Assembly (NCBI GenBank): GCA_021803085.1
Contig: JAJZMD010000017.1
Coordinates: forward strand, 11,393 to 75,392
Direction: 5' to 3'
From: Actinomycetes bacterium
Lineage (GTDB): Bacteria; Actinomycetota; Acidimicrobiia; Acidimicrobiales; RAAP-2
Length of the DNA stretch: 64,000 nucleotides
This document shows, in pieces, positions 1 to 64,000 of the stretch. The notes below the pieces were generated by a model. That model ran no database searches. It was not told the DNA's origin and worked only from the letters and a program-made list of their open reading frames with translations. Positions within the stretch are counted from its first letter, which is position 1, and every line of letters begins with the position of its first letter. The translations under genes and the position numbers were made by a program.

Positions 1-1385
1 CGCCCCGCCACGCGACGCTCGCGGAGGCGCCGCACGGCGCCCGCCACCTCCCGGGCGACGAAGGACGCGTCCACCGTGACGAGCTCGCCGTCTTTCACCA
101 CCGCTCGTCCCCCGACGAGCACGAGCGACAGCGGCGGGCGGGCACCGAGGGTCAGCGCGGCGACGGGGTCCTCGATCCCCGCATTGGAGACGGTGTCGAC
201 GCGCCAGAGCGCGACGTCCGCGAGCTTGCCCACCTCGAGCGAGCCGAGCTCGTCCTCGCGCCCCAGGCAACGTGCCCCTGTCATCGTCGCCATCCTGAGC
301 ACCTCCCGGGTACCGAGTGCGCGGGCGCCGGCGCGCGCTCTCGCGGTGAACAGCGCCCCGCGCAGCTCGTTCCAGAGCTCCCCCGACTCGTTGGACGCGG
401 AGCCGTCCACCCCGAGGCCGACCGGGACCCCGGCGGCGAGGAGCTCGGGCACGGGCGCCGAGCCCGCGCCGAGGCGCCCGTTCGAGCTCGGGCAGTGCGC
501 GACCCCGGTGCCCGTCGCGCCCAACATCGCGCACGACCTCTCGTCCAGGTGGACGCCGTGCGCGACCCAGACGTCGGCACCGAGCCATCCGAGCGACTCT
601 GCGTACTGCGCCGGCGTGCAGCCGAGACGCTCCGCGCAGTACGCGTCCTCGTCGGTCGTCTCAGCGAGGTGGGTATGGAGCCGGACGCCGCGCGTACGCG
701 CGAGCTCGGCGGCACCGACCATGAGCTCCTTCGTCACCGAGAACGGCGAGCACGGCGCCACCGTGACGCGCACCATCGCGCCCGGTGACGCGTCGTGCCA
801 CCGAGAGATCGCGTCGTCGGTCGCAGCGAGGGCCGCGTCGGTGTCCTCGACGACGTCGTCGGGCGGCAGGCCTCCCGCAGACTGGCCGAGGTCCATCGAC
901 CCTCGCGCGGGGTGGAAGCGGAGCCCGACGAGAGCCGCAGCCTCGATCTCCGCGGCAAGGAGGTCGCCGCCGCGCTTGGGGAACACGTACTGGTGGTCCA
1001 TCGTGGTCGTGCAGCCGCTGGTGGCGAGCGCGAAGAGCGCGCCGAGCGCGGCGACGTGCTCGAGCTCTGCTGTGACGCACGCCCACCATGGATAGAGCTC
1101 GGACAGCCAGCTGAACAGCTCGGAGTCGGGCGCCATGCCCCGCGTCAGCCACTGCGAGAGGTGATGGTGGGTGTTGACCAAGCCGGGCGTGGCGAGGCAT
1201 CCGGCGGCGTCGACCCGACGGGCCCCCGCGGGCACGGCCGATTCGGGCGCAGGCCCCGCGCCCACCGCGGCGATGCGCCCGCCGGAGACGACGAGATGGC
1301 CCTCGGAGTGCTCCGTCCCCGCTGCGTCGACGGTCGCGACGGCAGCGCCCTCGATCACCCAGTCCGGCGCGTCGGAGCCGCCCAT
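1..1385 (-). CDS. amidohydrolase-superfamily deaminase (8-oxoguanine deaminase/chlorohydrolase-like); 3' end runs off the window
   Basis: Own translation of the minus strand from ATG at comp(1383..1385): MGGSDAPDWVIEGAAVATVD..ATPGLVNTHHHLSQWLTRG..VAPCSPFS..RLHTHLAET..AHGVHL..GVDGSASNE. The frame stays open to base 1, so it is absent from the ORF track. ORFs listed here (76..1095+, 661..1458-) are Arg/Ser/Pro-rich wrong-frame artefacts. Confidence 0.8.
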   Translation of the reverse strand, partial: MGGSDAPDWVIEGAAVATVDAAGTEHSEGHLVVSGGRIAAVGAGPAPESAVPAGARRVDAAGCLATPGLVNTHHHLSQWLTRGMAPDSELFSWLSELYPWWACVTAELEHVAALGALFALATSGCTTTMDHQYVFPKRGGDLLAAEIEAAALVGLRFHPARGSMDLGQSAGGLPPDDVVEDTDAALAATDDAISRWHDASPGAMVRVTVAPCSPFSVTKELMVGAAELARTRGVRLHTHLAETTDEDAYCAERLGCTPAQYAESLGWLGADVWVAHGVHLDERSCAMLGATGTGVAHCPSSNGRLGAGSAPVPELLAAGVPVGLGVDGSASNESGELWNELRGALFTARARAGARALGTREVLRMATMTGARCLGREDELGSLEVGKLADVALWRVDTVSNAGIEDPVAALTLGARPPLSLVLVGGRAVVKDGELVTVDASFVAREVAGAVRRLRERRVAG

Positions 1386-1447
1386 ACGGTGGCGACTGTA
1401 GTTTCCCGCTTGTTGACAGCCGGCCGGGGCTCGGCCAGGCTGCTCGG

Positions 1448-2482
1448 GTGGGCGACACGACGCCCGGCCTCGTCTGCGGGCACCATCACCTCTACTCGGC
1501 GCTCGCGCGCGGGATGCCGGCGCCGCCGCGCACCCCCTCGACGTTCACGGAGATCCTCGAGCAGATCTGGTGGCGCCTGGACGTCGCGCTCGACCTCGAG
1601 ATGATCCGGTGGTCGGCCATGCTTGGCGCGTTGGAGGCGCTCGAGTGCGGCACCACCGCGATCGTCGACCACCACGAAGGGCCGTCTGCCATCGAGGGGA
1701 GCCTGGACGTCATCTCGCAGGCCTGCGCGGAGGTCGGCGTACGCGTGCGCTGCTGCTACGGGGTCACCGACCGGCACGGGCCCGACGGCGCGCGCCGGGG
1801 GCTCTTGGAGAACGAACGGTTCCTGCGGGCTGGGGGCGCGGGGATGGTGGGCATCCACGCCGCCTTCACGTGCACCGACGAGACGCTCGAGGCAGCTGCG
1901 GGCCTCGCGAGAGACCTCGGCGCCGGTGTCCACGTCCACGTGGCAGAAGGCGAGGTCGACGCGGGCGCGCCCGCACGCCTCGGCCACCTCGTCGCAGACG
2001 ACTGGATCGTCGCGCACGGAGTCCACCTCCCCCGCCCCGTTCCCCCGAAGTGGGCCGAGACGACCCTCGCGCACTGCGCGCGGTCCAACATGAACAACGG
2101 CGTCGGGTACGCGCGTCCGCGCAGCTGGCCAGGCCGCGTGGTGCTCGGCAGCGACGGCATCGGCGCGGACATGCTGGAGGAGTACCGGATCGCGTATGTC
2201 AGGGCGCGCGAGCACGACGTCTTCACCACCCCGGTCGAGGCCTGGGCGTGGCTCGAGGAAGGCTGGACGCTCGTGCCCGAGTCCCGCTCGGACCGCGTGC
2301 GCTGGAGCTACGACAGGGCCGACGACCCGTGGTGCCTCGCGTTCACGCCGGGGGTGCGCGCGCTCGACGTCTGGGTCGACGGAGCCCAGGTCCTCGCATC
2401 TGGGGCGGCGACGCGCGTCGATTCCGCAGAGGTGCGCGCCCGCGCCGCCGAGCAGGCCCGTCGGCTGTTCGAGCGCCTCTGA
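1448..2482 (+). CDS. SsnA-like putative aminohydrolase (amidohydrolase superfamily)
   Basis: 344 aa. N-terminal GHHHLYSALARGM metal-ligand motif, HVHVAEG, LGSDG. Divergent from the previous amidohydrolase across a 62-bp gap. Confidence 0.8.
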   Translation: MGDTTPGLVCGHHHLYSALARGMPAPPRTPSTFTEILEQIWWRLDVALDLEMIRWSAMLGALEALECGTTAIVDHHEGPSAIEGSLDVISQACAEVGVRVRCCYGVTDRHGPDGARRGLLENERFLRAGGAGMVGIHAAFTCTDETLEAAAGLARDLGAGVHVHVAEGEVDAGAPARLGHLVADDWIVAHGVHLPRPVPPKWAETTLAHCARSNMNNGVGYARPRSWPGRVVLGSDGIGADMLEEYRIAYVRAREHDVFTTPVEAWAWLEEGWTLVPESRSDRVRWSYDRADDPWCLAFTPGVRALDVWVDGAQVLASGAATRVDSAEVRARAAEQARRLFERL

Positions 2483-2499
2483 GGTCTGCAGGCGCCGGG

Positions 2500-3117
2500 T
2501 CAGGCGTCAGAGGACGAGCGGGTCGCGTTCAGGTAGTTGTAGACGGTCACGCGGCTCACGCCCATTGCGTCGGCCACCTCGTCGACCGCGTTCCGGATGG
2601 CGAAGGCTCCGCGCTCGTCCAGCATGCGCACGGCGCGCTGCTTGTCGACCCGGCTCAACGCCGCGAGCCGCCCCCCGAGCTCCGACTCGATCTGGGCGAC
2701 GAAGCTCGCGAGACCCTCGCGCAGATCGCGCGGCGAGGGGAGCTCCAGCCCTCCCACCACGCGGCCCTTCCATACGAGAGGGACGGCGGCGGCGCCCATG
2801 CGCTCGGCGGCCACGACTCGGCCCCCGAGCGCGCGCACGATCGGGCGGACCGCAGCGAGGAAGGCTTCCGCGTCCTCTCCGCCAGTCGCCCGTGCGGTCA
2901 TGGTGATCCCCGAGGCCCCGGCGTCGAACGAGGCGGCGGCGGCTCGGGCCACCGCCTCGAGGAGCGGGCGGGCCTCGCCCTCGACGGCGTTGCCGAACGG
3001 GCCGACCTCGGGGTCGAAGCCCTCCGAGCGCAGCGTCTCGAGCGCGGCGGTGACGTGCGCGCCCAGCTCTCCCTCGCGGAACGGCTCCACGGTGAGCTCC
3101 ACCCGCACGTGCCGCAT
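2500..3117 (-). CDS. transcriptional regulator: DUF77/YkoF-like ligand-binding domain fused to YheO/DauR-type C-terminal HTH
   Basis: 205 aa from ATG comp(3115..3117), preceded by GGGAGGGAG about 6 nt upstream; the ORF-track start at 3312 looks over-extended. N-terminus MRHVRVELTVEPF..LGAHVTAALETLRSEGFDPEVGPFGNAVEG resembles the MTH1187/YkoF fold. C-terminus LDERGAFAIRNAVDEVADAMGVSRVTVYNYLN resembles YheO-family HTH. Confidence 0.6.
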   Translation of the reverse strand: MRHVRVELTVEPFREGELGAHVTAALETLRSEGFDPEVGPFGNAVEGEARPLLEAVARAAAASFDAGASGITMTARATGGEDAEAFLAAVRPIVRALGGRVVAAERMGAAAVPLVWKGRVVGGLELPSPRDLREGLASFVAQIESELGGRLAALSRVDKQRAVRMLDERGAFAIRNAVDEVADAMGVSRVTVYNYLNATRSSSDA

Positions 3118-3219
3118 CCCGCTCCCTCCCGGCGTCGCAGGGCTCTGCCCATTCCCTCCCGACATCGAGGTCACCTCACCTTGCGCCTGTTCCGCTCCGG
3201 CCTCCGAGATCCATGACGC

Positions 3220-3298
3220 CCGGAGATCGACGGTGATGGCCGGAGATCGACGGCCGGACATCGACGACCGGACATCGGTGACGGACGGTGACGGACGG
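3220..3298. repeat. cluster of degenerate direct repeats in divergent promoter region
   Basis: CCGGAGATCGACGG at 3220 and 3240; CCGGACATCG at 3254 and 3268; GGTGACGGAC twice at 3277-3296. Confidence 0.6.
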
Positions 3299-3303
3299 CC
3301 AGA

Positions 3304-3322
3304 GGTTGACAACCAGTCAACC
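3304..3322. promoter_or_regulatory. perfect 7-5-7 palindrome GGTTGAC-AACCA-GTCAACC (candidate operator)
   Basis: Read directly. Lies between the divergent regulator (start 3117) and the operon start (3362). Confidence 0.5.
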
Positions 3323-3326
3323 TACC

Positions 3327-3341
3327 TTGACAGATCGTCAA
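3327..3341. promoter_or_regulatory. second palindrome TTGAC-AGATC-GTCAA (candidate operator)
   Basis: Same TTGAC/GTCAA half-sites and the same 5-nt spacer as the 3304 site, 4 nt downstream of it, about 20 nt upstream of the GTG start at 3362. Confidence 0.5.
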
Positions 3342-3361
3342 AGAGAAGGCAAGTTTGTGTT

Positions 3362-4600
3362 GTGGACTTGGCGGTAGACGCCGCGCGACTCCTCTCCCGT
3401 CTGGAGGAGCTCGGACGCATCGGTGCCACCGGGGACGGGGGGTGCGCCCGTCTGGCGCTGACCGACGAGGACCGGGAGGGCCGGGACCTGGTGGTCACCT
3501 GGATGCGGGACCTCGGGCTGGACGTGCAGGTGGACGCGATCGGCAACGTCGTCGCCGTGCGCGAGGGCCGGGAGGCCGGTCCGCCCGTCATGTGCGGCTC
3601 GCACGTCGACACGGTGGCGACCGGCGGCATCTACGACGGCAACCTCGGTGTGCTCGCGGGCCTCGAGGTGCTCGAGACCCTGGCGTCGGCGGGCGTCCTC
3701 CCGCGCCGCCCGATGGCCGTCGCGTTCTTCACGGACGAGGAGGGAGCGCGCTTCGCGCCGGACATGCTCGGGAGCCTCGTCTACGCCGGCGGCATGGGCG
3801 TGGAGGAGGCCTACGACCTCGTCGGGATCGACGGCGCGCGCCTCGGCGACGAGCTCGCGCGCATCGGCTACCTGGGGAGCCTCCCCTGCCCGGGTCTGGT
3901 GCCGCACGCCTACGTCGAGCTCCACATCGAGCAGGGCCCCGTCCTGGAGGCGAACGGCGAGGTGATCGGCGCCGTCACCGGGGTCCAGGGGATCTCCTGG
4001 CAGGAGGTGCGGTTCGGCGGTCAGTTCAACCACGCCGGCACGACGCCCATGGCGTACCGCCACGACGCCGGGTTCGCCGCCGCGCAGGCGGCGGTCGCGG
4101 CCCGGGCGCTCGCTCGCGACCTCGGCCCGCCGCAGGTGGCGACCGTCGGCAAGCTCGACCTGCGCCCGGGTCTCGTGAACGTGGTCGCCGGCGCCTCCGC
4201 CCTCACCATCGACCTTCGCAACACGGACGGCGACATGCTCGCAGAGGCTGAGCGCCGCATGGCCGCCGAGATCGACCGGATCTCGGGCGACGAGGGGGTG
4301 ACGGTCGAGCGCCGCCAGCTCGCGCGCTTCGACCCCGTCGAGTTCGACGAACGGATCGTCGGCCTGGTGGAGGAGACCGCGCGCGCGCACGGCCACCGGG
4401 TGCGGCGGCTCCCGTCGGGCGCGGGGCACGACGCGCAGATGCTGGCGCGACGGTGCCCGGCGGGCATGGTCTTCGTCCCGAGCGCCGGCGGCATCAGCCA
4501 CAACCCGGCTGAGTTCACCTCCCCCGAGCACCTCGAGGCAGGCGCCAACGTGCTGCTCCACGTGCTGCACCGGCTGGCCGAAGAAGACGTCCTCTCGTGA
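3362..4600 (+). CDS. M20-family Zn-dependent amidase, hydantoinase/carbamoylase type (allantoate amidohydrolase / N-carbamoyl-L-amino-acid hydrolase-like)
   Basis: 412 aa from GTG 3362, with GAGAAGG about 12 nt upstream; the ORF-track start at 2597 is wrong-frame upstream extension. Motifs: RLALTDEDREGRDLV..DAIGNVV..GSHVDTVATGGIYDGNLGVLAGLEV..FTDEEG. Confidence 0.85.
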   Translation: MDLAVDAARLLSRLEELGRIGATGDGGCARLALTDEDREGRDLVVTWMRDLGLDVQVDAIGNVVAVREGREAGPPVMCGSHVDTVATGGIYDGNLGVLAGLEVLETLASAGVLPRRPMAVAFFTDEEGARFAPDMLGSLVYAGGMGVEEAYDLVGIDGARLGDELARIGYLGSLPCPGLVPHAYVELHIEQGPVLEANGEVIGAVTGVQGISWQEVRFGGQFNHAGTTPMAYRHDAGFAAAQAAVAARALARDLGPPQVATVGKLDLRPGLVNVVAGASALTIDLRNTDGDMLAEAERRMAAEIDRISGDEGVTVERRQLARFDPVEFDERIVGLVEETARAHGHRVRRLPSGAGHDAQMLARRCPAGMVFVPSAGGISHNPAEFTSPEHLEAGANVLLHVLHRLAEEDVLS

Positions 4601-5520
4601 GCCGCCGCGTCGTCGTCGCCGCCGCGCAGCTCGGCCCCATCGGGCGCGACGAGCCGCGCGACGCGGTCGTGGTCCGGCTGCTCGCGCTGCTGCACGACGC
4701 GCACCGGAAGGGAGCCGAGCTCGTGGTCTACCCCGAGCTCGCGCTCACGACGTTCTTCCCGCGCTGGTGGACCGAGCCGCTCTCGGGCGCTGACCACTGG
4801 TTCGAGACCGAGATGCCGGGACCGGCGACGAGACCGCTCTTCGAGGAGGCGGCCCGCCTCGGCGTCGGCTTCTTCCTCGGTTACGCCGAGCTCACGCCCG
4901 ACGGCCACCGCTACAACAGCGCGGTGCTCGTGGAGCGGGACGGATCGGCCGTCGCCACGTTCCGCAAGGTCCACATCCCCGGCCACGAGAAGCACGAGCC
5001 GTGGCGCCCGTTCCAGCACCTCGAGCGGTACTACTTCGAGCCCGGGCCCGACGGCTTCGGGGTGTGGGACGCGTTCACAGGGCGCGTCGGGATGATGATC
5101 TGCAACGACCGGCGGTGGCCCGAGACCTACCGGGTGATGGGCCTCCGGGGCGTCGAGGTGATCCTCTGCGGCTACAACACCCCGATCCACTACGCGCCCG
5201 ACCCCTCCCAGGACGCTCTGGCTGCGTTCCACAACCACCTCGTCATGCAGGCGGGCGCGTACCAGAACGGCACCTGGGTCGTCGCCGCGGCGAAGGGGGG
5301 GCTGGAGGAGGGTGTCGACTCCCTCGCACAGAGCGCGGTGATCGCGCCGTCGGGCCAGGTCGTGGCGCAGGCGCTCACCGCCGGAGACGAGGTGGTCGTC
5401 GCCGAGTGCGACCTCGACTGGACCGCGCGGTACAAGAAGACCCTCTTCGACTTCGCCCGGTACCGGCGTCCGGAGGTCTACGGCGTGATCTGCGAGCGAC
5501 CCGAGGAGGAGGCACGATGA
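4597..5520 (+). CDS. carbon-nitrogen hydrolase (nitrilase superfamily), N-carbamoyl-D-amino-acid/beta-ureidopropionase-like
   Basis: 307 aa. VAAAQLGPI..ELVVYPELALTTFFPRWW..RKVHIPG..MMICNDRRWPE (Glu-Lys-Cys triad context). GTGA overlap with the upstream stop. Confidence 0.85.
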   Translation: MSRRVVVAAAQLGPIGRDEPRDAVVVRLLALLHDAHRKGAELVVYPELALTTFFPRWWTEPLSGADHWFETEMPGPATRPLFEEAARLGVGFFLGYAELTPDGHRYNSAVLVERDGSAVATFRKVHIPGHEKHEPWRPFQHLERYYFEPGPDGFGVWDAFTGRVGMMICNDRRWPETYRVMGLRGVEVILCGYNTPIHYAPDPSQDALAAFHNHLVMQAGAYQNGTWVVAAAKGGLEEGVDSLAQSAVIAPSGQVVAQALTAGDEVVVAECDLDWTARYKKTLFDFARYRRPEVYGVICERPEEEAR

Positions 5521-8150
5521 CCGTCGTCGGACAGGACGTCGTCGGACAGGACGTCGTCGACAGGGACGTCGTCGTCTTCACGGTCAATGGCGATGAGGTC
5601 GCCGTCCGTGCGGACCACCCGCACCTCCTCTCCGCGCTGCGCGAGGAGCTCGGGATCACCTCGCCGAAGGACGGCTGCTCACCGTCGGGCCAGTGCGGCT
5701 GCTGCACGGTCATGATCGACGGGAAGGTCCAGGTGAGCTGCCAGTACCCGCTCGAGAAGGCGGCCGGGCGCACCGTGGTCACGCTCGAGGGGCTGGAGGA
5801 GACAGAGCGCCGCCGCTACGCCGCCGCGTTCGCCGCGGCCGGCGGGCTCCAGTGCGGCTTCTGCATCCCCGGCATCGTGATGCGCGCCAAGGCGCAGCTC
5901 GACAAGAAAGGCGGCGCCCTCACGCGCGAGGACATGGCGCGCCACCTCGGCGCGCACCTCTGCCGCTGCACCGGCTACGTGAAGATCCTCGACGCGATCG
6001 ACGCGCTGTCCAAGGGGGCGTCCCCTGCGCTGCCGTTGCAGTCGTACGCCGGCGTGGGGGCACGGCTGGCGAAGTACGAGGCCGAGCCTCTCGCACTCGG
6101 CGATCGCGGGTACGTCGACGACCTTCGCGTGCCCGGCCTGCTCCATGCGGCCCTGCGCTTCACCGATCACGCCCGCGCCGAGATCGTCGGGATCACCACG
6201 TCGGCCGCGGCGGCGGCACCCGGCGTGGTGGCGGTCTTCACCGCGGCCGACGTGCCCGGGGAGCTCCGTGTCGGGATCATCGAGCGCGACTGGCCGGTCT
6301 TCGTCCCGGTGGGTGGGCGCACCTCGTACGCGGGCGACGTCCTCGCCGTCGTGGTCGCCGAGAGCCGGCTCGAGGCGAGGGCGGCCGCCTCCCTCGTCGA
6401 GGTGGAGTACCGGGACCTCGGGCCGCTGACCGACCCCGTCGCGGCGATCGACTCACCCGAGCTGGCCGTGTGGGGCACGGAGTCCAACGTGCTGTCGCGC
6501 TCGGCGTACGTCCGCGGCGACGTCGACGCGGCGTTGGTGGCGAGCGCCCATCTGGTCCATGAGGTCTTCGAGACCCAACGCGTCGAGCACGCCTTCTTGG
6601 AGCCCGAGTCCACCCTGGCGGTGCCGAGGGACGACGGCGGCCTCCACGTCTTCTCCGGCGGCCAGGGCGTCTGGGACGACCGCAACCAGATCGCCTCGGT
6701 GCTCGGCGTCGGCGCCGACGCCGTGAGCGTCGAGCTGGTCTCGAACGGCGGCGCGTTCGGCGGCAAGGAGGACATGTCCAACCAGGCCCAGACGGCGCTC
6801 TGTGCCTGGCTCCTGCGCCGGCCGGTGAAGTGCACGCTCACGCGTGAGGAGAGCTTCCTCGTGCACGCGAAGCGCCATCCGATCCGTATGGAGTACTGGG
6901 CGGGATGTGACGCCGACGGCCGGCTCACCGGGCTGAGGGCGCGGATGGTGGGCGACTCCGGCGCGTACGCGAGCGTCGGCATGAAGGTGCTCGAGCGTGC
7001 CGCTGGCCATGCGACCGGGCCGTACCGGCTCCCCGCCGTCGACGTGGAGGCGATCGCGGTCCGCACCAACAACCCGGTGTGCGGCGCCTTCCGCGGCTTC
7101 GGCGCGAACCAGGCGCAATTCGCGATGGAAGGGGTGATCGACCGCCTCGCGTTGAAGGCAGGCCTGAGCGGCTTCGAGATGCGCAAGCGCAACGTCGTCC
7201 ACCCCGGCGACGTGTGGGGGCCCGGCCAGGTGATGGACGAGGGCTGCGCGGGCGCCGAGCGCTGCCTCGACGCGCTCGCGGACCGCTACGAGGCCGCCCG
7301 GGCGGACGGGAAGGCCGTGGGCATCGGCCTCGGCCTGAAGAACAGCGGCCTGGGCAACGGGTTCTGCGAGGTGACCCGGGCGGTGGTGCGCTTCTGCGAG
7401 GACGGCACCGTCGAGGTCCGCCACGGGTGGACCGAGATGGGCCAGGGTGTGCACACCGTGGCGTTGCAGGTCGCGGTCGAAGAGCTCGGCGTGGACCCCG
7501 CCCGCGTCAAGGTGGTGGTGGACACCTCGCGCGAGCTCGGCGAAGGCCAGACCACCGGCAGCAGGGGGACGCTCATGGGCGCGGGTGCCGTCGCGGACGC
7601 GTGCCGCAAGGCGTTGGCGGGAGGTCGCGCCCCTGGGGTCGACTACACCGGAGAGCACCGCGTCGACTGGACCCAGCACATCGGCGAGGTGGAGCACCCG
7701 ACGATCCACTCGGCGTTCGGCTACGCCGCTCAGCTCGTCGTCATGGACCGTGACACGCTCACGGTCGAGCGGGTGGTCGCCGCGCACGACGTCGGCCGTG
7801 CGGTGAACCCGATGCTCTGCGAGGGCCAGGTCGAGGGCTCGGTGCACATGGGCCTCGGCTACGCGCTGACCGAGGAGTTCCCCGCGGACGAGCGGGGCTT
7901 CCCGACGAAGTCGACGCTCCGGTCGCTCGGGATCCTGAGGGCGAAGGACGTCCCGCCCGTGGAGGTCCTCCTCGTCGAGGTGCCCCAGCCGCGTTCCCCG
8001 TACGGGATCAAGGGCGTCGGCGAGATCGGGCTCGTCCCGACCGCCGGGGCGGTCGCTGCAGCCCTGCACGACGCGGACGGGGTCTGGCGAACGAAGCTGC
8101 CGATGCGCACCGGAACGCCGGCGCGCGACGGGGCAGGCGACGGCGAGTGA
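5517..8150 (+). CDS. XdhD-like molybdopterin hydroxylase with fused N-terminal [2Fe-2S] domains
   Basis: 877 aa from ATG 5517 (ATGA overlap; the track start at 5001 lies inside the upstream gene). [12 protein letters not shown] and CGFCIPG..CRCTGY iron-sulfur motifs, then aldehyde-oxidase/xanthine-dehydrogenase domains ([22 protein letters not shown]). Confidence 0.85.
5523..5567 (+). repeat. in-frame 15-bp tandem repeat x3 (GTCGTCGGACAGGAC) coding [15 protein letters not shown]
   Basis: Two perfect copies plus one variant, directly after the start codon of the XdhD-like gene. Confidence 0.9.
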
Positions 8151-9142
8151 GAACCGCGCTCTACCTGCAGGACGCGCACTCCATCCGCGACGGCATGGGC
8201 CACGTCGCCTACGCGGAGTCGCGCGGTTTCGAAGCCGTCTGGCAGGCGGAGAGCCGGCTCGTCCGAGAGGCGACCGTGCCGCTGGCGGCCTACGCGGCGG
8301 TGACCGAGCGCATCAAGGTGGGCTCCGGCGTCTCGGACTGCTGGTCGCGCAACCCCGCGCGCCTTGCGGCCACCTTCTCCACCCTCGACGACCTCGCCCC
8401 TGGCCGCGCGGTGCTGGGCATCGGCGCCTGGTGGGACCCGCTCGCCGCCAAGGTGGGCATCACCCGGACGCATCCCCTCACCGTCATGCGCGAGGTGGTG
8501 ACCGTGGTGCGCGCGCTGCTCGCCAACGAGAAGGTGACCTTCCACGGTGAGTGGGTCCACCTGACAGGCGTCGAGCTCGACTACGTCTACCAGGAGCGCC
8601 GGCCGAAGGACGTGCCGATCTACGTCGGCGCGACGGGCGACAGGATGCTCGAGCTCGCCGGCGAGATCGCCGACGGCGTCGTCTTGAATTACCTCGTCTC
8701 CCCCGATTACAACCAGCGCGCGCTCGAGCACCTCTCCATCGGCCTCGAGCGAGCCGGCCGGGTCCTCGCGGATCTCGACCGCCCCCAGCTCGTGGTCTGC
8801 TCGGTGCACGAGGACGAGAAGACCGCGCTCGACATGGCGAGGCTCATGGTGACCCAGTACCTCGGGCAGCAGCCCCACATCATGCGTGCCTCCGGCGTCC
8901 CGCAGTCGCTCCTCGACGCGGTGGGCGAGGTGCTCACCTGGCCGGCGACCCATGACGAGGTGGAGGCGGCCTCGAAGCTCGTCCCCGACGAAGTGGTCCG
9001 CATGCTCACGGCGTCGGGCACGCCGGACCAGGCCCGGGCACGGGTGGCGGACTACGTCGCGCACGGGTGCACCTGCCCGATCCTCTACCCGCTGGGCGAC
9101 GTCGGCCAGATGATCGACGCGTTCAGCGGGTGGGCGCCGTGA
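8147..9142 (+). CDS. LLM-class (luciferase-like) flavin/F420-dependent oxidoreductase
   Basis: 331 aa. [48 protein letters not shown] overlap with the upstream stop. Confidence 0.8.
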
Positions 9143-10419
9143 GCTTCGGGTTCCGGGCGGTCCTCAACCCTCTCGCCCAGCCGGACCAGACGCCCCCCGA
9201 CGGCGCGGCTGGGGGCGGCGCGGCTGGGGGCGGCGCGGCTGGGGGCGGCGCGGCTGGGGGCGGCGCGGCTGGGGGCGGCGCGGCTGGGGAGGCCGCATCG
9301 GGAGGCTCGGGGGGCGCCGCCGTCCTCGCCTTCCACCGCCGGCTGCCCGCCTACGAGCCCACGCCGCTCCTCTCTCTCCCCCACCTCGCCTCGGACCTCG
9401 GTGTTCGCGAGCTGCTCGTGAAGGTCGAGGCGGGCCGCTTCGGGCTCCCGGCCTTCAAGCTCCTCGGGGCCTCCTGGGCGACCCACCGCGCGCTGCGCAT
9501 CCGGCTCGCCGAGCGGACCGCCAGGAGCCCGGACGACGTGCTCGTCGAGTGGGCGGACGTCCACGAGCTCGCCCGCCTCGTGGAGCCGCTCCAGCCGCTC
9601 CGCCTCGCCGCGGCGACCGACGGCAACCACGGGCGCGCCGTGGCCCGCATGGCGCGCTGGCTCGGCTTCGACGCCACCGTCTTCGTCCCTGCCGGCACGA
9701 CGGAGACACGAATCGCCGGCATCGAGTCGGAGGGGGCGACGGTCGTCGTCGTCCCTGGCAGCTACGACGACGCGGTCGCGCGGGCCGCCGCGGAAGCGGG
9801 CGAGCGATGCCTGGTCGTCAACGACACGAGCGGGCCCGGCGACGTCGACGTCCCGCGATGGGTCGCCGAGGGGTACGGCACCATGTTCGTGGAGGTCGAC
9901 GAGGCACTGGCCCGGGCCGGCCGGGGCATCCCCGGCGTCGCGCTGGTGCCCATCGGTGTCGGCGCGCTCTGCGCCGCGGCCATCTCGCACTTCCGCCGCG
10001 GCCGGCATCCGGTGCACGTGATCGGCGTCGAGCCGACCGGTGCCGCCAGCATGACGGCGTCCGCGCTGGCCGGAAAGCCGGTAATGGTGGTGGAGCCCTG
10101 CTCGATCATGGCGGGTCTGAACTGCGGGACGCCCTCGCCGGTCGCCTGGCCCGTCGTCTCTGAAGGCGCCTCGGGGTTCGTCACCGTCGACGACGACTGG
10201 GCGCGCCTGGCGGTTCGTACGTACGCCGCGTGCGGCATCGAAGCCGGCGAGACCGGCGCGGCGGCGCTGGCGGGGCTCATGGCGCTCCTCCGCCAGGGCA
10301 GGGCGACTCCGCTTGCGAGGCACGTGGGCAAGGACGCGTCGGTGCTCGTTCTGGCGACCGAGGGCGCGAGCGACCTCGTCGCGTGGCGGACGATCGTCGG
10401 CACCCAGCTCGTCGGATGA
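9139..10419 (+). CDS. diaminopropionate ammonia-lyase-like PLP-dependent enzyme (fold type II)
   Basis: 426 aa from GTG 9139 (GTGA overlap). [43 protein letters not shown] (Lys of FKLLG as PLP lysine), [11 protein letters not shown]. Confidence 0.75.
9201..9290 (+). repeat. 15-bp tandem repeat x6 (CGGCGCGGCTGGGGG) coding (AAGGG)5-AAGE
   Basis: Five perfect copies and a sixth with one mismatch, in-frame in the N-terminal extension of the PLP enzyme. Confidence 0.95.
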
Positions 10420-10459
10420 CGGTTGACCCGGCGCCGAGTCCGCCTCGCCTCCGGCCGGC

Positions 10460-10975
10460 TTATCGGGTGGCGTCCTCGGGCCGGGACCCGTCCTCTTCGA
10501 CGATCCTGCGAACCTCGCGGAGGATCTCGTCGTCGTCTGCCAGCGCGAACTGGTCGCTCAGCCAGGCCCCCGCGAGCTCGCCCCGGACGCGGCGCAACGA
10601 GCCGTCCGGCCGGTAGACGAGACGCTCGAGGAGCCCGTTGCGCACGACGACGCCGAAGGGCTCGGGGTCCCATCCGGCGCTCGCCACGATGGTGCGGATC
10701 TCTGCGAGCGAGAAGGGTGAGTCCGCCCAGGCCGGCAGCCATGTCATCACCTCGTCGGGCTTTCGCCCCCCCGCCAGATAGCCCATGCGGGCTGTGTCCT
10801 CGGTGAGCACTCCCAGGACGTCGATCAGGCGCCCGTGCCACCCCCTCTCATGAGCGAGCTCGGCGGCGACTCCGGGTTGCACGGCCCCGTTCGCCCTCAC
10901 GTGGTGCGCGAGGGCGTCGGCGACCTCCTCGAGGCTCGGCTCGGACCGGTCTGCGGCGTCGCGCTCGGATTGCAT
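10460..10975 (-). CDS. hypothetical protein (acidic, no recognised domain)
   Basis: 171 aa from ATG comp(10973..10975), with GGAGGGAGGA 6-7 nt upstream. Coding-like composition. Confidence 0.55.
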   Translation of the reverse strand: MQSERDAADRSEPSLEEVADALAHHVRANGAVQPGVAAELAHERGWHGRLIDVLGVLTEDTARMGYLAGGRKPDEVMTWLPAWADSPFSLAEIRTIVASAGWDPEPFGVVVRNGLLERLVYRPDGSLRRVRGELAGAWLSDQFALADDDEILREVRRIVEEDGSRPEDATR

Positions 10976-11106
10976 CCCGTTCCTCCCTCCCCCTGGCCAT
11001 CCGGGGTGGCTGACCCACACGGTAACCCACGTGCCCTCACGAAGCTGCCGACGCGGCCGCCACGCCCACAGGGTCGAACGTCACATGCGGGAGCTCGGCG
11101 TCGACG

Positions 11107-11133
11107 GTGTGCCGGCTGTGCCGGCTGTGCCGG
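11107..11133. repeat. 9-bp tandem repeat x3 (TGTGCCGGC)
   Basis: Read directly; intergenic. Confidence 0.9.
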
Positions 11134-11163
11134 CTGTGTCAGTGTCGTCGGGGTGCCGGGCGT

Positions 11164-11200
11164 GTCGACGTCGGTCTTGACGTCGACGTCGACGTCGACG
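11164..11200. repeat. self-complementary GTCGAC/GACGTC hexamer run (possible hairpin/terminator)
   Basis: GTCGACGTCGGTCTTGACGTCGACGTCGACGTCGACG, downstream of the stop of the minus-strand small ORF at 11240. Confidence 0.6.
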
Positions 11201-11239
11201 AGCCTGCAGAGAGGGACCCGGCTCGCGCGCCAGGTTGGT

Positions 11240-11431
11240 TCAGCGGCGCTCGCCACCCGGCGTGCGGTCGCCGGCAAGGCGTCGCCACCAGCCCCGGGCG
11301 GGCGCGGGAGGTTCGCTCGAGCACCGGCACCGGTCTGCCTTGGGCACCCGAGCGAGCACCTGCTCGACGTGCGCTCCGCAACCCCGCCACGTGGGCCGGC
11401 CGCAGCGCCGGCAGGTCACCGCTCTACACAT
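11240..11431 (-). CDS. small Cys-rich protein (63 aa), possible metal-binding partner of CsoR
   Basis: MCRAVTCRRCGRPTWRGCGAHVEQVLARVPKADRCRC.., 6 Cys in the first 37 aa. G/C-rich third positions. The start codon sits in the operator-like palindrome. It is embedded in a longer wrong-looking track ORF (11240..11725-). Confidence 0.4.
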   Translation of the reverse strand: MCRAVTCRRCGRPTWRGCGAHVEQVLARVPKADRCRCSSEPPAPARGWWRRLAGDRTPGGERR

Positions 11432-11445
11432 ACCCGCTAGGGTAT
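11430..11445. promoter_or_regulatory. palindrome ATACCC-GCTA-GGGTAT (candidate CsoR-family operator)
   Basis: Perfect 6-4-6 inverted repeat, 30 nt upstream of the CsoR-like GTG start. Confidence 0.5.
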
Positions 11446-11474
11446 CATGGTGAGCGTGATCGCCAGCGCGGCAT

Positions 11475-11810
11475 GTGCGGCGCGCAGAGAGCGACGGAAC
11501 TGCAGGGGGACGGCAGCGTGGATCGACCGAGGAGGAAGGCGTGGAGCTCCCCGACGAGGTGGTGAAGGACGCCCGCCGACGTCTGCACCGGGCGGCGGGC
11601 CAGGTGGAGGCCGTCGACAGGATGCTCGCCGAAGGGTGCGAGTGCAAGGACGTCGTGATGCAGCTCTCGGCGGCCACCAAGGCCCTCGAGCAGGTCGGGT
11701 TCAAGATTCTCGCCGCGGGGCTCACCTACTGCGTCGAGCATCCCGCCGAGGCCGCTGAGCAGGGCTACCCGCTCGAAGAGGTCCAGCGCATGTTCATGCG
11801 GCTCGCGTGA
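11475..11810 (+). CDS. CsoR/RcnR/FrmR-family metal-sensing transcriptional repressor
   Basis: 111 aa. RRLHRAAGQVEAVDRMLAEGCECKDVVMQLSAATKALEQVGFKILAAGLTYCVEH (family helix pattern with Cys/His ligand positions). Confidence 0.8.
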   Translation: MRRAESDGTAGGRQRGSTEEEGVELPDEVVKDARRRLHRAAGQVEAVDRMLAEGCECKDVVMQLSAATKALEQVGFKILAAGLTYCVEHPAEAAEQGYPLEEVQRMFMRLA

Positions 11811-11842
11811 GCCTCGCCCGGGGCGACGGTAGCGGCCCCGCG

Positions 11843-12580
11843 TCAGGAACCGGGTTGGCCGGGCGTCCCCGCCGTCGCCGCCCGTGAACGCGAGTCGGGA
11901 GTCGGACGTCGGAGCCAGCGCAACGACTCGGTGTCGCCGAGCAGCGTGAGGCGTCGCTCCAGCACGGGGTTGTCGTCGGATTGGCTCGGGTGGCACGCGA
12001 TCGCCCGGCCCTGACGGGTCCGGTCCACCCGCAGGACGAGGTCGATCTCGTCGTCGGTGCGTCCGACGAAGCCGGTGCCGAATTCCTCGTTGAGCGCATC
12101 CGCGACGTGGCGGGGGATGGCCCATGCCAGCACGGGCAGGCCGCCACGTGCGGCCAAGGCCGCCTCGGTGGCGCGGCGGTGGTCGGGATGGCCCGTGACC
12201 CCGCCCTCGTCGAAGACGACCACGAGGTCTGCGACCATCTCCTCGGCCATCGCCGCCACCTCAGCGGCGAGCTGGTCGAGGGGCTCGGAGCAGAGCGAGC
12301 CGTCGGGATGCTCGAGCAGCCGCAGCCGGCCGACGCCGAGCTCGGCGGCAGCCCTGGTGAGCTCCGAGCCTCGCTGCGCTGCCAAGGCGGTGCTCGGGGA
12401 GCCGAGGGTGGACGCCTCTCCCCGGGTGAAGCAGAGCACGGCCACCGCTGCGCCGCGCTCGACGTAGCCATCGAGGACTGCGCCCAGGCCGAAGCTCTCG
12501 TCGTCGGGATGGGCGCAGACCGCCAGCACCGACGAGGCGGACAGCAGCTCGCGGCCGTCGGCGCCGGGCGCCGCGCTCAT
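11843..12580 (-). CDS. PIG-L/LmbE-family deacetylase
   Basis: VLAVCAHPDDESFGLG..GVTGHPDHR motifs. Confidence 0.8.
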   Translation of the reverse strand: MSAAPGADGRELLSASSVLAVCAHPDDESFGLGAVLDGYVERGAAVAVLCFTRGEASTLGSPSTALAAQRGSELTRAAAELGVGRLRLLEHPDGSLCSEPLDQLAAEVAAMAEEMVADLVVVFDEGGVTGHPDHRRATEAALAARGGLPVLAWAIPRHVADALNEEFGTGFVGRTDDEIDLVLRVDRTRQGRAIACHPSQSDDNPVLERRLTLLGDTESLRWLRRPTPDSRSRAATAGTPGQPGS

Positions 12581-12975
12581 CCAGCGAGGCGGCCCATTGC
12601 CCGTTCGAGCGAGGAAGCGGCCTGGGCGCCCAGCGCCTCGAGGGCCGCGTCCGTCTCGCTCCTGCCGAGGCCGAGGAGAGCGCGGGGGTCGACGATCGCC
12701 ACGCGGGTGCGGCTCTCGCCGAGACCTTCGAGCACGACGTTGCAGGGCAAGAGCAGCGCGAGCGCGGGGTCGACGTCAAGGGCTCGATGGGCGAGCGCCG
12801 GGTTGCAGGCGCCCAAGATCTTGAGCGGCGATCGGTGCACGCCGAGCTTGGCTTCCAGCGTGGCGGCGACGTCGATCTCGGTCAGGATCCCGAAGCCCTC
12901 CTCAAAGAGCGCTTCACGTACGGCGCTCTCAGCTTCGGCGAGGGGCTGGTCGACGATCTTCTCCATGGCGTCCAT
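12577..12975 (-). CDS. DUF302 domain protein
   Basis: 132 aa. EGFGILTEIDVAATLEAKLG..KILGACNP typical of DUF302. 4-nt overlap with the downstream gene. Confidence 0.75.
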   Translation of the reverse strand: MDAMEKIVDQPLAEAESAVREALFEEGFGILTEIDVAATLEAKLGVHRSPLKILGACNPALAHRALDVDPALALLLPCNVVLEGLGESRTRVAIVDPRALLGLGRSETDAALEALGAQAASSLERAMGRLAG

Positions 12976-13043
12976 GTCACTCCACCTCCGGGTCTATGGG
13001 TTCGCGCTCGACGCGCGTGGGCCCCACGACGGCAAATCGGCTC

Positions 13044-13415
13044 TCACGAGGCCGCACGGGCCCGTTCCTCGACCTTGCGGCGGACCTCCTCCATGTCGAG
13101 GGTCTTCACCTTCGAGATCAGCTCTTCGAGTGCCGGGCCGGGGAGGGCGCCAGCCTGTGCGTAGAGCAGCACGTTGTCACGAAAGGCCATGAGCGTCGGG
13201 ATCGACATGATACCGAACCGGGCGGCGAGCTCCTGCTCCGCCTCGGTGTCGACCTTTGCGAAGACCACGTCCGGATGGGCGACCGATGCCGTCTCGAAGA
13301 CCGGCGCGAACATCCGGCACGGCCCGCACCAGCTGGCCCAGAAGTCGACGAGCACGATCTCGTTCGACCTCACCGTCTCCTCGAAGTCGTCGTTGCGCAA
13401 CGCGACCGTCGTCAT
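13044..13415 (-). CDS. thioredoxin
   Basis: 123 aa from the internal ATG (MTTVALRND..). VLVDFWASWCGPCRMFAP active site. Confidence 0.85.
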   Translation of the reverse strand: MTTVALRNDDFEETVRSNEIVLVDFWASWCGPCRMFAPVFETASVAHPDVVFAKVDTEAEQELAARFGIMSIPTLMAFRDNVLLYAQAGALPGPALEELISKVKTLDMEEVRRKVEERARAAS

Positions 13416-13525
13416 GGCACCTCCAGTATCGGACCGCTCCGCGGGGCCGCCGTCGCAACTCCCGCCAACAGAGAAGAACCGAGATACCAAGGGGGGTATT
13501 CCCGCCATCCCCTCTCCTCATGCCC

Positions 13526-13563
13526 GGGTCCGGCGACATCCGACGGGTCCGGCGACATCCGAC
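13526..13563. repeat. 19-bp tandem repeat x2 (+partial third) GGGTCCGGCGACATCCGAC
   Basis: Lies in the divergent thioredoxin / KdpD-N intergenic region. Confidence 0.9.
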
Positions 13564-13609
13564 GGGGTCCGGCGGTCCGCCGGCACGGGCGGTCCGGCAC
13601 AATGGGGTC

Positions 13610-14794
13610 GTGAGCGAGGCTGTCGTCGACCTGGAGTCGGCGCAGGCCGTCCGTCCTGCCGGACGCTTCCGCATCTACATCGGGGCCGCCGCCGGCGTGG
13701 GCAAGACCGTCGCGATGCTCGACGAGGGTTGGCGCCGCCACGAACGAGGCACCGATGTCGTGATCGGATTCGTCGAGACCCACGGCAGGCCCAAGACCAT
13801 CGAGCAGATCCGCGACCTCGAGATCGTACCGAGGAAGCTCGTCGAGCACCGGGGGGCGACCTTCCCGGAGATGGACCTCGACGCGGTCCTTCGGCGACAT
13901 CCCGAGGTGGCCCTCGTCGACGAGCTCGCCCACACGAACGTGCCCGGCTCGGGCCCGCACGAGAAGCGCTGGGAAGACGTGCTCGACCTCTTGCAAGCGG
14001 GGATCGCCGTGATCAGCAACGTGAACATCCAGCACCTGGAGAGCGTCGCAGACGCGGTCGAAGTCATCACCGGCGCCCGGATCCGCGAGCGCGTGCCCGA
14101 CTGGGTGGTGCGCAGTGCCGACCAGCTCGAGCTCATCGACTCCTCCGCGGACCAGCTCCGCCGCAGGATGCTCCATGGCAACATCTACCCGCGAGACAAG
14201 GTCCCCGCAGCGCTGAACGGCTTCTTCCGTACCGAGAACCTGGTCGCGCTGAGAGAGCTCGCGCTGCGGTTCGTCGCCGACGAGACCGAGGAGGAGCTGC
14301 TCCGGTTCCTGGAGGGTCACCGGCCTCACGGGGTATGGGACACGACCGAGCGCTTCCTCGTGGCCGTGACCGGCGCCCCGGGCACCGATGTGGTGCTGCG
14401 ACGGGCGGCACGGATGGCGCAACGTGCAAAAGGCGAGCTGCTCGTCCTCCATGTGCGGGATCCCGAACGCGAAGGGGAGGGGGTGAAGGGGGCGATCGAC
14501 GCCTTGCGGGGGCTCGCCGAGGACGTCGGGGGCAAGTGGATCGAAGCCGAGGGGGACGACCCCGCGGGCACGGTGGTGAGGGTCGCCGCGGACAGGCAGG
14601 TCACCCAGATCGTCGTCGGTGCCACCCAGCGGAGCCGCTGGGACGAGCTCACCCGCGGCTCGGTCGTCCGCAGGGTGCTGCGAGCCGCGGCGGAACAGGG
14701 CATCGACGTGCACGTCATCGCGCGCCGGGGGCTGAGCCAGGCCGAGCACGGCGGCGGAGCGGTCGACGCCGGGGAGGGCGAGGTACTTCCCTGA
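13610..14794 (+). CDS. KdpD N-terminal sensor domain + Usp domain protein, no histidine-kinase domain
   Basis: 394 aa from GTG 13610. RIYIGAAAGVGKTVAML (P-loop), VDELAHTN, NVNIQHLES, then a Usp-like region. Ends without HisKA/HATPase. Confidence 0.8.
   Translation: MSEAVVDLESAQAVRPAGRFRIYIGAAAGVGKTVAMLDEGWRRHERGTDVVIGFVETHGRPKTIEQIRDLEIVPRKLVEHRGATFPEMDLDAVLRRHPEVALVDELAHTNVPGSGPHEKRWEDVLDLLQAGIAVISNVNIQHLESVADAVEVITGARIRERVPDWVVRSADQLELIDSSADQLRRRMLHGNIYPRDKVPAALNGFFRTENLVALRELALRFVADETEEELLRFLEGHRPHGVWDTTERFLVAVTGAPGTDVVLRRAARMAQRAKGELLVLHVRDPEREGEGVKGAIDALRGLAEDVGGKWIEAEGDDPAGTVVRVAADRQVTQIVVGATQRSRWDELTRGSVVRRVLRAAAEQGIDVHVIARRGLSQAEHGGGAVDAGEGEVLP
14702..14780 (+). repeat. left copy of 79-bp direct repeat (att-like), inside the last 26 codons of the KdpD-N/Usp gene
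   Basis: 76/79 identical to 45982..46060, same orientation, 31,280 bp apart. Identity stops sharply at both ends. Confidence 0.9.
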
Positions 14795-14852
14795 GGCCGG
14801 CGGTGCCGCGGCGGCCGCCAGGCCCTCGGGGGAGGGCGCGGCGGCTCCTCCG

Positions 14853-16379
14853 TCAAGGCGAGGCGGGCGCTTCCTGGACTTTCAGCGCCGAGGCTGCGGC
14901 AGCGTCACCCGCGATCCTGCCGAACACCGAGCCGTTGGTCAGCCCCGTACCGCCCGGATAGTTGAAGTAGAAGATGCCTCCGACGAGCTCGCCGGCCGCG
15001 AACAACCCCTTCAGCGGGTCGCCCTCGGTGTCGATCACCTGCGCCTGCTCGTCGATCCGGAGGCCGCCGAACGTGAAGGTCACCCCGCAGGTCACGCCGT
15101 AGGCCTCGAACGGTGGGGTGTCGACGGTGTTCGCCCAATTGCTCTTGTTGATCGCCAGCCCGACCGTCCCTCGGCCGTCCTTCACGTTCGGGTTGAACGC
15201 CACGTCTTGCTGGACTGCGGCGTTGTACTCCTCGATCGTAAGGAGGAACTGGTCGGCATCGACCCCTTCGAGCTTCGACGCGAGCTCCGGCAACGACTTC
15301 CCCGTCACCTTGGTCACCCGCCGGATGCGGTACTCGTCGCGCAGGAGGGGGATGATCTTCGCGTCGAACACCTGCCAGGCCATCTGGCCCGGTTGGGCGA
15401 GGATCTCCCTGCCGTACTTGGCGTAGGTGTAGTTGCGGAAGTCCGCACCTTCGTCGAGAAACCGGCGCCCGTGTGCGTTGATCATCACCGAGAGCGGGTA
15501 GCTGTGCTTCTGGAAGGCGTCCCCGACGCTGAGGTCGCCGAACGGCGGCGCATGCAGGTCCCAGCCGACTGCGTGCGCGCCGGACCAGTTCCCCCAGGCC
15601 ATGGCTCCCGCGTCGAGGGCCATCCGGATGCCGTCGCCCGTGTTGAACCGGGATCCTCGCACCTTCGCGAGATCCCAACCCGGGCCCAGATAGCGGGTGC
15701 GCCATTCGGCGTTCGCCTCGAAGCCGCCGCACGCCAGCACGACGGCCCCGGCCATCGCAATGTGCTCGTCGTCGTCCTTCACGTAGCGGACCCCCACGAC
15801 CCGTCGGCGCTCGGTGACGAGCGCCGTCGCGCGGGACTGGTAGCGGATCGAGCAGCCCGCGCGCTGGACGGCGGCGGTGAGCGCGTCGATCAGCCCTGGA
15901 CCGCCTCCCATCGCCTCGATCGTGAGCCCGCCCCAGAAGGTGAACTTCCCGTCGACGAGGTACGCCTGGCGCCCGTAGATGGGAAGGAAGCGGACGCCCT
16001 TGGCCCGCATCCACTGGAGGGTCGCGAAGCTGCGCTTCACGAGGATCTCAGCCAGGTCCGGGTCCGTGCGGTACTCCGTCACCCGGCCGAGATCGTCGAG
16101 GAACTGGCTCGCGGGGTAACGACCGAAGTCCGTCTTCTCGATCTGCTCAGGGGAGAGGTCGGGGACGAGAGCCAGGATGTCGTCCACGCCGTCGTAGGCG
16201 AACCGCATCGCGCCGGCGGTGAAGGTCGAGTTGCCACCGCGCTCTTCGAACGGCGCGCGCTCGAGCACGAGCACCTTGGCCCCCGCGTCCTGAGCAGCCA
16301 GCGCGGCACAGAGCGCCGCGTTGCCACCGCCAACCACCACTACGTCGTAATGCTCGTCCACTGCTCCTCCTGTCGGCAT
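14853..16379 (-). CDS. FAD-dependent dehydrogenase, tricarballylate dehydrogenase TcuA-like
   Basis: 508 aa. DVVVVGGGNAALCAALAAQDAGAKVLVLERAP..RGGNS and PPFEAYGVTCGVTFTFGGLRIDE resemble TcuA. Confidence 0.75.
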   Translation of the reverse strand: MPTGGAVDEHYDVVVVGGGNAALCAALAAQDAGAKVLVLERAPFEERGGNSTFTAGAMRFAYDGVDDILALVPDLSPEQIEKTDFGRYPASQFLDDLGRVTEYRTDPDLAEILVKRSFATLQWMRAKGVRFLPIYGRQAYLVDGKFTFWGGLTIEAMGGGPGLIDALTAAVQRAGCSIRYQSRATALVTERRRVVGVRYVKDDDEHIAMAGAVVLACGGFEANAEWRTRYLGPGWDLAKVRGSRFNTGDGIRMALDAGAMAWGNWSGAHAVGWDLHAPPFGDLSVGDAFQKHSYPLSVMINAHGRRFLDEGADFRNYTYAKYGREILAQPGQMAWQVFDAKIIPLLRDEYRIRRVTKVTGKSLPELASKLEGVDADQFLLTIEEYNAAVQQDVAFNPNVKDGRGTVGLAINKSNWANTVDTPPFEAYGVTCGVTFTFGGLRIDEQAQVIDTEGDPLKGLFAAGELVGGIFYFNYPGGTGLTNGSVFGRIAGDAAAASALKVQEAPASP

Positions 16380-16398
16380 CTCCTGTGGGCAACGGGGT

Positions 16399-17607
16399 CT
16401 AGGCCAGCAGCTTCTCGTCGTATGGGAACTTCGTCAGCCGTTCCGGGCCGCCAGCCCCCACCGCGATCACGTCCTCCAGCCGGACCCCTCCGCCACCGGG
16501 AATCCCCTCGACGATGATCGTGGGGACGACGGCCACGACCGTTCCCTCCTCCACCGTGAAGGAGGGCGTGCTCCGACCTGGAGGCGAGATGAACGGCGGC
16601 TCGGCGTACCCCACGCCGATGCCGTGCGCGATCACCATCTTCTGCATGAACCGCCCGAGCTCGTTGTCGGAGAGGGCCTGCTCGGCGGCCTGCTGGACGT
16701 CGGTGCCGCTCCTCCCGGGCACCAGGGCCTTGATGACCTCCTCGTGGACGGAATGCGCGAGCGAGTAGACGGCCCTCTGCCTTCCGTTGGGCTCGCCGCA
16801 GACGACCGTCCGGGTCGCTTCGCTGAACACGCCGTTGAAGCAGGCGCCGATGTCCATGAAGACGAGGTCGCCGGGCCGGACCATCGTCTCTCCCGCGAAC
16901 CGCTGCATGGGGGCGGTGTTCTCTCCCGTGCACACGATCAGGTTGCACTGAGGGATCTCGGCGCCGTGGCGATAGAAGACTCGCATCACCTCCGCCAGGA
17001 TCTCGCACTCGCGGATCCCCGGCTGGACGCAGCTCACGGCCACATGGAGCGCCGCGTCCACCACGGCGGAGGCGATCCGCATGAGCTCGACCTCCTCGGG
17101 GAACTTGACCGCCCGAGCAGCATTGAGGCACCCGTTCCCATCGACCACTTCACTGCCTCGCAGGAGAGCCTCGATGTTGCGGAGGCTTGCCGTCGTGCCG
17201 ATGTCGACACCGACACGTCCGTTCTTGAAGCCGAGGTCCTTCAGCGCGGCGCCGATCGGGGCGATGGCGTCTGCGCCGCCGCCCTCGAGCATCGTCCCCG
17301 TCGGGAATTCGCGCACGTGCCCCTCTGGCATCCAGTACATCGTCTTCCTGCGGTGCGGGGTGTCGTCCTGATGGACGAAGCAGATCACGTCGTCCGAGGC
17401 CGAGGTGACGACCGCTGCCTGACGCACCAGGAAGTTCGGCGCGTACAACGGCCGCAGGCCCGCCAAGTAACGTCCGTTGGCGTACTCGAAGGCGACGAGC
17501 GCGTCGAGCCCGAAGCGCTCCATCATCTCGTGTGCGCGGGCGACGCGCTTTCGACGCAGAAGGTCGATGTCCACTTCACGCTTCCAATCTGAGGCTATTG
17601 ACGTCAT
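16399..17607 (-). CDS. M24-family metallopeptidase/hydrolase (creatinase/Xaa-Pro peptidase/ectoine-hydrolase-like)
   Basis: 402 aa. N-terminal creatinase-like domain and pita-bread C-terminal domain (VFMDIGACFNGVFSE..AHGIG..VRLEDV). Confidence 0.75.
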   Translation of the reverse strand: MTSIASDWKREVDIDLLRRKRVARAHEMMERFGLDALVAFEYANGRYLAGLRPLYAPNFLVRQAAVVTSASDDVICFVHQDDTPHRRKTMYWMPEGHVREFPTGTMLEGGGADAIAPIGAALKDLGFKNGRVGVDIGTTASLRNIEALLRGSEVVDGNGCLNAARAVKFPEEVELMRIASAVVDAALHVAVSCVQPGIRECEILAEVMRVFYRHGAEIPQCNLIVCTGENTAPMQRFAGETMVRPGDLVFMDIGACFNGVFSEATRTVVCGEPNGRQRAVYSLAHSVHEEVIKALVPGRSGTDVQQAAEQALSDNELGRFMQKMVIAHGIGVGYAEPPFISPPGRSTPSFTVEEGTVVAVVPTIIVEGIPGGGGVRLEDVIAVGAGGPERLTKFPYDEKLLA

Positions 17608-17625
17608 CGTCGCTCCTTCTGGCGA

Positions 17626-18627
17626 TTACTCGAACCGGGGCAGGATCTTCTCGGCGTAGACCTCGAGGCCGCGGAACGTCTCTTCGATGTCGTCGATCGG
17701 CACAAACGAGACGGTGAGCTCCTCGACACCTGACTGGCGATAGGCGTCGAGGCGCTGGTACACCTGCTCGAGCGACCCCGCGACCACCGGGCCGTCCTGC
17801 AGGAGCTGGTCCTCTGGGATCGTGGACCAGTCCTCGCGCCGTCGGAGCACCTCCGCCACGCGACGGGTCGACTTGTCGTCCCCGGGCACTGCGGAGTACA
17901 CCATCAACCCCGCCCCGATCCATCCGGTGCGCCCGTGCTCCTGAGCTTGTGCGCGAATCTCCTCGATGCCGGATCGGTAGGCGCTCGCGCCGAGGGCGCC
18001 GTGCTGAGGCGCCGCTGGTGCCCACCCGTCACCGATCCGGGCGACCGCACCTCGGATGCGGTCCGACGAGCCGCCCAGCCAGATGCCGGGCCAGCGCACC
18101 GGCTTGGGCCAGAACTCCACGTGCTCCAGCCGGTAATAGGTGCCCGAGTGCTCGACCGGGCCCTCTTCGGTCCAGAGCCGGCGGATGACGTCGAGACCCT
18201 CCAGCATCCGATCGAACCGCTCGACGAAGGGAGGGAACTCCAGCCCGAAATTGGCGTACTCCGAACGCTGGTGCCCCGCACCTGCCTGCAGCACGAAACG
18301 GCCGCCCGAGAGCTGATCGAGGGTCGCGCCCCAGCGGGCGACGTCGACCGGCCGGCGGAGACCGATCGGCGTCACCTGCGGGCCGAACCGCACTCGGGAC
18401 GTCGCGGTCGCGATGGCTGCGAGCAGCATGTACGCGTCCGGAAAGCTTGGCCGCGCCAGATCGTCGGTCGTGTACCCGGCCATCCGCTCTCTCGGCAGCC
18501 ATTGGTGGTCGATGCAGTACACCGAGTGGAACCCCACCTCCTCCGCTCGCTGCGCGAGCCGGACGAAGTCACGCAGATCACGGTGCTGAGGCTGCCCATG
18601 GGCATTGATCTTGAAGGAGAACTTCAT
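17626..18627 (-). CDS. LLM-class flavin/F420-dependent oxidoreductase
   Basis: 333 aa from the internal ATG (MKFSFKINAHG..). GFHSVYCIDHQW, GIWLGGSS. Confidence 0.8.
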   Translation of the reverse strand: MKFSFKINAHGQPQHRDLRDFVRLAQRAEEVGFHSVYCIDHQWLPRERMAGYTTDDLARPSFPDAYMLLAAIATATSRVRFGPQVTPIGLRRPVDVARWGATLDQLSGGRFVLQAGAGHQRSEYANFGLEFPPFVERFDRMLEGLDVIRRLWTEEGPVEHSGTYYRLEHVEFWPKPVRWPGIWLGGSSDRIRGAVARIGDGWAPAAPQHGALGASAYRSGIEEIRAQAQEHGRTGWIGAGLMVYSAVPGDDKSTRRVAEVLRRREDWSTIPEDQLLQDGPVVAGSLEQVYQRLDAYRQSGVEELTVSFVPIDDIEETFRGLEVYAEKILPRFE

Positions 18628-18643
18628 CTGCTCGTGGCGCCTT

Positions 18644-19597
18644 TCAGGGTTGCGGAGCCGCGTTGGGAGGCTCCTCGTCGACGACGGGGTTGCGCAGCGT
18701 GTCAAGACCCGTGACGGAGACCGACAGCTCGTCGCCGGCCTTGAGAAACCACTTGGGTGTTCTCGCGTTGCCGATGCCGGCCGGAGTCCCGGTGGCGATG
18801 ACATCTCCAGGGTTGAGCTGCGTCCACTCCGAGATGTACGCGATCAGCCGGCGAACTGGAAAGATCATTGTCGCCGTGCTCGCCTTCTGCACCACAGTGT
18901 CGTTTACCCGCGTCTCCAGATCGAGGCTCTGAGGATCTGCGATCTCGTCCGTCGTGACGAGGTAGGGGCCGTACGACCCCGAGTGCACGAAGTTCTTCCC
19001 AGCCGTCCACTGCACGGCCCGGTGCTGGTAGTCGCGGACCGAACCGTCGTTGAAGATCGCGTATCCAGCTACGACATCGAGCGCGCGAGGTTCGTCCACG
19101 TAGCGGCACGAACGACCGATGATCACCGCCAATTCACCCTCCCAGTCGAGCTGGACGGACTTGATCGGCCGCTCGATGGGCTCGCGGTGGGCGACCTGGC
19201 TGTCCTCGTAGCGGCAGAACAGCACGGGGTCTCCCGGGACCTCCCTCTTGCTCTCTTGGATGTGCTCCATGTAGTTGCGCCCCACGCACAGGATCTTCTG
19301 AGAGCCGGGCGTCGGCACCGCGAACTCGACCGCGTCCATGGAGAGCAGCAGCGTCTGGGGCGTCACTCCACTGGCACGGGTGACGGCATCTGCCAACGCG
19401 GCCAGCCGCTCGCCACCCGACGAGAGCAGGTCGACCATCTTCGTCGGCGATGGCAGCGGTGGGACGAGCAGCTCTGCGAACTCGTCGTCGCCGCGGGCGA
19501 CGGTCGCCCGCTCGAGGGCGTCGACGTCGAGACCTCCGTCACGCACCTTCACGCCGGCCCGCACCACTCCGTCCCGTCGATATGAGAACAGTTTCAA
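18644..19597 (-). CDS. fumarylacetoacetate hydrolase (FAH) family protein
   Basis: 317 aa. DWEGELAVIIG, GDVIATGTPAGIG. Confidence 0.8.
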   Translation of the reverse strand: MKLFSYRRDGVVRAGVKVRDGGLDVDALERATVARGDDEFAELLVPPLPSPTKMVDLLSSGGERLAALADAVTRASGVTPQTLLLSMDAVEFAVPTPGSQKILCVGRNYMEHIQESKREVPGDPVLFCRYEDSQVAHREPIERPIKSVQLDWEGELAVIIGRSCRYVDEPRALDVVAGYAIFNDGSVRDYQHRAVQWTAGKNFVHSGSYGPYLVTTDEIADPQSLDLETRVNDTVVQKASTATMIFPVRRLIAYISEWTQLNPGDVIATGTPAGIGNARTPKWFLKAGDELSVSVTGLDTLRNPVVDEEPPNAAPQP

Positions 19598-19670
19598 TGC
19601 ATCTCCATCTCTCGTTCGGCTCCTTCTGGTCTCCCGCCGGGCCCTCGCAATCGGACCTCGATGGCAGTGG

Positions 19671-20519
19671 TCAAGGCGTCTGCGGACGGGCCGCGCCCGC
19701 CGTCTCGGAGGTCGCCCGCTTCGCCCTGTCTGCCAGGAAGGTCCGCACAGCGCCCTGATGCTCCCGGCTCGTGTAGCAGATGGCTTGAGCGGCCGCGCCC
19801 GAGTCGAAGGTGGCTTGCAAGCTCCGCTCGAACGTCTCGTTGAGCGCCACCTTGGCCAGGGCGACGGCGACCGGCGACCGGCCGACGAACTGCTGGGCCC
19901 ACTCCCTGACCTCGTCCAGCATCGGTGTGGCGGTCGTCACCCGGTCGGCCAATCCGAGCGCGACGGCCTCCTCGGCGTCGACCTCGCGCCCGGAGAAGAC
20001 GAGCTCCTTGGCCTTCGCGAGCCCGACGCGCCGTGGCAGGAAGTGGGCGCCGCCGCCGTCTGGGAAGAGCCCGCGGCGGATGTAGCTCATGGCAAACCTC
20101 GCGTTCGGCCCGGCGACGACGAAGTCGCAGCAGAGAGCAAGGTCGCAACCCAGTCCCATCGCCGGCCCGTTGACTGCGGCGATCGTGACCTTGTCCAAGG
20201 CGTGGAGCTGCGACAGCGTCTCGTGGAGCGCATGCTGACGGCGCCACCCTTCCTCGGCGATCGTTCCCGGGTCCGCCTCAGCCCGCTCGCCCATCGCCCT
20301 GACGTCTCCCCCCGCACAGAACGAAGAGCCAGCACCGGTGAGGAGCACGACCGAGATGTCCCGGTGCGCTCGCACCTCTTCGAGCCGCGCCCGAAGACCC
20401 GCCTGCAGCTGGGAGTTGATCGCATTTCGCACCTTGGGCCGGTTCAGGGTGAGGGTGACGATCCCGCCTTCGCGTCGGTACTCGACGCTTGTCTCCGTGT
20501 CGTTCGACGGCATGGTCAT
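19671..20519 (-). CDS. enoyl-CoA hydratase/isomerase (crotonase) family
   Basis: 282 aa from ATG comp(20517..20519), ATGA-overlapping the upstream stop. LNRPKVRNAI..VVLLTGAGSSFCAGGDV. Confidence 0.8.
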   Translation of the reverse strand: MTMPSNDTETSVEYRREGGIVTLTLNRPKVRNAINSQLQAGLRARLEEVRAHRDISVVLLTGAGSSFCAGGDVRAMGERAEADPGTIAEEGWRRQHALHETLSQLHALDKVTIAAVNGPAMGLGCDLALCCDFVVAGPNARFAMSYIRRGLFPDGGGAHFLPRRVGLAKAKELVFSGREVDAEEAVALGLADRVTTATPMLDEVREWAQQFVGRSPVAVALAKVALNETFERSLQATFDSGAAAQAICYTSREHQGAVRTFLADRAKRATSETAGAARPQTP

Positions 20520-21085
20520 CGCCTCCATTCCTCCCGATCGCCTGCCGCACCGCCTCCGCGCTGCGCGATCCCCTCGGGCTCGGTCTGTCCGTGCGCGGGA
20601 GACAGGCCGGCGATCGGAGCGTGCTCCTTCTTCGAGACCATCACGGCGCGCCGGAAGCGCGTCACCAGGACCCCGTCTTGGTTGCAGCCACGCGTCTCGA
20701 TCTCGACGACGCCCTGGCCCGACCGGCTCTTCGACTCCCGCTTGTCCAGCACCTCCGACTCGGAGCACGAGGTGTCCCCTGCGAAGACGGGGTGTGGAAG
20801 CTCGATGCTCCCCCACCCGAGGGCGAAGCCGTTCTCGCTCACATCTGCGGTGCTCAGGCCCGTCCCCGCCACATGCGTCAGGAGCGAGTTGACCAGGCAC
20901 CGGCCCCACTCGGTACGACGCGCACAGTCGTCGTTGAAGTGGAGCTGGTTCGAGTTGCTGGTGAGCAGGCTGAACGAGATGTTGTCGAACTGGGTGATCG
21001 TGCGGCCGTACCGGCAGCGGTACACGTCCCCCGCCGCGAAGTCCTCGTAGAACCTCCCGCTCCAGCCGGGTCTAATCCGGGTCAT
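20516..21085 (-). CDS. MaoC-family (hot-dog) dehydratase, itaconyl-/mesaconyl-CoA hydratase-like
   Basis: 189 aa. FYEDFAAGDVY..RTITQFDNISFSLLTSNSNQLHFN. Confidence 0.7.
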   Translation of the reverse strand: MTRIRPGWSGRFYEDFAAGDVYRCRYGRTITQFDNISFSLLTSNSNQLHFNDDCARRTEWGRCLVNSLLTHVAGTGLSTADVSENGFALGWGSIELPHPVFAGDTSCSESEVLDKRESKSRSGQGVVEIETRGCNQDGVLVTRFRRAVMVSKKEHAPIAGLSPAHGQTEPEGIAQRGGGAAGDREEWRR

Positions 21086-21107
21086 GCGGGGTTCCTTCTC
21101 GCGCCTT

Positions 21108-21137
21108 TCCCGAGCGCGCCCCTCCCGAGCGCGCCCC
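21108..21137. repeat. perfect 15-bp tandem repeat x2 (TCCCGAGCGCGCCCC)
   Basis: Intergenic, between the ACAD stop and the MaoC start. Confidence 0.9.
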
Positions 21138-21159
21138 TGGTGGTGGAGCGCATCGCATC

Positions 21160-22320
21160 TCAGTACGAGCGCGGGAGGCCAAGCACCCGCTGCCCGACAT
21201 ATGCCAAGACCAGGTTGTTGTTCACCGGAGCGATCTCGAACAACTTCGTCTCGCGGTACTTGCGTTCGACGTCGTACTCCACCGACAGCCCGTTCCCCCC
21301 GAAGGTCTGCAGCGCGGCCTGGCCGGCCTGCGAAGCGGCCTGAGAGGCGAGCAGCTTGGCGAGGTTCGCGTCGTCCCCGCAGGGCTCGCCGGCGTCGAAG
21401 TGCGCAGCAGCCCGATACCTCACCAGCGACGCCGCCTCGGTGGCCGCGTAGGCTTGGGCCAGCGGGAACTGCACGCCCTGATTGGCGCCGATCGGTCTCC
21501 CGAAGACCGTCCGGTCACAGGCGTACGCCGACGCATGGTCGACGAAGAACCGTGCGTCGCCGATCGCCTCGGAGGCGATGAGCGTTCGCTCGGCGTTCCA
21601 GCCGTCGAGCACGTGACGGAAGCCCCGACCCTCTTCACCGACCACGTTCTCCGCAGGGACGACGAGGTCGGTGAGGAAGACCTGGTAGGTGTGGAGGTTG
21701 AACATCATCGGGATCCGGCGGGCTTCGATCGAGCTTCCCGCCTCGTTGAGATCGACCAGGAAGAGGGACAGTCCGTCGGTCGTGTGCTCGATTCTGTCGA
21801 GCGGCGTCGTCCTCGCGAGGAGGAGCATGAGATCGGACTGCTCCACCCGGGAGATGAACACCTTCTGGCCGTTGATCACGTACTGATCACCATGCCGGAC
21901 GGCAGTGGTGGAGATCTTGGTGCTGTCGGAGCCAGCGTCGGGCTCCGTCACGCCGAACGCCTGGAGCCTCAGCCGACCCGCTGCGATCTCCGGGAGGATG
22001 CGGCGCTTCTGCGCTTCGCTGCCGTGGCGGAGCAGGGCGCCCATGGTGTACATCTGCGCGTGGCAGGCGCTTGCGTTCCCACCTGAACGATGGATCTCCT
22101 CGAGCACGATCGCGGCCTCGGTGATGCCCAGGCCGCCGCCGCCGTACTCGACCGGGATCAGGATGGAGAGCCAGCCGAGGTCGGTGAGGACCCCCACGAA
22201 CTCGGTCGGGTACTCCTTCGTCTTCTCGAGCTCCCGCCAGTACTCGCCGGGGAACCGGGCGCATACGTCGCGCACGGCGTCGCGGATCGTCAACTGGTCG
22301 TCGCTCAAGGAGAAGTCCAT
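21160..22320 (-). CDS. acyl-CoA dehydrogenase
   Basis: 386 aa. FGVTEPDAGSD, QTFGGNGLSVEYDVERKYRE. Confidence 0.85.
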   Translation of the reverse strand: MDFSLSDDQLTIRDAVRDVCARFPGEYWRELEKTKEYPTEFVGVLTDLGWLSILIPVEYGGGGLGITEAAIVLEEIHRSGGNASACHAQMYTMGALLRHGSEAQKRRILPEIAAGRLRLQAFGVTEPDAGSDSTKISTTAVRHGDQYVINGQKVFISRVEQSDLMLLLARTTPLDRIEHTTDGLSLFLVDLNEAGSSIEARRIPMMFNLHTYQVFLTDLVVPAENVVGEEGRGFRHVLDGWNAERTLIASEAIGDARFFVDHASAYACDRTVFGRPIGANQGVQFPLAQAYAATEAASLVRYRAAAHFDAGEPCGDDANLAKLLASQAASQAGQAALQTFGGNGLSVEYDVERKYRETKLFEIAPVNNNLVLAYVGQRVLGLPRSY

Positions 22321-22323
22321 GGC

Positions 22324-23538
22324 TCAGCGTCCTCCCCCGGCGGACCGTGCACTCGGCACCGAGACCACGCCGTCTGCCTTCAGTGCGCCGATGTCCTGAT
22401 CGCTGAGCCCGAGCTCGGCGAGCACCGCCTCGGTGTGCTGGCCGACAGCCGGCACCGGCCCCATGACCGGCTCGGCTCCCACCGGGATCCCGGGAGGAAC
22501 CAGTGCTGTCACGACGCCGCGGGGGGTCTCGACCTTGCGCCAGCGGTTCCTCCCGCTCAGAACCGGATGGCGGAGGAACTGCTCCACCAAGTTGACTTCC
22601 GCCGTCGCGATCCCCGCATCCGCCAAGAGGTCCTCTACCTCCGAACCCGACAGAGCGCGAAGCCGGTCTTCGATGAGCTTCCGCAGAGCTTCCCGGTTGT
22701 GCGACCGGGCCGGGTTGTCGGCGAAGCGCTCGTCGGTAACGAGCTGCTCGTCGGTCAGCACGTTCTTGCAGAAGGACTCCCACTCGCGGTCGTTCTGGAT
22801 GGCGATGACGACCGTCTTGCCGTCGGAGGTGACGAAGGGGCCGTAGGGAGCGATGGTCGCGTGATCGGCCCCAGTCCGCTGTGGTTGTGCACCTGAGTAC
22901 ATCGTGTAGTACATCTGCGCCCCGATCCACTCGGAGAGCGCCTCGAACATCGACAGGTCGATGAGCGAGCCTCTTCCGGTGACGGCCCGCTGGTAGAGGG
23001 AAGCCAGGATGGCGCTGAACGCGTACATGCCTGCGGCGATGTCGGCGATCGACACGCCCACCTTCGCCACCGACTGCTCGGTTCCGGTGAGCGAGAGCAA
23101 CCCCACCTCGGATTGGACCAGGAGGTCGTACGCCTTGCGGTCCGCCCACGGGCCGTCGCTCCCGTAGCCCGAGAGCGAGCAGACGATGAGCGAGGGGTGG
23201 TCGTGCGCGAGGGAGGAGTTGTCGAAGCCGAGCCGCTTGCACGCCCCGGGGGCGAGGTTCTGGAGGAACACGTCTGACCCGGCGACCAGCCTCGACACGA
23301 TCTGGCGGCCGCGGGCGTCCTTCAGGTCGAGCGCGACGGACTCCTTGGACCGGTTCAGCCAGACGAAGTAGCTCGACTCGCCCAGCACCGTGCGGTCGTA
23401 CCCGCGGGCGAAATCTCCCGCTCCGGTCCGCTCGATCTTGATGACCCTGGCGCCGAGATCCGCCAGCTGCCGGGTCGCGAACGGCCCTGCCACTGCCTGT
23501 TCGAGGCTGACGACCGTGATGCCGTCGAGGGGCAGCAC
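22324..23538 (-). CDS. CaiB/BaiF family (class III) CoA-transferase
   Basis: 404 aa. GITVVSLEQAVAGPFATRQLADLGARVIKIE, SLSGYG. Confidence 0.85.
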   Translation of the reverse strand: MLPLDGITVVSLEQAVAGPFATRQLADLGARVIKIERTGAGDFARGYDRTVLGESSYFVWLNRSKESVALDLKDARGRQIVSRLVAGSDVFLQNLAPGACKRLGFDNSSLAHDHPSLIVCSLSGYGSDGPWADRKAYDLLVQSEVGLLSLTGTEQSVAKVGVSIADIAAGMYAFSAILASLYQRAVTGRGSLIDLSMFEALSEWIGAQMYYTMYSGAQPQRTGADHATIAPYGPFVTSDGKTVVIAIQNDREWESFCKNVLTDEQLVTDERFADNPARSHNREALRKLIEDRLRALSGSEVEDLLADAGIATAEVNLVEQFLRHPVLSGRNRWRKVETPRGVVTALVPPGIPVGAEPVMGPVPAVGQHTEAVLAELGLSDQDIGALKADGVVSVPSARSAGGGR

Positions 23539-23545
23539 GGAGCGC

Positions 23546-24790
23546 CTACCGGGCCACGCCGGACGAAGCCGTCTCGGAGGTGGAGCGGACCTCCGGTGTC
23601 AGCTCCCGCCGGAGAATTGCCGGCGCCGTCCGCCACGTCACGCCGGACAGGAGATCTGGGACGTCGGCGCCGCAGGCCGACAGCTTCCCGGCCATCTCCG
23701 CGGTCGTGGCCGGGCGCCCGGGAGCCCCCGGGGGGAGGTCCAACCGCGCGCGCCGGGTCCGCCCGCCGCGCTCGACAAGCTCGACTTCGAGCCCCGGCGC
23801 CAGCAATGTCGAGCCACCCGGCGCCGGCTGCAGGTGCACGCGCTCGATCAGGCGCGCCACCTCGGGGCGGCGAACCGCGGCGTCGGTGAAGCTCCCGAGG
23901 TCCGGGGAGCGGTCGAGCACGGTAGCCGCGACGGCGTACTCGAGGCTGAACTTGGCCTCGAGCCCAGACGACGGCCGGTGATGGATCAGCGGCTGCACCG
24001 TGGCGCTCGGCGTACGGAATACCACCCGCTCGACGTCGTCCGGCGACAGCGCGTCCACGAGGAGCGCCTGGACCGCGGCGATCGGCCGCTGCATGGCGTA
24101 GCAGCAGGGGAAGAGCTTGACCGCGAGCCCGCCCGGAACGGCACCACCCCCCGGGTCGAAGTCTCTCAACACGCCGTCGCCGACCAGTCCCATCCACTGC
24201 TCGAGGACCCGTGGGTCGGCCGACGCCCCCGCGGCTGCGAGCCGCGCCGCGCGCACCCCGGCGGCCGCGGCGAAGCCGACCTGCAGGGACTTCCCGTCGG
24301 TCCCGAAACTGCCCTGGACCCCACCCGCAGCCGGGACCGCCAGCGCCATCGCCCGGGCGGTGGCCCGGGGACCGAGCCCCAGTGCCACCGACGCCGCGAC
24401 GGCCGCGCCGAGAGCGCCGGTGGTGCACGTCGCGTGCCACCCGCGCGCGTAGTGGCCCCAACCGAGCTGGATGCCCAGCCGGGACATGACGCCCGCTCCG
24501 GCGAGGTAGGCGCGAGCGTCGCCGCCGGCGGCGAGCGTGGCAGCCGTGCACACCACGCTGACATGCGACGTCGACTCCACGTGCAGGTCGTCGAAGTCCA
24601 GGACGTGCCCGATGGCGGCCCATCGGCACGTCGCTGTCAGCGCATCGGCGACGCGACGTAGCGGGTGGTGGCGGGCAGCCAGGGTCACCGCGAGCGTGTC
24701 GACCAACGACCGGGATGCGAGGTCGACGTCCTCGTCGCTCGGTACGAGCCCGGTTGCCCATGTCGCGATGTCGGATGCGAGCGGGGTCAT
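23546..24790 (-). CDS. MmgE/PrpD family protein
   Basis: 414 aa from the internal ATG (MTPLASDIA..). LDFDD, GWHATCTTGALGAA, FSLEYAVA. Confidence 0.8.
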   Translation of the reverse strand: MTPLASDIATWATGLVPSDEDVDLASRSLVDTLAVTLAARHHPLRRVADALTATCRWAAIGHVLDFDDLHVESTSHVSVVCTAATLAAGGDARAYLAGAGVMSRLGIQLGWGHYARGWHATCTTGALGAAVAASVALGLGPRATARAMALAVPAAGGVQGSFGTDGKSLQVGFAAAAGVRAARLAAAGASADPRVLEQWMGLVGDGVLRDFDPGGGAVPGGLAVKLFPCCYAMQRPIAAVQALLVDALSPDDVERVVFRTPSATVQPLIHHRPSSGLEAKFSLEYAVAATVLDRSPDLGSFTDAAVRRPEVARLIERVHLQPAPGGSTLLAPGLEVELVERGGRTRRARLDLPPGAPGRPATTAEMAGKLSACGADVPDLLSGVTWRTAPAILRRELTPEVRSTSETASSGVAR

Positions 24791-24797
24791 CGGCCTG

Positions 24798-25781
24798 TCA
24801 CCCCAGCAGCCCCGGACGGTGCGCAGATCCGTTCTCCCCCTGGCTGGAGGGGCGCGACCGGAATGCAGCCTCGACCTGCTGCACCGCGCCGAGGACGGTC
24901 CTGTCGATCCCGTCATTGCTGTAGGACGCGTTGTGAGAGGAGAGGACCACGTTCTCCATCGACCGGAACCGGTCGTCTTGGAGTGGCTCGAGAGGGAAGA
25001 CGTCCAGCGCTGCACCCGCGATCCGGCGCTCGACCAGAGCGTCGTAGAGGGCGTCGAGGTCGACGAGGCCGCCCCGTGCGGTGTTCACGACGACAGCGGT
25101 CGGCTTCATGCGAGAGATGGCATCCCGACCGATGAGACCCCGCGTCTCGTCGGTGAGCGGAAGGTGCAAGGAGAGGAAGTCCGAGCGCTCGACGATCTGG
25201 TCGATGCTCGAGAGCTCCAAGCCGACCTGGCGCGCCCACTCCTTGTCGACGACGACATCGTTGCCGATGAGCGTCGGCGAGAACCCCTTCAGGCGTTCGC
25301 ACACCCCGCGTCCGACGTTCCCGAGGCCGAGCACGCCCACCGTCGCACCGAAGAGGTCGACCCCGAGGAAGCGGGACCACTCTCCGCGCCGCACCGCACG
25401 GTCCACTTCACATACTCGCCGGGCTGCGGCGAGCATCAAGCCCACGGCGTAATCGGCTACCGCACCGGCGTTCGCTCCGGGCACCGAGCCAACCGCAACC
25501 CCGGCATCTCGGGCCGCAAGGAGGTCGATGTTGTCGACGCCCGCGCCGGCCTTCACCACGATCTTCAAGTGGTCGGCACGGGCCAAGATCGAAGCATCGA
25601 TGCGCTCCGTCCCGACAATCGCCGCATCGGCGTCGGAAAGGAGCTGGCCGAGCTCGGGCGCAGGCGCGCCGGCCACCGGGACGGCACGGACCACCGTTGC
25701 CCCCATTGCCTCCAAGGCCTTCCAGCCCACCGCCGTCTCCGAGAACGACCTGGCCGTGACCACCACCTTCCACGCGCTCAT
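24798..25781 (-). CDS. D-isomer-specific 2-hydroxyacid dehydrogenase (PGDH-like)
   Basis: 327 aa from the internal ATG (MSAWKVVV..). VGVLGLGNVGRGV, LSLHLPLTDETRGLI, VVNTARGGLVD. Confidence 0.8.
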   Translation of the reverse strand: MSAWKVVVTARSFSETAVGWKALEAMGATVVRAVPVAGAPAPELGQLLSDADAAIVGTERIDASILARADHLKIVVKAGAGVDNIDLLAARDAGVAVGSVPGANAGAVADYAVGLMLAAARRVCEVDRAVRRGEWSRFLGVDLFGATVGVLGLGNVGRGVCERLKGFSPTLIGNDVVVDKEWARQVGLELSSIDQIVERSDFLSLHLPLTDETRGLIGRDAISRMKPTAVVVNTARGGLVDLDALYDALVERRIAGAALDVFPLEPLQDDRFRSMENVVLSSHNASYSNDGIDRTVLGAVQQVEAAFRSRPSSQGENGSAHRPGLLG

Positions 25782-25854
25782 CTGGCCCCCTCGAGCTCTC
25801 GGGCCCCGTGCATCCGGCACCGGGGAGCCGGAACGTGTCGTGCGGCGCCAACGG

Positions 25855-26808
25855 TCATCGGATCAGGGTGCGGAGCGTGCCGAGCTGCGGGGAGGCCACC
25901 TCGACCACGTCACCCGCGCGCAGCCATCTCGACGGGCGCAAGGCGGCGCCGATCCCGCCCGGGGTTCCGGTCACGATGGCATCGCCTGGCTCCAGCGTGA
26001 CCACCTGGGAGACGTACGACACCAGGTGAGGGATGTCGAAGATCATGTCACTCGCCCGGCCGCTCTGGCGGTGCTCGCCGTTCACCGAGGTCGTGAACTC
26101 GAGGTCGTCATACGGACCAGCCTCGTCCGCGGTCACCAGAGCCGGGCCCATCGGGCAGAAGCCGTCGAACGCCTTTCCGATCATCATCTGGGTCGTCCTG
26201 CGCTGCCAGTCCCTCGCAGAGACGTCGTTGGCCAAGCAGTACCCGGCGATGAACGACAGTGCGTCCTCACGCTCCACGCTCCGGCAGCGCTCCCCGATCA
26301 CAACGAGGATCTCACCCTCGTAGTCGATCCGGTGAGTCACAGAGGGAATCTGCACCGTCGCACCGTCGCCGCGAAGGGTGGAGGTCGGCTTCATGAACAA
26401 GATGGGGAACTCCGGTGGTTTCGCCTCGGCCTCGGCGGCGTGCGTGGCGTAGTTGAGGGCGATGGCGAAGACCTTGCAGTCTTCGGCGACCGGAGCGCGG
26501 AGCAGCACACGCTCGCGCTCGACCAGGAGGTAGTGGTGGTACGCCCAGTCCTCCCCGTGAGCAGCCGCGAGCTCGTCGGCGAGCCGGAGCGCGGACTGGA
26601 GAGCCGCCGTACGTTCAGCCGGACGCAGGCTCAGCGCGCGATCGAGCGACGACGGCATTGCCTGTTCGGCGGCCCGGAGCACCCTGTCCGACACTGCGTC
26701 GGGAACCGCCAGGCTGAGCTGGATGGCGCGGTTCACGTCCACGATCTGCTCGGCCCGCTCCACCCCCAACCTCGATGCCCCCGCTCGTTGAAACGATACA
26801 AGTCGCAT
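25855..26808 (-). CDS. FAH family protein (second paralog)
   Basis: 317 aa from the internal ATG (MRLVSFQ..). DYEGEILVVIG, GDAIVTGTPGGIG. Confidence 0.8.
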   Translation of the reverse strand: MRLVSFQRAGASRLGVERAEQIVDVNRAIQLSLAVPDAVSDRVLRAAEQAMPSSLDRALSLRPAERTAALQSALRLADELAAAHGEDWAYHHYLLVERERVLLRAPVAEDCKVFAIALNYATHAAEAEAKPPEFPILFMKPTSTLRGDGATVQIPSVTHRIDYEGEILVVIGERCRSVEREDALSFIAGYCLANDVSARDWQRRTTQMMIGKAFDGFCPMGPALVTADEAGPYDDLEFTTSVNGEHRQSGRASDMIFDIPHLVSYVSQVVTLEPGDAIVTGTPGGIGAALRPSRWLRAGDVVEVASPQLGTLRTLIR

Positions 26809-26898
26809 GTCGCCTTCTCGCTCTTCTCCCATTGATCGACGCACCCAAAGGTGCTCTCCAGCGACGCGCGGCTCCCCCAGCGAAGGCGCGCGTCCCGC

Positions 26899-27684
26899 CT
26901 AGCCGCCCGCGGTCTTCGAGCGGACGATGGACTCATGGACCGCCGAGAGCCCTTCGAGCGCAGAGCCGAAGGGGACGGCGCGCAGCATCGCCTCCTTGAG
27001 GGGCTGCATGATCGCCCGACGCGTATAGCGAAGGACGAGCTCGTCGTGCTCCAAGAAGTCGTCGGCGAGCTCCTTCGCCCTTGCCAGGAGCCTCTCTGCG
27101 GGCATGACCTCAGCGACCAACCCGAGGCGCAGCGCCTCTTGTGCGTCGATCTCCTGGCCCGTCAACAGGTAGTACCGCCCGCGGTTGAAGCCGAGCAGCA
27201 ACGGCATGAGCACCTGGAGCCCGTCACCGGGGACCGTGTCGTTGACGAAGTGCGCCGAGTCCTGGAAGGTCGCATTCTCTGCAGCCAGCACGACGTCGGC
27301 GAGCAACGGGATCTCGGCATGGCGCCACGCAGGGCCGTTGACGCACGAGATGACCGGTACGTCGATGGCGAGCAGGTTCCACGCCAGCTGGAAGGCGTGG
27401 GATTGGATCACTTCCCATTCCTTCACCGTCGAGCGAGGGAAGGTGGCCGCCGACGCCCGGGGGCCGCAGAACCGGTCACCGGTCCCGGTGATGATGACGA
27501 CGCGGTTCTCCGTGTCGTGCGCAACGAGCCCGAACGCCTCGGCAAGCTGCTCGTGCGCACCCCCGGTATGTCCCCACTCGAGAGGGCCGCCATTGGTGTG
27601 GAGCTGCGCGACCAGCACGCCACGTCCGTCGCGTTCGAAGCGCACGACCTCGTAGCGATCGCGGTAGCCCGTAAGACCGATCAT
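26899..27684 (-). CDS. crotonase-superfamily protein (divergent enoyl-CoA hydratase/isomerase)
   Basis: 261 aa. VVIITGTGDRFCG, LLTGQEIDAQEALRLGLVAEV. Confidence 0.7.
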   Translation of the reverse strand: MIGLTGYRDRYEVVRFERDGRGVLVAQLHTNGGPLEWGHTGGAHEQLAEAFGLVAHDTENRVVIITGTGDRFCGPRASAATFPRSTVKEWEVIQSHAFQLAWNLLAIDVPVISCVNGPAWRHAEIPLLADVVLAAENATFQDSAHFVNDTVPGDGLQVLMPLLLGFNRGRYYLLTGQEIDAQEALRLGLVAEVMPAERLLARAKELADDFLEHDELVLRYTRRAIMQPLKEAMLRAVPFGSALEGLSAVHESIVRSKTAGG

Positions 27685-27729
27685 CGGTCAGCCGTTTCCT
27701 TTCCTGCGGGGGCCCCTCGCACGGGCCCG

Positions 27730-28755
27730 TCAATTCCCGACTGCCACGTCGCCGAGCCGGGGAAGGACCCCTTCGGCATAGTGCTCGACCGTTCGCCGAG
27801 CGTTGTCCATCGTCATGGGAACGGGGCACACGGTCACGTACCTCGCTCCAGCGGCGGCGTACCGCTCGATTTGGCGAAGACAGTCCTCCGCGGTCCCCAC
27901 GGCCAGCACTCCGGACTCCTGCATGGACTCGAGCGAGATGTCCTTCCAGTCGACGCGCAGCTGCTGGGCACTCGCAGCTCCCCACGCCGCGTCGCGTGTG
28001 CCGGAGATCGTGGTGTTGATGAGGACAGCCGGAGTGATCTCCTCGGGGTTCCTGCCGTAGGCCGTCGCCCGCTCACGGATGTCCGCCCAGCCCTGCCGGT
28101 AGACGTCGGGGCTCACGGCGTTGTAGTGAGGCGCAGCCGGCGTCCAGCCGTCTCCCAACTTCGCCACCAGGTCTCTGCTGGTCGTCCCGCTCCCCCCGAC
28201 CCATATGGGCAGGTGCGCCCCCTGCACCGGCTTGGGGAAGAAGGGGGCTCGCTGCAGGTGGTAGTGCTCACCCGCGTAGTCGACCGGATCGGGTGATCCG
28301 AAGAGCGAGCGCATCATCTCCATCGCTTCGACCACCATCTCGGTCCGGCGGCGGTGCGACGCCTCGAACGGCAGGCCGAACGCCTCGTACTCTCTGGCCG
28401 GCCAGCCAGTCCCCACGCCCAGGACCAAGCGCCCTCGCGAGAGGACGTCGATCGTCGCAGCCATCTTCGCCACGAACGCTGGATGGCGCAATGGCAAGGG
28501 CGTGACGAGCGTGCCCAGTCGGATCCTCGACGTGACGGCGGCGCACGCGGCCAAGAGGGAGTAGCACTCGAGCTGGTAGGGGCGGTCGACGTCGCGCTCG
28601 AACGCGAGGTAGCGATCCCCTTCCAAGAACATGTGGTCGACGAAGAAGAGTGCGTCGAACTTGCTCGCGTCCAGGTCGCGCACCAGCTCGAGCAACGACT
28701 GGCACTGGTCGGCATCGACGAACGGCGGCGTCATGAGCAAGAGTCCGAGTGACAC
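27730..28755 (-). CDS. LLM-class flavin/F420-dependent oxidoreductase
   Basis: 341 aa from GTG comp(28753..28755), with GGGAGG 10 nt upstream. FDALFFVDHMF, LGVGTGW, PIWVGGSG. Confidence 0.75.
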   Translation of the reverse strand: MSLGLLLMTPPFVDADQCQSLLELVRDLDASKFDALFFVDHMFLEGDRYLAFERDVDRPYQLECYSLLAACAAVTSRIRLGTLVTPLPLRHPAFVAKMAATIDVLSRGRLVLGVGTGWPAREYEAFGLPFEASHRRRTEMVVEAMEMMRSLFGSPDPVDYAGEHYHLQRAPFFPKPVQGAHLPIWVGGSGTTSRDLVAKLGDGWTPAAPHYNAVSPDVYRQGWADIRERATAYGRNPEEITPAVLINTTISGTRDAAWGAASAQQLRVDWKDISLESMQESGVLAVGTAEDCLRQIERYAAAGARYVTVCPVPMTMDNARRTVEHYAEGVLPRLGDVAVGN

Positions 28756-28823
28756 CCCGGGGCTGCCTCCCTCACTCACCACAGGTCCCACCCTCGTGCT
28801 GTCCCGGATCGAACCTCACGCTC

Positions 28824-30017
28824 TCACGCCTTTCCCGTGGCGGCGCTGCCGAGCAAGGCGCGCGCGAGCACCATTTCGTGGACCTCGGTGGGTCCTTCGA
28901 CGACCCGGAGCACCCTCAGCGCGCGCAGCCAGTGCTCGAGCGGCATCTCGCGGGCGAGGCCCATACCGCCCAGGATCTGGATCGCCCTGTCGACGATCCT
29001 GAAGGCCTCCTCGGTGCAGAAGACCTTGGCCGCGGAGGCAACGTTCTTCGGGTTCTCGCCTCGCTCGGCGCGGAGCGCAGCCTCGTAGACAAGCCAACGC
29101 CCGGCCTGAATGGCGATGAACGAGTCGACGATCTTCTTCTGGACCGTCTGGCGGGTGGCCAAGGGCTGCCCGAAGGTGCTCCGCTCCTTCGCGTACTCGA
29201 TGGCGATCTCGAGGGCTGCCGTCGCCATGCCGATGGACTGGGCGGCGATCTTGATCCGGCCGAGGTTGAACCATCGCTGGGAGAGGTTGAACCCGCCTCC
29301 GATCTCGCCGAGAACGTCCTCGTCAGGCACCCGTACACCCTCGAGGGTGACCTCGGTCGTGTGGTGGTCGCGTATGACGTCGACCTTGCGGATGGACATC
29401 CCCTTCACGGGCATGGTCACGATGAAAGCCGTGATGCCGTCACGCCCGTCTCCCGTGCGGGCGAAGATGATGCCGTGCGTGGCCACGTCGGCCCGGCTGG
29501 TGAACATCTTGCGACCGTCGATCACCCAGTCGCCGTTCATCCGCCGGGCACGCGTCTGGATGCTCCGAGCAGGATCGCTCCCGCCGGACGGCTCGGTGAC
29601 CGCCATGAACCACTGCGACCCGCTGTCGACGGCCGGCGGGATGTACTTGTCCTGCTGCACGGGGGTCCCGGCCTGGAGGATGTTCGGCGGGTCGTAGCCG
29701 AACGCACCACATCCCACGTCCGGAGAGCTGTAGGTGTGCTTCGCCGCCTCCTCGTAGGCGATGGCGAGCGCCAGCGGTTTCATCCCTGCGCCACCGAACT
29801 TCTCAGGGGTCTCGAAGCACCAGAGCCCGGAACGGCGCGCTCGCTCCTGGATCGGGCCCAACATCTCCGCCGGGATAGCGGTGGCGCCGTTCCGGCGAAG
29901 CTCTCCCTCGATCGGGACGATCTCGTTCGCCACAAACTTGCGGACCGTGTCCCGCAGCATCACGAGATCCTCGGTGAGGACCGGGAGCTCGTTCGCCATT
30001 AACGAGTCAAGCGTCAT
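28824..30017 (-). CDS. acyl-CoA dehydrogenase
   Basis: 397 aa from ATG comp(30015..30017), ATGA-overlapping the upstream stop. AVTEPSGGSDP, ILGGMGLAREMPLEHW. The 831-aa track ORF's N-terminal part is wrong-frame over the upstream gene. Confidence 0.85.
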   Translation of the reverse strand: MTLDSLMANELPVLTEDLVMLRDTVRKFVANEIVPIEGELRRNGATAIPAEMLGPIQERARRSGLWCFETPEKFGGAGMKPLALAIAYEEAAKHTYSSPDVGCGAFGYDPPNILQAGTPVQQDKYIPPAVDSGSQWFMAVTEPSGGSDPARSIQTRARRMNGDWVIDGRKMFTSRADVATHGIIFARTGDGRDGITAFIVTMPVKGMSIRKVDVIRDHHTTEVTLEGVRVPDEDVLGEIGGGFNLSQRWFNLGRIKIAAQSIGMATAALEIAIEYAKERSTFGQPLATRQTVQKKIVDSFIAIQAGRWLVYEAALRAERGENPKNVASAAKVFCTEEAFRIVDRAIQILGGMGLAREMPLEHWLRALRVLRVVEGPTEVHEMVLARALLGSAATGKA

Positions 30018-32182
30018 GTGATGCCCTCCGCCTCTCTGGGTCTCGAACCCACCCGAGCACGCTCTCCTGCGTCGAACGAGAGCAAGGCGTCTACCGCCAC
30101 GCAGGAGCCGTTTCGTTCGATCACGACCGGGTTCACGTCGATCGAGCCGAGCCCGTCCCCCTTCCCAGCCTCCATGAGCGATCGCAGAATGTCGACGAGG
30201 TCCGTGAGCTCGTCGATCGCGCGGGCACTCGAGGCCCCGTGCGGCGCGAGGTGCAGAGCGGACAACGACGCTTCGATGTCGGATCGTGACACCGGCAACG
30301 CGTAGATGCTCGCCATGCTCTCCGGCTTCTCGACGTCCACACCTCCTCTGGCGATCACAGCGAGCAGCCCGAACTCGTCGTCCCTGCGCGTGCCCACGAA
30401 GACCTCGGCCGTCCCGAGCACCATCTCTTCGACGATGACGGTGCCACCGTTCCCCTCGGCATCTCGAGCCATGAGCAATTCGGTGGCTGCCTCGGCGGCA
30501 TCCGCCAGATCGCGGATGCCTAGTCGCACGAATCCGCGTTGGTCCTTGTGGGAGACGCCGGGTGCCAGCAGCTTCATCACGAGGGGGAACCCCAGCGCGT
30601 TCACCGCTTCCTCGAGGTCCTCGTGACCCTCGAGGCGCGCCCGGCGGGGTATGCGGACACCGACATGCGCAAGACAGCTCTTCGACGATGCCTCGTCGAG
30701 CACGAGAGCCGCCCCGCAACGGTCCCCCGCGGCGGGTACGGCGTGCCGGCGCAGCCCATCGACCGCTCGGCGCGCCAGTTCGGCTCGCTTCGCTCCCCCT
30801 TCTCCTTCTGTCGTGGGAGAAGGGGCGGATCGACCTGCGAACCAAGCCGCGAGCGCCTCGCGAAGGTCGTGAGGCTCGTCGAACACAGGCACGCCGGCGC
30901 GATGGAGGGCCTCTCTCGCCGTGTCCGATGCCAGACCCACGGCGATCGCCATCTTCGAAGTGGGGGTGCGGCGCGCAAGGGCCTCGGCCACCACGTCTCC
31001 GAGGTGCCCGGAGGGGACGTACACGATCAGCCCGTCCAAGCCCGCCTCGCTCTCGAGCTTGCGGAGCACGGCGGACATGAGCTCCGGCTGGTTGATGACC
31101 TGTGCGGTGAGGTCGACGGGGTTGCCCGACGACGCGAACGGCGCCATGTCGGCCAGCTCCTCGCGGAGACGCTCGCCGAGCGCAGGCAGGCGCACCGGCT
31201 CCAGGCTGTCCAGGGCGTCGGCGAGCAGCACGCCCACGCCCCCGGAGGTCGTGACCACGGCGAGTGCCAGCTCGCCACGAGGCTGGTCGAGGTAGTTGAA
31301 CGCCTCCAGCGCGTTGCACGCCTCCCGCACGCTCTTGGCCACCTGCATGCCCTGTTGGGCGGCGACACCGAGGAGGACCCGCGGCCGAACGCTGGTGATG
31401 ACCCCGGTGTGGGTCGCCGCCGCCGCTTGCCCCGCCGACGAGGAGCCCGCATGGAAGCCGGAGACGTGCTTTCCTGCGTGACGCAGCGACGCGAGGGCCG
31501 AGCTGAACGCCTCGGGCCGCCGGGGCACTTCGAAGTTGACGGCGACCGCGCGTATCCGCGGGTCGGCGGCATAGAAGCTCAGCACCTCATCGAGGGTCAC
31601 GTCCGCTTCCCCCCCGACGTGGCACCAGAACCGGATCCCAAGCGACCGGCGCCTGAGGTACTCGAGGGTGTAGGAAGCTCCGACACCCGCGCTCTGGGTC
31701 GCAACCGCGACTGTGCCCCGTTGTGGCAGGCCCCGGTCGAGCATCGAGGTGAACGAGGCGTACAGCCCGACTTCCGGGTTGATCACGCCGTTGCTGTTGG
31801 GCCCGACGATCCGCGTGGAAGAAGGGGAGCCGAGTCGGCCGGCGAGCAGCTCGGACAGGCCGGACGCGCTCTCTCCGATCTCGGATGCGAAGACCACGAC
31901 GCCCGGCACCCCGCGCGCACAGCAGGCGCGGACGTGATCGAGCCCCGCGGAGCCGCCGACGGCGATCGCCGCCAGCTCGACGCCCTCGGGCAGCTCGTCG
32001 ACGCTGCGGAAGGCTCGCTTTCCCTGGACCTCGGCTCGATTCGGGTTGACCGGATAGATGGGGCCCTTGTACCCGCCCCGGATCATGTTCGCGAGAAGAC
32101 GTCCTCCTATCCGCTGAGGATCGTCGCTCGCACCGACGATCGCCACCGAACGCGGGAAGAAGATCGACGACAGCGCTGTCAT
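30014..32182 (-). CDS. ADP-forming acyl-CoA synthetase (acetate--CoA ligase family, fused alpha/beta)
   Basis: 722 aa. CoA-binding SVAIVGASDDPQRIGG, succinyl-CoA-synthetase-like domains, C-terminal ATP-grasp. Confidence 0.8.
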   Translation of the reverse strand: MTALSSIFFPRSVAIVGASDDPQRIGGRLLANMIRGGYKGPIYPVNPNRAEVQGKRAFRSVDELPEGVELAAIAVGGSAGLDHVRACCARGVPGVVVFASEIGESASGLSELLAGRLGSPSSTRIVGPNSNGVINPEVGLYASFTSMLDRGLPQRGTVAVATQSAGVGASYTLEYLRRRSLGIRFWCHVGGEADVTLDEVLSFYAADPRIRAVAVNFEVPRRPEAFSSALASLRHAGKHVSGFHAGSSSAGQAAAATHTGVITSVRPRVLLGVAAQQGMQVAKSVREACNALEAFNYLDQPRGELALAVVTTSGGVGVLLADALDSLEPVRLPALGERLREELADMAPFASSGNPVDLTAQVINQPELMSAVLRKLESEAGLDGLIVYVPSGHLGDVVAEALARRTPTSKMAIAVGLASDTAREALHRAGVPVFDEPHDLREALAAWFAGRSAPSPTTEGEGGAKRAELARRAVDGLRRHAVPAAGDRCGAALVLDEASSKSCLAHVGVRIPRRARLEGHEDLEEAVNALGFPLVMKLLAPGVSHKDQRGFVRLGIRDLADAAEAATELLMARDAEGNGGTVIVEEMVLGTAEVFVGTRRDDEFGLLAVIARGGVDVEKPESMASIYALPVSRSDIEASLSALHLAPHGASSARAIDELTDLVDILRSLMEAGKGDGLGSIDVNPVVIERNGSCVAVDALLSFDAGERARVGSRPREAEGIT

Positions 32183-32931
32183 TCCTCTCCTCCCGGGAGG
32201 ACCTTCGCATGATCGGCAGAGCGCCTCCGAAGCGCGCGCAGGAGCCCCACCAGCTCCATCGACGGTTCGTACGGGTGGGACTCCGAGCGCCGGAGCACCG
32301 CTTTGGTGTGCCGGGCCAGCTCCGGGGGAACTCCGGCGAACTCCTCGGCCAGCTCCAACGCGTCGGGCACGAGCCGATCACCCGTCGTGACGCGGTCGAT
32401 CATGCCCCACTTCAGTGCCTCGTGGGCGCTCACGCGTCGGCCGAGCACGCAGATCTCGAGTGCCCGAGCCATGCCGACGCGGCGCGCGAGGTACCACGCC
32501 TCGCTGCTCGGAATCATCGCGTTCGCGACATGGCCGTCGACGAAGTACGCGTCGTCGCTCGCCAGCCGGATGTCCGCCTGCATGAACAGTCCCAGCCCGC
32601 CGCCGACCGAAGCGCCGCGAGCCGCCGCGATCACCACCGGCTCCATCGCGCGGATCGACGACGACTCCGAGCTTCCCGGCTCGGGAACGAGCCGCCGGGC
32701 TTCGCGCGCGCCCACCGCCTGCAACTCGTTGCGGTCTCTCCCCGCGCAGAAGGCCCGTCCCGCGCCGGTGAGCACCACCGCGCCGAGCGAGGTGTCCTCG
32801 TTCACCTCTGACGCCACGCGAGCGAGCTCTTGGAGCATGTCCTGGGTGAACGCGTTGAGCGTAGAAGGGCGATTGAGGGTCACGATGGCCACCCCGGCAA
32901 CCGGCCGTTCGAGAAGGACGCTGGCGGTCAT
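32179..32931 (-). CDS. enoyl-CoA hydratase/isomerase family
   Basis: 250 aa. VTLNRPSTLNAF, VVLTGAGRAFCAGRD. Confidence 0.8.
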   Translation of the reverse strand: MTASVLLERPVAGVAIVTLNRPSTLNAFTQDMLQELARVASEVNEDTSLGAVVLTGAGRAFCAGRDRNELQAVGAREARRLVPEPGSSESSSIRAMEPVVIAAARGASVGGGLGLFMQADIRLASDDAYFVDGHVANAMIPSSEAWYLARRVGMARALEICVLGRRVSAHEALKWGMIDRVTTGDRLVPDALELAEEFAGVPPELARHTKAVLRRSESHPYEPSMELVGLLRALRRRSADHAKVLPGGEE

Positions 32932-33033
32932 GAGCCCGCCGGTGCCGCGAGGAGCCGGCTCGGACCGCGTCCGGAACCGCAGCGAGCAGGGCTCCGGCCG
33001 GGACCCGCCACGCCCCTTCCCGCGGCCGGGCGG

Positions 33034-33810
33034 TCAGAAGTTCTCATAGCCGTCGCGCGCCTCGGTCAACGCCAGCTTGGACAGCGCCTCCATCGCTCCT
33101 GCGAACTGCCGAATCGCGAGGAGTGGCGCGTCGAGCGCCTGGTTGACCGCGGCTTTCGCCGTGCGCAGCGCGAACGGCGGCTTCGCAGCCAGCTCCCGCG
33201 CCACCGACATGGTGGCGTCCATCAGCTCGTTGTCGGGCACCACCTGGGAGACCAGGCCCATCTCCAGGGCTTCCTTGGCGTAGACGCGGCGCTCACGCAG
33301 CAAGAGGTCCATCGCCATCGTCAGCCCCACGATCCTCGGCAGGTACCAGGCGGCGATGCTGGGCGTGAGGCCCCGAGCTACGTGGGCCTCGACGAAGAAC
33401 GCGCTCTCGGCTGCGATGCGGATGTCGCTCATGAGGGCGATCCCGAAGCCTGCGCCCGCGGCCGGACCGTTGACAGCCGCAACGACCGGCACCTGAAGGT
33501 CGGGCAGCCCAATGGTCCACTCCCGACCGGCGGGCTCGGGGATCGTCGCAGAACGTTGCGGCGCGGCACGCTGCGGAAGCACCTCTTTCACATCGGCGCC
33601 GGCGCAGAACCCGCGCCCGCGCCCCGTCAAGACGAGCACGCGGACCGAGTCGTCCTCACGGATGCGCGCGAACGTCTCCGGCACCTCTTCGAAGGCGACT
33701 TCATTGAGCGCGTTCAAGGAATCGGGGCGATCCAGCGTGAGCACGACGATGTCGTCGTGACGGACGACCTCGAGCGTCTCGAGCTTGCGATCTCCCACTC
33801 GAAGGCTCAT
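33034..33810 (-). CDS. enoyl-CoA hydratase/isomerase family
   Basis: 258 aa. LTLDRPDSLNAL, LVLTGRGRGFCAGADV. Confidence 0.8.
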   Translation of the reverse strand: MSLRVGDRKLETLEVVRHDDIVVLTLDRPDSLNALNEVAFEEVPETFARIREDDSVRVLVLTGRGRGFCAGADVKEVLPQRAAPQRSATIPEPAGREWTIGLPDLQVPVVAAVNGPAAGAGFGIALMSDIRIAAESAFFVEAHVARGLTPSIAAWYLPRIVGLTMAMDLLLRERRVYAKEALEMGLVSQVVPDNELMDATMSVARELAAKPPFALRTAKAAVNQALDAPLLAIRQFAGAMEALSKLALTEARDGYENF

Positions 33811-33829
33811 TCCCGTCGTCCCCTCGTGC

Positions 33830-34594
33830 TCACGCCAGTGCCTCGATCATCTCCGGGAGCTTTCCGAGCCTCACGGAGATGGACTCCGCCGCGCGAGCCA
33901 GCTTCGACCCGATCTCCGGTATCTGCTTCCGCTCGAGCCTGTACGTGGGGATCGTGATGGTCAGTGCCCCGACGATCCGGTCGCGCGACATGACCGCAGA
34001 CGCGATCCCGGAGGCTCCTTCGATCCGCTCCCCGTTGCTGGTCGCGTAGCCCCGCTTGCGGATCGCGGCAAGCTCCTTCAGCAGGCTGTCGCGGTCGACG
34101 ACCGTCCGCTCGGTGAACTTCGGGAGGTCGATGCCCAACACGACCGACTCGGGCAGGTACGCCAGCATGGCCTTCGCCGTTGCGCCCGCGTTCAGCGGCA
34201 CTCTCATTCCGGGCTCGATGACGTACCGGACCGGACGGTCGCACTGGACCGATGCGCTGAACACGGCCTCGTGGTGGGTCCCGTTGTAGAGCGCGAGGTG
34301 CGCCGTCTCGTTCACGTCGTCGACCAGCTCGCGCATCACCGCGTACGCCACGGTCATGAGGTCGGAGCGCCCGAGCAGCCGGCTGGCGAGCGCGTAGAGG
34401 TTGGCCCCGGGCGAGTAGCGAGCGTTCTCGGACTGGACCGCGAGGCTGCGCTGCTCCAAGGAAGCCAGAATGCGCTGCACGGTACTTGGGCCCATGCCGA
34501 GCTTCGCCGCGAGCTCGCGCACTCCCCACTCCCGGTCGGGGTGGTTCATGAGCACCCTCATCACTGCGAGCAACCGATCAATTTGTTCCGCCAC
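33830..34594 (-). CDS. IclR-family transcriptional regulator
   Basis: 254 aa. N-terminal wHTH (VRELAAKLGMGPSTVQRILASL) and C-terminal IclR effector domain. Confidence 0.85.
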   Translation of the reverse strand: MAEQIDRLLAVMRVLMNHPDREWGVRELAAKLGMGPSTVQRILASLEQRSLAVQSENARYSPGANLYALASRLLGRSDLMTVAYAVMRELVDDVNETAHLALYNGTHHEAVFSASVQCDRPVRYVIEPGMRVPLNAGATAKAMLAYLPESVVLGIDLPKFTERTVVDRDSLLKELAAIRKRGYATSNGERIEGASGIASAVMSRDRIVGALTITIPTYRLERKQIPEIGSKLARAAESISVRLGKLPEMIEALA

Positions 34595-34632
34595 CGCTGA
34601 CTCCAGTCTTCAAGTCAAAAGAAACAGAAAGG

Positions 34633-34648
34633 TGGTACAGCGTCCCAT
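34633..34648. promoter_or_regulatory. candidate IclR operator (minus-strand reading ATGGGACGCTGTACCA)
   Basis: Matches the 44523 palindrome at 14 of 16 positions. 39 nt upstream of the iclR start, in a locally AT-richer stretch. Confidence 0.5.
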
Positions 34649-34707
34649 CTTACACGTGCTCGAATTCCATTCCTGCCCCGGTAGAGCACGCGGCTGCACC
34701 GGATGCG

Positions 34708-35754
34708 TCACTCGGAAGACATGAAGTTCGGCATGACCTCCTCGGCGAAGATCCGCATCCGACGGATCGTCTCGTCAGCATCGCGGATCGGCACGAAGCC
34801 GAGCGTGAAGTAGCGTGCTCCTGCATCGACGAATGGCTCGAGGAAGCGCGTCACTGCTTCTCCATCCCCGATCAGCGCGACGCCCTTGGCGCCCATCTCC
34901 TCGACGGACATCTCCTTCCACGCGTCGCGCCTGCGCAAGGTGGAGGCGGCCTCCGACGCCTCCGCCGACGTCGTGTCGATCACGACGAAGAAGAGGGCAG
35001 CCCCGAGGATCCGCGCGGGGTCCCGGTGGTACTCCTCGGCGGCCATGCGGCGGATCTCGGAGAGAGAGCTGGCGTAGAAGTCGGCCTCCAGACCCGTGTA
35101 GTGCGGCGCAGCCGGCGTCCAGGCGTCGCCCATCCGCGCGACGAGGCGCCGGGTGGAGGGGCCGCTCCCGCCGATCCACATCGGCGGGCGCGGCTTCGTC
35201 ACCGGCTTCGGCCACATGGTGGCGCCCTTCAGCTGGTAATGCTCACCCTGGTAGTCCACGGCTTCCCGGGTCCACAGTGCGTCGATGACCTCCATGCCCT
35301 CGACGAGCTGCGCGTACCGCGTCGAGAAGGACTCGACGTATGGCAATCCGTAACGGTGGTACTCGTCGGGGTTCCACCCCGTTCCCACCTGAAGCACGAA
35401 GCGCCCTTCCGAGAGCCAGTCGATCCCCGCACCGAACTTCGCCATGAGCGCCGGGTGGTACCGCATCATCGGCGTCACCTGCGGACCGATGCGGATCCGC
35501 CGCGTCCTTGCTGCGAGGGCCGCCATGGCCGTCCAGGCCTCCGGAAAGAACGGCCGGCCGAGATCGGCGTAGTCCGAGAAGCCCGCCACTTGGTCCGGCG
35601 GAAGGAACAGGTGATCGATCGTGTACACGGCGTCGAACCCGAGCTCCTCTGCCTCCTGTGCCACCCTGACGAAGTCAGCGAACCTCGTCTCCACGGGATG
35701 GCCGTACATGTTGAGCTTCAGCGCGAATTTCACGCCGGCCGACCGGTAGTCCAT
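34708..35754 (-). CDS. LLM-class flavin/F420-dependent oxidoreductase
   Basis: 348 aa from the internal ATG (MDYRSAGVKFALKLN..). GFDAVYTIDHLF, QVGTGWN, PMWIGGSG. Confidence 0.8.
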   Translation of the reverse strand: MDYRSAGVKFALKLNMYGHPVETRFADFVRVAQEAEELGFDAVYTIDHLFLPPDQVAGFSDYADLGRPFFPEAWTAMAALAARTRRIRIGPQVTPMMRYHPALMAKFGAGIDWLSEGRFVLQVGTGWNPDEYHRYGLPYVESFSTRYAQLVEGMEVIDALWTREAVDYQGEHYQLKGATMWPKPVTKPRPPMWIGGSGPSTRRLVARMGDAWTPAAPHYTGLEADFYASSLSEIRRMAAEEYHRDPARILGAALFFVVIDTTSAEASEAASTLRRRDAWKEMSVEEMGAKGVALIGDGEAVTRFLEPFVDAGARYFTLGFVPIRDADETIRRMRIFAEEVMPNFMSSE

Positions 35755-35813
35755 CGTCTCTCGTCCCCTCAGGCTTCGTCGTCCATGTGTCCTTGCGTCG
35801 GCCTCGATCGCCC

Positions 35814-36443
35814 TCACGCGGAGGTGACGCTGCTGGCGGAGCCCCCCTCCGAGGCGGCACCGGGCTTGAAGACCCAGTGCATCTCGCAGCCACTGTCGCC
35901 GCGCCACCTGCAGGCATGCACCTCGGTGTGGTCGAGGTTCGGGTCTACCGAGGCGTACCCGTCGCACGCCCCACGCTCGAATTCGCCGGTGTACTTCCCG
36001 TTGGAAGGCGCAGCATCGCTGTAGTACAGGCACTCCTTCCGGCGAACGATGCAGCGCTCGTCGTCGTACTCGGCGAACAAGGCGCTCGTGTGCTTCGGCC
36101 CTCGGATGTAGTGCACGAGGTCCTGGTACAGGGCCATCGTCCGCGGAGATCCTCCGTCGGTCGCGTCGTTGGCCTCCAGGACCTTGCGGTAGCCGGCACC
36201 TCCGTACCGAAGTCCGACCTGGTAGGCGATCTCCTTTGCAGCATCCTCGCCGACGATCTCTTCGGCGACCGAGTAGATCGTCTGGAAGTTGCCCTCGATC
36301 TGACGGCTCATGCTGTAGATCAGGTCGTCGCTGGTGAGATCGCGAATGGGCACCCGAAGGCTGTCGACTTGCTCGCGACGTTCCTCGCTCAGCGTGCCCG
36401 GGTAGTGGAACGGCACCGCAGCTGCGTAGTCTTCGGACCTCAT
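35814..36443 (-). CDS. hypothetical protein, possibly L-2-amino-thiazoline-4-carboxylate hydrolase-like family
   Basis: 209 aa. Cys-containing C-terminal part (ERCIVRRKECLYY..GACDGY..HACRWRGDSGCEMHWVF) resembles that family from memory. Confidence 0.45.
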   Translation of the reverse strand: MRSEDYAAAVPFHYPGTLSEERREQVDSLRVPIRDLTSDDLIYSMSRQIEGNFQTIYSVAEEIVGEDAAKEIAYQVGLRYGGAGYRKVLEANDATDGGSPRTMALYQDLVHYIRGPKHTSALFAEYDDERCIVRRKECLYYSDAAPSNGKYTGEFERGACDGYASVDPNLDHTEVHACRWRGDSGCEMHWVFKPGAASEGGSASSVTSA

Positions 36444-36480
36444 TCTCCTGGTGTCCCTTTCTCGTCGTCCGTTCGTCTGG

Positions 36481-37731
36481 CTATTCGTCGAACCACCGAA
36501 GAGACCTCGGCTCGACCCCGTAGGGCCCGCTTCCTCCCGGCTCGAGAACCCGCGTGCTGCCTGGCTTCCATTCCGGGCCCCCCAGCCGGTCCTTCAGCCA
36601 GTCCGTCGCAAGCAGGTGGACATCGCCGTTCCACTCGGGCCCGTGACCCTGGCGGACGGAGAAGAGGTGACGGCGGTCTGCGAAGATCCAAAGCTCAGCA
36701 GTTCCTTCGAGGTGGCGAAATGCTGACTCCAGCACCTCGAGCGGTGCCCTCGGGTCGTACTCGCCGGCCATCAAGAGGGTGGGAGTGGCAACGCGATCGA
36801 ACAGACTTCTTGGGTCCATCTCGCGGACCCAGGTGTCGAGCACGGATTCGCTCGGTGCCCGCATCAGGTGCCGGAAGAGCCGCTTGTAGCGAGGCGAGTC
36901 CCATTCCATGAGGTAGCCGAGGTCCACCCACGACGCGCCCGTCAGGGCGGCTGCACGAAATCTCGGCTCTACAGCCAAGACCCGCATGCCCCAGTAGGAC
37001 CCGAACCCCTGGCCGTAGAGCAGCCACTGGTCGGCGTCGATCTCGGGCCGAGCCGACAGCACGTCCAAGGTGGCGCTCACCGCCTGCTCGAAGTTGGCCA
37101 CCGTCAGGTGGGTGCCAGCGACATTGCTCTCGCCCATTCCCGGCCCGTCGAACGACAGCAGGTGGAACCCGCGCAGCAAGGAGTGGTTCATCAGAGGGTG
37201 GGGGTACATCTCCTTGGTCATGTCGCAGCCGGGGATGTAGAAGACGCACGGAAGCGGCTCTTGGGAAGCACGAAGGTGAAGGTTTGCGTGGACGGGTCCG
37301 ATCGGCGTCTCGATCGTGAGATGCTCGATCCGATTGGGCGAGAGGCGGCGAACCGCGTCGTAGCAATCGATCGAACGGCCGTGAAGGAACCGCTTTTCGT
37401 CGTTGACGGAGAAGACGACGTGCTGCGCCCCCGCAAACGTGGCTGCTGCGGAGAAGTAGTACTCGAGCGCGGTCATGTGATGACCGACGCTCTCCTCTTC
37501 GCGAGCGATCCTCTCCATCCGCATCGCCTGCCGACCCAGGTGCTTGCTGATCATCGCGTGGGACTTCACCGACCTCGGAAGCGGGCCGCGTCCATCGTCG
37601 GTGAAGTGGTAGACGCGTCCGGTCTCCGACACCAGCCAGTCGAACACCCACTCCTGGCCCATGCGCTGGAGCGACCTCTCGCCGAGGCCGAGAGGTCCTT
37701 CGGGTGCCACCCCGTCCTGATCCACCTTCAC
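36481..37731 (-). CDS. alpha/beta-fold hydrolase paralog 1 (DHPON-hydrolase/FrsA-like), nucleophile elbow reads GQGFG
   Basis: 416 aa. Aligns by eye along its length with the 41262..42638 product. IPGCDMTKEMYP, GEYD and a later His are conserved, but there is no Ser at the elbow. Confidence 0.7.
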   Translation of the reverse strand: MKVDQDGVAPEGPLGLGERSLQRMGQEWVFDWLVSETGRVYHFTDDGRGPLPRSVKSHAMISKHLGRQAMRMERIAREEESVGHHMTALEYYFSAAATFAGAQHVVFSVNDEKRFLHGRSIDCYDAVRRLSPNRIEHLTIETPIGPVHANLHLRASQEPLPCVFYIPGCDMTKEMYPHPLMNHSLLRGFHLLSFDGPGMGESNVAGTHLTVANFEQAVSATLDVLSARPEIDADQWLLYGQGFGSYWGMRVLAVEPRFRAAALTGASWVDLGYLMEWDSPRYKRLFRHLMRAPSESVLDTWVREMDPRSLFDRVATPTLLMAGEYDPRAPLEVLESAFRHLEGTAELWIFADRRHLFSVRQGHGPEWNGDVHLLATDWLKDRLGGPEWKPGSTRVLEPGGSGPYGVEPRSLRWFDE

Positions 37732-37779
37732 GTCTCCTTGCTGTCCGATGTGGCGAGTACGTGGCCCATGACGAGGCTG

Positions 37780-38541
37780 CTACGCGGTGCGCTCGGCATG
37801 GAGCGAGCGCCCCCCGTCGCCGCCTCCGATGTAGAGGGAGACGAGCTCAGGGTCGGCCAGCAGCTCCTCACCAGGGCCCCGCCTGCGGACCTCCCCGAGA
37901 ACGAGCACGCAGGCCTGCTCCGAGTTGGAGAGCGCCAGGCGCGCATTCTGCTCGATGGCGAGGACGGCCAGTCCCAGACCGGCGACCGTTCTCACGTGCT
38001 CCCACACCGACGTCTGGAACCGCGGGGCGAGGCCGGCGGTCGGCTCGTCGAGCACCAGCACATTGGGCTCGGGCATCAGCGCGCGGCCGATTGCCAGCAT
38101 GCTGCGCTGCCCGCCGCTCAGGGTCCATGCATCACGCTTCGCTGCCGACCGCAGGTCCGGGAACATGGTGAACACCGCGTCGAGCCGATGGCGGGTCTTC
38201 GACCGGCGCAGGAAGCATCCCATCTCGAGGTTCTCCCGGACCGTCAAGCTCGGGAAGACGTTCATCACCTGCGGCACGTAGCCGATGCCGCTCCGAGCCA
38301 ACCTCTCGGGGGTGCGGCCGCTCAGGTCGACGCCGTCCACCTTCAACCGGCCGCCCATCGGCTTGATGAGCCCGACGACCGCCTTTGCCAGGGTCGACTT
38401 CCCCGCCCCGTTCGGCCCGATGATGCTGGTGACCGTGCCGGCCTGCACCGCCAGGGACACGTTCTTCACGATCGGCGCCGCCCCGTACCCGACGGTGAAG
38501 TCCTCCACCTCGAGACGGTGCATGCCCGGCGTTCCGTCCAT
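37780..38541 (-). CDS. HAAT-family ABC transporter ATP-binding protein (LivF-like)
   Basis: 253 aa from ATG comp(38539..38541), TGATG overlap. GPNGAGKST, LSGGQRSML, LVLDEPT. Confidence 0.85.
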   Translation of the reverse strand: MDGTPGMHRLEVEDFTVGYGAAPIVKNVSLAVQAGTVTSIIGPNGAGKSTLAKAVVGLIKPMGGRLKVDGVDLSGRTPERLARSGIGYVPQVMNVFPSLTVRENLEMGCFLRRSKTRHRLDAVFTMFPDLRSAAKRDAWTLSGGQRSMLAIGRALMPEPNVLVLDEPTAGLAPRFQTSVWEHVRTVAGLGLAVLAIEQNARLALSNSEQACVLVLGEVRRRGPGEELLADPELVSLYIGGGDGGRSLHAERTA

Positions 38542-39362
38542 CACACTCGAGCTCCCGTCCCTAGATACGCCTCGACGACGGCCTCCGATTGCCGGAGCTC
38601 CTCCCACGTCCCCGTGCCGATGACCCTTCCTTCGCTCATGACGAAGACCGAGTCGCACACTCTCTCGATGGCTTCCATGTTGTGCTCGACGAGCAGCACC
38701 GCCGCCCCTCGCTCGGCCATCCCGCGGATCAGCTCCAAGAGACGATCGGCCAGGATCGGGTTGACCCCGGCCAGGGGCTCGTCGAGCAGCACGACCTCTG
38801 GGTTCGCCATGGCCAGCCGGGCGAACGCCAGGAGCCGGGCTTGACCTCCGCTAAGCTCGCGCGCTCGGCGGTCCCTCATGTGCTCGAGCTCGACGGCCGA
38901 GAGCACGTCCACCGCCCTTTGGATGTTGGCCGCTTGGCGGGCGGTCGCCCTCCTATGACGCAAGATGGCAGCCCAACCCGAGTAGCCCGACTTTGCGTCC
39001 CCGACGACCAGCACGTTCTCCAGCGTCGTCAGGTAGGGCCACACTCGCGGGTCCTGAAAGGTCCGGATCAGCCCGCGCCGGGCGCGTGCATGCGTGGACA
39101 TTCGGTCGATGCTCTCCCCGCGCAGCAGCACGTGGCCGTCGTCCTGTCGCTCCACTCCCGAAAGAAGGTCGAGGACCGTCGACTTCCCGGCGCCGTTCGG
39201 GCCGATCAACCCCGTCACCCGGTGGCTGCGGAGGCTGAGCGAGCAGTCCTGCACCGCAACCAGGCCACCAAACCGCTTCTTCAGCTGCTGAGCCTCCAAG
39301 ACGCACCCGTCGCCGGCGTCGAGCCCTGCGTCCGCCGCAGCCCCGCCTTGGCTCGAGGTCAC
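38541..39362 (-). CDS. HAAT-family ABC transporter ATP-binding protein (LivG-like)
   Basis: 273 aa from GTG comp(39360..39362), GTGA overlap. GPNGAGKST, LSGGQARLL, LLDEPLAG. Confidence 0.85.
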   Translation of the reverse strand: MTSSQGGAAADAGLDAGDGCVLEAQQLKKRFGGLVAVQDCSLSLRSHRVTGLIGPNGAGKSTVLDLLSGVERQDDGHVLLRGESIDRMSTHARARRGLIRTFQDPRVWPYLTTLENVLVVGDAKSGYSGWAAILRHRRATARQAANIQRAVDVLSAVELEHMRDRRARELSGGQARLLAFARLAMANPEVVLLDEPLAGVNPILADRLLELIRGMAERGAAVLLVEHNMEAIERVCDSVFVMSEGRVIGTGTWEELRQSEAVVEAYLGTGARV

Positions 39363-40381
39363 GCGGCTCCCTCCCCGAGCAACGTACGCACGCGGCCCAC
39401 GACGAACCGGACCGGCCGGCTCTGCCACTTGAGCGCTCCGTCGAAGCCCAGCACCGGGCTTCGCTCCGGGAACAGCCCGCGGGGCCTGAGGTAGAGGAAG
39501 ACGAGGATGATCAGCCCGATGATGCAGTTCTGCAGGGCCGGGAGGAATGTCGCAGCTCCGGCTGGGGCGGGGATGAAGAGGACCGCCTGGGGCACGCCGA
39601 TGAGGACGACGCTCGCTCCGAAGAGCACGCCCCACACGCTCCCCACTCCGCCGACGATGATCCCCGAGAACAAGAGGAACGTCTCGAGCGGAGACCAGCC
39701 CGCGGGGCTGAAGGCGCTCACGTACTGCAGGAGCAGCACGCCGCCAAGGCCGCCGACGGCAGATCCGAGCACGTACGCGGCCAGCTTGCGACGGTACGGA
39801 CTGATGCCGAACGCCGAGACGCTGATGGGGTCGTCTCGCACCGCCCGGAGCGTCCGGCCGAACGCGCTCCGGTAGAGCACCTCGAAGAGGAAGACGACGA
39901 CCACCAGCACCGCCGCCACGAGCCCCAGCAGGAAGAGGTTGTAGCCCGAGTAGGAGAAGCGCAGCACTCCCCCGAACGCGTGCGGCACGCCGTAGATGCC
40001 CTGGGGCCCGTTGAACAGCGGCGCGTACTGGTCGCTGAAGGTGTAGAAGATCAACGTGACCGAGAGCGTGACGATGGCAAAATAGTCGCCCGTCACACGC
40101 CGCAGCGCGATCGACCCCACGACGAGCCCGACGACCGCACAGACCGCGACGGCGACGATCGTGCCCACGAAGAACGACTGGTGCAGCCCGAGGACGTAGA
40201 AATTGCCTTCCGAAGCGTTCGGCGGGGGGAGCATCATCACGCCGCACACGTAGGCGCCGAGGGCGACGTAGGCGTAGTACGACAGGTTGAGATCTCCTGC
40301 CCACCCGTACTGGACGTTCAAGCCCATTGCGAGGATGACCGTGATCCCGCCAAGGGTCAGGACGCTGATCGCATATGTCAT
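39359..40381 (-). CDS. HAAT-family ABC transporter permease (LivM-like)
   Basis: 340 aa, multi-TM. Confidence 0.85.
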   Translation of the reverse strand: MTYAISVLTLGGITVILAMGLNVQYGWAGDLNLSYYAYVALGAYVCGVMMLPPPNASEGNFYVLGLHQSFFVGTIVAVAVCAVVGLVVGSIALRRVTGDYFAIVTLSVTLIFYTFSDQYAPLFNGPQGIYGVPHAFGGVLRFSYSGYNLFLLGLVAAVLVVVVFLFEVLYRSAFGRTLRAVRDDPISVSAFGISPYRRKLAAYVLGSAVGGLGGVLLLQYVSAFSPAGWSPLETFLLFSGIIVGGVGSVWGVLFGASVVLIGVPQAVLFIPAPAGAATFLPALQNCIIGLIILVFLYLRPRGLFPERSPVLGFDGALKWQSRPVRFVVGRVRTLLGEGAA

Positions 40382-41265
40382 ACGGCAAACCTGCGGGCGC
40401 TCGATCGGCCCCCGAAGAGCCCGGTGGGCCTGATCAGGATCGTGGCGATGAGCAGGATCAGCGCCACGACCTCCTTGTAGTCGGAGCTGATGTACACGGC
40501 AGCGACTGTCATCCCCAGCCCCACGATCAGCGCCCCGAAGAGGGCGCCGCCGACATTGCCGATGCCGCCGACGACCGCCGCCGCGAAGATGATGAGGAGA
40601 TAGTCGAACCCGAGGGTGGGCACCAGGGCTCCGGCGGTCAAACCGAGAACGAAGCCTGCGATCCCCGTCAGGACTCCGGAGACGGCCCAGGTCAGCTGGG
40701 TGAGCATCCCTGCCGGCAGACCCGACACCCGCGACAGGTCACGATGGTCGGCGACGGCTCGGACTGCCTTTCCGATGAAGGTGAACTTCAGCGTCGCGTG
40801 GAGCCCTGCGATCACCACCAGCGCAACGCCGATGATGACCAGTTGCTCGGTCGTGAACAGGAAGGGCCCGATGTGCTCGGTCGCCCCTTGGATCGTGGGG
40901 AAGGCGGTCGCGTTGCCGCCGAAGATGATGAGGAGCACGTCTTGGATGATGAGCGAGCCTGCCAACGTCGAGACGACAGCCGTGAGCCGGTTGGTCCCCC
41001 GGCTAGCAAAGGGCCGGATCAGCGCCATGTACACCAGCCATGCCATCGCGGCTCCGGCAAGCGCCGCGGCGATCCCGTCGATCGCGATGGAGTGGAACGG
41101 CCCGTTCGCGGCGTACGCCGCATATGCTCCGACGGTCATGATGTCGCCTTGGGCGAAGTTGGGGAGGCGCGACACCCCGTACTGAAGCGACAGGCCCGTC
41201 GTCGCGAGCGCGAGCAGCGCTGCCGTCACCACACCGAACCCGACCGCGTTGAAGAATGCTGTCAC
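40378..41265 (-). CDS. HAAT-family ABC transporter permease (LivH-like)
   Basis: 295 aa, multi-TM. 4-nt overlaps on both sides. Confidence 0.85.
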   Translation of the reverse strand: MTAFFNAVGFGVVTAALLALATTGLSLQYGVSRLPNFAQGDIMTVGAYAAYAANGPFHSIAIDGIAAALAGAAMAWLVYMALIRPFASRGTNRLTAVVSTLAGSLIIQDVLLIIFGGNATAFPTIQGATEHIGPFLFTTEQLVIIGVALVVIAGLHATLKFTFIGKAVRAVADHRDLSRVSGLPAGMLTQLTWAVSGVLTGIAGFVLGLTAGALVPTLGFDYLLIIFAAAVVGGIGNVGGALFGALIVGLGMTVAAVYISSDYKEVVALILLIATILIRPTGLFGGRSSARRFAV

Positions 41266-42638
41266 GGCAAGGCTCCGGTGGATCCGTCACTCGGGAGCGC
41301 ACCGAGCTTCGACGCGACGGGGGCAGCCTCCTCGTACCCTTCCTCCTCGAACCCCTCCTCCTGGGCCCCTTCTTGGCTGAAGCGCCGGTACCAGGGCCAC
41401 GGCGTGCGCGCCGCCCGCGAGTACGGTCCTTCACCAGGCTGGAGGTACCGGATGCGGCGCCCCGAAGAGCTGCCGGGCGCGGCGTCGAGGTGGGCCTCGA
41501 GCCAGTCGAACGAGTACATGTTGATGTCGCTTCCCCACACGGGGACCCCGCGTCCGTCAGCGACGTTCACTTGATGATGCTGGTCGGCGAAGATCCACAG
41601 CTCCCGGTCGTTGGTCATGAGGTCGAAGAGCCGCAGCACCTCCCGGACGGGGCTGCGCGCGTCGTACTCTCCGACCGCCCAAAGGCAGGGGCAGCGCACA
41701 CCGGGGAGCAGATCGTCGAGACGCATGCCCCGCATGATCTCGTTGAGCTCGTCTTCCGAGGCTGCTCCCGTCAGGTACATGAACAGCCACCGCCAGCGAG
41801 GGCCCTCCACGTTCATCAGGTAGTACTTGTCGCATCCCGAGAACAGGGGTGCCGCCGCGGCGCGGATCCTGTCGTCGTGAGCGGCGGCGGCCATCGCCCA
41901 CTGGGAGCTGAAGCTCATCCCGTAGACGCCGATGCGCCTCTCGTCCACCTCCGGGAGCCTGCTCACCACGTCGATCGCCGCGCTCACTGCCCGCGCGTAG
42001 TTGGTCGAGGTCAGCTTGAGGTCGCGGAGGTTGGCCTCACCCTGGCCGGGCCCGTCGAGGACGAGCATGTGCATTCCTCGCTGCGCCGCATGGTTGGCCC
42101 CAGGGCCCGGGTACATCTCCTTCGTCATGTCGCAGCCCGGCAGGGCCACGACGCATGGGGCAGGGGATGGGACGTCGGCCAGGTGGAGGTACGCCCCAAG
42201 GCTTGTGCCCTCGAACGGGATCAGGACGTGACGAATCTCGGGACTGGTGAGCGACGCGTAGGCTGCGTAGCAGCGCATCGCTCCCTCGTGGAGGAACTGC
42301 TTCTCCTCGTTGGTCTCGAAGATGACGTGCTGAGCGGCAGCGTAGGTGTTGGAGGCCGTGAAGAAGTGGTGCTTGGCGGTCTCTGCCGCACCCGCTTCCA
42401 TCGCGTCCTTCGCCAGCATCTCGGCCTTGCCCGCCGCAAGGCCGAGATGCTTGCTGATCATCGCGTGGGTGCGGACTGTGGCGGGGAGTGTGCGCCCGTT
42501 GGCCTTCTGGAAGTGGTACACCCGTCCAGTCGTCTGGACCAGCCAGTCCAAGACCCACCGGTCGTTCTCCCTCGGCGGCCGCCGGAGCTCTGCACCCCAC
42601 TCCGAGGTTGACGCCGCCAGTGATCGGTCCTCGCCCAC
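41262..42638 (-). CDS. alpha/beta-fold hydrolase paralog 2 (DHPON-hydrolase/FrsA-like), intact GMSFS nucleophile elbow
   Basis: 458 aa. LPGCDMTKEMYP, VYGMSFSSQW, GEYD, ADQHH. Acidic C-terminal tail. Confidence 0.7.
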   Translation of the reverse strand: MGEDRSLAASTSEWGAELRRPPRENDRWVLDWLVQTTGRVYHFQKANGRTLPATVRTHAMISKHLGLAAGKAEMLAKDAMEAGAAETAKHHFFTASNTYAAAQHVIFETNEEKQFLHEGAMRCYAAYASLTSPEIRHVLIPFEGTSLGAYLHLADVPSPAPCVVALPGCDMTKEMYPGPGANHAAQRGMHMLVLDGPGQGEANLRDLKLTSTNYARAVSAAIDVVSRLPEVDERRIGVYGMSFSSQWAMAAAAHDDRIRAAAAPLFSGCDKYYLMNVEGPRWRWLFMYLTGAASEDELNEIMRGMRLDDLLPGVRCPCLWAVGEYDARSPVREVLRLFDLMTNDRELWIFADQHHQVNVADGRGVPVWGSDINMYSFDWLEAHLDAAPGSSSGRRIRYLQPGEGPYSRAARTPWPWYRRFSQEGAQEEGFEEEGYEEAAPVASKLGALPSDGSTGALP

Positions 42639-42818
42639 CTGCTGTTCCCCTACTCGTCGTGCCGTCCGCAGTGGTCCTCGTTCGTGCCCCGCGTCGCCGG
42701 CTTCTGGCCGATGCTAACCCCCCCCGATTTGGACCTCCTTCGGGGCAATCGGGGGTTGGCCGTCTCCCGTCGACCTCTACGGAACAGGCACGGCTGGGCG
42801 TGCGATCACAGGGCGGTC

Positions 42819-42851
42819 GGAGCGGAGCGACCCGACGGCCGGCTCCGCTCC
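42819..42851 (-). terminator. 10-bp perfect stem-loop (GGAGCGGAGC..GCTCCGCTCC) just after the SBP stop
   Basis: Read directly. No clear U-tract, so it may attenuate or stabilise rather than terminate. Confidence 0.35.
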
Positions 42852-42870
42852 GCACCCGCCTTCTCCAGCG

Positions 42871-44187
42871 TCAGGAGCTCACCTTCTTCAGCTCCGCGGC
42901 GCTGATGGCGTTGAGCGTCTTCACGCTCTTGCCTGTCGCACTGACTTGCGTCGCGCTCCAGGAGCCGAATTCGTTGTGGTACTGGTTGTATGTGTCCGGA
43001 CCTGCGGCACCTGTGTAGTTGATCTTCTTGTGCCCCTTGAGGAGCTGAAGGCCCTTGGGGTATGTGTAGACGATCTGCCCCGGTGCGTTGCTCACCTTCG
43101 TCACGTCCTTGTTCCAGACCTTCGGGTTGGAGGTGCCCGCGTAGTCCATCGCCAGGGCCGCGATGTTCACGGCGTCGTAGACGTAGTTGGCACCTGCCTG
43201 TGCTCCGACGATGGCTGTCTTGCGGCTCACGCCGTTGGCCACTGCGTAGTCGTGCAAGAACGTCTTCACCGCCGGCCCGCTACCTGTGGAGCCCGGCTGC
43301 AGGGAGACGAGGTGCTTGTGGACCACTGTCGCCCCCACGGCCTTGGTGAATGTCACGGCCGCCGTCAGTGTGGTGCCGATGAACTGGTCGTTGAGGCCGT
43401 TCACCTCGCGGTAGTTGTTCATGATCGTCGCGGCATTGGTCGCCGGGATGTCCACGAAGATGCACTGGGGGTGGCCCGTCAGGCTCTTCTCGACCTCGGA
43501 CAGGTAGGACGTCTGGTTCAGGGCGAAGAACTGCAGAGTCAGGATCTTGCCTCCGAGCCTCGAGAACACTCGCTTGAGGTCAGGTGCCAGCTGGTTGTCC
43601 GGTGTGCCGGCCTGGAAGAGGATGGCGCCGGTCTTGCAGCCGCGATTGTGACCTTCGACGGCCATCGCAGCCGCAAGCTGGGAGTCCGAGGGCGTGATGC
43701 GCCAGAGCAACGGGTTCCGGTTGTGGTCGAAATTGAGGCTGCCAGCGGCCGTGAAGTTCGGGATGCCCGCGTGATCGGTGATCGGCTCCAAGGCGAAGAC
43801 GGTCAGCGTCGACTCGCCGATCAGAACGGAGGGGTGATTGGTCGCGATCTCCTTCTTCTGAGCGGGGACCGCATCGACCGGGTCTCCGTAGTCGTCGGTC
43901 TTATCGAGGACGAGCTGGTGACCGTTGATGCCGCCCGCCTTGTTGATGTCGTACGCAGCAGCCTTCGCGCCGGCCCACGCAGCCGCCCCGAACGACGCGT
44001 ACGTCCCGGTGTAGGAGTTGGTCATGTCGAAGTGGACGGGCGCCCCGTGGAAGCGGGGCCCGGACCTGTGTGCGACTGCCGCGTCGGCGACGCCCAAACA
44101 GGTCGCAGCGATGACTCCGACGCTCAGCACTGCCGAGAACGTCAGGGTCCACATCGTTCGAACCGACTTGCGATGCGTCCTGGTCAT
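42871..44187 (-). CDS. HAAT-family (LivJ/K-like) periplasmic/lipoprotein-type substrate-binding protein
   Basis: 438 aa from the internal ATG (MTRTHRKSVRTMWTLTFSAVLSVGVIAA.. signal peptide). GAKAAAYDINKAGGINGHQL. Confidence 0.8.
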   Translation of the reverse strand: MTRTHRKSVRTMWTLTFSAVLSVGVIAATCLGVADAAVAHRSGPRFHGAPVHFDMTNSYTGTYASFGAAAWAGAKAAAYDINKAGGINGHQLVLDKTDDYGDPVDAVPAQKKEIATNHPSVLIGESTLTVFALEPITDHAGIPNFTAAGSLNFDHNRNPLLWRITPSDSQLAAAMAVEGHNRGCKTGAILFQAGTPDNQLAPDLKRVFSRLGGKILTLQFFALNQTSYLSEVEKSLTGHPQCIFVDIPATNAATIMNNYREVNGLNDQFIGTTLTAAVTFTKAVGATVVHKHLVSLQPGSTGSGPAVKTFLHDYAVANGVSRKTAIVGAQAGANYVYDAVNIAALAMDYAGTSNPKVWNKDVTKVSNAPGQIVYTYPKGLQLLKGHKKINYTGAAGPDTYNQYHNEFGSWSATQVSATGKSVKTLNAISAAELKKVSS

Positions 44188-44522
44188 GTCTGTGACCCCC
44201 CTCGGAGTTGTCCCACTGTTTCGCCCGTGGGTTGGGATTGGTGGTTGCGCTTGACAGCTGGGTTGATGATCGTGCGCGACAGGCGGGCGGCGTGAGCCTC
44301 CTGTCGTCCTGCTCGGAGTTGGAGCCGACCCCTGCCCTGACGTCAGCTCGTGCGATCCGCAGCCCGGACCGCCCGGAGGCTCGCGCAGCGCAGCCACCGA
44401 ATCGGAGCCGCCATCCTGGTGCTACTCCGTGTAACGAGGCGTGATGCTGGCCGCGCTGCTCTCCCCTTCCGACATCGTGTCGCTAAGTCAGCAGAACGCT
44501 GAATCTGGTGACGAGAAGTAGT

Positions 44523-44538
44523 ATGGGACACTGTCCCA
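44523..44538. promoter_or_regulatory. perfect 7-1-7 palindrome (A)TGGGACA-C-TGTCCCA, candidate IclR operator
   Basis: Lies in an AT-richer patch of the 508-bp divergent SBP-operon/MFS intergenic region. Near-identical to the site upstream of iclR (34633..34648). Confidence 0.5.
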
Positions 44539-44695
44539 AATCTGTCAACCCTCTTCGACGATGCGCCCGGCACGTCGTGAGGGCCCGACCACGGAGTTCG
44601 GACGATGAAGACCACACGGCGATGACGCGACGGCTCCATGCCGCGCCTCGTCGAGTAGCGCCACGACATCGACCACGCGCCGCTCGAGACCTCGG

Positions 44696-45982
44696 ATGGA
44701 TGACGGCGCACGTCGGAAGCCCGAGACGGGCGACTCGGACGCAAGGGTGTGGGCGGTGAACGGCCGCGCGCTGCGCGTGGTGCGCGCGGCAGATTGGACG
44801 GGCACCGGCCGCGGCGTCTTCTTGGCCGCCGCGGTCACCGTTGTCGGCATCTCTCCCGTCTTCCTGGTCAGCGCCCAGGGCGTCGACGTCGAACGTACCC
44901 TCCGCATGACGGTGGCGGACATCGGCATTGCCGTGGGCGCATTCTCGGGCGCAACTGCGCTCTCGACGGCCGTGCTCGGGCGCGTCGTCCAGCGGATCGG
45001 CATTCGCCGTGGCCTCGTCGGAGCGATGGCAGCGTCCATCGTCGCCTTCGCGTGGATCGCGTTGTCTCGAACACCGCTCGTGCTCTACGGCGCACTCGTG
45101 TTCGCCGGTGCCATCAACGGAGCGGCTCAGCCGAGCGCGAACGCGCTCTTGGCGACGAACCGGGCCCGGCGCCCCGCTCAGGCGTTCGGGATCAAGCAGG
45201 CCTCCGCGACCGGAGCAAGCCTCCTCGCGGGGCTCGTCGTCCCGCTCGTCGCGCTCACCGTGGGATGGCGGTGGTCGTTCGTGGCGATGTGCGTGCCGAG
45301 CACGGGCCTGGCCGCGATCTCCCTCATCTACGTGCCCGACCAACGGAAGGCCGAGCGGGCGCAGCCTCCGAAGAGAATGCGGGACGGACCGGACGTGCCG
45401 ATCGCGGTCTTGGCGGTCGCCGGCGGGTTCGGCGCTGCCGCGGGGAACGCCTTCGCGGCCTTCTTCGTCCTCTACGGCGTCCACTCCCAGCATGTCGCGC
45501 AGTCGACCACTGCACTGATCTTCGCGCTCGCGAGCCTCTCCGGCGTCATCGGTCGTGTGATGAGCGGCCGTGCAGTCGACAGTGCGGGGTTGCCGGCGAC
45601 GGTGCTCGCGGGGTGCCTGGTCATGTGTGGCGTCGCGGGGGACCTTCTGATCGCGTCGACGCCATTCGGGACCATCGGGTCGTTGGTCGTGGGGGGCGTG
45701 GTGGCGGTCGGCCTCGGCTGGGCATGGCCCGGGCTGATCCACTTCGACGTCGCCAGCCGGGATCCCCGCCGCGCGGCCCGGTCGACCGGCGTCGTCTTGA
45801 CCGGCTTCGCGACGGGAGCATGTGTCGGTCCGCTGCTGCTCGGCGAGCTCGCGCGGGCGTCCGGCTTCGGGATGCTCTGGCGGGTCGTCGCCGTCCTGAA
45901 CTTGGCAGCGGGTCTCGTCCTTCTCGTCGGCACCCGCCTCTCTCGACGGTCGGCGCTCGTCTCCACACTGTCCGAGCCGTGA
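44696..45982 (+). CDS. MFS transporter
   Basis: 428 aa, about 12 predicted TM segments. The start could be the GTG at 44744. Confidence 0.75.
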   Translation: MDDGARRKPETGDSDARVWAVNGRALRVVRAADWTGTGRGVFLAAAVTVVGISPVFLVSAQGVDVERTLRMTVADIGIAVGAFSGATALSTAVLGRVVQRIGIRRGLVGAMAASIVAFAWIALSRTPLVLYGALVFAGAINGAAQPSANALLATNRARRPAQAFGIKQASATGASLLAGLVVPLVALTVGWRWSFVAMCVPSTGLAAISLIYVPDQRKAERAQPPKRMRDGPDVPIAVLAVAGGFGAAAGNAFAAFFVLYGVHSQHVAQSTTALIFALASLSGVIGRVMSGRAVDSAGLPATVLAGCLVMCGVAGDLLIASTPFGTIGSLVVGGVVAVGLGWAWPGLIHFDVASRDPRRAARSTGVVLTGFATGACVGPLLLGELARASGFGMLWRVVAVLNLAAGLVLLVGTRLSRRSALVSTLSEP

Positions 45983-46071
45983 TCGACGTGCACGTCATCG
46001 CGCGCTCGGGGCTGAGCCAGGCCGAGCACGGCGGCGGAGCGGTCGACGCCGGAGAGGGCGCGCGCCCCTGA
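45982..46071 (+). pseudogene. orphan 3'-end fragment of a KdpD-N/Usp-type gene (right copy of the 79-bp direct repeat plus own stop)
   Basis: Codes IDVHVIARSGLSQAEHGGGAVDAGEGARP*, versus IDVHVIARRGLSQAEHGGGAVDAGEGEVLP* at 14702..14794. There is no matching coding sequence upstream. Confidence 0.8.
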
Positions 46072-46084
46072 CGGCTCCCGGCCG

Positions 46085-48627
<2,543 letters not shown>

Positions 48628-48651
48628 TCAATAAGTCGACATTCGCTGCGA

Positions 48652-48680
48652 GGTGGGCCTGCGGCAATGCCAGGCACACC
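48652..48680 (-). terminator. stem-loop (9/10 bp) about 56 nt after the VOC gene stop
   Basis: GGTGGGCCTG-CGGCAATGC-CAGGCACACC, followed on the minus strand by a short AU-richer stretch. Confidence 0.35.
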
Positions 48681-48735
48681 GCAGCACGGCGATGACGAAG
48701 GAGACAGGTCCGGACCGCCGCCAGGATGCCGAACG

Positions 48736-49170
48736 TCAGCTCGGAGGATCGAGGTCCCGGGGCCGGCGTCGATCCTCGTGACGGATGGTCGGGGTCTTGT
48801 CGCCGACCGACCAGTTGTGCCCGAACGGGTCGCGGAAGCCTCCCTGACGGTGCGCTCCCCAGGGTGCCCTGTGCTCCTCGACGCGGGAACCCAACGTTGC
48901 CCCTGCCAGGAGTGCCCGTTCGAGCACCGCCTCGGGATCGTCGACGAAGAGCTCGATCCGCGCGCTCGTCACACCAGCATCGGCGGGGCTGGTCTCTTCG
49001 CGGTTGTCCGGATTGGCCCCGTGCAGGAAGAAGGGCGCGCCGGCGATCTCGAGCCCGACGACGCTGCCGAGGTCCCAGAGCTCCTCGGCACCGAGCGCTC
49101 GCCGATACCAGTGCTTGGCGCGGGGCGCGTCCGGCACGATGAGCATCACCGAGATCGCGACGTTCCCCAA
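48736..49170 (-). CDS. VOC (glyoxalase/bleomycin-resistance/dioxygenase) family protein
   Basis: About 144 aa from TTG comp(49168..49170), with AAGAAGG 7 nt upstream; the track start is 49227. ISVMLIVPDAPRAKHWYRRALGAEE..FRDPFGHNW. Confidence 0.7.
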   Translation of the reverse strand: MGNVAISVMLIVPDAPRAKHWYRRALGAEELWDLGSVVGLEIAGAPFFLHGANPDNREETSPADAGVTSARIELFVDDPEAVLERALLAGATLGSRVEEHRAPWGAHRQGGFRDPFGHNWSVGDKTPTIRHEDRRRPRDLDPPS

Positions 49171-49424
49171 CGGGGCGCCTTCTTTCGTCGTCGAGACCGG
49201 ACTGCGAAGAGACCCCGTCCGCGCCACCGTCCGGCGGTGGTGTCCGCGACGCTATCTCGGGTCCCGCGTCGCGTCTCGGACCGGGAGAAGCCGGAGGCGG
49301 GCCGGCGCACGGACTTCGTGCCGACCCGGCTGCCGGCGTCCGGAGCACGACGGCAGCTGATCACCGGCCGGGGGTACCGTCTTTCCGAAGAGTTCACCGA
49401 CAGCGACGGAGAAGGACCGAGGAC

Positions 49425-49754
49425 ATGATCGTGTGCGTTCCCGTTGACGGCGGCGGGGCCGTCGATCCGCGATGGGGCAGAGCGGCGCGTGTGGCGCTCG
49501 CGAGCGTCGTGGACGACGCGATCGCCAGCTGGGAGGAGCTCGACGTCGGGTGGGATGCACTTCACGACGCGGAGAGCGAACCCGGGCACCACGCGAGGGT
49601 GGCGCGGTTCCTCCGCGACCACCACGTGGACGTGGTGGTCGCGGACCACATGGGCGGCGGCATGCGCCAGATGCTCGACACGATGCACGTCAGCGTCCAC
49701 CTGGGCGCCGCAGGCGACGCACGGGGCGCAGTGCTCGACGCGGTGCGCAGCTGA
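49425..49754 (+). CDS. NifB/NifX-family (dinitrogenase FeMo-cofactor-binding-like) small protein
   Basis: 109 aa. MIVCVPVDGGG..WGRAARVAL..FLRDHHVDVVVADHMGGGM..MHVSV. Confidence 0.65.
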   Translation: MIVCVPVDGGGAVDPRWGRAARVALASVVDDAIASWEELDVGWDALHDAESEPGHHARVARFLRDHHVDVVVADHMGGGMRQMLDTMHVSVHLGAAGDARGAVLDAVRS

Positions 49755-49805
49755 CGCGTCGGGCGTCAGGGGGCATCAGTGTGCGTTGACGGGCGTCGGG
49801 CGTCG

Positions 49806-49834
49806 GCGTGCGTCAGCGTGCGTCAGCGTGCGTG
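49806..49834. repeat. 10-bp tandem repeat x2.9 (GCGTGCGTCA) overlapping the cyclase gene stop
   Basis: Read directly. Confidence 0.9.
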
Positions 49835-52800
49835 GACCGAGGCGGCCGACGCGGCCCGCGCAAGGAGCGGCGGGCAGCGCAGCTGCTCGGCGATCGCCCT
49901 CGCCTCCGCCAGCGCCTCGTCGACGCCGCCCTCGCCGGCACGCGCCAGCACCTCGGCAAGGTCGATGAGCCCGTGGGCAAGGTGGTAGGGGTTCCCGACC
50001 TCGCGCAACGTGCTGACGGCATCGTGCACGGCAGGCACCGCCGAGGTGGCTGCGGGTTCACCATCGGCCGCGAGGAGAGCAGCCACGAGCTTCCGCAGAG
50101 CACGCAGGATCGGCGGGAGGTGGCCGACGGGGTACGAATCGAGCATCGAGAGAAGCTGGCGGGCCGTGTCGGTGTCGCCGAGCGTCCGCGCGGCGCGGGC
50201 GGCCACCGGCCACGCCCAGCGCTCGCTCTCGTGCCTGATGGCCAGCTCGTCCCGGTGCGTAAGAACCTCGGTTGATCGGGTCAGCGCCTCTCGCTCGTCG
50301 CCTGCCGCTGCGGCGGCGAGCGCCCGCACCAGCCCAAGCACGGCCAGCGCCTGGATGTCGTCCCCCACTGTGACGCTCGACAGTGCGAGGACCGCCGATG
50401 CCGCCCCGTCGGCATCGCCGCGCAGCCCTGCAACGACACCCGCGCAGCGCTGGAGAGCCGGATGAGCGAGAGAGCCTCCCTCGCCGAATGACGAGAGCAC
50501 GGCGAGCGCCTCGTCCCACTCGCCAACCTCGACGAGCGCGATGCTGAGATTGCCCAGCGCGTACGCGAGCAAATCGGACGTCCCGGTCCTGCTCGCGTGG
50601 GTCGCCGCCGATCGCGCCGCCTCGGCAGCACCGCGGGGGTCGACGGGCGCGAGGCAGTCGGAGAGGTTCAGCTGCGCAAGGGCGAGGACGCCGAGGTCGC
50701 CCGCCCGCTCGGCGAGACGCACCGCCGTCTGGTAAGCGCTCTCCGCCTCGATCACGCGGTTCGTCCAGCTGGCTGCGTGGCCCTTGGCGATGAAGAGGCG
50801 GGCCTGAGAGCCGAGCCCGGTGTCGAGCGCCTGCGCCAGCGCGAGCGCCTCTGTCGTGAGCCGCTGCGCCTCGGCCAGGTCTCCTCGCGTCAGCGTGTGA
50901 AGCACGGACGCGTTGACCAGGGCCTCCACGGTGTCGACGTCAGGCCCCTCCCGGAGGACCTCGAGCGCCGCCGCGACCTCATTGCGGCCCTCCGCGCCTC
51001 GCCCGACTCGTCCGAGCGCGAACGCCATCTTCGAGCGCACCCTCGCCGCGGCCCGTGTTAGGCCGACCGCGCCGAACCGCTCGATCGCCTGCGTCGCGCA
51101 CCGGACGGACGCGTCATAGTCGCCGAAGTTCAGGTACATGTCGGCGGCGCGCTCGTACAGCCCCGCCGCCTCGTCGTCAGGTGCGACGGTGGTTGCCTGG
51201 AGGTAGCTCTCGGCGGCGCGTAGCGGCGCCCCGGAACGCTCGGCGCGCTCAGCGGCGCGGATCAGCTGACGCAGTGCCTCTCTCGTGACGTCTGCGACGT
51301 CCGGGTCGCTCGGACCGTAGGAGAGCGCGTCGAGATAGTGCCGGGCGAGGGCGTCCGCGATCTCCTCTGCGTCGTTCGGGAACGCGGACCGCAGGTGCGC
51401 CGCCACGGCCAGGTGCCGTGCCTTGCGGTCCTTCTTGGAAAGCGTCTCGTAGGCCACCTGGCGGAGCATCTCCTGGCTGAAGCAGTAGGCGCCCCGTTCG
51501 GGGGAGAGTGGGTCGGCGATGACCTGGAGCACGTCGCGCTTCACGAGCTCGGAGAGGCCTGCCGTGACGGTCTCCGCACCTGCACCGGCGACCGCGACGA
51601 GCGCATCCTTCGGGAAGGTCGTCCCGAGCACGCTCGCGTCGGCGACGAGGGTGCGCACCTCTGCCGGCAGCGCGTCGAGGCGCGCCGCCAAGAGCGCGTG
51701 GAGGGAGCCCGGCACGCTGAGGGCGCCGAGATCCTGCACGAGGCGGTAGGCGGGGCCGTCGCGCTCGACCACGCCTTGGTCGATGAGCGACCTCACCGTC
51801 TCCACTGCGAAGAGCGGGATCCCCTGGGCCCTGTCGGTGATGACGCCGCGTGCGGCGGGGGGCATCCCCGGGACGAGCGAGTCCACCAGGAGGGTCATCG
51901 ACGCGTCGTCGAGGGGGTCCAGCGAGAGCGTCGTCCGGTTGCGGCCCACGCCGTAGCCCGAATCGATCGCCTCGAGACCGGGACGGGCGAAGAGGATCAC
52001 GAAGATCGAGAGATCCCTCGTCCAGTCGACGAGGTGCTCGAAGAACCCGAGGAGGCTCTGGTCCGCGTACTGGGCGTCCTCGACCAGCATCGCGACCGGG
52101 GCGACCTGGGCGAGACGCTCGAAGAAGAGGCGCCAACCCGCGTAGAGCTCGTCCTGGGAGAAGACCACCTTCGCCTCGGAGGGGTAGGGGACCCCGAGCA
52201 GCCGGGAGAGCCGGATGCCCACGTAGGCGCGCTCGGCCTCGTCCGCGACGTAGCGGACCATGCCCTCGCGCAGCTTCGACGCTGCGACCTCGGTCGGGTC
52301 TTCCTCTGCGATGCCGAAGCGCTGGCGTACGATCTCGGCCAGCGCCCAGAAGGCGACGCCCTCTCCGTAGGAGAGGCAGCGTCCCCGGTGCCAGAGGACC
52401 GTGTCGGCGAGCCCGTCGATGTACTTGTCGAACTCCCACCCGAGCCGCGACTTGCCGACCCCGGCGGGCCCGGAGACGACCACGAGCCGGGGCGTCCTTC
52501 GCTCGACGGAGGCGTGGAAGAGGTCCTTCAACGCCCGGAGCTCGACGTCGCGGCCGGTGAACGGTGCCTCCAGCCCGTCCGCCCGCTTCTTGCCTCCCAC
52601 CCCCGAGAGCACGCGGATGGCCCGGAAGAGCTGCTCGGGGTGCTCCTTCCCCTTCAACTCGAAGTTGCCGGCATCTTCCAACAAGATGGAGGACTCCGAG
52701 AGCCTCCTCGTGGCGGCGTCGACCAGCACCGTGCCGGAGCCGGCGACCGACTGCACCCGGGAGGCGGTGTTCACGGCGTCGCCGGCGACCATGCCCTCGC

Positions 52801-53374
52801 CTTGGGCACCGATGGTGACGGCGACCTCGCCGGTCACGACCCCTGCCCGTGCCGCAAGGTCGGGGGCCCCGACCTCGGCCCCGAGCACGCCGACCGCGCC
52901 CACGAGATCCAAGGCCGCACGGACGGCCCGCTCGGCGTCGCCCTCGTCGGCGACCGGCGTCCCCCACACCGCCATCACGGCGTCACCGATGAACTTCTCC
53001 ACGATCCCGCCGTAGCGGATGACGGTCCTCCGAGCCACGTCGAAGTAGCGCGACAGGATCTCCCGGACCTCTTCGGGATCCTTGGACTCCGAGAGCGGCG
53101 TGAACCCCACCAGGTCGGCGAAGAGGATCGAGCATACCCGGCGCTCGGAGACGGTCCCGGGATCCGTCCCGGCCGTGACGGCGGGGGAAGCACCGGACGC
53201 AGCGAGCCCGTCGGCTCCCACCTCTGCAAGCACGCTCCCGCACTCTCCGCAGAAGGAGAACTGGGCAGCATTGGGCGAACCGCACGAGGGGCACACGCGG
53301 GTCAGGGCGGCTCCGCAGCCGCCGCAGAACTTGCGGCCGATGGGATTCTCGGTCCCGCACGCGCTGCAGCGCAT
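49823..53374 (-). CDS. multidomain signalling protein: double zinc-ribbon + class III adenylate/guanylate cyclase + AAA/STAND ATPase + TPR
   Basis: 1183 aa from ATG comp(53372..53374), with GGAGGG 6 nt upstream. MRCSACGTENP..CGGCG..CPSCG..CGECG; cyclase core ILFADLVGFT..FIGDAVMAVWG; Walker A VVSGPAGVGKSRL; a long helical TPR-like C-terminus; no LuxR HTH. Confidence 0.85.
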   Translation of the reverse strand: MRCSACGTENPIGRKFCGGCGAALTRVCPSCGSPNAAQFSFCGECGSVLAEVGADGLAASGASPAVTAGTDPGTVSERRVCSILFADLVGFTPLSESKDPEEVREILSRYFDVARRTVIRYGGIVEKFIGDAVMAVWGTPVADEGDAERAVRAALDLVGAVGVLGAEVGAPDLAARAGVVTGEVAVTIGAQGEGMVAGDAVNTASRVQSVAGSGTVLVDAATRRLSESSILLEDAGNFELKGKEHPEQLFRAIRVLSGVGGKKRADGLEAPFTGRDVELRALKDLFHASVERRTPRLVVVSGPAGVGKSRLGWEFDKYIDGLADTVLWHRGRCLSYGEGVAFWALAEIVRQRFGIAEEDPTEVAASKLREGMVRYVADEAERAYVGIRLSRLLGVPYPSEAKVVFSQDELYAGWRLFFERLAQVAPVAMLVEDAQYADQSLLGFFEHLVDWTRDLSIFVILFARPGLEAIDSGYGVGRNRTTLSLDPLDDASMTLLVDSLVPGMPPAARGVITDRAQGIPLFAVETVRSLIDQGVVERDGPAYRLVQDLGALSVPGSLHALLAARLDALPAEVRTLVADASVLGTTFPKDALVAVAGAGAETVTAGLSELVKRDVLQVIADPLSPERGAYCFSQEMLRQVAYETLSKKDRKARHLAVAAHLRSAFPNDAEEIADALARHYLDALSYGPSDPDVADVTREALRQLIRAAERAERSGAPLRAAESYLQATTVAPDDEAAGLYERAADMYLNFGDYDASVRCATQAIERFGAVGLTRAAARVRSKMAFALGRVGRGAEGRNEVAAALEVLREGPDVDTVEALVNASVLHTLTRGDLAEAQRLTTEALALAQALDTGLGSQARLFIAKGHAASWTNRVIEAESAYQTAVRLAERAGDLGVLALAQLNLSDCLAPVDPRGAAEAARSAATHASRTGTSDLLAYALGNLSIALVEVGEWDEALAVLSSFGEGGSLAHPALQRCAGVVAGLRGDADGAASAVLALSSVTVGDDIQALAVLGLVRALAAAAAGDEREALTRSTEVLTHRDELAIRHESERWAWPVAARAARTLGDTDTARQLLSMLDSYPVGHLPPILRALRKLVAALLAADGEPAATSAVPAVHDAVSTLREVGNPYHLAHGLIDLAEVLARAGEGGVDEALAEARAIAEQLRCPPLLARAASAASVHAR

Positions 53375-53541
53375 CGACGCCCTCCACATCCGCCGGCGCC
53401 CGGCGCCGGTCCAGCTGCGGCCGAAATTACACGCGCCCTCCTGGGCTCGGAGCCGCCGCCACCGACCGGGGCCGGACCCGACCGGCCGCAATGGAAGACC
53501 TGGATAACCTTTCGTCCCGTGCATCCTTTCGATGAGGTCCC

Positions 53542-54486
53542 GTGCGCTGCGTCGTAGCGGCGGGGGGCGCGGTCGCCTGCGCGGAACGGCCCGATCCGGT
53601 TCCCGGCACCCGCGAGCTGCTCGTGCGCGTGCGGGCGGCGGCGCTGAACGGTGCCGACCTGCACCAGGTCGCCGGGAGGTACCCCGTGCCGCCGGGGCTG
53701 CCGGCCGACCTCCTCGGGATCGAGGCCGCCGGCGTGGTCGAGGCCGCGGGGCCCGGTGTCACCCGCTTCGAGCCGGGAGACCGCGTCATGGCGGTCGTGT
53801 CGGCCGCAGGTCAGGCAGAGCTCGTCGTCGTCCACGAGCGTCTGGCCATGCCCGTGCCCGACAACCTGGGCTGGCCCGAGGCGGGCGGGTTCCCGGAGGT
53901 GTTCACGACGGCCCACGACGCACTGCTCACCCAGTGCGGGCTGCGGACCGGGGAACGAGTACTCGTGAACGGGGCGGCCGGGGGCGTTGGCGTCGCCGCC
54001 GTCCAGATCGCGGTCGCGACCGGCGCGACGGTCGTCGCCGGCGTCCGGTCGGAGCGCCTGCGCCCGGCGCTGGCCGAGCTGGGCGCCACGCCGGCCGAAC
54101 CGCAGGAGGCGTTCGGGCTCGGCCCCTTCGACGTCGTGCTGGAGCTCGTCGGGGCGCCCAACATCGGCGCCGACCTCGAGGCGCTGGCCATCGGCGGCAG
54201 GATCGCGGTGATCGGCGTGAGCGCGGGCTTCCTCGCAGAGTTGGACTTCCGGGTGCTCATGGCCCGTCGCGCCGCGATCCGCGGCTCGACCCTACGGCCC
54301 CGGCCGTTCGAGGAGAAGGCCCTTGCCGCCCGGCTGGTCGAGCGGCACGTGCTGCCGCTCGTCGCGGCAGGCCGGGTGCGCGTCCCCGTCGAAGCGACGT
54401 TCCCGCTCGAGGACTGCGCCGCCGCCTACGAGCGCTTCGCCGCCGGCGGGAAGCTCGGCAAGGTGGTCCTCGTCATCGGCGGATGA
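53542..54486 (+). CDS. NADPH:quinone oxidoreductase / zinc-type alcohol dehydrogenase family (MDR)
   Basis: 314 aa. LVRVRAAALNGADL, GIEAAGVV, VNGAAGGVGVAAVQIA. Confidence 0.8.
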   Translation: MRCVVAAGGAVACAERPDPVPGTRELLVRVRAAALNGADLHQVAGRYPVPPGLPADLLGIEAAGVVEAAGPGVTRFEPGDRVMAVVSAAGQAELVVVHERLAMPVPDNLGWPEAGGFPEVFTTAHDALLTQCGLRTGERVLVNGAAGGVGVAAVQIAVATGATVVAGVRSERLRPALAELGATPAEPQEAFGLGPFDVVLELVGAPNIGADLEALAIGGRIAVIGVSAGFLAELDFRVLMARRAAIRGSTLRPRPFEEKALAARLVERHVLPLVAAGRVRVPVEATFPLEDCAAAYERFAAGGKLGKVVLVIGG

Positions 54487-54940
54487 GAGCTGGGCGCCGC
54501 GCAGGGCCGGCGGCCACCGGAGACGGGTCGACGGGCTCGAGGCGCAGGAGCGGGAACGGACGGCTCGTGCGGGCGAGGTAGAGCCGGACGTGGGGGAAGG
54601 CCCGGTACACCGCGTCGAAGGCGGCGGCGCGCTCGGGACCCTCGAGGAGGACCGGAGTGACCGCGATGCGCCGGTGGTGGCGTTCGATCTCGGCCGGGCT
54701 GCCCGCCACGAGGTTCTTGAACCAGGCGGGATCGGTGTCGGAGCCGGCGTTCGCCCCGCAGACGACCGGTACCCCGTCGAGCTCCACGCAGGCGACGAGG
54801 ACGGCGCGCACCTGCCCGCTGCGGCGGCCCCTGGTCCGCAGCAGCAGCACGTCGGACAGTCCGAGCGCGCAGGCACCGATGCTTGCGCCGACCCAGCGGT
54901 AGCAGGTGACGTCCAGACGGGTCCACAGCCGCGCCGTCAC
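54473..54940 (-). CDS. deazaflavin(F420H2)-dependent nitroreductase-family protein (Ddn/DUF385-like)
   Basis: 155 aa. LLLRTRGRRSGQVR..PAWFKNLVA..PVLLEG. Confidence 0.65.
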   Translation of the reverse strand: MTARLWTRLDVTCYRWVGASIGACALGLSDVLLLRTRGRRSGQVRAVLVACVELDGVPVVCGANAGSDTDPAWFKNLVAGSPAEIERHHRRIAVTPVLLEGPERAAAFDAVYRAFPHVRLYLARTSRPFPLLRLEPVDPSPVAAGPARRPALIRR

Positions 54941-55056
54941 CCGGTCCAGCCGGGCGCGTCGCCGTCCGCTCGGACGCGCCGGGCGGTAGACGCGGGTGCA
55001 GACCCGGGCGGCCTGCGGGCGGTAGCGGGGCTCAGCCGGCGTGGGTCACCACCTCC

Positions 55057-57294
55057 TCATGCTCGTCGGTCGACTGCCGGCGCGGCCGGGACGCTGTCGC
55101 GGGCGAGCCGGGAGGCGAGCTCGGCAGCGAAGCCCGCCGGGCCGAACGACGTCGGCTCGGTGCCGAGCTCGCCCGGCCCGAAGGCGGCCTGTGCGACCAC
55201 GTCGGCGCCCTTGGCTTCGAGCACCCGGCGCACGGCGGGCAGCGTCCCTCTCGGCGCCACCGAGAAGGTGCAGAAGATGCCGGCGGTCTTCCCGGCCAGA
55301 CGCGGCAAGCCGGCCAGCCAGGCGGCGGTGGCTTTGGCGGGGCCGACCCTTGCGACCACGAGCCCCTCGACCCAGGTGCCCACGACCACGACGTGGGCGT
55401 TCGCCAGCTCGAGCGGGCCGACCCGGTCGATGGAAAGGCTGCGCACGCTGTGGTCGTGGTCGGCCAGCGCGGCGGCGATCTCCGTGGCCACGCGAGCGGT
55501 GCGCCCACCCCGGCTCTCGTAGCAGACGAGCACGCGCCGGGCGCCGCCCGCATGTGGGCGCCCGGGCCGGCTCGGCCGGGCCGAGAGGAGCGCCGCGGCC
55601 GCCCGCCGTCCCTGGGCCATGGCCTCGACGACGGTCGAGGGACCGATCAGGGCGTCGCCGGCCACGAAGAGGCGGTCTCGGGGCGCGAAGGCAGCTGCCC
55701 ACAGGCCCTGCTCGCGCCGCAGGGCGAGGCGCCCGACAGGGTCCCGGTGGGCGCCGGCGGCCGGCGCGGCGAGCACGCCGCTGGCGGTCCAGCGCCGGTC
55801 GGGCAAAGCGTCCACCTCCAGCCGTTGCGGGGTGCCCGGCGCCACGGCGGCGAAGGCCGGGTCGTTGCGATATCCCATCGCCATGACGACCAGGCCGACG
55901 TCGACGACCTCGGGTGGGAGGCGGAGGACCTTCGGGCGATCCTCGGGGCGGTCCTGGGCGGTCGACGACAGGAAGGCCTGCTCCACCCGCCCTTCGCCCA
56001 CGAGGCGGGCCAAGGTGCGCGAGAAGCGCACCTCGACGCCTTCGCGCCGCGCCTCGTCGAGCTCGTCGGGGCGGGCGAGCGCGAAGCGCTCCTCGAGCCA
56101 GTCGACGCACAGCGCCCGGAGGCCGAGACGAATGGCGCTCCTGGCGACGTCCATGGCGGTGTTGCCCGCGCCCAGCACGAGCACCAGCGGGGGCGTGCTG
56201 CCGTGCCCGAGGTGGAGCCCGAGCGAGGAGCAGAGGTCCTGCCGGCTGCCGCCTGGCTCGAGGGCAGCCTTGGCGCCGCGCAGGAAGCTCGTGGCGTCGA
56301 CGACCCCGTCGAGCTCGGCGCCGGGCACCCGCAGGCGCAGCGGCTCGCCCGCCCCGTTCGCCAGGACCACCGCGTCGTGCCCGGCGAGCAGCGCGCCCAG
56401 ATCCTCGGGGCGGATCTCGGCGCCGCAGCGCAGGTCGACGCCGGCCGCCTCGAGCTGGCGCCAGGGTCTGGCGGCGATCTCCTCGGGCAGGGTGAAGTCG
56501 GGGATCCCCCAGCCGAGCAGACCCCCGGGGCGCTCGTCGCGTTCGTAGACGGTGACCTCGGCGCCCGCCTCGAGGAGCTCCCAGGCGGCACCGATCCCCG
56601 CCGGGCCTGCTCCCACGACCCCCACCGACAGCACGTCGGCGCCAGCGTCGCCGCCACGTCGAGGCAGGGTCGAGGGGGGCGGGACGGGCAGCTGGTCGGC
56701 GACGAAGCGCTCGAGGCGGCCGATCGCCACCGGAATCCCGCCGGCGAGGGACCAGGTGCAGGCGCCCTCGCACTGGGCGGCCTGGTTGCACACCCGGGCG
56801 CACACGTCGGGCAGCACCGAGGTGGCCCGCAACACCTCGTGGGCGCGGGCGAGGTCTCGGTCGCGCACGGCGGCGATGAAGGCGGGGATGTCGTTGTGCG
56901 CCGGGCAGCCCCGCACGCAGGTCGGGTCCGGGCAGGCGAGGCAGCGCTGCGCCTCGGCGAGCGCCTCCGCCCAGGTGCCGAAGCCCGACCGGACCTCGCT
57001 CACGTCGCCGAGAAGCGAAGCCGGGCGCGCCTGGGCGGGGTCGTGGCGCTCGGCGACGACGATCGGACCCTCGACGGTGATCGCCGAGAACGGGCAGGTG
57101 CGCACGCACTGGCGGCAGCCGACGCACGCGTCGGAGTCGGCGACCGCCACCCAGGTGGCGGTGTCCATGTGCAGCGCTGCAGCCGGGCAGCGGATCACGC
57201 ACTCCTGGCAGCCGGCGCAGCGATCGACGAGCACCCTCACCTGCGGGCGGACGACCGGAGAGCGCTCGAGGGTGGCTTCGTCGAGCACGGTCAC
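55057..57294 (-). CDS. fusion oxidoreductase: 2x[4Fe-4S] ferredoxin + GltD/NfnB-like NAD(P)H-FAD domain + C-terminal flavodoxin-like domain
   Basis: 745 aa. CAGCQECVIRCP and CVGCRQCVRTCP; CLACPDPTCVRGCPAHNDIPAF; VVGAGPAGIGAA; C-terminal RVLVCYESRGGRTARVA..VVVGTWVEG. Competing giant track ORFs (55046..58195-, 55393..60018+) are wrong frame. Confidence 0.8.
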   Translation of the reverse strand: MTVLDEATLERSPVVRPQVRVLVDRCAGCQECVIRCPAAALHMDTATWVAVADSDACVGCRQCVRTCPFSAITVEGPIVVAERHDPAQARPASLLGDVSEVRSGFGTWAEALAEAQRCLACPDPTCVRGCPAHNDIPAFIAAVRDRDLARAHEVLRATSVLPDVCARVCNQAAQCEGACTWSLAGGIPVAIGRLERFVADQLPVPPPSTLPRRGGDAGADVLSVGVVGAGPAGIGAAWELLEAGAEVTVYERDERPGGLLGWGIPDFTLPEEIAARPWRQLEAAGVDLRCGAEIRPEDLGALLAGHDAVVLANGAGEPLRLRVPGAELDGVVDATSFLRGAKAALEPGGSRQDLCSSLGLHLGHGSTPPLVLVLGAGNTAMDVARSAIRLGLRALCVDWLEERFALARPDELDEARREGVEVRFSRTLARLVGEGRVEQAFLSSTAQDRPEDRPKVLRLPPEVVDVGLVVMAMGYRNDPAFAAVAPGTPQRLEVDALPDRRWTASGVLAAPAAGAHRDPVGRLALRREQGLWAAAFAPRDRLFVAGDALIGPSTVVEAMAQGRRAAAALLSARPSRPGRPHAGGARRVLVCYESRGGRTARVATEIAAALADHDHSVRSLSIDRVGPLELANAHVVVVGTWVEGLVVARVGPAKATAAWLAGLPRLAGKTAGIFCTFSVAPRGTLPAVRRVLEAKGADVVAQAAFGPGELGTEPTSFGPAGFAAELASRLARDSVPAAPAVDRRA

Positions 57295-57309
57295 GAAGTC
57301 GCCTCCTGC

Positions 57310-58902
57310 TCAGTCCGCCGCGTGCATGAGCACGTAGAGCACCGCGGCGGCGGCCCCGCAGGCGAGCGCCACACCCACGGTCGCCACCCGTACCGCCACC
57401 TTGTGGTCGCTGATCGGCACCAGCTCGTTGGAGGTGATCCGCCAGGTGGCCCACGCCGCCGCCAGGGCCCCGAGGCAGACGACAGCCACCTGGACGACGA
57501 CGATCCAGCCGTTGGTCATGATCGAGAGGCGGTAGACCGGCGAGCGGGTCGAGGAAAGGCCGGCGATGTCCGCCACCGCCGGCACCACCCGCGGCGCGTG
57601 CTGGAAGAACTTCGGCAGCTGGCGGGCGAAGTAGTCGGCGCCCATGACCGGGATGAGCCCGTAGGCCATCGGCACGAAGAACGCCCGGAAGCGCGACGTC
57701 CGCTCCAGGAACCGCCCGGGGCGGGCGGAGCCGACGGCGGGGCGGGCGGAGCCGACGGCGGGGCGCGAGCCGACCCCGGGGCTGGCAACGCCCTTGGCGA
57801 TCAGCGCGGCGGCCGCGACGAACGCGAGCGCGCCGACTGCGATCATCCCGAGGTAGCCGATCGGGTTCGGGTAGTGGGGGAACCCGAGGTGTGCGTCGAG
57901 CCAGCTCTCGGCCGCGGCGAAGGCGTTGGTGGCGTTGAGCTGCTGGTAGAGGACGAGCCCCCACAACAAGGCGATCCCCCACGCGACGTCCGCCCGGCGC
58001 CGCCGTGGGGCGACGACCGACGTGAGCGGCTTGTGGAGGAACAGGCCGACGTTTCCCTCCGGGCAGGCCTTGTAGCACTCCGAGCACAGCCCGCAGTAGA
58101 AGTTCGAGTCCGCGCTCCCGGGCCACGTGTACCACGGGCAGCCGAACCCGTCGGTGCCGCCGCGCATGCAGTCCTTGGTCCGGCACGTCAAGCACACCTC
58201 GCGGTCACGGGTGCGGAATCCGGCGACCGAGCCCATCGATCCCACCGTGCCGATCAGGGTGGTGAGCGGGCAGACGTATCGGCAGAAGGTGCGCCGCTCG
58301 AAGACCAAGAAGAACGCCAGCGCGGAGGCGACGATGCCCACCACCATCCAGGAGGTGTCGGCCGGGTTGCCGGGACCGGCGATGTTGAAGAACTCCTCGA
58401 TCCAGGTGAGCACCAAGAAGCTCGCCACCGGGATCAAGAACCCGACACGGGCCAGCGGCTCGGGGAACGTGCGTCCCAGGCCGAGCGCCTTCTGCGTGCG
58501 GGTGAAGAAGCTGCGGCGCTGCACCCACTCGGCGAAGCCGCCGAAGGGGCACATGGCGCACCAGGCCCGGCCGACCACGACCATCATCACGAACACCAGG
58601 CAGAACCACACGTACCACGTGATCGCCGCCCCGAAGTTCAAGCCGGGCACCGCCGTGCCGAGCAGGCCGACGAAGATCACCGTCCAGAAGATGATCTGGT
58701 TCGGCAGGATCAGGAGGAACTGGAACTTGCGGCTGCGCACCACTCGGGCGACGCGCGGGTGAGCGGTGAGCTCGGCACCTGGGAGAGGATCCGTCGGCGC
58801 GAAGCGGTCGGCGAGCCCGGCACGCTCCGGGCCCCGCAGGCGGATCGAAGCGGGCAATGGGTCGCGCAACGGTGCGATCTCGTCCTGCACGATTGCTGCC
58901 AT
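57310..58902 (-). CDS. integral-membrane polyferredoxin (NapH/MauN/YccM-like 4Fe-4S binding protein)
   Basis: 530 aa from the internal ATG (MAAIVQDE..). Multiple TM segments; CAMCPFG, CRYVCP, CLTCRTKDC, CGLCSECYKACP. Confidence 0.75.
   Translation of the reverse strand: MAAIVQDEIAPLRDPLPASIRLRGPERAGLADRFAPTDPLPGAELTAHPRVARVVRSRKFQFLLILPNQIIFWTVIFVGLLGTAVPGLNFGAAITWYVWFCLVFVMMVVVGRAWCAMCPFGGFAEWVQRRSFFTRTQKALGLGRTFPEPLARVGFLIPVASFLVLTWIEEFFNIAGPGNPADTSWMVVGIVASALAFFLVFERRTFCRYVCPLTTLIGTVGSMGSVAGFRTRDREVCLTCRTKDCMRGGTDGFGCPWYTWPGSADSNFYCGLCSECYKACPEGNVGLFLHKPLTSVVAPRRRRADVAWGIALLWGLVLYQQLNATNAFAAAESWLDAHLGFPHYPNPIGYLGMIAVGALAFVAAAALIAKGVASPGVGSRPAVGSARPAVGSARPGRFLERTSRFRAFFVPMAYGLIPVMGADYFARQLPKFFQHAPRVVPAVADIAGLSSTRSPVYRLSIMTNGWIVVVQVAVVCLGALAAAWATWRITSNELVPISDHKVAVRVATVGVALACGAAAAVLYVLMHAAD
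57718..57774 (-). repeat. in-frame 21-bp tandem repeat x2.7 coding (PAVGSAR)n
   Basis: GGGGCGGGCGGAGCCGACGGC twice perfect, plus a degenerate third copy, inside the polyferredoxin gene. Confidence 0.9.
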
Positions 58903-59001
58903 CCGCGCCTCCGGTACCGCGGGGCTGCGCTCCGTGGTTCCCGTTCCGTACGTGCACTTTACGCAAGCTCTGGACATGACGTCAAGTGGATAACTACACT
59001 T

Positions 59002-60018
59002 ATGGGGGTGAACCTGCGGCTCTCCAAGCGGGGCGACTATGTCGTGCGCTCGGCAATCTGCCTCGCCCGTGCCTATCCCTCGGATCGGCCGACGAAGCTC
59101 CGCGAGGTCTCGGCCGAGACGGGCGTACCGCGCACCTACGTCTCCCAGATCCTGGGCGACCTCGTGCGTGCGGAGGTGGCGGTCTCATCGGCCGGCCTTC
59201 ATGGCGGCTACCGCCTCGCCCGACCCCCCGCCGCCATCAGCCTCTTGGAGGTCGTCGAGGCCGGCGAGGGCAGCCTCGTCGCAGAGAGCTGCGCGCTCGG
59301 CGACGGTCCGAGCCGATGGGAGGAGATCGTCCCCCTCCACGACGCCTGGCGCAGGGCAAGCCAGGCGCTCAGGGACGAGCTCGCCGTCACGACGCTCGCC
59401 GAGCTCGCCGAGGCCGACCAATCGATCGAGACCGGCGCCCATCGGGCGCCGGCCGACGCGCAACGCCACCGGGTGGCTGCGGTGGCCGTCGCCGACTCGG
59501 TGCACATCGAGCTGCCGGCCGCCGCGGTGGCGGCCCGGCTCCAAGAAGGGGACTCCTGGATGGCGCCGCACGTGGCCGCCGCCGCCGCGGACGTCGACGC
59601 GTTCCGGCTGCGTGTCGGGCCGGGGGGCCCCAGCTGGCTCGGCAAGACCGTCGCTGTCCGCCTCGGCAGGCCAGAGCGTGCGGGCGATGGCGTGCGGGTG
59701 GCGATCGTCTGGGAGGCGACGGGGGCCAGCGCGCTGTTCCCCCGCTTCGAAGGCACGCTCGACGTCGTGGACCTCGACCCGGAACGCTGCGAGGTGTCGC
59801 TCTTGGGGCGCTACCGCCCGCCCCTCGGTCGCGCCGGTCAGGCCCTCGACGACGTGCTGTTGGGCCGTGTCGCTCGAGCGACGGTCCGATCCCTGCTTCG
59901 CCGGGTTGCCCACGGCCTCGAACAGGCCCCGGCGGCAACAGCGGACCTCGAGCCCGCGCCCGTCTCCGAAGGACCTCCGACGTTCTCAGAACCCCAACCG
60001 GCCGGCGCGGCCGGGTAG
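59002..60018 (+). CDS. Rrf2-family wHTH regulator fused to a ~190-aa C-terminal START/SRPBCC-like domain
   Basis: 338 aa from ATG 59002 (GTG 59008 is possible). LRLSKRGDYVVRSAICLA..LREVSAETGVPRTYVSQILGDL..GGYRLARP. The C-terminal part FPRFEGTLDVV..LLGRYRPPLGRAGQALDDVLLGRVARATVRSLL resembles SRPBCC-type proteins. Confidence 0.7.
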   Translation: MGVNLRLSKRGDYVVRSAICLARAYPSDRPTKLREVSAETGVPRTYVSQILGDLVRAEVAVSSAGLHGGYRLARPPAAISLLEVVEAGEGSLVAESCALGDGPSRWEEIVPLHDAWRRASQALRDELAVTTLAELAEADQSIETGAHRAPADAQRHRVAAVAVADSVHIELPAAAVAARLQEGDSWMAPHVAAAAADVDAFRLRVGPGGPSWLGKTVAVRLGRPERAGDGVRVAIVWEATGASALFPRFEGTLDVVDLDPERCEVSLLGRYRPPLGRAGQALDDVLLGRVARATVRSLLRRVAHGLEQAPAATADLEPAPVSEGPPTFSEPQPAGAAG

Positions 60019-60268
60019 CCCGATCAAGGCGGCCCGCGGCCGGGTAGCCCGAGCAGACCTGGATCCGCGAACAAGAGGCTGCGCGGATGGGAAGATGTCC
60101 GCTGAGCCTCCAAGTATCCACGCAGCAGTAGTCGATCACCTTCGAGAGGTCGTGCCGCTTCTCGCCGACAACCGGCTCGCCTGCAAGATCTGGATGCATC
60201 CGGTATTGCCCCGGGGCCATCTTCGGGAGATAATTCACTCATGGGGATGGAATGTTGGGGGCTCTGAC

Positions 60269-61321
60269 GTGTCGCGGCGTCGGGTAGTTCGCGGCTCTCT
60301 GTTCACGCTGAGCGGTTGCGCGCTCGGCCTGCTGTACCTCGGGGGCGCGTTCTTCGGGTTGGTGGCCATCGGCCTTCCTCACGGGTCGCACTTCAACACT
60401 CTCGCGGACCTGGTCCTCGTTTCGATCGCTCTCGCGATCGGGGGGTGGGCATGGTCGCGCCGGGAGCTGGGCCCGATGCCCACCTCCGTGCTGCTGACCC
60501 TGGGCACGGTATTGGTCTCAGCCGGGGTCTACTCGGGGCGAGGTGACGACATCTCGATGAGCGCGGCCGTGCTCTACGTCGTCCTGGCCCTCGGTGCAGG
60601 GCTCTTCGTCTCGCCCCGGCGGGTCGTCGGCCAGGTCGTCCTGATGGGCGCGGAGTACGCCGCAGTGCTTGGCCTTACGGGTAATCAGGCAGCGGTCGCC
60701 GAGTGGCTGTTCGTCGTCGGGGCGGTGACGGTGACCGCGTGGGTCACCTCGATGAACCGTTCCGCGCTGGTCCGCCTGGCTCAGCGCGACCCGCTGACCG
60801 GCCTGGCCAATCGAGATGCGCTGCGTAGTGTGCTGGATCTCGAGCTGGCGCGGTCACAGCGGTGCGGCCGGCCGCTCAGCGTGGCAGTGGTCGACCTCGA
60901 CGAGTTCAAGGCCCTGAACGACCAGCAAGGCCATTTGGCCGGCGACGAAGCCCTGGTGCGCCTCGTCGACGCCTGGCGCTCGGAGCTCCGGGGCAGCGAC
61001 CTGCTCGCACGTTTCGGGGGCGACGAGTTCGTCGTCGTGCTCCCCGAGACCTCGATGTGGGAGGCCACCCGGGTGCTCCACCGCCTTCGTCAGCACGAGG
61101 GCGCGTGCTCATGGAGCGCCGGCCTCGCGGTGTGGGACGGGGTCGAGAGCGTGGACCGTCTCCTCCAACGCTCCGACGGCGCCCTCTACCGCGCAAAGGC
61201 GCGTCGCTTGAGCTCGTGGCTCGCGTTGGCGCGCCCAGACCGAGCGCCGCTCGCCGGCCCCGGCGCCGCCTTGGCCGGGACGACGACGAGGCCTCAACCA
61301 AGCGTAGAACCTCGCCTTTAG
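60269..61321 (+). CDS. membrane-anchored diguanylate cyclase (GGDEF)
   Basis: 350 aa from GTG 60269 (ATG 60194 is an alternative). About 5 N-terminal TM segments, DPLTGLANR, RFGGDEFVVVL. Confidence 0.8.
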   Translation: MSRRRVVRGSLFTLSGCALGLLYLGGAFFGLVAIGLPHGSHFNTLADLVLVSIALAIGGWAWSRRELGPMPTSVLLTLGTVLVSAGVYSGRGDDISMSAAVLYVVLALGAGLFVSPRRVVGQVVLMGAEYAAVLGLTGNQAAVAEWLFVVGAVTVTAWVTSMNRSALVRLAQRDPLTGLANRDALRSVLDLELARSQRCGRPLSVAVVDLDEFKALNDQQGHLAGDEALVRLVDAWRSELRGSDLLARFGGDEFVVVLPETSMWEATRVLHRLRQHEGACSWSAGLAVWDGVESVDRLLQRSDGALYRAKARRLSSWLALARPDRAPLAGPGAALAGTTTRPQPSVEPRL

Positions 61322-61442
61322 GTTCCGGGCGCCCGATTTCCCCCGCTGTGCTCGGTGACTCGGCGCATCGTTGCCACCGATCGGCACCGGCAAGCAGCCC
61401 GCTGTCGCCCCGCGGCAAGCCCGAGGCGCCATGGATCCTCGC

Positions 61443-61482
61443 GGCCGGCGTTATGTCGCCGGCCGGCGTTGTGTCGCCGGAC
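61443..61482. terminator. two overlapping GC hairpins (GGCCGGCG-TTRTGT-CGCCGG[CC]) between convergent genes
   Basis: An 18-bp unit repeated in tandem; each unit is an 8-bp (second copy 6-bp) stem with a 6-nt loop. Confidence 0.4.
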
Positions 61483-61552
61483 GGCGGTCGGGTACGGCCC
61501 GAAGCAACCGCCACGAGCAGCCGCCGGCTCGGCATGCCAGGCGCCGGGCGCT

Positions 61553-62161
61553 CTACCGGCGGCCGGCGACCTCGATGACGACGGGGACCAGGGTCGGGTC
61601 GAAGAGCGTGCCGGCGTTCTCGGCCAGGTGGCCGAGGGCCTCCTCGGAGGTGAAGGCCCGGTACCGGTAGCTGCGCTGTTGGGTCATGGAGTCGTAGACG
61701 TCCACGAGCCCGACGATGCGGCCGATGAGGGGGATCTCCTCTCCCGCGTAGCCCGCGGGGTAGCCCGAGCCGTCGAATCGTTCGTGATGGGTCTCGATGC
61801 CGGCGGCGGCGATGTCGAGCTGATGGCAGAAAGACCCCCCGGACGGCGGGCAGCACGAGCGCACCAGCTCCGCGCCGATGGTCGGGTGGCGCTTGATCTC
61901 CTGCCACTGCGCGGCGTCGAGCGGGCCGGGCCAGGCGAGGGTTCGCTCGGGAACTCCGAGCTTCCCGAGATCGTGGAGCGTTCCCGCGAAGGTCAACGCT
62001 TCGAGATCGGCCTCACTGAGATCGAGCAGCGCCCCGACGGCACGGGCGAGGGCGCCGACTCGCGCCGAGTGCACACCAGTCGGTAGGTCGTAGGCGGCGA
62101 TCGCCTCGCCGAACGCCGGCGCCAGCCGGGGCCGCGTCGTCTCGATCGGTCCCATGCTCAC
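61553..62161 (-). CDS. HD-GYP domain phosphodiesterase (stand-alone)
   Basis: 202 aa. TLHDLGKLGVP, HHERFDGSGYP. Confidence 0.8.
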   Translation of the reverse strand: MSMGPIETTRPRLAPAFGEAIAAYDLPTGVHSARVGALARAVGALLDLSEADLEALTFAGTLHDLGKLGVPERTLAWPGPLDAAQWQEIKRHPTIGAELVRSCCPPSGGSFCHQLDIAAAGIETHHERFDGSGYPAGYAGEEIPLIGRIVGLVDVYDSMTQQRSYRYRAFTSEEALGHLAENAGTLFDPTLVPVVIEVAGRR

Positions 62162-62459
62162 CCGCCTCGCTCTACCTGCAGGTTCCGCTTGCGCCGGACC
62201 GCCGGCCGAGGCCTGCGCTGGGTGGCTGGTGTGAATCGAGGGTCCGCAGGGACTGCGGATGAGTGGTGGTCGGCCATGGGACTCCTATTTGTCCTGGGTC
62301 CTGGGACCCGGGCGGGCGAGTCATCAGCGCAAGGATGCCGGGTTCGGTGACCGCGTTGCTGGCCGGTTCACTCCGGGGAAGGCTTGTGCGGTCTGGGGGA
62401 CATCGTGGGGGATCACGGCGTCCCAGCCACTGCCACCCGCCCATGTCGGCTTGCAGGCC

Positions 62460-63059
62460 GAGATGGCCGAGCTTGCGCTCGACCTTTGGCCGCGTCGCTC
62501 GGTACTCGTCGCGCCAGCTGGGCTCTCGCTGTTCGCGTCGCGTCTCGGCGAGTCGGTGCTCGTAGCGGCCGACTTGGATGGACCGGCCGCCGTTGGCGTC
62601 GGTGCACTGCGAGCGCAACGGGCAGCTCGTGCACGCATCGGCGAAGTAGGCGATGCCGTCGCCGTCTGGGTTCCGCCGGAGGGTGACGGCGACGCCTTGG
62701 GGGAAGGTGACCTGCTCGGCTTCGAGATCGATGCGGAAGCGGTCCTTGGCGAAACGCCCAGCGGCAGCGACCGGTGGCTGGGTCTTGGTGTAAGCGGCCG
62801 TCTTGGTCGCACGCCCGCTCCGGCGCCCCGGTGCACTGCGTCTCTTGGTCGGTGCGCTCCGGCCCTCGGTGGTGTCGTCGGTGGTGTCGCTCGTTGCGAT
62901 CTCTTCGACCTCGCCGGCACCCTCGGTGCCCGAGGTAGGCTCCGCGAGGTCGTCGATCAGCTCCTCTGCCACGCTCGCATCGCCTGTGTTGCCCGGCGTC
63001 ACCACCGTCTCGGTGATGATCTCGGAGTCCGGGTCGATCGCCACGTGGCCCTTGTAGCC
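62460..63059 (-). pseudogene. degraded IS1182/IS5-like transposase remnant
   Basis: GYKGHVAIDPDSEIITETVVTPGNTGD.., FRIDLEAEQVTFPQG..ADACTSCPLRSQCT..GRSIQV..YRATRPKVERKLGHL. The flanking N- and C-terminal parts of the 465-aa track ORF look like non-homologous or frame-shifted sequence, and the usual catalytic mid-section is replaced by a low-complexity stretch. Confidence 0.5.
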
Positions 63060-63614
63060 TTCGGGGCGTCCACTCGTTCCAATCGACCTTGCCCAACCGC
63101 GTCGCACCCCCACGACGTGACCCCGCGATGCCGAAACGTTCCACTGCCAAAGTACCAGGTCAAGCTCTACCTGACGATGCCGGCGCGGCCGGCTCGCGGC
63201 GGCCCGTCCCCTCCTCCTCGTCCAGTCGAGCAAAGGGTGCGGCCCCACGATCGATCGAACAGCCTGGGTCACCGCGCCGGAGAGGAGCGGTTCGGCGCTC
63301 CGAAGGCGGCAAGCCCCTCGTGCGCAGTCCCCCACACGCGCATCGCCTACCCGTGGTACCTCGACCAGGTCCTCACCGCCGGGTGCGATCGGGTGCGCCG
63401 GCCGCTGGGATCGCCCTGCGTGACGCCCACACGCGTCGTCGGCATGATCGAGGTCGCTCCGGCGGAGACGCCCGCCCGGCCGCCCAGCGGGTTGCCAGTC
63501 ACGTTCCCCGTCCCCCCGCTGCCGGCCGGCACTGCCGCGCTGCTGACAGCGTGGGGCGCGCTCGCCCATGCCATTCGTCGGTACCGGCGTGACTTGCGCC
63601 TGACGTCGTGACAG

Positions 63615-64000
63615 CTACAGGGGGGTCACCTCGCGGCTGCGCTGGACCCGGACGACGATGGTGACGAGGACGATCCACAGCAGCGCCACGATCCCGAGCA
63701 GCACGCCGACGACGACCCTGCCGATGGCACCGTCGGGCCGGATCGCTTCGGTGCTGCCGGCGAACGGATGGACGGCAGCGGTCGCGCGGTAGCTGGTCGT
63801 GGCGGTGGCGAGCGTGTTGCCGGAGCTGTCGGTGGCGGTGGCGACGAGCGGCTGGCGACCGGTGAAGGTCGGGGAGTAGTTGAGGCGGGCGTCGCCTGCG
63901 GCGTTGGTCGTCGCCGAGCCGAGCGTGAGCAGCGGCGCCCCTGTGAACTCGTCGAGGTGGACGGCGAAGGTGATCGTCACGCCCTTGACGGCCCGGTCCG
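63615..64000 (-). CDS. C-terminal part of a beta-rich (Ig-like) surface protein with C-terminal TM anchor; 5' end beyond the window
   Basis: The frame is open to base 64000 (..DRAVKGVTITFAVHLDEF..) and ends with VVVGVLLGIVALLWIVLVTIVV RVQRSRE. Confidence 0.6.
   Translation of the reverse strand, partial: DRAVKGVTITFAVHLDEFTGAPLLTLGSATTNAAGDARLNYSPTFTGRQPLVATATDSSGNTLATATTSYRATAAVHPFAGSTEAIRPDGAIGRVVVGVLLGIVALLWIVLVTIVVRVQRSREVTPL

Follow-up and report, generated by a model that had tools for sequence, protein, structure and literature searches.

The locus raises the question of which substrate is broken down by an Acidimicrobiales operon that joins a molybdopterin hydroxylase to an LLM oxidoreductase, two carbamoylases and a diaminopropionate ammonia-lyase. 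The stretch of DNA analysed here, which we call the window, is 64,000 nucleotides long; its first letter is base 11393 of a contig of 81 kb from an Acidimicrobiales metagenome-assembled genome (MAG). The original prediction was of a variant ssnA/xdhD purine-urate cluster in which two carbamoylases are combined with an LLM enzyme that may depend on F420, and our analysis supports that core reading. In gut bacteria, XdhD/DOPDH converts urate to 2,8-dioxopurine ('yanthine'), which is dearomatised by YgfK or UacX; the rings are then opened by SsnA and HyuA, and diaminopropionate is turned into pyruvate by YgeX (Li et al. 2025, PMC12507026; Liu et al. 2025, bioRxiv 10.1101/2025.04.24.650524). The cluster is most likely a rewired form of this oxygen-independent uric-acid breakdown pathway, described in 2025, and most likely two hydrolytic carbamoylases and an enzyme predicted to use deazaflavin (F420) take the place of three of the known enzymes in it. 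We consider it likely that the products of this region degrade urate and purines by a variant of the reductive (2,8-dioxopurine) pathway that is linked to F420 and fully hydrolytic, each proposed step being based on homology and comparative genomics.

Table 1. Features of the cluster, with positions in the window
Feature	Position	Strand	Evidence
Amidohydrolase, 8-oxoguanine deaminase family	3..1385	-	NF006055, 623.7 bits (cut-off 532)
SsnA-type cyclic amidohydrolase, short (344 aa)	1448..2482	+	SsnA models matched over 58-333 of 444
Divergent regulator, Thiamine_BP/DUF77-like ligand domain and YheO-type HTH_22	2500..3312	-	Pfam
Twin TTGAC-N5-GTCAA palindromes, candidate operator	3306..3341	.	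Read from sequence; divergent control region
M20 hydantoinase/carbamoylase-family amidase	3362..4600	+	TIGR01879, 398.6 bits (cut-off 204); NF006769, 452.8 (cut-off 452)
N-carbamoyl-D-amino-acid hydrolase (DCase), CN_hydrolase	4597..5520	+	PDB DCases 8i99, 1erz, E 5e-115 to 2e-106
Fused 2x[2Fe-2S] and molybdopterin purine hydroxylase (Mo enzyme), no FAD domain	5517..8150	+	TIGR03311, 820.9 bits
Mer-like LLM oxidoreductase (PF00296)	8147..9142	+	Pfam; PDB Mer 1z69, E 2.6e-38
2,3-diaminopropionate ammonia-lyase (YgeX-like)	9139..10419	+	NF006058, 282.7 bits (cut-off 276)

The genes, the SsnA-type motif and the four 4-nt start/stop overlaps (GTGA at 4597, ATGA at 5517, GTGA at 8147 and GTGA at 9139, read from the sequence) all lie where they had been placed, and the overlaps point to joint translation of all five genes of the operon. 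No sigma-70 consensus promoter was found in the divergent control region, and the operon is probably controlled by the DUF77-HTH regulator, with the twin palindromes as candidate operator. The true start of the regulator gene probably lies downstream of 3312, and its orthologs adjoin the cluster at five other loci (L008, L047, L052, L053 and L056). Neither this gene nor the palindromes had been listed for this finding in the original prediction.

The description of the Mo enzyme as XdhD-like stands for its domain architecture but not for its family, which by both HMM and tree is of the TIGR03311 type. It scores just below the TIGR03311 cut-off of 830.45, with pucD next at 464 bits, and the tree puts it within a 22-row clade (SH-aLRT 100) of SsnA-linked enzymes that is sister to PucD. 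An E. coli XdhD-type enzyme is ruled out by this placement and by a TIGR03313 score of 181 bits against a cut-off of 1102; nor does the enzyme group with aldehyde or CO dehydrogenases. It retains equivalents of Glu802, Arg880 and Glu1261 of the xanthine dehydrogenase active site, and we predict a urate/2,8-dioxopurine oxidoreductase (DOPDH-like). The reported lack of a FAD subunit is true of the window, but about 5 kb beyond the left edge, at contig bases 2354-6087, there is a complete PucC/E/D xanthine dehydrogenase that includes a FAD subunit, so the lack is partly a window-edge effect. In the genome, the selenium-cofactor trait was not evident, YqeC being absent, the YqeB match weak and SelD explained by an adjacent SelB.

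The best ten PDB matches of the LLM oxidoreductase are all F420 enzymes, and its best NCBIfam matches are F420 LLM families, yet it stays below every F420 family cut-off. The genome's CofD match (310 bits, cut-off 257) indicates that F420 is made, and the closest out-group LLM adjoins CofC; the enzyme probably depends on F420 rather than FMN. Among 18 cluster-bearing Acidimicrobiia, 10 carry the LLM ortholog and 8 carry in the same place a mini-YgfK of 616 aa, while none has both or neither (Fisher p = 2.3e-5, n = 18 genomes, ignoring phylogeny). Both types occur within one genus. We predict that the LLM reduces 2,8-dioxopurine with F420H2, as a functional counterpart of YgfK/UacX.

The short SsnA scores 234 bits against the NCBIfam cut-off of 444 and shares 37% identity with E. 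coli SsnA over residues 56-331. The protein begins ...TPGLVCGHHHLYS, with the SsnA-type GHHHLYS motif, and keeps the HxH, DHH, HxHxxE, H and D ligand motifs and RSNMNN. What is missing, in all Acidimicrobiia SsnA orthologs, is about 60 N-terminal residues and the C-terminal segments of the accessory beta-sandwich domain, leaving a barrel-only form whose predicted role is ring opening of reduced 2,8-dioxopurine. Since this form falls below the SsnA cut-offs (TIGR03314/NF005540), clusters that carry it would probably be missed by IPR017700-seeded surveys. The 8-oxoguanine deaminase-family gene, whose stop codon lies just beyond the left edge of the window, has orthologs in relatives beside the cluster or within the xanthine dehydrogenase operon, and its product is predicted to supply the pathway with urate or xanthine.

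The pathway published in 2025 accounts for the presence of two carbamoylases, since its intermediate 2,3-diureidopropionate carries two ureido groups. The DCase has the catalytic motif MMICNDRRWPE and would remove the 2-ureido group. The M20 enzyme is of the beta-alanine synthase/N-carbamoyl-L-amino-acid hydrolase type; its top-most PDB matches are unnamed family members, and the nearest named chains are N-carbamoyl-beta-alanine amidohydrolase 8c46 (E 1.8e-87), L-carbamoylases and beta-alanine synthase. Comparison with E. coli YgeY gave no similarity. We predict that it removes the 3-ureido group, converting albizziin to 2,3-diaminopropionate. As originally noted, the window has no hydantoinase, carbamate kinase or carbamoyltransferase, but a hydantoinase is present on another contig (C77), in a conserved module of its own with a CN-hydrolase and an LLM. 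Its part in the urate pathway is a guess, because the cluster has none and the unlinked copy belongs to that other module. A strong HyuA ortholog was found in 18/18 cluster-bearing Acidimicrobiia against 3/13 without the cluster (p = 6e-6, ignoring phylogeny).

The PLP enzyme had been called diaminopropionate-ammonia-lyase-like, and it passes the equivalog cut-off; threonine dehydratase models score much lower. It shares 36% of its residues with E. coli YgeX, among them Lys77 and TDGNHGR, and a 15-bp repeat at 9201-9289 gives it an N-terminal (AAGGG)n insertion. It is predicted to catalyse the last step, giving pyruvate and ammonia. Within the cluster it is found at only 5 of the 38 loci that carry the LLM ortholog.

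The gene combination is conserved, as neighbourhood comparison across many Acidimicrobiia shows. Orthologs of the Mo enzyme occur in 36 of 401 Actinomycetota genomes, and the long GTDB loci with an LLM ortholog (n = 38) contain the Mo gene in 33 cases, the short SsnA in 27, the DCase in 26, the M20 enzyme in 25 and PucD in 22. In most relatives SsnA sits between the Mo and LLM genes, and in 8/8 tested genomes whose LLM had no SsnA nearby it was found elsewhere. The same module is common in Acidimicrobiia of lake, ocean and sponge, and the carriers that have names are MAGs from lakes, oceans, groundwater and sponges.

It is conceivable, though unlikely, that the operon breaks down another N-heterocycle with no link to urate, either a pyrimidine or hydantoin (5-aminouracil, a 5-substituted D-hydantoin) or a pterin. 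The Mo enzyme would then hydroxylate and the LLM reduce the ring, and the carbamoylases would end a route resembling the hydantoinase process. DCase and M20 carbamoylases are indeed classic partners of hydantoinases/dihydropyrimidinases, the substrate of Mer, the LLM of known structure nearest to this one, is a pterin, albizziin and diaminopropionate could also arise from 5-aminouracil, and out-group LLMs adjoin other cyclic amidohydrolases. The purine-type active site of the Mo enzyme and its kinship with PucD argue against this, as do clade members that adjoin YgfK and SsnA. Purine deaminases and PucCDE surround the cluster both here and, in relatives, at 22 of the 38 loci. In other Actinomycetota families the Mo gene keeps company with canonical members of the urate set: at L062, XdhABC, Mo, YgfK and SsnA occur together, at L060 and L061 the Mo and LLM genes occur with YgeY, full-length SsnA and YgeW, and at L061 also with diaminopropionate ammonia-lyase, HyuA and YqeA. 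The C77 module, moreover, already provides for pyrimidine-like substrates.

Very unlikely, in our estimate, is an oxidative or mixed pathway, with the Mo enzyme as a second xanthine/purine dehydrogenase and the LLM as a flavin monooxygenase or an unrelated F420 enzyme. The best HMM of the Mo enzyme is named 'selenium-dependent xanthine dehydrogenase', DOPDH is reversible in vitro (bioRxiv 10.1101/2025.04.24.650524), many LLMs are FMN monooxygenases, and many named carriers come from oxic waters. Against this, a complete PucCDE enzyme is already next door, the selenium-cofactor trait is not evident, the closest relatives of the LLM are F420 reductases rather than FMN monooxygenases, and what stands in for the LLM in other genomes is a YgfK-type reductase, never an oxidase. 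OHCU decarboxylase, which marks the oxidative pathway, was searched for in this genome and is absent, a soft absence like that of YgeW because the MAG is 93% complete; it occurs in 1/36 cluster-bearing Actinomycetota against 77/365 others (p = 0.0066, ignoring phylogeny).

F420 is an obligate two-electron hydride carrier, and we know of no direct route from it to one-electron [2Fe-2S] clusters without a flavin. There is only a slight chance that the LLM is the electron-entry module of the Mo enzyme, passing F420H2 electrons to FeS/Mo for urate reduction without itself reducing the heterocycle: the Mo-LLM pair is the most conserved adjacency (33/38 loci), is translationally coupled here and includes a Mo enzyme without a FAD subunit of its own, but the 10 LLM-type genomes, lacking YgfK, would have no dearomatising reductase, and the position of SsnA between the two genes in most relatives parallels the functional coupling of YgfK with SsnA that Li et al. 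report (PMC12507026). Reduction of the heterocycle by the LLM is more likely than electron relay.

In the reductive urate pathway that we favour, purines would be deaminated by adenosine deaminase and the 8-oxoguanine-deaminase-family enzyme and oxidised to urate by the neighbouring PucCDE. The FAD-less FeS-Mo enzyme would remove the 6-oxo group to give 2,8-dioxopurine, and the Mer-like LLM would dearomatise this by hydride transfer from F420H2, a task that falls to YgfK in E. coli and to UacX in C. difficile. The trimmed SsnA would open the first ring, and the unlinked D-hydantoinase/dihydropyrimidinase probably the second, yielding 2,3-diureidopropionate. From this the DCase would take the alpha (2-) and the M20 enzyme the beta (3-) ureido group, before the ammonia-lyase releases pyruvate and ammonia. 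No carbamoyl phosphate or ATP would be produced, unlike in E. coli, and the pathway reads as scavenging of nitrogen and carbon.

Compared with the urate clusters of E. coli (ygeW-xdhD region), C. difficile and C. sporogenes (PMC12507026; bioRxiv 10.1101/2025.04.24.650524), the logic and the predicted end product are the same. Shared features are an FeS-Mo purine hydroxylase that, like the clostridial enzyme, has no FAD domain, an SsnA-type amidohydrolase, a YgeX-type ammonia-lyase, two separate ureido-cleaving enzymes, and xanthine dehydrogenase and purine deaminases as neighbours. The comparison supports four steps being wired differently from the yanthine pathway: the reductase (LLM instead of YgfK or UacX), both ureido removals (a CN-hydrolase DCase instead of YgeW and YqeA or UacY, and an AmaB/beta-alanine-synthase-type M20 enzyme instead of YgeY), the form of SsnA, which lacks the beta-sandwich domain, and the location of the hydantoinase, HyuA being unlinked. 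There is no carbamate kinase and hence no ATP yield, the selenium-cofactor trait is not evident (no YqeC, a weak YqeB-like match), and the host is an Acidimicrobiales bacterium.

The individual enzymes have known counterparts as well. The Mo enzyme matches the Firmicutes-type TIGR03311 over its full length (model positions 3-843 of 848), with the same fused 2Fe-2S and Mo architecture lacking FAD, but lies 10 bits below the cut-off, and labile-selenium cofactor markers are not evident in the genome. Mer, the F420-dependent methylenetetrahydromethanopterin reductase (PDB 1z69, 1f07), is the best solved homologue of the LLM, a TIM-barrel enzyme that passes a hydride from F420H2 to a carbon beside nitrogen in a bicyclic N-heterocycle. 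The LLM reaches 178 bits with the Mer equivalog against a cut-off of 276, and its conserved context is purine catabolism rather than C1 metabolism; JGI labels its orthologs 'methylenetetrahydromethanopterin reductase', probably a name carried over by homology. Among the enzymes of the hydantoinase process, those of the Agrobacterium type are close homologues of the DCase, and a D-hydantoinase ortholog is present in all carrier genomes tested; the M20 enzyme resembles the beta-ureidopropionases of the reductive pyrimidine (Pyd) pathway. Unlike in those systems, both stand here in one operon with a Mo hydroxylase, an LLM and a diaminopropionate ammonia-lyase, the hydantoinase being elsewhere with its own CN-hydrolase. 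The closest precedent is in another phylum: in Chloroflexota SsnA neighbourhoods, Li et al. (2025, PMC12507026) noted by bioinformatics that PF00296 'putative F420-dependent' genes adjoin SsnA in the place of YgfK/UacX. The likeness is at the PF00296 level, and the reading as an F420-dependent yanthine reductase is common to both. The DCase/M20 replacement and the complementarity of LLM and mini-YgfK are not part of that description, and the Acidimicrobiales cluster is therefore a further variant of an arrangement already noted by Li et al.

The gene cluster at the start of the window probably encodes a rewired form of the reductive 2,8-dioxopurine pathway of urate breakdown, judging from its protein families and from genome comparisons. 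The reference pathway was worked out in 2025 and has been discussed as a medically interesting trait of the anaerobic gut (Li et al., PMC12507026; Liu et al., bioRxiv 10.1101/2025.04.24.650524). These two studies describe the reduction of urate to 2,8-dioxopurine by XdhD or the urate/2,8-dioxopurine oxidoreductase (DOPDH), dearomatisation of 2,8-dioxopurine by YgfK or UacX, ring opening by SsnA and HyuA to give 2,3-diureidopropionate, and conversion of diaminopropionate to pyruvate by YgeX. At the family level the identities of the cluster genes are clear (table), and they would map onto this pathway with the LLM oxidoreductase at the reductase step; we infer the substrates throughout. The original prediction of a differently wired variant is supported, the LLM enzyme, an N-carbamoyl-D-amino-acid hydrolase (DCase) and a TIGR01879-type M20 enzyme standing where YgfK/UacX, YgeW plus YqeA/UacY, and YgeY, respectively, would be expected.

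Genes of the cluster, with positions in the window and the evidence for each assignment
Feature	Position	Strand	Evidence
8-oxoguanine deaminase equivalog	3..1385	-	NF006055, 623.7 bits (cut-off 532)
Short SsnA-type amidohydrolase	1448..2482	+	Best family SsnA; model positions 58-333 of 444 matched
Regulator gene	2500..3312	-	Thiamine_BP/DUF77-like domain and HTH_22; absent from the original prediction
M20 carbamoylase-type amidase	3362..4600	+	TIGR01879 hydantoinase/carbamoylase family
N-carbamoyl-D-amino-acid hydrolase (DCase)	4597..5520	+	Solved DCases, E 5e-115, full length
Fused Mo hydroxylase	5517..8150	+	Two [2Fe-2S] domains and Mo domains; FAD domain absent
LLM oxidoreductase	8147..9142	+	PF00296, 211.7 bits
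Diaminopropionate ammonia-lyase	9139..10419	+	NF006058, 282.7 bits (cut-off 276)

Genes were chosen by GC3 and HMMs, the G+C content of the window being 72%. The layout is as originally described: there are two amidohydrolase genes, one on each strand, of which the plus-strand gene opens with the SsnA-type N-terminus ...TPGLVCGHHHLYS, and five plus-strand genes are chained by overlaps (GTGA at 4597, ATGA at 5517, GTGA at 8147 and GTGA at 9139). Twin TTGAC-N5-GTCAA palindromes lie at 3306-3341, between the operon and the regulator gene that faces it. A scan of positions 1-11500 for consensus promoters and terminators found none, a null that is uninformative at 72% GC. Two in-frame or coding repeats were seen in the operon: a 15-bp tandem repeat of 3.5 in-frame copies right behind the start codon of the Mo gene (5522-5574), and a perfect 15-bp repeat of 5.9 copies (9201-9289) that codes for (AAGGG)n inside an N-terminal insertion of the ammonia-lyase, which E. 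coli YgeX lacks. A convergent 206-aa ORF follows the operon on the minus strand (10460-11080); it has no Pfam or NCBIfam family, and its sole further match is a partial one of 44 aa on another contig of the genome (C46).

The Mo enzyme had been described as an XdhD-like [2Fe-2S] and molybdopterin hydroxylase. The domain make-up holds, whereas the XdhD type does not: the protein matches TIGR03311, the model of selenium-dependent Mo hydroxylases, over its full length with 820.9 bits, slightly under the cut-off (830.45), and the pucD model with 464 bits, as against 181 bits for TIGR03313, the E. coli XdhD type (cut-off 1101.9). Orthology to E. coli XdhD is ruled out by this score, by 24% identity (tblastn) and by placement in a different clade. 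A tree built from 40 Mo subunits places the enzyme in a 22-member clade (SH-aLRT 100) of SsnA-linked enzymes that is sister to PucD-type xanthine dehydrogenase (XDH), with E. coli XdhA and XdhD and the genome's own CoxL-like paralogs elsewhere, so the proposed phylogenetic check came out in favour of the purine-type assignment. Rival readings are that the cluster acts on a different N-heterocycle, or that it has an oxidative role; the Mo enzyme retains the XDH (purine-type) active-site equivalents, including KGVGE, and one copy in its clade is flanked by YgfK and SsnA. On the reductive reading it is an SsnA-linked FeS-Mo hydroxylase with a predicted DOPDH/XdhD function. Selenium dependence of the Mo enzyme was rejected as unsupported: SelD adjoins SelB, YqeC has no match in the genome and YqeB has a weak XdhC-like match (tblastn). 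The adjacency of SelD and SelB points to a selenocysteine trait, with no Se-cofactor trait (SelD, YqeB and YqeC together) in evidence. The selB-selD pair lies on another contig (C272, 2415-8311), with a further LLM gene about 2 kb downstream.

The suggestion that the LLM enzyme might be of the F420 type agrees with its closest characterised relatives, and we predict F420 use from them. F420 enzymes make up all of its ten best PDB matches, with Mer in first place (E 2.6e-38), and its 16 best NCBIfam matches are F420 families, each scoring below its own cut-off. The best paralog in the source genome is 33% identical, while orthologs in other classes reach 63-75%. The genome encodes CofD (TIGR01819, 310 bits; cut-off 257.45), so the organism makes F420. 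Neither a YgfK (IPR017701) nor a UacX (PF01180) reductase is found in the cluster, where the LLM enzyme sits at that position, and no YgfK ortholog was found in the genome, tblastn yielding only partial GltD-like matches.

In some Acidimicrobiia the place of the LLM gene is taken by a short form of YgfK that seems not to have been described before, which we call mini-YgfK (for example L049 5445-7295 on the minus strand, and the loci L051 and L052). It has 616 aa, comprising YgfK residues 5-405 and 898-986 and a 4Fe-4S dicluster, and its missing central NAD(P)H/FAD domain would imply an external electron donor. Among the 18 cluster-bearing Acidimicrobiia, ten have an LLM ortholog and eight have mini-YgfK, with none having both and none having neither (Fisher p = 2.3e-5, phylogeny ignored), and both states occur within one genus. 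A third rival reading is that the LLM enzyme is an electron-entry module; we infer instead that it falls on the dearomatising-reductase step of the urate pathway. If this is right, a predicted function fills the gap for a large and highly conserved LLM orthogroup that is now mislabelled 'methylenetetrahydromethanopterin reductase'. Two out-group LLM genes have suggestive contexts on short contigs: the closest (50% identity; L158 208-1901, 48% G+C) is directly downstream of a CofC gene, and the other (L159) lies between two cyclic amidohydrolases.

A profile search for SsnA had been proposed, and SsnA is indeed the best family of the short amidohydrolase, with a partial-length match of 234 bits to TIGR03314 (cut-off 444) and 217 bits to NF005540 (cut-off 455). 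Loss of the accessory domain accounts for scores below these cut-offs. Over residues 56-331 the protein is 37% identical to E. coli SsnA. All aligned Acidimicrobiia orthologs lack about 60 residues at the N-terminus and the segments of the accessory beta-sandwich at the C-terminus, and they conserve the metal-ligand motifs and RSNMNN; on this alignment the short SsnA is best described as a conserved barrel-only subfamily. A pseudogene is ruled out, since more than 10 genomes share the shortening at 54-80% identity and have intact ligands.

The two different carbamoylases that had been noted are both present. Among solved relatives with a name, those nearest to the M20 enzyme are N-carbamoyl-beta-alanine amidohydrolase, L-carbamoylases and beta-alanine synthase. 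E. coli YgeY shows no relationship to it, and the only match of YgeY in the genome (23% identity) is on another contig. The second enzyme is close to solved DCases and has all of the Glu-Lys-Cys triad motifs (YPELALT, FRKVHIP and MMICNDRRWPE). We propose that each carbamoylase would serve one ureido group of 2,3-diureidopropionate, the DCase acting on the alpha group and the M20 enzyme, of beta-alanine-synthase type, on the beta group. The DCase is assigned to the alpha group on account of its D-specificity; HyuA is likewise D-specific, and UacY resembles a D-aminoacylase. The reported lack of a carbamoyltransferase and a carbamate kinase extends to the whole genome, in which YgeW and YqeA have no tblastn match and the DCase is present instead. 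The PLP enzyme passes its diaminopropionate ammonia-lyase equivalog, as expected from the original prediction; it is 36% identical to E. coli YgeX and conserves Lys77 and TDGNHGR.

No hydantoinase was visible to the first analysis, and HyuA is missing from the whole contig of the window. Contig C77 has the sole strong homologue, which is 40-44% identical to the E. coli enzyme, the value varying with the tool, and the pathway would recruit this unlinked enzyme. HyuA is unlinked to the cluster in all 18 carriers examined, and a strong ortholog is present in every one of them versus 3/13 non-carriers in the class (p = 6e-6). A hydantoinase or an extra conserved gene hidden in the cluster gaps of relatives is ruled out: the gap ORFs are an MFS transporter, a methyltransferase and ORFs of no family, homologous neither to one another nor to anything in the source genome. 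On contig C77 this D-hydantoinase/dihydropyrimidinase belongs to a conserved module of its own (4196-7645, behind an ABC transporter), together with another CN-hydrolase and a divergent LLM gene (25% identity to the cluster LLM). In the relatives (L151-L156) the hydantoinase gene has the CN-hydrolase gene as its neighbour in 6/7 and the LLM gene is near in 5/7. This module could encode an LLM-dependent reductive pyrimidine (Pyd-like) pathway.

Just upstream of the window, on positions 1-11392 of the 81-kb contig, the genome encodes a PucC/E/D XDH including its FAD subunit (pucD 887 bits; cut-off 784), an NCS1 permease, a cytosine-deaminase-family amidohydrolase and an adenosine deaminase, so the cluster is part of an island of purine catabolism. 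The same stretch contains an aquaporin-family (MIP) gene and a methyltransferase whose TPMT/TehB-like matches are weak. The absence of a FAD subunit therefore stands for the cluster's Mo enzyme, which has no FAD partner, but is partly an edge effect. No purine permease of the NCS2 or AzgA type was found in the genome, and the one transporter candidate seen is the NCS1 permease that adjoins the XDH. OHCU decarboxylase, our marker for the oxidative route, is absent from this 93% complete MAG.

Mo-enzyme orthologs occur in 36 of 401 sampled Actinomycetota genomes, and OHCU decarboxylase in 1/36 of these carriers versus 77/365 of the others (p = 0.0066); the Acidimicrobiia hosts mostly lack this uricase-route marker. 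The proposed neighbourhood comparison showed the gene combination to be kept, with the core order M20-DCase-Mo-short SsnA-LLM and pucC/E/D often next. A pattern scan of GTDB genomes gave at least 584 LLM relatives, and the best 80 loci bear names such as Ilumatobacteraceae, Microthrixaceae, Iamia, Ca. Poriferisodalis and marine Acidimicrobiales. The 38 of these 80 that span at least 18 kb contain the Mo enzyme in 33, short SsnA in 27, DCase in 26, M20 in 25, PucD in 22, diaminopropionate ammonia-lyase in five and HyuA in one. Where no SsnA lies near the LLM gene, short SsnA was found elsewhere in 8/8 genomes tested. Two loci from other families (L060 and L061) combine the Mo and LLM pair with YgeY, full-length SsnA and YgeW, L061 adding diaminopropionate ammonia-lyase, HyuA and YqeA, and one genome (L062) has XdhABC, Mo, YgfK and SsnA together.

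Three marine Acidimicrobiales loci (L121-L123) have a second, opposite-facing set beside the standard module, made up of another LLM gene, YqeB-like genes, an XdhD-like Mo enzyme and an SsnA-like or 8-oxoG-deaminase-like amidohydrolase, with a YqeC-like gene also in L123; these lineages may carry the Se-cofactor trait. Four public MAG records that bear the title 'Bifidobacterium breve' or 'Bifidobacterium sp.' (L065, L071, L079 and L118) encode an LLM enzyme 77-81% identical to ours, and two of them (L079 and L118) have the full module; the taxon names are almost certainly wrong.

Because pucC/E/D lie directly behind the LLM gene in many relatives, one may speculate that redox coupling links the XDH to the DOPDH-like enzyme. 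A more far-reaching and rather doubtful proposal is that Acidimicrobiia of oxic lakes, oceans and sponges clear purines with neither uricase nor O2: the PucCDE XDH and the FAD-less DOPDH-like enzyme would be redox-coupled, isomerising xanthine (2,6-dioxo) to 2,8-dioxopurine by way of urate and with zero net electron flow, and a dedicated F420H2:2,8-dioxopurine reductase, of a kind not characterised before, would dearomatise the ring. Were it true, this would be the first F420-dependent purine-catabolic step and a major role of F420 in planktonic Actinomycetota, and the parallel LLM, hydantoinase and CN-hydrolase module may do likewise for pyrimidines.

If the reductive reading is correct, a deazaflavin-dependent, ATP-neutral urate pathway is standard in very abundant environmental Acidimicrobiia, among them marine clades, symbionts of sponges and streamlined genomes of 1.5-2 Mb that go by the label Ilumatobacteraceae or Actinomycetota, and purine-nitrogen recycling joins the known roles of F420. 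The LLM enzyme would then offer an Fe-S-free substitute for YgfK, and the carbamoylases hydrolytic stand-ins for YgeW and YgeY, in engineered urate-degrading strains. Surveys seeded with SsnA probably miss such clusters because the trimmed SsnA lies under the family cut-offs. Our literature searches turned up neither an Acidimicrobiia nor an F420 variant, apart from a comment by Li et al. that LLM enzymes of putative F420 dependence are encoded near SsnA in Chloroflexota (PMC12507026). They also gave no account of the two carbamoylase replacements (DCase and M20), the shortened SsnA, mini-YgfK as an alternative or the environmental spread. A putative F420-type LLM enzyme near SsnA had thus been noted in Chloroflexota, and the Acidimicrobiia form appears to be new.

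Follow-up and report, generated by a model that had tools for sequence, protein, structure and literature searches.

A 31-kb catabolic block between repeated 3' ends of a KdpD-N/Usp gene: repeats as a probable relic of gene duplication, and probable recurrent loss of the block

In the window analysed here, a stretch of 64,000 nucleotides from an Actinomycetes bacterium (GCA_021803085.1, JAJZMD010000017.1:11393-75392), 31 kb of catabolic genes lie between two direct repeats of the 3' end of a KdpD-N/Usp gene, and among relatives these genes are either present or missing as a unit. Sequence comparison with those relatives supports the view that the block is a discrete unit of insertion or deletion, with the repeats as its exact limits. 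We think it probable that the block was inserted once, long ago, with partial duplication of the target gene, that the repeat is a relic of this duplication, and that general recombination repeatedly deletes the block. The block is therefore most likely a real but fairly ordinary genomic island and not a new kind of mobile element.

The repeats, the target gene and the block

The features of the locus, in window coordinates, are as follows.
13610 to 14794, plus strand: intact gene for a kinase-less KdpD-N plus Usp protein (Pfam KdpD 6e-87, Usp 5e-14; translation)
14702 to 14780, plus strand: left copy of the 79-bp repeat, lying within the functional KdpD-N/Usp gene; reads IDVHVIARRGLSQAEHGGGAVDAGEG
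14781 to 14852, plus strand: block-side surrogate tail, with four final codons (EVLP) and a stop, then 58 bp of spacer (alignments, shuffle test)
14853 to 45982, no strand assigned: catabolic block, 31,130 bp with 27 genes (Pfam; GC; missing as a unit from empty-site contigs)
14853 to 16379, minus strand: first block gene, a TcuA-like FAD-dependent oxidoreductase (Pfam FAD_binding_2)
33830 to 34594, minus strand: IclR-family regulator (Pfam IclR_C, HTH_IclR)
44696 to 45982, plus strand: last block gene, an MFS transporter (Pfam MFS_1), whose TGA stop codon (45980-45982) overlaps the first base of the right repeat
45982 to 46060, plus strand: right copy of the repeat, the orphan native 3' end of KdpD-N/Usp and trimmed relic of a longer partial copy
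46061 to 46084, plus strand: native 3' tail (codons for ARP and a stop at 46069-46071), then the native spacer up to the metX-like gene (aligned to L001, L104 and L088)
46085 to 47140, minus strand: metX-like alpha/beta-hydrolase gene, first of the right flank (the only Pfam match is Abhydrolase_1; the name comes from the original prediction)
47203 to 48552, minus strand: metY-like PLP enzyme of the right flank (Cys_Met_Meta_PP, Pfam 4e-132)

The two repeats are 76/79 identical and lie 31,280 bp apart (BLAST E-value 8.7e-32). A search of the window allowing up to 3 mismatches found no sites beyond these two, and dinucleotide shuffles gave no match in 100 trials. The left copy comprises codons -30 to -5 of the KdpD-N/Usp gene, a stress-sensor gene whose start is approximate (products are called at 393-436 aa by different sources) and whose C-terminus reads GEGEVLP before the stop ending at 14794; the exact protein (P0304) is present in the public collection. 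The right copy opens at the A of the MFS stop codon and translates as IDVHVIARSGLSQAEHGGGAVDAGEGARP followed by a stop, and within the window no KdpD-like sequence was found upstream of it. The direct repeats thus flank the island with one of them inside the 3' end of the target gene, as in integrase-type islands.

Besides the genes listed above, the block (within 14853 to 45982) encodes an M24 peptidase/creatinase-like protein, three luciferase-like monooxygenases, two FAA hydrolases, four enoyl-CoA hydratases, two acyl-CoA dehydrogenases, a family III CoA-transferase, MmgE/PrpD, a 2-hydroxyacid dehydrogenase, an ADP-forming acyl-CoA synthetase, two alpha/beta hydrolases, a Liv-type ABC transporter and a 209-aa ORF with no Pfam match. 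Its GC content is 67.7%, that of the flanks 72.4% and 72.0%, and the composition changes at the repeats. In Pfam searches of all block ORFs every domain found was catabolic, transport-related or regulatory, and integrases, relaxases and transposases were not among them; no tyrosine or serine recombinase was found among the block or flank ORFs. No tRNA was found, and Rfam gave no match. The sole transposase gene (DDE) is located at 62172-63569, 16 kb away.

These results bear out the observations in the original prediction, which had been made from the window alone: the repeat pair and its spacing (confirmed by sequence, shuffles and BLAST), the position of the left copy in an intact kinase-less gene (Pfam matches to both domains and translation), the in-frame orphan beginning at the last base of the MFS stop codon, the catabolic cargo without mobility genes, and the possibility, raised for checking, of a compositional difference between block and flanks. 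The prediction had also held that an element supplied a surrogate 3' end to the gene, and this stands as well, since the native tail on the orphan runs into the native spacer and the metX-like gene. In alignments the left tail of the window is homologous to the left tails of carriers from lineages B and C (shuffle test against the lineage B left tail, p=0.026), and its similarity to the right, native tail is not significant in the same kind of test (p=0.18). The native tail and spacer are continuous with empty-site sequence leading into the metX-like gene. Together, these comparisons support the reading that the tail of the functional KdpD-N/Usp gene is a surrogate from the block side and that the native 3' end is the orphan copy.

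Empty sites in relatives

The TcuA-like oxidoreductase gene served as the probe for other carriers, and its 95% homologs occupy the same context. An empty site, which the original prediction had anticipated as a KdpD-N/Usp gene directly before metX, was found in nine contigs from eight assemblies and two assemblers. Each has a single core, and the metX-like gene follows the KdpD-N/Usp gene after 11-13 bp. The empty alleles join the left and right flanks exactly and are composed of the 5' part of the left copy plus the native tail. Contig L102 (empty) has 0 mismatches to L081 (filled) over 7,171 bp and 1 mismatch to L089 (filled) over 6,159 bp, or 1 difference in 13.3 kb for both combined, and that mismatch is a T/G site inside the repeat. 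Empty alleles occur in three sub-lineages, and both alleles were found within A2, B1 and B2 and within the same sample series.

One explanation of the empty sites is that the block is fixed in the clade and that assemblers jumped across the repeat. L001 and L102 are metaSPAdes MAG contigs, the lineage B repeat (142 bp) is longer than the usual SPAdes k-mers, and the L102 flanks are identical to a block-bearing megahit contig, all of which would fit such an artefact. However, megahit assemblies with k=141, from four different samples, contain five of the empty contigs, and in such an assembly a unitig cannot skip 31 kb. The B1 copies differ at one site and therefore have no common 141-mer. Two species-level lineages include empty contigs, and so does a third-party assembly made independently (L106). 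We regard an assembly artefact as hardly credible.

Another explanation is that the empty allele is ancestral and has been kept in the population, with the filled allele spreading or being replaced through homologous recombination in the flanks, in which case the repeat would be only the scar of the first insertion and repeat-mediated deletions would not occur at all. The coexistence of both alleles in A2, B1 and B2 and in one sample series is consistent with this, as is the finding that in each sub-lineage the 3' end of the empty allele exactly matches the filled allele's right copy, though a match is to be expected, since that copy is joined directly to the right flank. However, this explanation needs persistence or exchange across lineages that have diverged by 5-7%, yet the block and the repeats carry lineage-specific substitutions, and the near identity of L102 to L081 and L089 fits a very recent event in situ better than an import. 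The mosaic flanks of L098 and L105 could mean recombination between lineages at the locus, but the two mosaics are reciprocal and both come from one sample, which suggests strain-switching in the assembly. On this evidence an ancestral empty allele appears improbable, and the empty alleles are more readily read as secondary losses.

The T/G site, the only informative one, is T in L001, L102 and L103 and G in L098-L101, with the filled left copies of B2 and A2 unrecovered. This is compatible with crossovers at different positions within the repeat.

The orphan copy in sister lineages

Three lineages carry the block at the same place, with sizes of 31.1, 31.0 and 30.7 kb. Identity between them is 93-96% in the block and 91-97% in the flanks, so block and flanks have diverged in step. 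In lineages B and C the MFS stop codon is TAG and is followed by further KdpD-N pseudogene sequence. This partial duplicate begins 22 nt past the stop codon, at about nt 595 of the gene. At the right junction of lineage B (~93-95% identical), nt ~595-751 of KdpD-N are represented by ~145 bp at 77.7% identity with frameshifts (E about 5e-30), followed by a deletion of nt 751-1027 and then by the last 142 bp, which are 99.3% identical to lineage B's own left copy. The KdpD-N remnant of lineage C is still more decayed. The window lineage lacks ~233 bp that are present in lineage B, and its MFS stop codon is thereby fused to the core. By this alignment, the sharp left edge of the window's repeat is to be read as a secondary deletion of ~233 bp. 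The original prediction had stated that similarity ends abruptly on both sides. The right edge lies at the same position within 3 nt in lineages A and B; the left edge, sharp in the window, reflects secondary trimming.

Repeat length also varies among carriers, from 79 bp in the window to 128 bp in L086/L087, 142 bp in lineage B and ~21 bp in lineage C. Four substitutions that distinguish lineages A and B are common to both repeat copies within lineage A and within lineage B, and the left tail of L086/L087 has been overwritten with right-copy sequence and contains the native spacer and 24 nt of the metX-like 3' end. The shared substitutions indicate concerted evolution of the two copies, which in turn implies that they interact by homologous recombination. 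Lineage C retains the block with just a 21-nt residual repeat, and no empty allele of lineage C was found. In the outgroup contigs L095/L096 a remnant of the MFS 3' end directly follows KdpD-N, and the history of the locus is therefore older and more tangled than one event.

In lineages B and C homology to KdpD-N continues beyond the orphan on its upstream side, repeat length varies among carriers, and the copies evolve in concert; all three findings count against the original reading of the 79 bp as the att core of a site-specific integration; such degraded upstream homology had been named in advance as the sign of a decayed paralog. A second sign named there, conserved synteny among relatives, was seen in part, with the block syntenic in three ~93-98% identical lineages, co-diverged with the flanks, and kept in lineage C at a 21-nt repeat.

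A rival explanation is a site-specific integrative island that has lost its integrase, as in a CIME, or never had one. The KdpD-N 3' end would then serve as attL/attR for a tyrosine or serine recombinase whose gene lies elsewhere in the genome or arrives with a visiting element, and this enzyme would take the block out and put it back. We consider this explanation unlikely. It fits the precise empty site with its single core, the functional gene with a surrogate 3' end beside an orphan native 3' end, like e14 at icd (PMC13626634), the presence or absence of the block on identical backgrounds, which suggests ongoing events, and the different cargo downstream of KdpD-N/Usp in sister species. However, no recombinase was found in or beside the block in the window or in the annotation of ~11 carrier loci, and no ICE or prophage was at the site in any of 100+ loci. 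Searches confined to the locus covered 80 species loci, the sister species and the carriers, and likewise turned up no ICE, IME or integrase on the downstream side of KdpD-N/Usp. Among the carriers neither fixed core limits nor an element-side arm unrelated to the target gene was found; the right-junction arms of lineages B and C are decayed mid-gene KdpD-N sequence from far upstream of the core. The different cargo of the sister species has no orphan KdpD-N fragments flanking it, nor were any found within 10 kb in 79 further species, and the co-divergence of block and flanks gives no sign of recent transfer.

A stronger version, which we hold to be quite doubtful, is that the KdpD-N/Usp 3' end is a dedicated attachment site in this Acidimicrobiales group at which integrase-less catabolic islands are exchanged by a trans recombinase or a so far unrecognised mechanism. 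If so, presence and absence on identical backgrounds would reflect active excision and re-integration instead of passive deletion, and the sister-species cargo and the L095/L096 MFS remnant would be traces of successive occupants.

Proposed origin and comparison with known systems

The original prediction had left three options, namely a decayed island, an element mobilised in trans, or another duplication/recombination mechanism. Mobilisation in trans is possible, and the last option fits best, given the longer orphan in lineages B and C and the concerted evolution. The model we favour is that the block entered the KdpD-N/metX intergenic junction once, in an ancestor of the clade, and that in doing so it gave rise to a second copy of the final ~0.6 kb or more of the KdpD-N/Usp gene. 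A circle with a fragment of KdpD-N could have integrated by a single crossover (Campbell-type), or homology-facilitated illegitimate recombination could have been at work; a duplication of at least 0.6 kb would be expected from a homology-assisted event and not from a short integrase core. The partial duplicate that begins shortly after the MFS stop codon and the sharp right edge kept between lineages are both compatible with such an event. The upstream copy would have remained functional with a few block-side codons as its tail, and the 5'-truncated downstream copy would have decayed at lineage-specific rates, with the 79-bp repeat as its worn remainder. Gene conversion between the copies would keep their 3' ends alike, and crossing-over would delete the block precisely, so that the gene is again intact, has its native tail and adjoins the metX-like gene. 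Such crossing-over would explain the empty alleles in three sub-lineages and would make an element-encoded recombinase unnecessary for loss of the block. Among the features of repeat-mediated (RecA-type) deletion, highly similar direct repeats that bracket the segment, one hybrid copy in the product and sequence exchange between the copies were found.

Some observations run against this model. Crossover mapping depends on one informative site, with left junctions missing for A2 and B2. For homologous deletion to be efficient, a repeat of 79 bp is short, although the known empty alleles come from sub-lineages whose repeats measure 128-142 bp or whose left copies were not recovered. Integrase-borne elements such as e14 generate exactly this kind of surrogate tail. 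The model also does not account for the left tail of L086/L087, and the MFS remnant in L095/L096 points to more than one event at the locus.

The locus offers a clean natural example, in uncultured soil or sediment bacteria of the Acidimicrobiales type, of a 31-kb metabolic cluster that is polymorphic among nearly identical genomes without mobile-element machinery. Under the duplication model, a relic gene duplication suffices for precise deletability, and decay of the relic, as in lineage C, locks the cluster in. It also advises caution in genome scans, as a short att-like repeat of a gene 3' end may be all that trimming has left of a longer, decayed copy, and telling the two apart takes sister genomes. 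A new mechanistic question would arise solely if a trans-acting recombinase were found.

Several known systems resemble parts of this locus. According to PMC13626634, which cites Hill et al. 1989, e14 (and also phage 21) at icd/icdC of E. coli K-12 is an element in the 3' end of a protein-coding gene, and when it is lost, icd and the orphan recombine to give a chimeric gene that is intact. There, as here, the functional gene has an element-supplied surrogate 3' end and the displaced native 3' end is an orphan C-terminal pseudogene at the far end. However, e14 encodes an integrase and an excisionase and its excision is SOS-induced and site-specific, whereas the block described here has no recombinase, its orphan derives from a much longer decayed copy, the extent of the repeat varies and the cargo is purely catabolic.

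CIMEs are defined as islands with attL-like and attR-like direct repeats but without integration or transfer genes (PMC6323972), and the block, flanked by att-like direct repeats and lacking such genes, agrees with that definition. CIMEs have their origin in ICEs or IMEs, and integration of a related ICE alongside mobilises them; in contrast, none of the relatives showed an ICE, integrase or conjugation gene at or near the site, and the repeats do not form a conserved att core.

In T6SS effector-immunity arrays and Rhs loci, orphan 3' regions are left behind (PMC5361080), with homology-facilitated illegitimate recombination as the mechanism (PMC3240628). The likeness lies in a conserved upstream gene that acts as the homologous anchor, DNA added downstream of it and the ancestral 3' part pushed further downstream as an orphan. 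Those additions are modules of 1-3 kb in naturally transformable or conjugating Proteobacteria, whereas the insert here is 31 kb and its original event is read from the scar alone.

Finally, in the E. coli LTEE, 23-kb cpsG-cpsG deletions arise by homologous recombination between direct paralogous repeats (PMC13626634). One "paralog" here has decayed to a short 3' stretch of 79-142 bp, and what lies between the copies is an accessory block of distinct composition instead of native genes. However, in both cases direct gene copies bracket tens of kb and recurrent parallel deletions leave one hybrid functional gene, a pattern that matches the recurrent precise loss of the block in three sub-lineages and the concerted evolution of its flanking copies.

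The repeat, the block and the empty sites

A 79-bp core occurs twice in the window in direct orientation (76/79 bases identical, spacing 31,280 bp, BLAST E = 8.7e-32), and a core search allowing up to 3 mismatches returned only these two sites. None of the dinucleotide-preserving shuffles matched the core (0/100), which confirms the direct repeat claimed in the original prediction. The features it delimits are as follows.

14702-14780: left copy, within the final 30 codons of an intact, kinase-less gene that has a KdpD N-terminal domain (Pfam 6e-87) and a Usp domain (5e-14) (KdpD-N/Usp; C-terminus ...GEGEVLP*)
Between the copies: the block, 31.1 kb and 27 genes, among them by Pfam a TcuA-like flavoprotein, luciferase-like monooxygenases, FAA hydrolases, enoyl-CoA hydratases, acyl-CoA dehydrogenases, CoA-transferase, MmgE/PrpD, an IclR regulator, alpha/beta hydrolases, a Liv-type ABC transporter and MFS
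45982-46060: right copy, an orphan 3' end whose first base is also the final base of the MFS stop codon (translation IDVHVIARSGLSQAEHGGGAVDAGEGARP*)

Pfam found no integrase, relaxase or transposase in the block, so their claimed lack between the repeats holds. An RNA gene search detected no tRNA or tmRNA gene as an RNA gene target at the junctions, and Rfam families gave no match and no riboswitch there. The sole mobility-type gene in the window is a DDE transposase ORF (62172-63569, minus strand; DDE_Tnp_1_6 1.6e-9, DDE_Tnp_1 6e-5), which is found 16 kb beyond the right end of the block and adjoins neither repeat. Within the block, a 186-nt direct repeat of 72% identity (28099-28284 and 35074-35259) represents two paralogous luciferase-like monooxygenase genes.

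The block has a GC content of 67.7%, lower than the 72.4% and 72.0% of its flanks (per-gene p about 1e-6). The expected compositional difference was therefore seen in GC, but GC3 (0.85 vs 0.88) and the tetranucleotide profiles, which are still highly correlated, stay close to the flanks. Because the GC drop sits mainly at codon positions 1 and 2, the compositional case for a foreign origin of the block is modest, and composition was set aside as proof of such an origin. A metagenome scan with the TcuA-like boundary gene returned homologs at 63-74% only, and neither block synteny nor a nearby KdpD-N was found around them.

A KdpD-N/Usp protein scan using one genome per species placed the window among uncultured Acidimicrobiales and 'Actinomycetes bacterium' MAGs. 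An empty site, in which KdpD-N/Usp stands directly before metX, had been predicted and was found at nine loci in other assemblies. In the first of these, L001, both flanks are syntenic with the window (90-96% amino-acid identity) and KdpD-N/Usp is directly followed by the metX-like and metY-like genes. L001 3354-6924 aligns with window 11258-14782 and L001 6842-9766 with window 45982-48968, and base-level alignment showed that one core copy joins both flanks exactly. The eight further empty contigs (L098-L101, L102, L104-L106) were found through full-length KdpD-N proteins with the native tail, which is the tail of the orphan copy. Since these contigs come from two assemblers (megahit k=141 and metaSPAdes) and different samples, and include one independent third-party assembly, an assembly artefact is excluded for practical purposes; the megahit contigs represent several samples, and the empty sites involve two lineages. 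Two empty contigs from sample ERZ27237044, L098 and L105, have reciprocally mosaic flanks, with the left flank of lineage B and the right flank of lineage A in one case and the reverse in the other (A is the lineage of the window, B and C are its sisters). These mosaics are likely due to megahit strain-switching at the conserved KdpD-N/metX junction, with real inter-lineage recombination at the locus as the alternative.

A longer, decayed gene copy at the right junction

The original prediction treated the 79 bp as an att core, and this found no support in the sister lineages, where extended degraded KdpD-N homology lies upstream of the orphan, the very pattern that the prediction itself had given as speaking against an att site. 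The reading as a site-specific att signature thus has partial support only. In lineage B, the MFS stop codon (TAG) is followed by a 22 nt spacer and then by about 145 bp corresponding to KdpD-N nt ~595-751 (77.7% identity, frameshifts, E about 5e-30). Nucleotides 751-1027, the Usp domain, are deleted from this orphan, which resumes with the final 142 bp of the gene, 99.3% identical to the left copy of the same genome, followed by the native tail, a spacer and the metX-like gene. The repeat is accordingly 142 bp long in lineage B. The right junction of lineage C opens in the same way and is more decayed. In this lineage the left, formerly functional KdpD-N/Usp is also a pseudogene with large internal deletions (L084 11535-11880, JAKASZ010000008.1), so the gene is dispensable there; the left and right junctions have 21 nt in common and the block is kept.

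The extended homology is invisible in the window itself and is seen only in the sister lineages. Because about 233 bp found in lineage B are missing from the window, L094 and L088, where the core abuts the MFS stop codon, the sharp left edge of the window repeat is a secondary deletion endpoint. In lineages A and B the positions of the right edge of homology agree to within 3 nt, and this edge precedes the stop by about 5-8 codons. As the edge is constant, the tails beyond it are not significantly similar and weak similarity links the left tails of different lineages (p = 0.026), the right edge would represent the original junction. The possibility that the duplication once reached past the stop codon in the window was rejected on the comparison of its left and right tails (p = 0.18 in a shuffle test, not significant). 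The pseudogene piece has its best match in the clade's own KdpD-N (77.7%), while other lineages reach 72-77% across similar lengths. This comparison with the KdpD-N of other lineages pointed to no distinct donor, and thus no foreign donor gene is indicated.

These junctions bear on the main rival explanation, in which a recombinase encoded elsewhere would move a CIME-like island. CIMEs are defined by att repeats without an integrase (PMC6323972), a description that fits the block, and the repeat and empty site of the predicted att signature are both present. However, the extent of the repeat varies between carriers, the element-side arm holds KdpD-N sequence and there is no recombinase in the block. 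An ICE using the same site, which would define the CIME link, was looked for in relatives and not found, nor was an integrase present at this site in any relative examined. Orphan KdpD-N fragments beside other cargo were also absent from the retrieved flanks of 79 other species loci and the sister species, with all additional BLAST matches in that search lying within the same KdpD-N gene, so no evidence of a recurrent att-type signature was obtained. A CIME-like origin is considered unlikely.

Co-divergence, exchange and probable loss of the block

Homologs of the first block gene at 95% identity showed the same order, KdpD-N/Usp followed by the block, in several assemblies. L086 matches the window at 98.1% and L087 at 96.9%; the values for lineage B (L081-L083) and lineage C (L084-L085) are about 93-94%. 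MFS cluster members gave access to the right junctions of these contigs (L089-L092, L093, L088 and L094, the last 99.986% identical to the window), and the block measures 31.1, 31.0 and 30.7 kb in the three lineages. Since identity between lineages is similar in the block (93-96%) and the flanks (91-97%), the block has co-diverged with the chromosome, with no sign of recent transfer.

The two copies of the repeat have evolved in concert. Four core positions differ between lineages A and B (A/G, A/C, T/C and A/G), and at all four, both copies show the state of their own lineage. If the insertion predates the A/B split, this pattern would require gene conversion or an equivalent allelic exchange between the copies. 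In L086 (~11530-11660) and L087 (~2945-3075) (minus strand), the left tail equivalent to window 14781-14852 is altered: the block-side tail has given way to the native tail together with the spacer and 24 nt from the 3' end of the metX-like gene, a stretch that ends at a GGAC/GG microhomology and gives a repeat of 128 bp. Because lineages B and C have the window-type left tail, the 128-bp repeat is better read as a derived templated overwrite, probably by templated repair or gene conversion from the right copy.

Filled and empty alleles coexist within sub-lineages B1, B2 and A2. In B1, the empty L102 has 0 mismatches over 7,171 bp with the filled L081 and 1 mismatch over 6,159 bp, located within the repeat, with the filled L089. 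In B2, the empty L098-L101 and the right copy of the filled L091 have diagnostic variants in common, and in A2, the sister sub-lineage of the window, the right junction of the filled L088 and the empty L104-L106 agree at every base over 141 bp. The lineage B copies differ at one site, T on the left and G on the right, at which the empty alleles L001, L102 and L103 have T and L098-L101 have G; the left copy of a filled B2 allele is not among the recovered sequences. This split is compatible with crossovers at different positions. A second rival explanation, that the empty alleles are ancestral and were exchanged by flank recombination, is held to be rather improbable.

The best-supported reading is that of a genomic island flanked by what is left of a partial gene duplication, with recombination between the two copies removing it. 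The model proposed here, which we regard as reasonably probable as a whole, begins with one old insertion between KdpD-N/Usp and the metX-like gene, in which at least ~0.6 kb from the 3' end of the target gene would have been duplicated. We infer that this occurred either by Campbell-type single-crossover of a circle carrying a KdpD-N fragment or by homology-facilitated illegitimate recombination. The truncated downstream copy would then decay while gene conversion keeps the 3' ends alike, and crossing-over between the copies would repeatedly delete the block and leave an intact gene with the native tail. The empty alleles would thus be secondary losses through general rather than site-specific recombination.

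The wider locus and known systems

In the sister species L095-L097 (KdpD-N 91-93% identical), left-flank synteny is kept (thioredoxin, DUF302, PIG-L, CsoR-like, PALP and others) and another catabolic cluster lies downstream of KdpD-N/Usp, which makes this position a variable-cargo spot. In two of them (L095 7735-7928, L096 ~9105-9300), 31 nt of the gene's own tail are repeated exactly, directly after the KdpD-N stop codon. This second copy joins, at the microhomology GCCGTC, a ~92-nt remnant of the block's MFS 3' end with ~18 nt of downstream spacer, beyond which lies unrelated cargo. The remnant shares 84.8% identity with the window and 79-81% with lineages B and C, and the KdpD-N tail (...EGEGLP*) resembles the block-side tail of the window. 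This junction looks like the scar of an illegitimate deletion with templated insertion. The remnant and tail suggest that the locus already contained the block, or its MFS end at the least, before L095/L096 split off, and that most of it was removed there by illegitimate recombination. The locus has a longer and more intricate history than one recent integration.

Smaller differences were also observed in the flanks. A second small presence/absence difference, at 48736-49800, concerns a glyoxalase-family gene (48736-49227), which the window shares with L098, L104 and L106 and which is unannotated in L099, L100, L102, L103 and L105. Short GCGTCAG-type tandem repeats lie in the adjacent stretch (49756-49839), and the identity of L001 falls to 51-69% here. 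At 9186-9305, inside ORF 8956-10419, a 15-nt unit, CGGCGCGGCTGGGGG, is repeated in tandem about 6-8 times. Since alignments with L001, L081 and L082 break exactly at this array (window 9208/9299), its copy number probably varies between genomes.

Among known systems, e14 at icd/icdC has the same architecture, with a surrogate 3' end, an orphan native 3' end and an intact gene restored on loss. However, e14 has its own SOS-inducible integrase (PMC13626634 and references therein), whereas the block described here has no recombinase. The proposed origin of the block resembles homology-facilitated illegitimate recombination, by which 3' regions are orphaned at T6SS and Rhs loci (PMC5361080; mechanism PMC3240628). 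The loss process is like that of the 23-kb deletions that arose repeatedly between cpsG paralogs during the E. coli long-term evolution experiment (PMC13626634). The locus is a neat case at the population level, in an uncultured lineage, and a caution on method rather than a new mechanism.

Follow-up and report, generated by a model that had tools for sequence, protein, structure and literature searches.

A candidate accessory island for organic-acid catabolism between 79-bp direct repeats in an actinomycete genome

A described counterpart to part of the locus considered here is the Msi-Ict-Mcd-Ich-type module, for which the pathway logic has been set out (PMC12290011), and the characterised substrates of the PrpD family all have a C4 1,4-dicarboxylate backbone in common (PMC12290011). 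In the window (the whole 64,000-nt stretch of DNA that was analysed), four adjacent genes, PrpD-CoAT-ACAD1-MaoC, resemble such an itaconate/methylsuccinate module minus its lyase (PMC12290011). They lie within a far longer series of genes, and a gene cluster of this kind is not unprecedented. The reading favoured here, at a probability of roughly 0.6, is that 27 genes together with a divergent MFS gene constitute one 31.3-kb accessory catabolic island of an uncultured member of the Acidimicrobiales, located between 79-bp repeats where a KdpD/Usp-like gene has its 3′ end.

Boundaries and gene content

14702-14780: left 79-bp direct repeat, corresponding to the 3′ end of the KdpD/Usp-like gene; island boundary
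45982-46060: right 79-bp direct repeat, beginning right after the MFS stop codon

The two repeat copies (repeat search; blastn) are 96% identical and are spaced by 31,280 bp, between them being the 27-gene run and the divergent MFS gene, while the KdpD-like gene's original 3′ end, now displaced, comes after the right copy. A same-genus relative (G010, contig C65) is 92-97% identical to window positions 7768-14782 and then resumes at 45982-59174; its empty site has 14782 joined directly to 45982, with the MFS gene missing along with the cluster. The island is a block present or absent among close relatives, and deletion between the repeats would give the same picture in G010 equally well. GC content is 65-69% within the island and 70-74% outside, and no integrase or transposase was found in it. 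For one of its hydrolases, hyd2, the best identity in 16 same-genus genomes is no higher than 35%, and a homolog at E<=1e-60 is present in only one of 400 other sampled genomes of the phylum (46% identity).

ORFs, GC3 frame analysis, Pfam and NCBIfam together give 27 consecutive genes from 14853 to 44187, all on the minus strand as the preliminary description had it, flanked by the plus-strand KdpD/Usp-like (13211-14794) and MFS (44609-45982) genes. Apart from the four adjacent genes introduced above, which are listed further on, the genes are as follows.

44609-45982, plus: divergent MFS transporter (PF07690; weak TIGR00893 score), a distant relative of anion:cation symporters
42871-44187, minus: SBP (Peripla_BP_6), with a lipoprotein-like signal peptide
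41262-42638, minus: hyd2, DHPON-hydrolase/FrsA-like alpha/beta hydrolase (PF06500), Ser-Asp-His set intact
39359-40381 and 40378-41265, minus: two HAAT-type permeases (PF02653)
37780-38544 and 38541-39362, minus: two ABC ATPases, LivF and LivG type (Pfam/NCBIfam searches)
36481-37731, minus: hyd1, DHPON-hydrolase/FrsA-like alpha/beta protein, nucleophile Ser changed to Gly
35814-36443, minus: 4-Cys V4R/Bet3-fold protein
34708-35754, minus: LLM3, F420-type oxidoreductase (TIGR03619, 172 bits against a cut-off of 166.9)
33830-34594, minus: IclR-family regulator (PF01614, PF09339), within block B (blocks are defined below)
33034-33810, minus: ECH4, crotonase without the canonical Glu pair (Pfam; alignment)
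32179-32931, minus: ECH3, crotonase without the canonical Glu pair (Pfam; alignment)
30014-32182, minus: fused ADP-forming acyl-CoA synthetase (PF13380, PF13607, PF13549)
28824-30017, minus: ACAD2, acyl-CoA dehydrogenase (Pfam ACAD domains)
27730-28791, minus: LLM2, F420-type oxidoreductase (TIGR03619, 188 bits against 166.9)
26899-27684, minus: ECH2, divergent crotonase (PF00378, E=2.7e-22), single copy in the genome
25855-26844, minus: FAH2, fumarylacetoacetate-hydrolase family (PF01557, E=3.9e-70)
24798-25781, minus: D-2-hydroxyacid dehydrogenase (PF02826, PF00389)
19671-20519, minus: ECH1, crotonase without the canonical Glu pair (PF00378; alignment)
18644-19597, minus: FAH1, fumarylacetoacetate-hydrolase family (PF01557, E=4.8e-66)
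17626-18627, minus: LLM1, F420-type luciferase-like oxidoreductase (PF00296; TIGR03619, 169.5 against 166.9)
16399-17607, minus: M24 ‘pita-bread’ hydrolase (PF00557, PF01321), metal site degenerate
14853-16379, minus: TcuA-like soluble flavoprotein of the fumarate-reductase/urocanate-reductase class (PF00890)

The very long co-directional catabolic cluster described earlier, with its importer and many CoA-ester enzymes, is genuine. So is the frequency of short overlaps and gaps, 14 of 26 junctions being tight (a 4-nt overlap at seven, a gap of 3-19 nt at another seven); the other 12 have gaps of 32-232 nt, the widest being 232 nt between SBP and hyd2, 113 nt between LLM3 and iclR and 102 nt between ECH4 and ECH3. 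Internal promoters could sit in the gaps of 73-232 nt. By a crude GC3 gene caller, which misses ~40% of genes, the run is the longest on one strand in the 4.25-Mb assembly in bases and the joint-longest by gene count. Between 14.5 and 34.5 kb there are no terminator-like hairpins, as against 6.2 ± 2.3 in shuffles. The itemised contents given previously need amendment, since they add up to 29 rather than 27, with LLM proteins numbering three and not four, and crotonases four and not five.

Regulatory sites and conservation in other lineages

44520-44548, minus: sigma-70-like promoter of the SBP operon (TTGACA, 17 nt, CATACT)
44524-44538: perfect 15-nt palindrome TGGGACAGTGTCCCA, inside the SBP promoter
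34633-34647: operator-like palindrome upstream of iclR, with two mismatches relative to the perfect copy

One palindrome is common to the SBP-operon promoter and the region upstream of iclR. Allowing up to two mismatches, it occurs at six sites in the 4.25-Mb assembly, two of which are the island's two regulatory gaps. We infer operon limits and IclR control, with the regulator envisaged as repressing two long transcripts, nine genes from SBP to LLM3 and 18 from iclR to TcuA; the divergent MFS gene would probably be under its repression as well.

Comparison involves the cluster in this window (V1), that of a sister MAG (V2; L019) and that of a second lineage (V3). The V2 cluster is collinear, at 88-98% amino acid identity, with MaoC deleted; its SBP promoter segment is 100% conserved and the palindrome upstream of iclR is conserved too. 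The comparative search for a conserved core that had been suggested finds 23 of the 27 orthologs clustered on V3 contigs, at 63-85% amino acid identity and in permuted order, with the ECH1 ortholog adjoining LLM2. Missing there are PrpD, ACAD1, MaoC and iclR (the last has no counterpart at this position, LLM3 and ECH4 being only 6 nt apart), and the V3 CoA-transferase is only 36% identical. Because of the V3 co-clustering and the presence of the same cluster in V2, most of the gene set appears to be a functional unit rather than a chance mosaic, and the earlier single-cluster reading is borne out insofar as the genes behave as a unit, all in one island whose site is empty in a relative. For a single pathway, co-clustering in two lineages only is limited evidence.

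It is possible, if somewhat unlikely, that what was co-transferred is a ‘catabolic shelf’, a mosaic of at least three independent pathways with separate substrates and only location and history in common. Its parts would be the ABC importer with esterases (block A), a V4R-ACS-ECH-ACAD acyl-CoA pathway (B), the itaconate/methylsuccinate-type module (C) and the FAH-LLM-M24-TcuA set (D). The permuted block order between V1 and V3 is as this predicts, but blocks A, B and D are together in both lineages despite that rearrangement and 15-37% protein divergence. Promoters could fit several gaps of 45-232 nt, but terminator-like sites were not found (14.5-34.5 kb), and there is a single regulator with two operator copies only on the island. 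Remote homologs of both hyd and the V4R protein do occur in many different contexts, yet no single block is a complete known pathway. Also in favour of the mosaic is block C, a recognisable module (PMC12290011) with a paralog elsewhere, not present in V3 and without MaoC in V2. The preliminary description had seen a mosaic of separately conserved operons with known substrates as the outcome that would undo its interpretation; this is so in part, for PrpD-CoAT-ACAD1-MaoC, which is separately conserved and of known itaconate/methylsuccinate type, with a paralog on another contig, and which V3 lacks.

The dicarboxylate-type insert

23546-24790, minus: MmgE/PrpD-family protein of the epimerase/isomerase type (PF03972, PF19305)
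22324-23538, minus: class III CoA-transferase (PF02515, E=4.8e-107)
21160-22320, minus: ACAD1, acyl-CoA dehydrogenase (Pfam ACAD domains), a candidate for methylsuccinyl-CoA-type substrates
20516-21085, minus: MaoC/Ich-like (R)-hydratase (NF038241, 156 bits against a cut-off of 340; PF19315, PF01575)

The top PDB matches of PrpD are B. subtilis ‘IRG1’ and IDS epimerase, and with the equivalents of His99 and Tyr145 conserved, the island protein retains the His and Tyr of two-base epimerases. The best NCBIfam matches of the CoA-transferase are dicarboxylate transferases, all under cut-off. The PrpD-CoAT-ACAD-MaoC combination is specific to this lineage, and contig C264 has paralogs of ACAD (69%), MaoC (66%) and CoAT (42%). 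HpcH lyases are off-island, on contigs C264 and C291; the lyase absent from the island is encoded elsewhere in the genome. On the one-island reading, this lineage's added Msi-Ict-Mcd-Ich-like module would take a branched C4/C5 dicarboxylate towards citramalyl-CoA, and that product would be cleaved by a lyase encoded off-island. As V3 is without PrpD, ACAD1 and MaoC, and V2 without MaoC, the C5-dicarboxylate branch is not essential to the core.

An unlikely proposal is that the island as a whole serves a tricarboxylate or substituted succinate, either as such (tricarballylate, aconitate, itaconate or methylsuccinate) or in ester or lactone form, with the TcuA-like protein oxidising, PrpD isomerising, and CoAT, ACAD1 and MaoC leading to citramalyl-CoA. 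The gene content parallel to Msi-Ict-Mcd-Ich, the shared backbone of PrpD-family substrates and the CoA-transferase matches all accord with it, but the island is without the lyase, block C is not in V3 and ~15 other genes are left unexplained. The TcuA-like protein passes NF006130 (601 bits, cut-off 369) but is below cut-off for TIGR02485 (280 against 372); no TcuB is found anywhere in the genome. Its top PDB matches are flavocytochrome c fumarate reductases, and an 82% paralog on contig C87 is in an inositol-like operon (TPP enzyme, GFO/IDH/MocA dehydrogenase, sugar ABC system).

Substrate class and the remaining enzymes

Among island enzymes, only the TcuA-like protein and the LLM subfamily reach an NCBIfam equivalog cut-off, and reaction assignments are therefore at family level only. 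As previously remarked, the cluster contains no domain of a thiolase, a ring-cleaving dioxygenase or a lyase, and it fits no textbook pathway. Most likely the island imports and degrades an organic acid, the most likely class being that of substituted (poly)carboxylic acids, perhaps alicyclic or beta-dicarbonyl ones. Import would be via the HAAT-type ABC transporter, the MFS carrier or both. CoA-independent ‘upper’ steps on the free acid could involve hyd2 (with its Ser-less partner hyd1), both FAH-family proteins, the D-2-hydroxyacid dehydrogenase, the three F420-type LLM proteins, the M24 hydrolase and the TcuA-like flavoprotein, which between them would oxidise hydroxyl to ketone and cleave an ester, lactone or beta-dicarbonyl bond. 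The ADP-forming synthetase would then activate the products for ACAD2 and the non-canonical crotonases.

To such an acid the enzymes are better suited than to the N-containing or heterocyclic one suggested in the preliminary description, with C-N hydrolases and LLM monooxygenases to open it, for which there is no positive evidence and which is very improbable. Some LLM enzymes, e.g. RutA, do use N-heterocycles, but the three here pass the F420-oxidoreductase subfamily model and not FMN monooxygenase models, and a flavin reductase is absent; the F420 biosynthesis gene CofD is in the genome. Creatinase and ectoine hydrolase belong to the M24 family, but the M24 protein is the only C-N candidate and has a degenerate metal site: relative to prolidase 1PV9, D209, H284 and E327 are kept, with D220 replaced by Glu and E313 by Val, changes identical in the V3 ortholog. 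Amidase, aminotransferase, deaminase and ammonia-handling genes are all absent from the island, and the supposed ATC hydrolase belongs to no hydrolase family.

Neither Pfam nor NCBIfam gives a match for that last protein (35814-36443), even at E<=5; its AF2 model (pLDDT 84.8) has Foldseek matches to Bet3 and to PoxR/MopR/DmpR sensor domains at TM about 0.45, and C131, C138, C178 and C186 are invariant. The former label is rejected in favour of a V4R/Bet3 fold in which four Cys are invariant. As to the genes next to the importer, SBP has only distant PDB relatives and the hyd2 stop overlaps the adjoining permease start by 4 nt. The hyd1 motif G-Q-G-F-G is common to V1, V2 and V3, and hyd2 aligns with DHPON hydrolase with Ser in place (PDB 2JBW, E=2.9e-18; G-M-S-F-S against G-R-S-L-G).

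The gene run and its borders

With the window being about 70% GC, genes were called by third-position GC, each call being checked against Pfam and NCBIfam. The 27 consecutive minus-strand genes of the preliminary description, from the start of a gene for a substrate-binding protein (SBP) at 44187 to the stop of a TcuA-like gene at 14853, are borne out by the gene calls and both family searches. The accompanying tally is not: its list sums to 29, and the luciferase-like oxidoreductase (LLM) genes found are three and the crotonase (ECH) genes four.

Features of the run and its flanks, the 27 genes being in their order from the SBP gene (hyd, DHPON-hydrolase/FrsA-like alpha/beta protein; ACS, acyl-CoA synthetase; ACAD, acyl-CoA dehydrogenase; FAH, fumarylacetoacetate-hydrolase family; 2HADH, 2-hydroxyacid dehydrogenase)
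13211-14794, plus strand: KdpD/Usp-like gene, flanking the run
44609-45982, plus strand: MFS carrier gene, flanking the run
44187-14853, minus strand: the 27 genes, as follows
Minus strand, from the SBP start: SBP, hyd2, permease, permease, ATPase, ATPase, hyd1
Minus strand, after hyd1: V4R-like protein, LLM3, IclR
Minus strand, after IclR: ECH4, ECH3, ADP-forming ACS, ACAD2, LLM2
Minus strand, after LLM2: ECH2, FAH2, 2HADH
Minus strand, after 2HADH: PrpD, class III CoA-transferase, ACAD1, MaoC, ECH1
Minus strand, after ECH1: FAH1, LLM1, M24 protein, TcuA-like protein

Seven of the junctions within the run are 4-nt overlaps and another seven are gaps of 3-19 nt, with the largest gaps being 232, 113 and 102 nt. 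By a crude gene caller it is the longest same-strand run of the 4.25-Mb assembly in bases and the joint longest by gene count. Between 14.5 and 34.5 kb no terminator-like hairpin was found, against 6.2 +/- 2.3 in shuffled sequence.

The borders are set by a genome of the same genus whose island site is empty. Its contig C65 matches window 7768-14782 at 92-97% nucleotide identity and then directly 45982-59174, the absent segment of 31.2 kb corresponding precisely to the 27 genes together with the MFS gene. Direct repeats of 79 bp, identical at 76 of the 79 bases, bound the island (14702-14780 and 45982-46060), and the empty site lies at 6842-6924 of the C65 locus L089. The repeated sequence belongs to the KdpD/Usp-like gene, as its 3′ end, and next to the right copy comes the displaced original end of that gene. 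GC content is 65-69% within the island and 70-74% outside. No integrase or transposase was found by Pfam search of the island genes, no tRNA gene by a tRNA scan of the island, and no Rfam match within it. Chimeric assembly is ruled out by a collinear counterpart in a sister MAG and by the match of the empty-site genome to both flanks. Either a single crossover at the 79-bp homology inserted the island, or recombination between the repeats removed it from the empty-site genome; both would give the present arrangement, and under both alike the island is one mobile or excisable unit. Members of the Acidimicrobiales are abundant, mostly uncultured bacteria of soil and water whose carbon sources are little known, and the presence of the island in some strains together with its clean absence from a near-identical one is the type of contrast by which a set of genes can be tied to a substrate. 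Just beyond the right repeat, metX (46085-47557) has a homolog in one of 12 same-genus genomes at E<=1e-80 (94% identity), a scarcity that may reflect a heterogeneous genus bin or another homoserine acylation enzyme elsewhere. Those MetY homologs for which an organism is named come from Acidimicrobiales.

Candidate signals for shared control lie at two points. A sigma-70-like promoter is predicted 330 nt upstream of the SBP start (TTGACA, 17 nt, CATACT; 44548-44520) and encloses a perfect 7-1-7 palindrome, TGGGACAGTGTCCCA, at 44524-44538; a copy with two mismatches is at 34633-34647, 39 nt upstream of the iclR start. The whole 4.25-Mb assembly has six sites with up to two mismatches, two of them being these, where chance would place about 0.04 in the island. 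Both palindromes are unchanged in the sister MAG, as is the promoter enclosing the first, against an overall identity of about 88% for intergenic DNA. The simplest reading of these sites is that IclR would control the divergent MFS gene as well as two long transcripts. A strong GC-rich hairpin lies 3′ of the SBP stop, a common arrangement in ABC operons. The leader of about 330 nt between predicted promoter and SBP start (44188-44519) is about 90% conserved in the sister MAG and has no Rfam match.

Versions of the cluster elsewhere

Among 16 same-genus genomes hyd2 has no homolog above 35% identity, and a wider sample of 400 genomes of the phylum yielded a single homolog at E<=1e-60 (46% identity); the cluster is untraceable by vertical descent. 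The sister-MAG version (V2; GCA_021818815.1, contig JAKASZ010000008.1, loci L013 and L019) occupies the same chromosomal site as the island and is collinear with the window version (V1) at 88-98% protein identity. It is without the MaoC gene: a clean gap, bordered by short AGAAGGA(A/G)C repeats, takes the place of the coding region, and the last 100 or so nt of MaoC are kept upstream of ECH1 (window 20516-21085 against L019 15601-15771). The loss was apparently by deletion between those repeats.

A second-lineage version (V3) was found in ENA ERZ27256814 and ERZ27256799, JGI Ga0307372 and Ga0307374, and one Logan run. Its orthologs are 63-85% identical and their order is different.

Gene order of V3
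First: CoA-transferase CoAT' (36% identical), small ORF, TcuA, GntR
After GntR: FAH1, LLM1, M24
After M24: ECH2, FAH2, then one opposite-strand gene
After the opposite-strand gene: SBP, hyd2, permease, permease, ATPase, ATPase, hyd1, 2HADH
After 2HADH, opposite strand: ECH', SDR, SDR
After the SDRs: V4R, LLM3, ECH4, ECH3, ACS, ACAD2, LLM2, ECH1, transposase

Despite this rearrangement 23 of the 27 orthologs are still clustered. Four blocks are syntenic in both V1 and V3, namely SBP to hyd1, V4R to LLM2, ECH2-FAH2 and FAH1-LLM1-M24. Missing from V3 are iclR (GntR regulators being present instead), PrpD, an orthologous CoA-transferase, ACAD1 and MaoC. With LLM3 and ECH4 being 6 nt apart in V3, iclR and its 113-nt upstream region were either inserted into the V4R-LLM2 block by the V1 lineage or lost by V3. 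The V3 cluster ends at an rve/Mu-type transposase gene (L016 19803-20642). More distant hyd1/hyd2 homologs (42-52%; JGI metagenomes and one further genome, G320) occur in different surroundings, accompanied in some cases by a HAAT ABC system or an LLM, and none of these surroundings is a third version of the cluster. The cluster is rare, being known from two lineages in these searches.

The main ground for regarding most of the set as cooperating is that its genes have stayed clustered through the permutation of their order. A biosynthetic cluster is ruled out by the importers, by the absence of PKS/NRPS or tailoring logic and by the exclusively degradative families. The island is judged, at a probability of roughly 0.6, to be one co-inherited and co-regulated catabolic unit. 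To that extent the earlier interpretation as a catabolic supercluster stands; its hint of a nitrogen-containing substrate is unsupported, the cluster having no positive pointer to one, and its labelling of one gene as ATC-hydrolase-like fails.

Unusual proteins of the island

The products of hyd1 and hyd2 are paralogs, 42% identical, and are most similar to the group of DHPON hydrolase, Ayg1 and FrsA, the nearest solved relative of the family being DHPON hydrolase 2JBW followed by FrsA and Ayg1-like structures (8QD7 and 3MVE are in the group). hyd2 aligns with 2JBW only distantly and in part (residues 101-331, E=2.9e-18). Characterised members of the group cleave C-C bonds of beta-diketones. 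The Ser-Asp-His positions are kept in hyd2, with G-M-S-F-S at the nucleophile elbow (G-x-S-x-G in serine hydrolases of this type), the Asp of GEYD and the His of FADQHH. Both proteins differ from the group in a family-specific N-terminal domain (WxxDWLV..TGRVYHF), and their genes in flanking and overlapping the ABC importer operon, the hyd2 stop overlapping a permease start. A further difference is that hyd1 lacks the nucleophile serine in V1, V2 and V3, having Gly in its place (G-Q-G-F-G) with Asp and His kept, whereas Ser is kept in at least 101 of 120 family members. From these residues hyd1 may be a non-catalytic partner of hyd2. Orthologs with 77% and 95% identity to hyd1 (36481-37731) have the same Gly. 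Why a serine-less twin of a C-C/ester hydrolase is conserved adjacent to an importer is a puzzle of wider relevance.

The best PDB sequence matches of the SBP are distant Leu/Ile/Val-type binders and so give no clue to its ligand. Pairing of importer and hydrolase recurs in the host genome: HAAT-type ABC operons adjoin M24 (33%) and hyd-family genes on its contig C35, and an FAH gene (46%) on contig C272. A literature search on FdeB, DHPON-hydrolase homologs and V4R proteins with CoA enzymes yielded nothing usable.

The product once labelled ATC-hydrolase-like has no Pfam match at E<=5, and its predicted fold is V4R/Bet3-like. Identity as ATC hydrolase (PF14196) is rejected on that fold and on a precomputed PF14196 match in just one of 120 homologs. 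It is one of a family of about 200 aa (window 35814-36443, loci L022-L047) for which there is no Pfam model, 52-58% identical across phyla, with C131, C138, C178 and C186 invariant and members in Actinomycetota, Myxococcota, Dehalococcoidia (Chloroflexota) and Comamonadaceae (Betaproteobacteria). Its AlphaFold model (pLDDT 84.8) resembles Bet3, of TRAPP, and the V4R sensor domains of PoxR, MopR and DmpR (TM about 0.45), the likeness being of predicted fold and of a conserved Cys cluster near the C-terminus. In MopR a comparable group of Cys residues in the sensor domain coordinates zinc. Unlike PoxR, MopR and DmpR, and with that TM score of only about 0.45 and the absence of a Pfam match also being relevant, the window protein stands alone at 200 aa, adjoining CoA enzymes (ECH, ACAD, ADP-forming ACS, CoA-transferase) or PrpD rather than being fused to a transcription factor. 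Homologs of crotonase, ACAD, CoA-transferase or ADP-forming ACS are within 10 kb of the gene in 18 of 26 genomes, and a PrpD-family gene in six, being in four of those six the sole cluster homolog found. Despite this theme the 26 neighbourhoods have no conserved synteny. The accompaniment of CoA-ester enzymes by a widespread four-cysteine V4R-fold protein, in several phyla, is another puzzle extending beyond this island.

All three LLM proteins pass the TIGR03619 cut-off of 166.9 for an F420-oxidoreductase subfamily (LLM1, LLM2 and LLM3 at 169.5, 188 and 172 bits). The host genome encodes CofD (310 bits against a cut-off of 257), and F420-type cofactor use, with F420 biosynthesis in the genome, is predicted. 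In comparison with prolidase 1PV9 the M24 protein (16399-17607) keeps three of five metal ligands, Asp220 being replaced by Glu and Glu313 by Val, with the same changes in the V3 ortholog (82%). Judged by these ligands it is probably not a standard di-metal peptidase.

With the crotonases, the catalytic Glu positions were located by the rat ECH motifs, GGGxE and PExxxG. As read from an alignment of the four sequences with each other and no reference, the canonical Glu pair is missing in all four: at the first position ECH4, ECH3 and ECH1 have Gly, Gly or Asp, and at the second the four have His, His, His or Tyr. Canonical beta-oxidation, with its two-Glu enoyl-CoA hydratase, is rejected on these residues.

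The last gene of the run scores 601 bits with the TcuA model NF006130 (cut-off 369) and 280 with TIGR02485 (cut-off 372), and its product resembles soluble fumarate and urocanate reductases. Its likeness to TcuABC of Salmonella is in passing the former model. No TIGR02484 match, for TcuB, the Fe-S membrane partner re-oxidising TcuA, was found in the 93%-complete genome, and a canonical TcuABC system is rejected. Further differences from Salmonella are the TIGR02485 score below cut-off, the absence of a TcuC-type carrier and a paralog in an inositol-like operon. That paralog (82%; contig C87, 17231-18799; L090 6232-7800) is the last gene of the operon, which also has an IolD-like TPP enzyme, a GFO/IDH/MocA dehydrogenase, a sugar-type ABC importer and divergent aldehyde dehydrogenases.

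An itaconate-like block and a candidate route

Cupriavidus necator and Pseudomonas aeruginosa are the bacteria in which the itaconate/methylsuccinate cluster (Ict, Ich, Ccl, Mcd, Msi) was characterised (Gonner et al. 2025, PMC12290011). According to that work Msi genes always adjoin Mcd, all known PrpD-family substrates have a common C4 1,4-dicarboxylate backbone, Ich and the (S)-citramalyl-CoA lyase Ccl are the only pathway-specific enzymes, and 96% of known Msi are in Pseudomonadota (PMC12290011). In the island PrpD, class III CoA-transferase, ACAD1 and MaoC (23546-20516) match the Msi, Ict, Mcd and Ich families. The first three are adjacent (23546-24790, 22324-23538 and 21160-22320; gaps of 7 and 3 nt), PrpD thus being beside an ACAD with the CoA-transferase alone between. 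PrpD keeps equivalents of His99 and Tyr145 of IDS epimerase, as in two-base epimerases, its closest solved relative being B. subtilis ‘IRG1’. The Ich-like MaoC scores 156 bits against a cut-off of 340, and no HpcH/CitE or HMGL domain, as expected of Ccl, was found in the island, HpcH-family genes in the host genome being on contigs C264 and C291 only. With that lyase missing, the block is taken to work like Msi-Ict-Mcd-Ich, by analogy, rather than to be a proven member. It also differs from the known cluster in being within a 27-gene cluster, in MaoC being dispensable in the sister MAG, and in its host being an actinobacterium whereas known Msi are mostly from Pseudomonadota; a methylsuccinate/itaconate-like module outside that phylum is itself a wider puzzle. 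Absent from V3, the block is an add-on to the core.

A working model has three stages. An organic acid would be imported by the ABC system, the MFS carrier or both. As the free acid it would undergo hydroxyl oxidation and cleavage of ester, lactone or beta-dicarbonyl bonds, for which the candidates are hyd2 with hyd1, the two FAH proteins, 2HADH, the LLMs, the M24 protein and the TcuA-like flavoprotein. The ADP-forming synthetase, ACAD2 and the unusual crotonases would then process CoA esters and, in the V1 lineage, the Msi/Ict/Mcd/Ich-like block would take a branched dicarboxylate to citramalyl-CoA for cleavage by an off-island lyase. Since TcuA-like proteins, PrpD and class III CoA-transferases recognise substituted succinates, and the island has four candidate C-C hydrolases, a substituted (poly)carboxylic acid, which may be alicyclic, is put forward as substrate class, tentatively and at less than even odds. 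Considerably less probable is a complete new route that would bring a carboxylic acid of alicyclic, lactone or beta-dicarbonyl type into central metabolism. In it a catalytic/non-catalytic DHPON-like pair would be coupled to the ABC importer, F420-dependent LLM and FAH enzymes would open the skeleton, the four-cysteine V4R protein would be a new accessory or sensor partner of ADP-forming ACS/crotonase systems, and the products would feed a methylsuccinate/itaconate-type module.

Long catabolic islands of actinobacteria and proteobacteria, among them the thn operon for alicyclic dicarboxyl-CoA esters (PMC11659651) and steroid mega-clusters, similarly have many ACAD, crotonase, class III CoA-transferase and MaoC genes in one orientation, and a common logic, ring opening or beta-oxidation of a carboxylated compound, is likely by analogy. 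Those systems do not include the importer, the F420-type LLMs, the FAH pair or the DHPON-like hydrolases. The island is a catabolic island of a familiar general kind, well delimited and with some unusual proteins; what it offers is a candidate pathway that can be tested, and it overturns no current ideas.

Contig C264 of the host genome (L056, 8088-17041) has paralogs of the ACAD (69%), MaoC (66%) and CoA-transferase (42%) together with an LLM, an IclR gene and an HpcH-family lyase, and from this content may be the genome's complete itaconate/methylsuccinate-type cluster.
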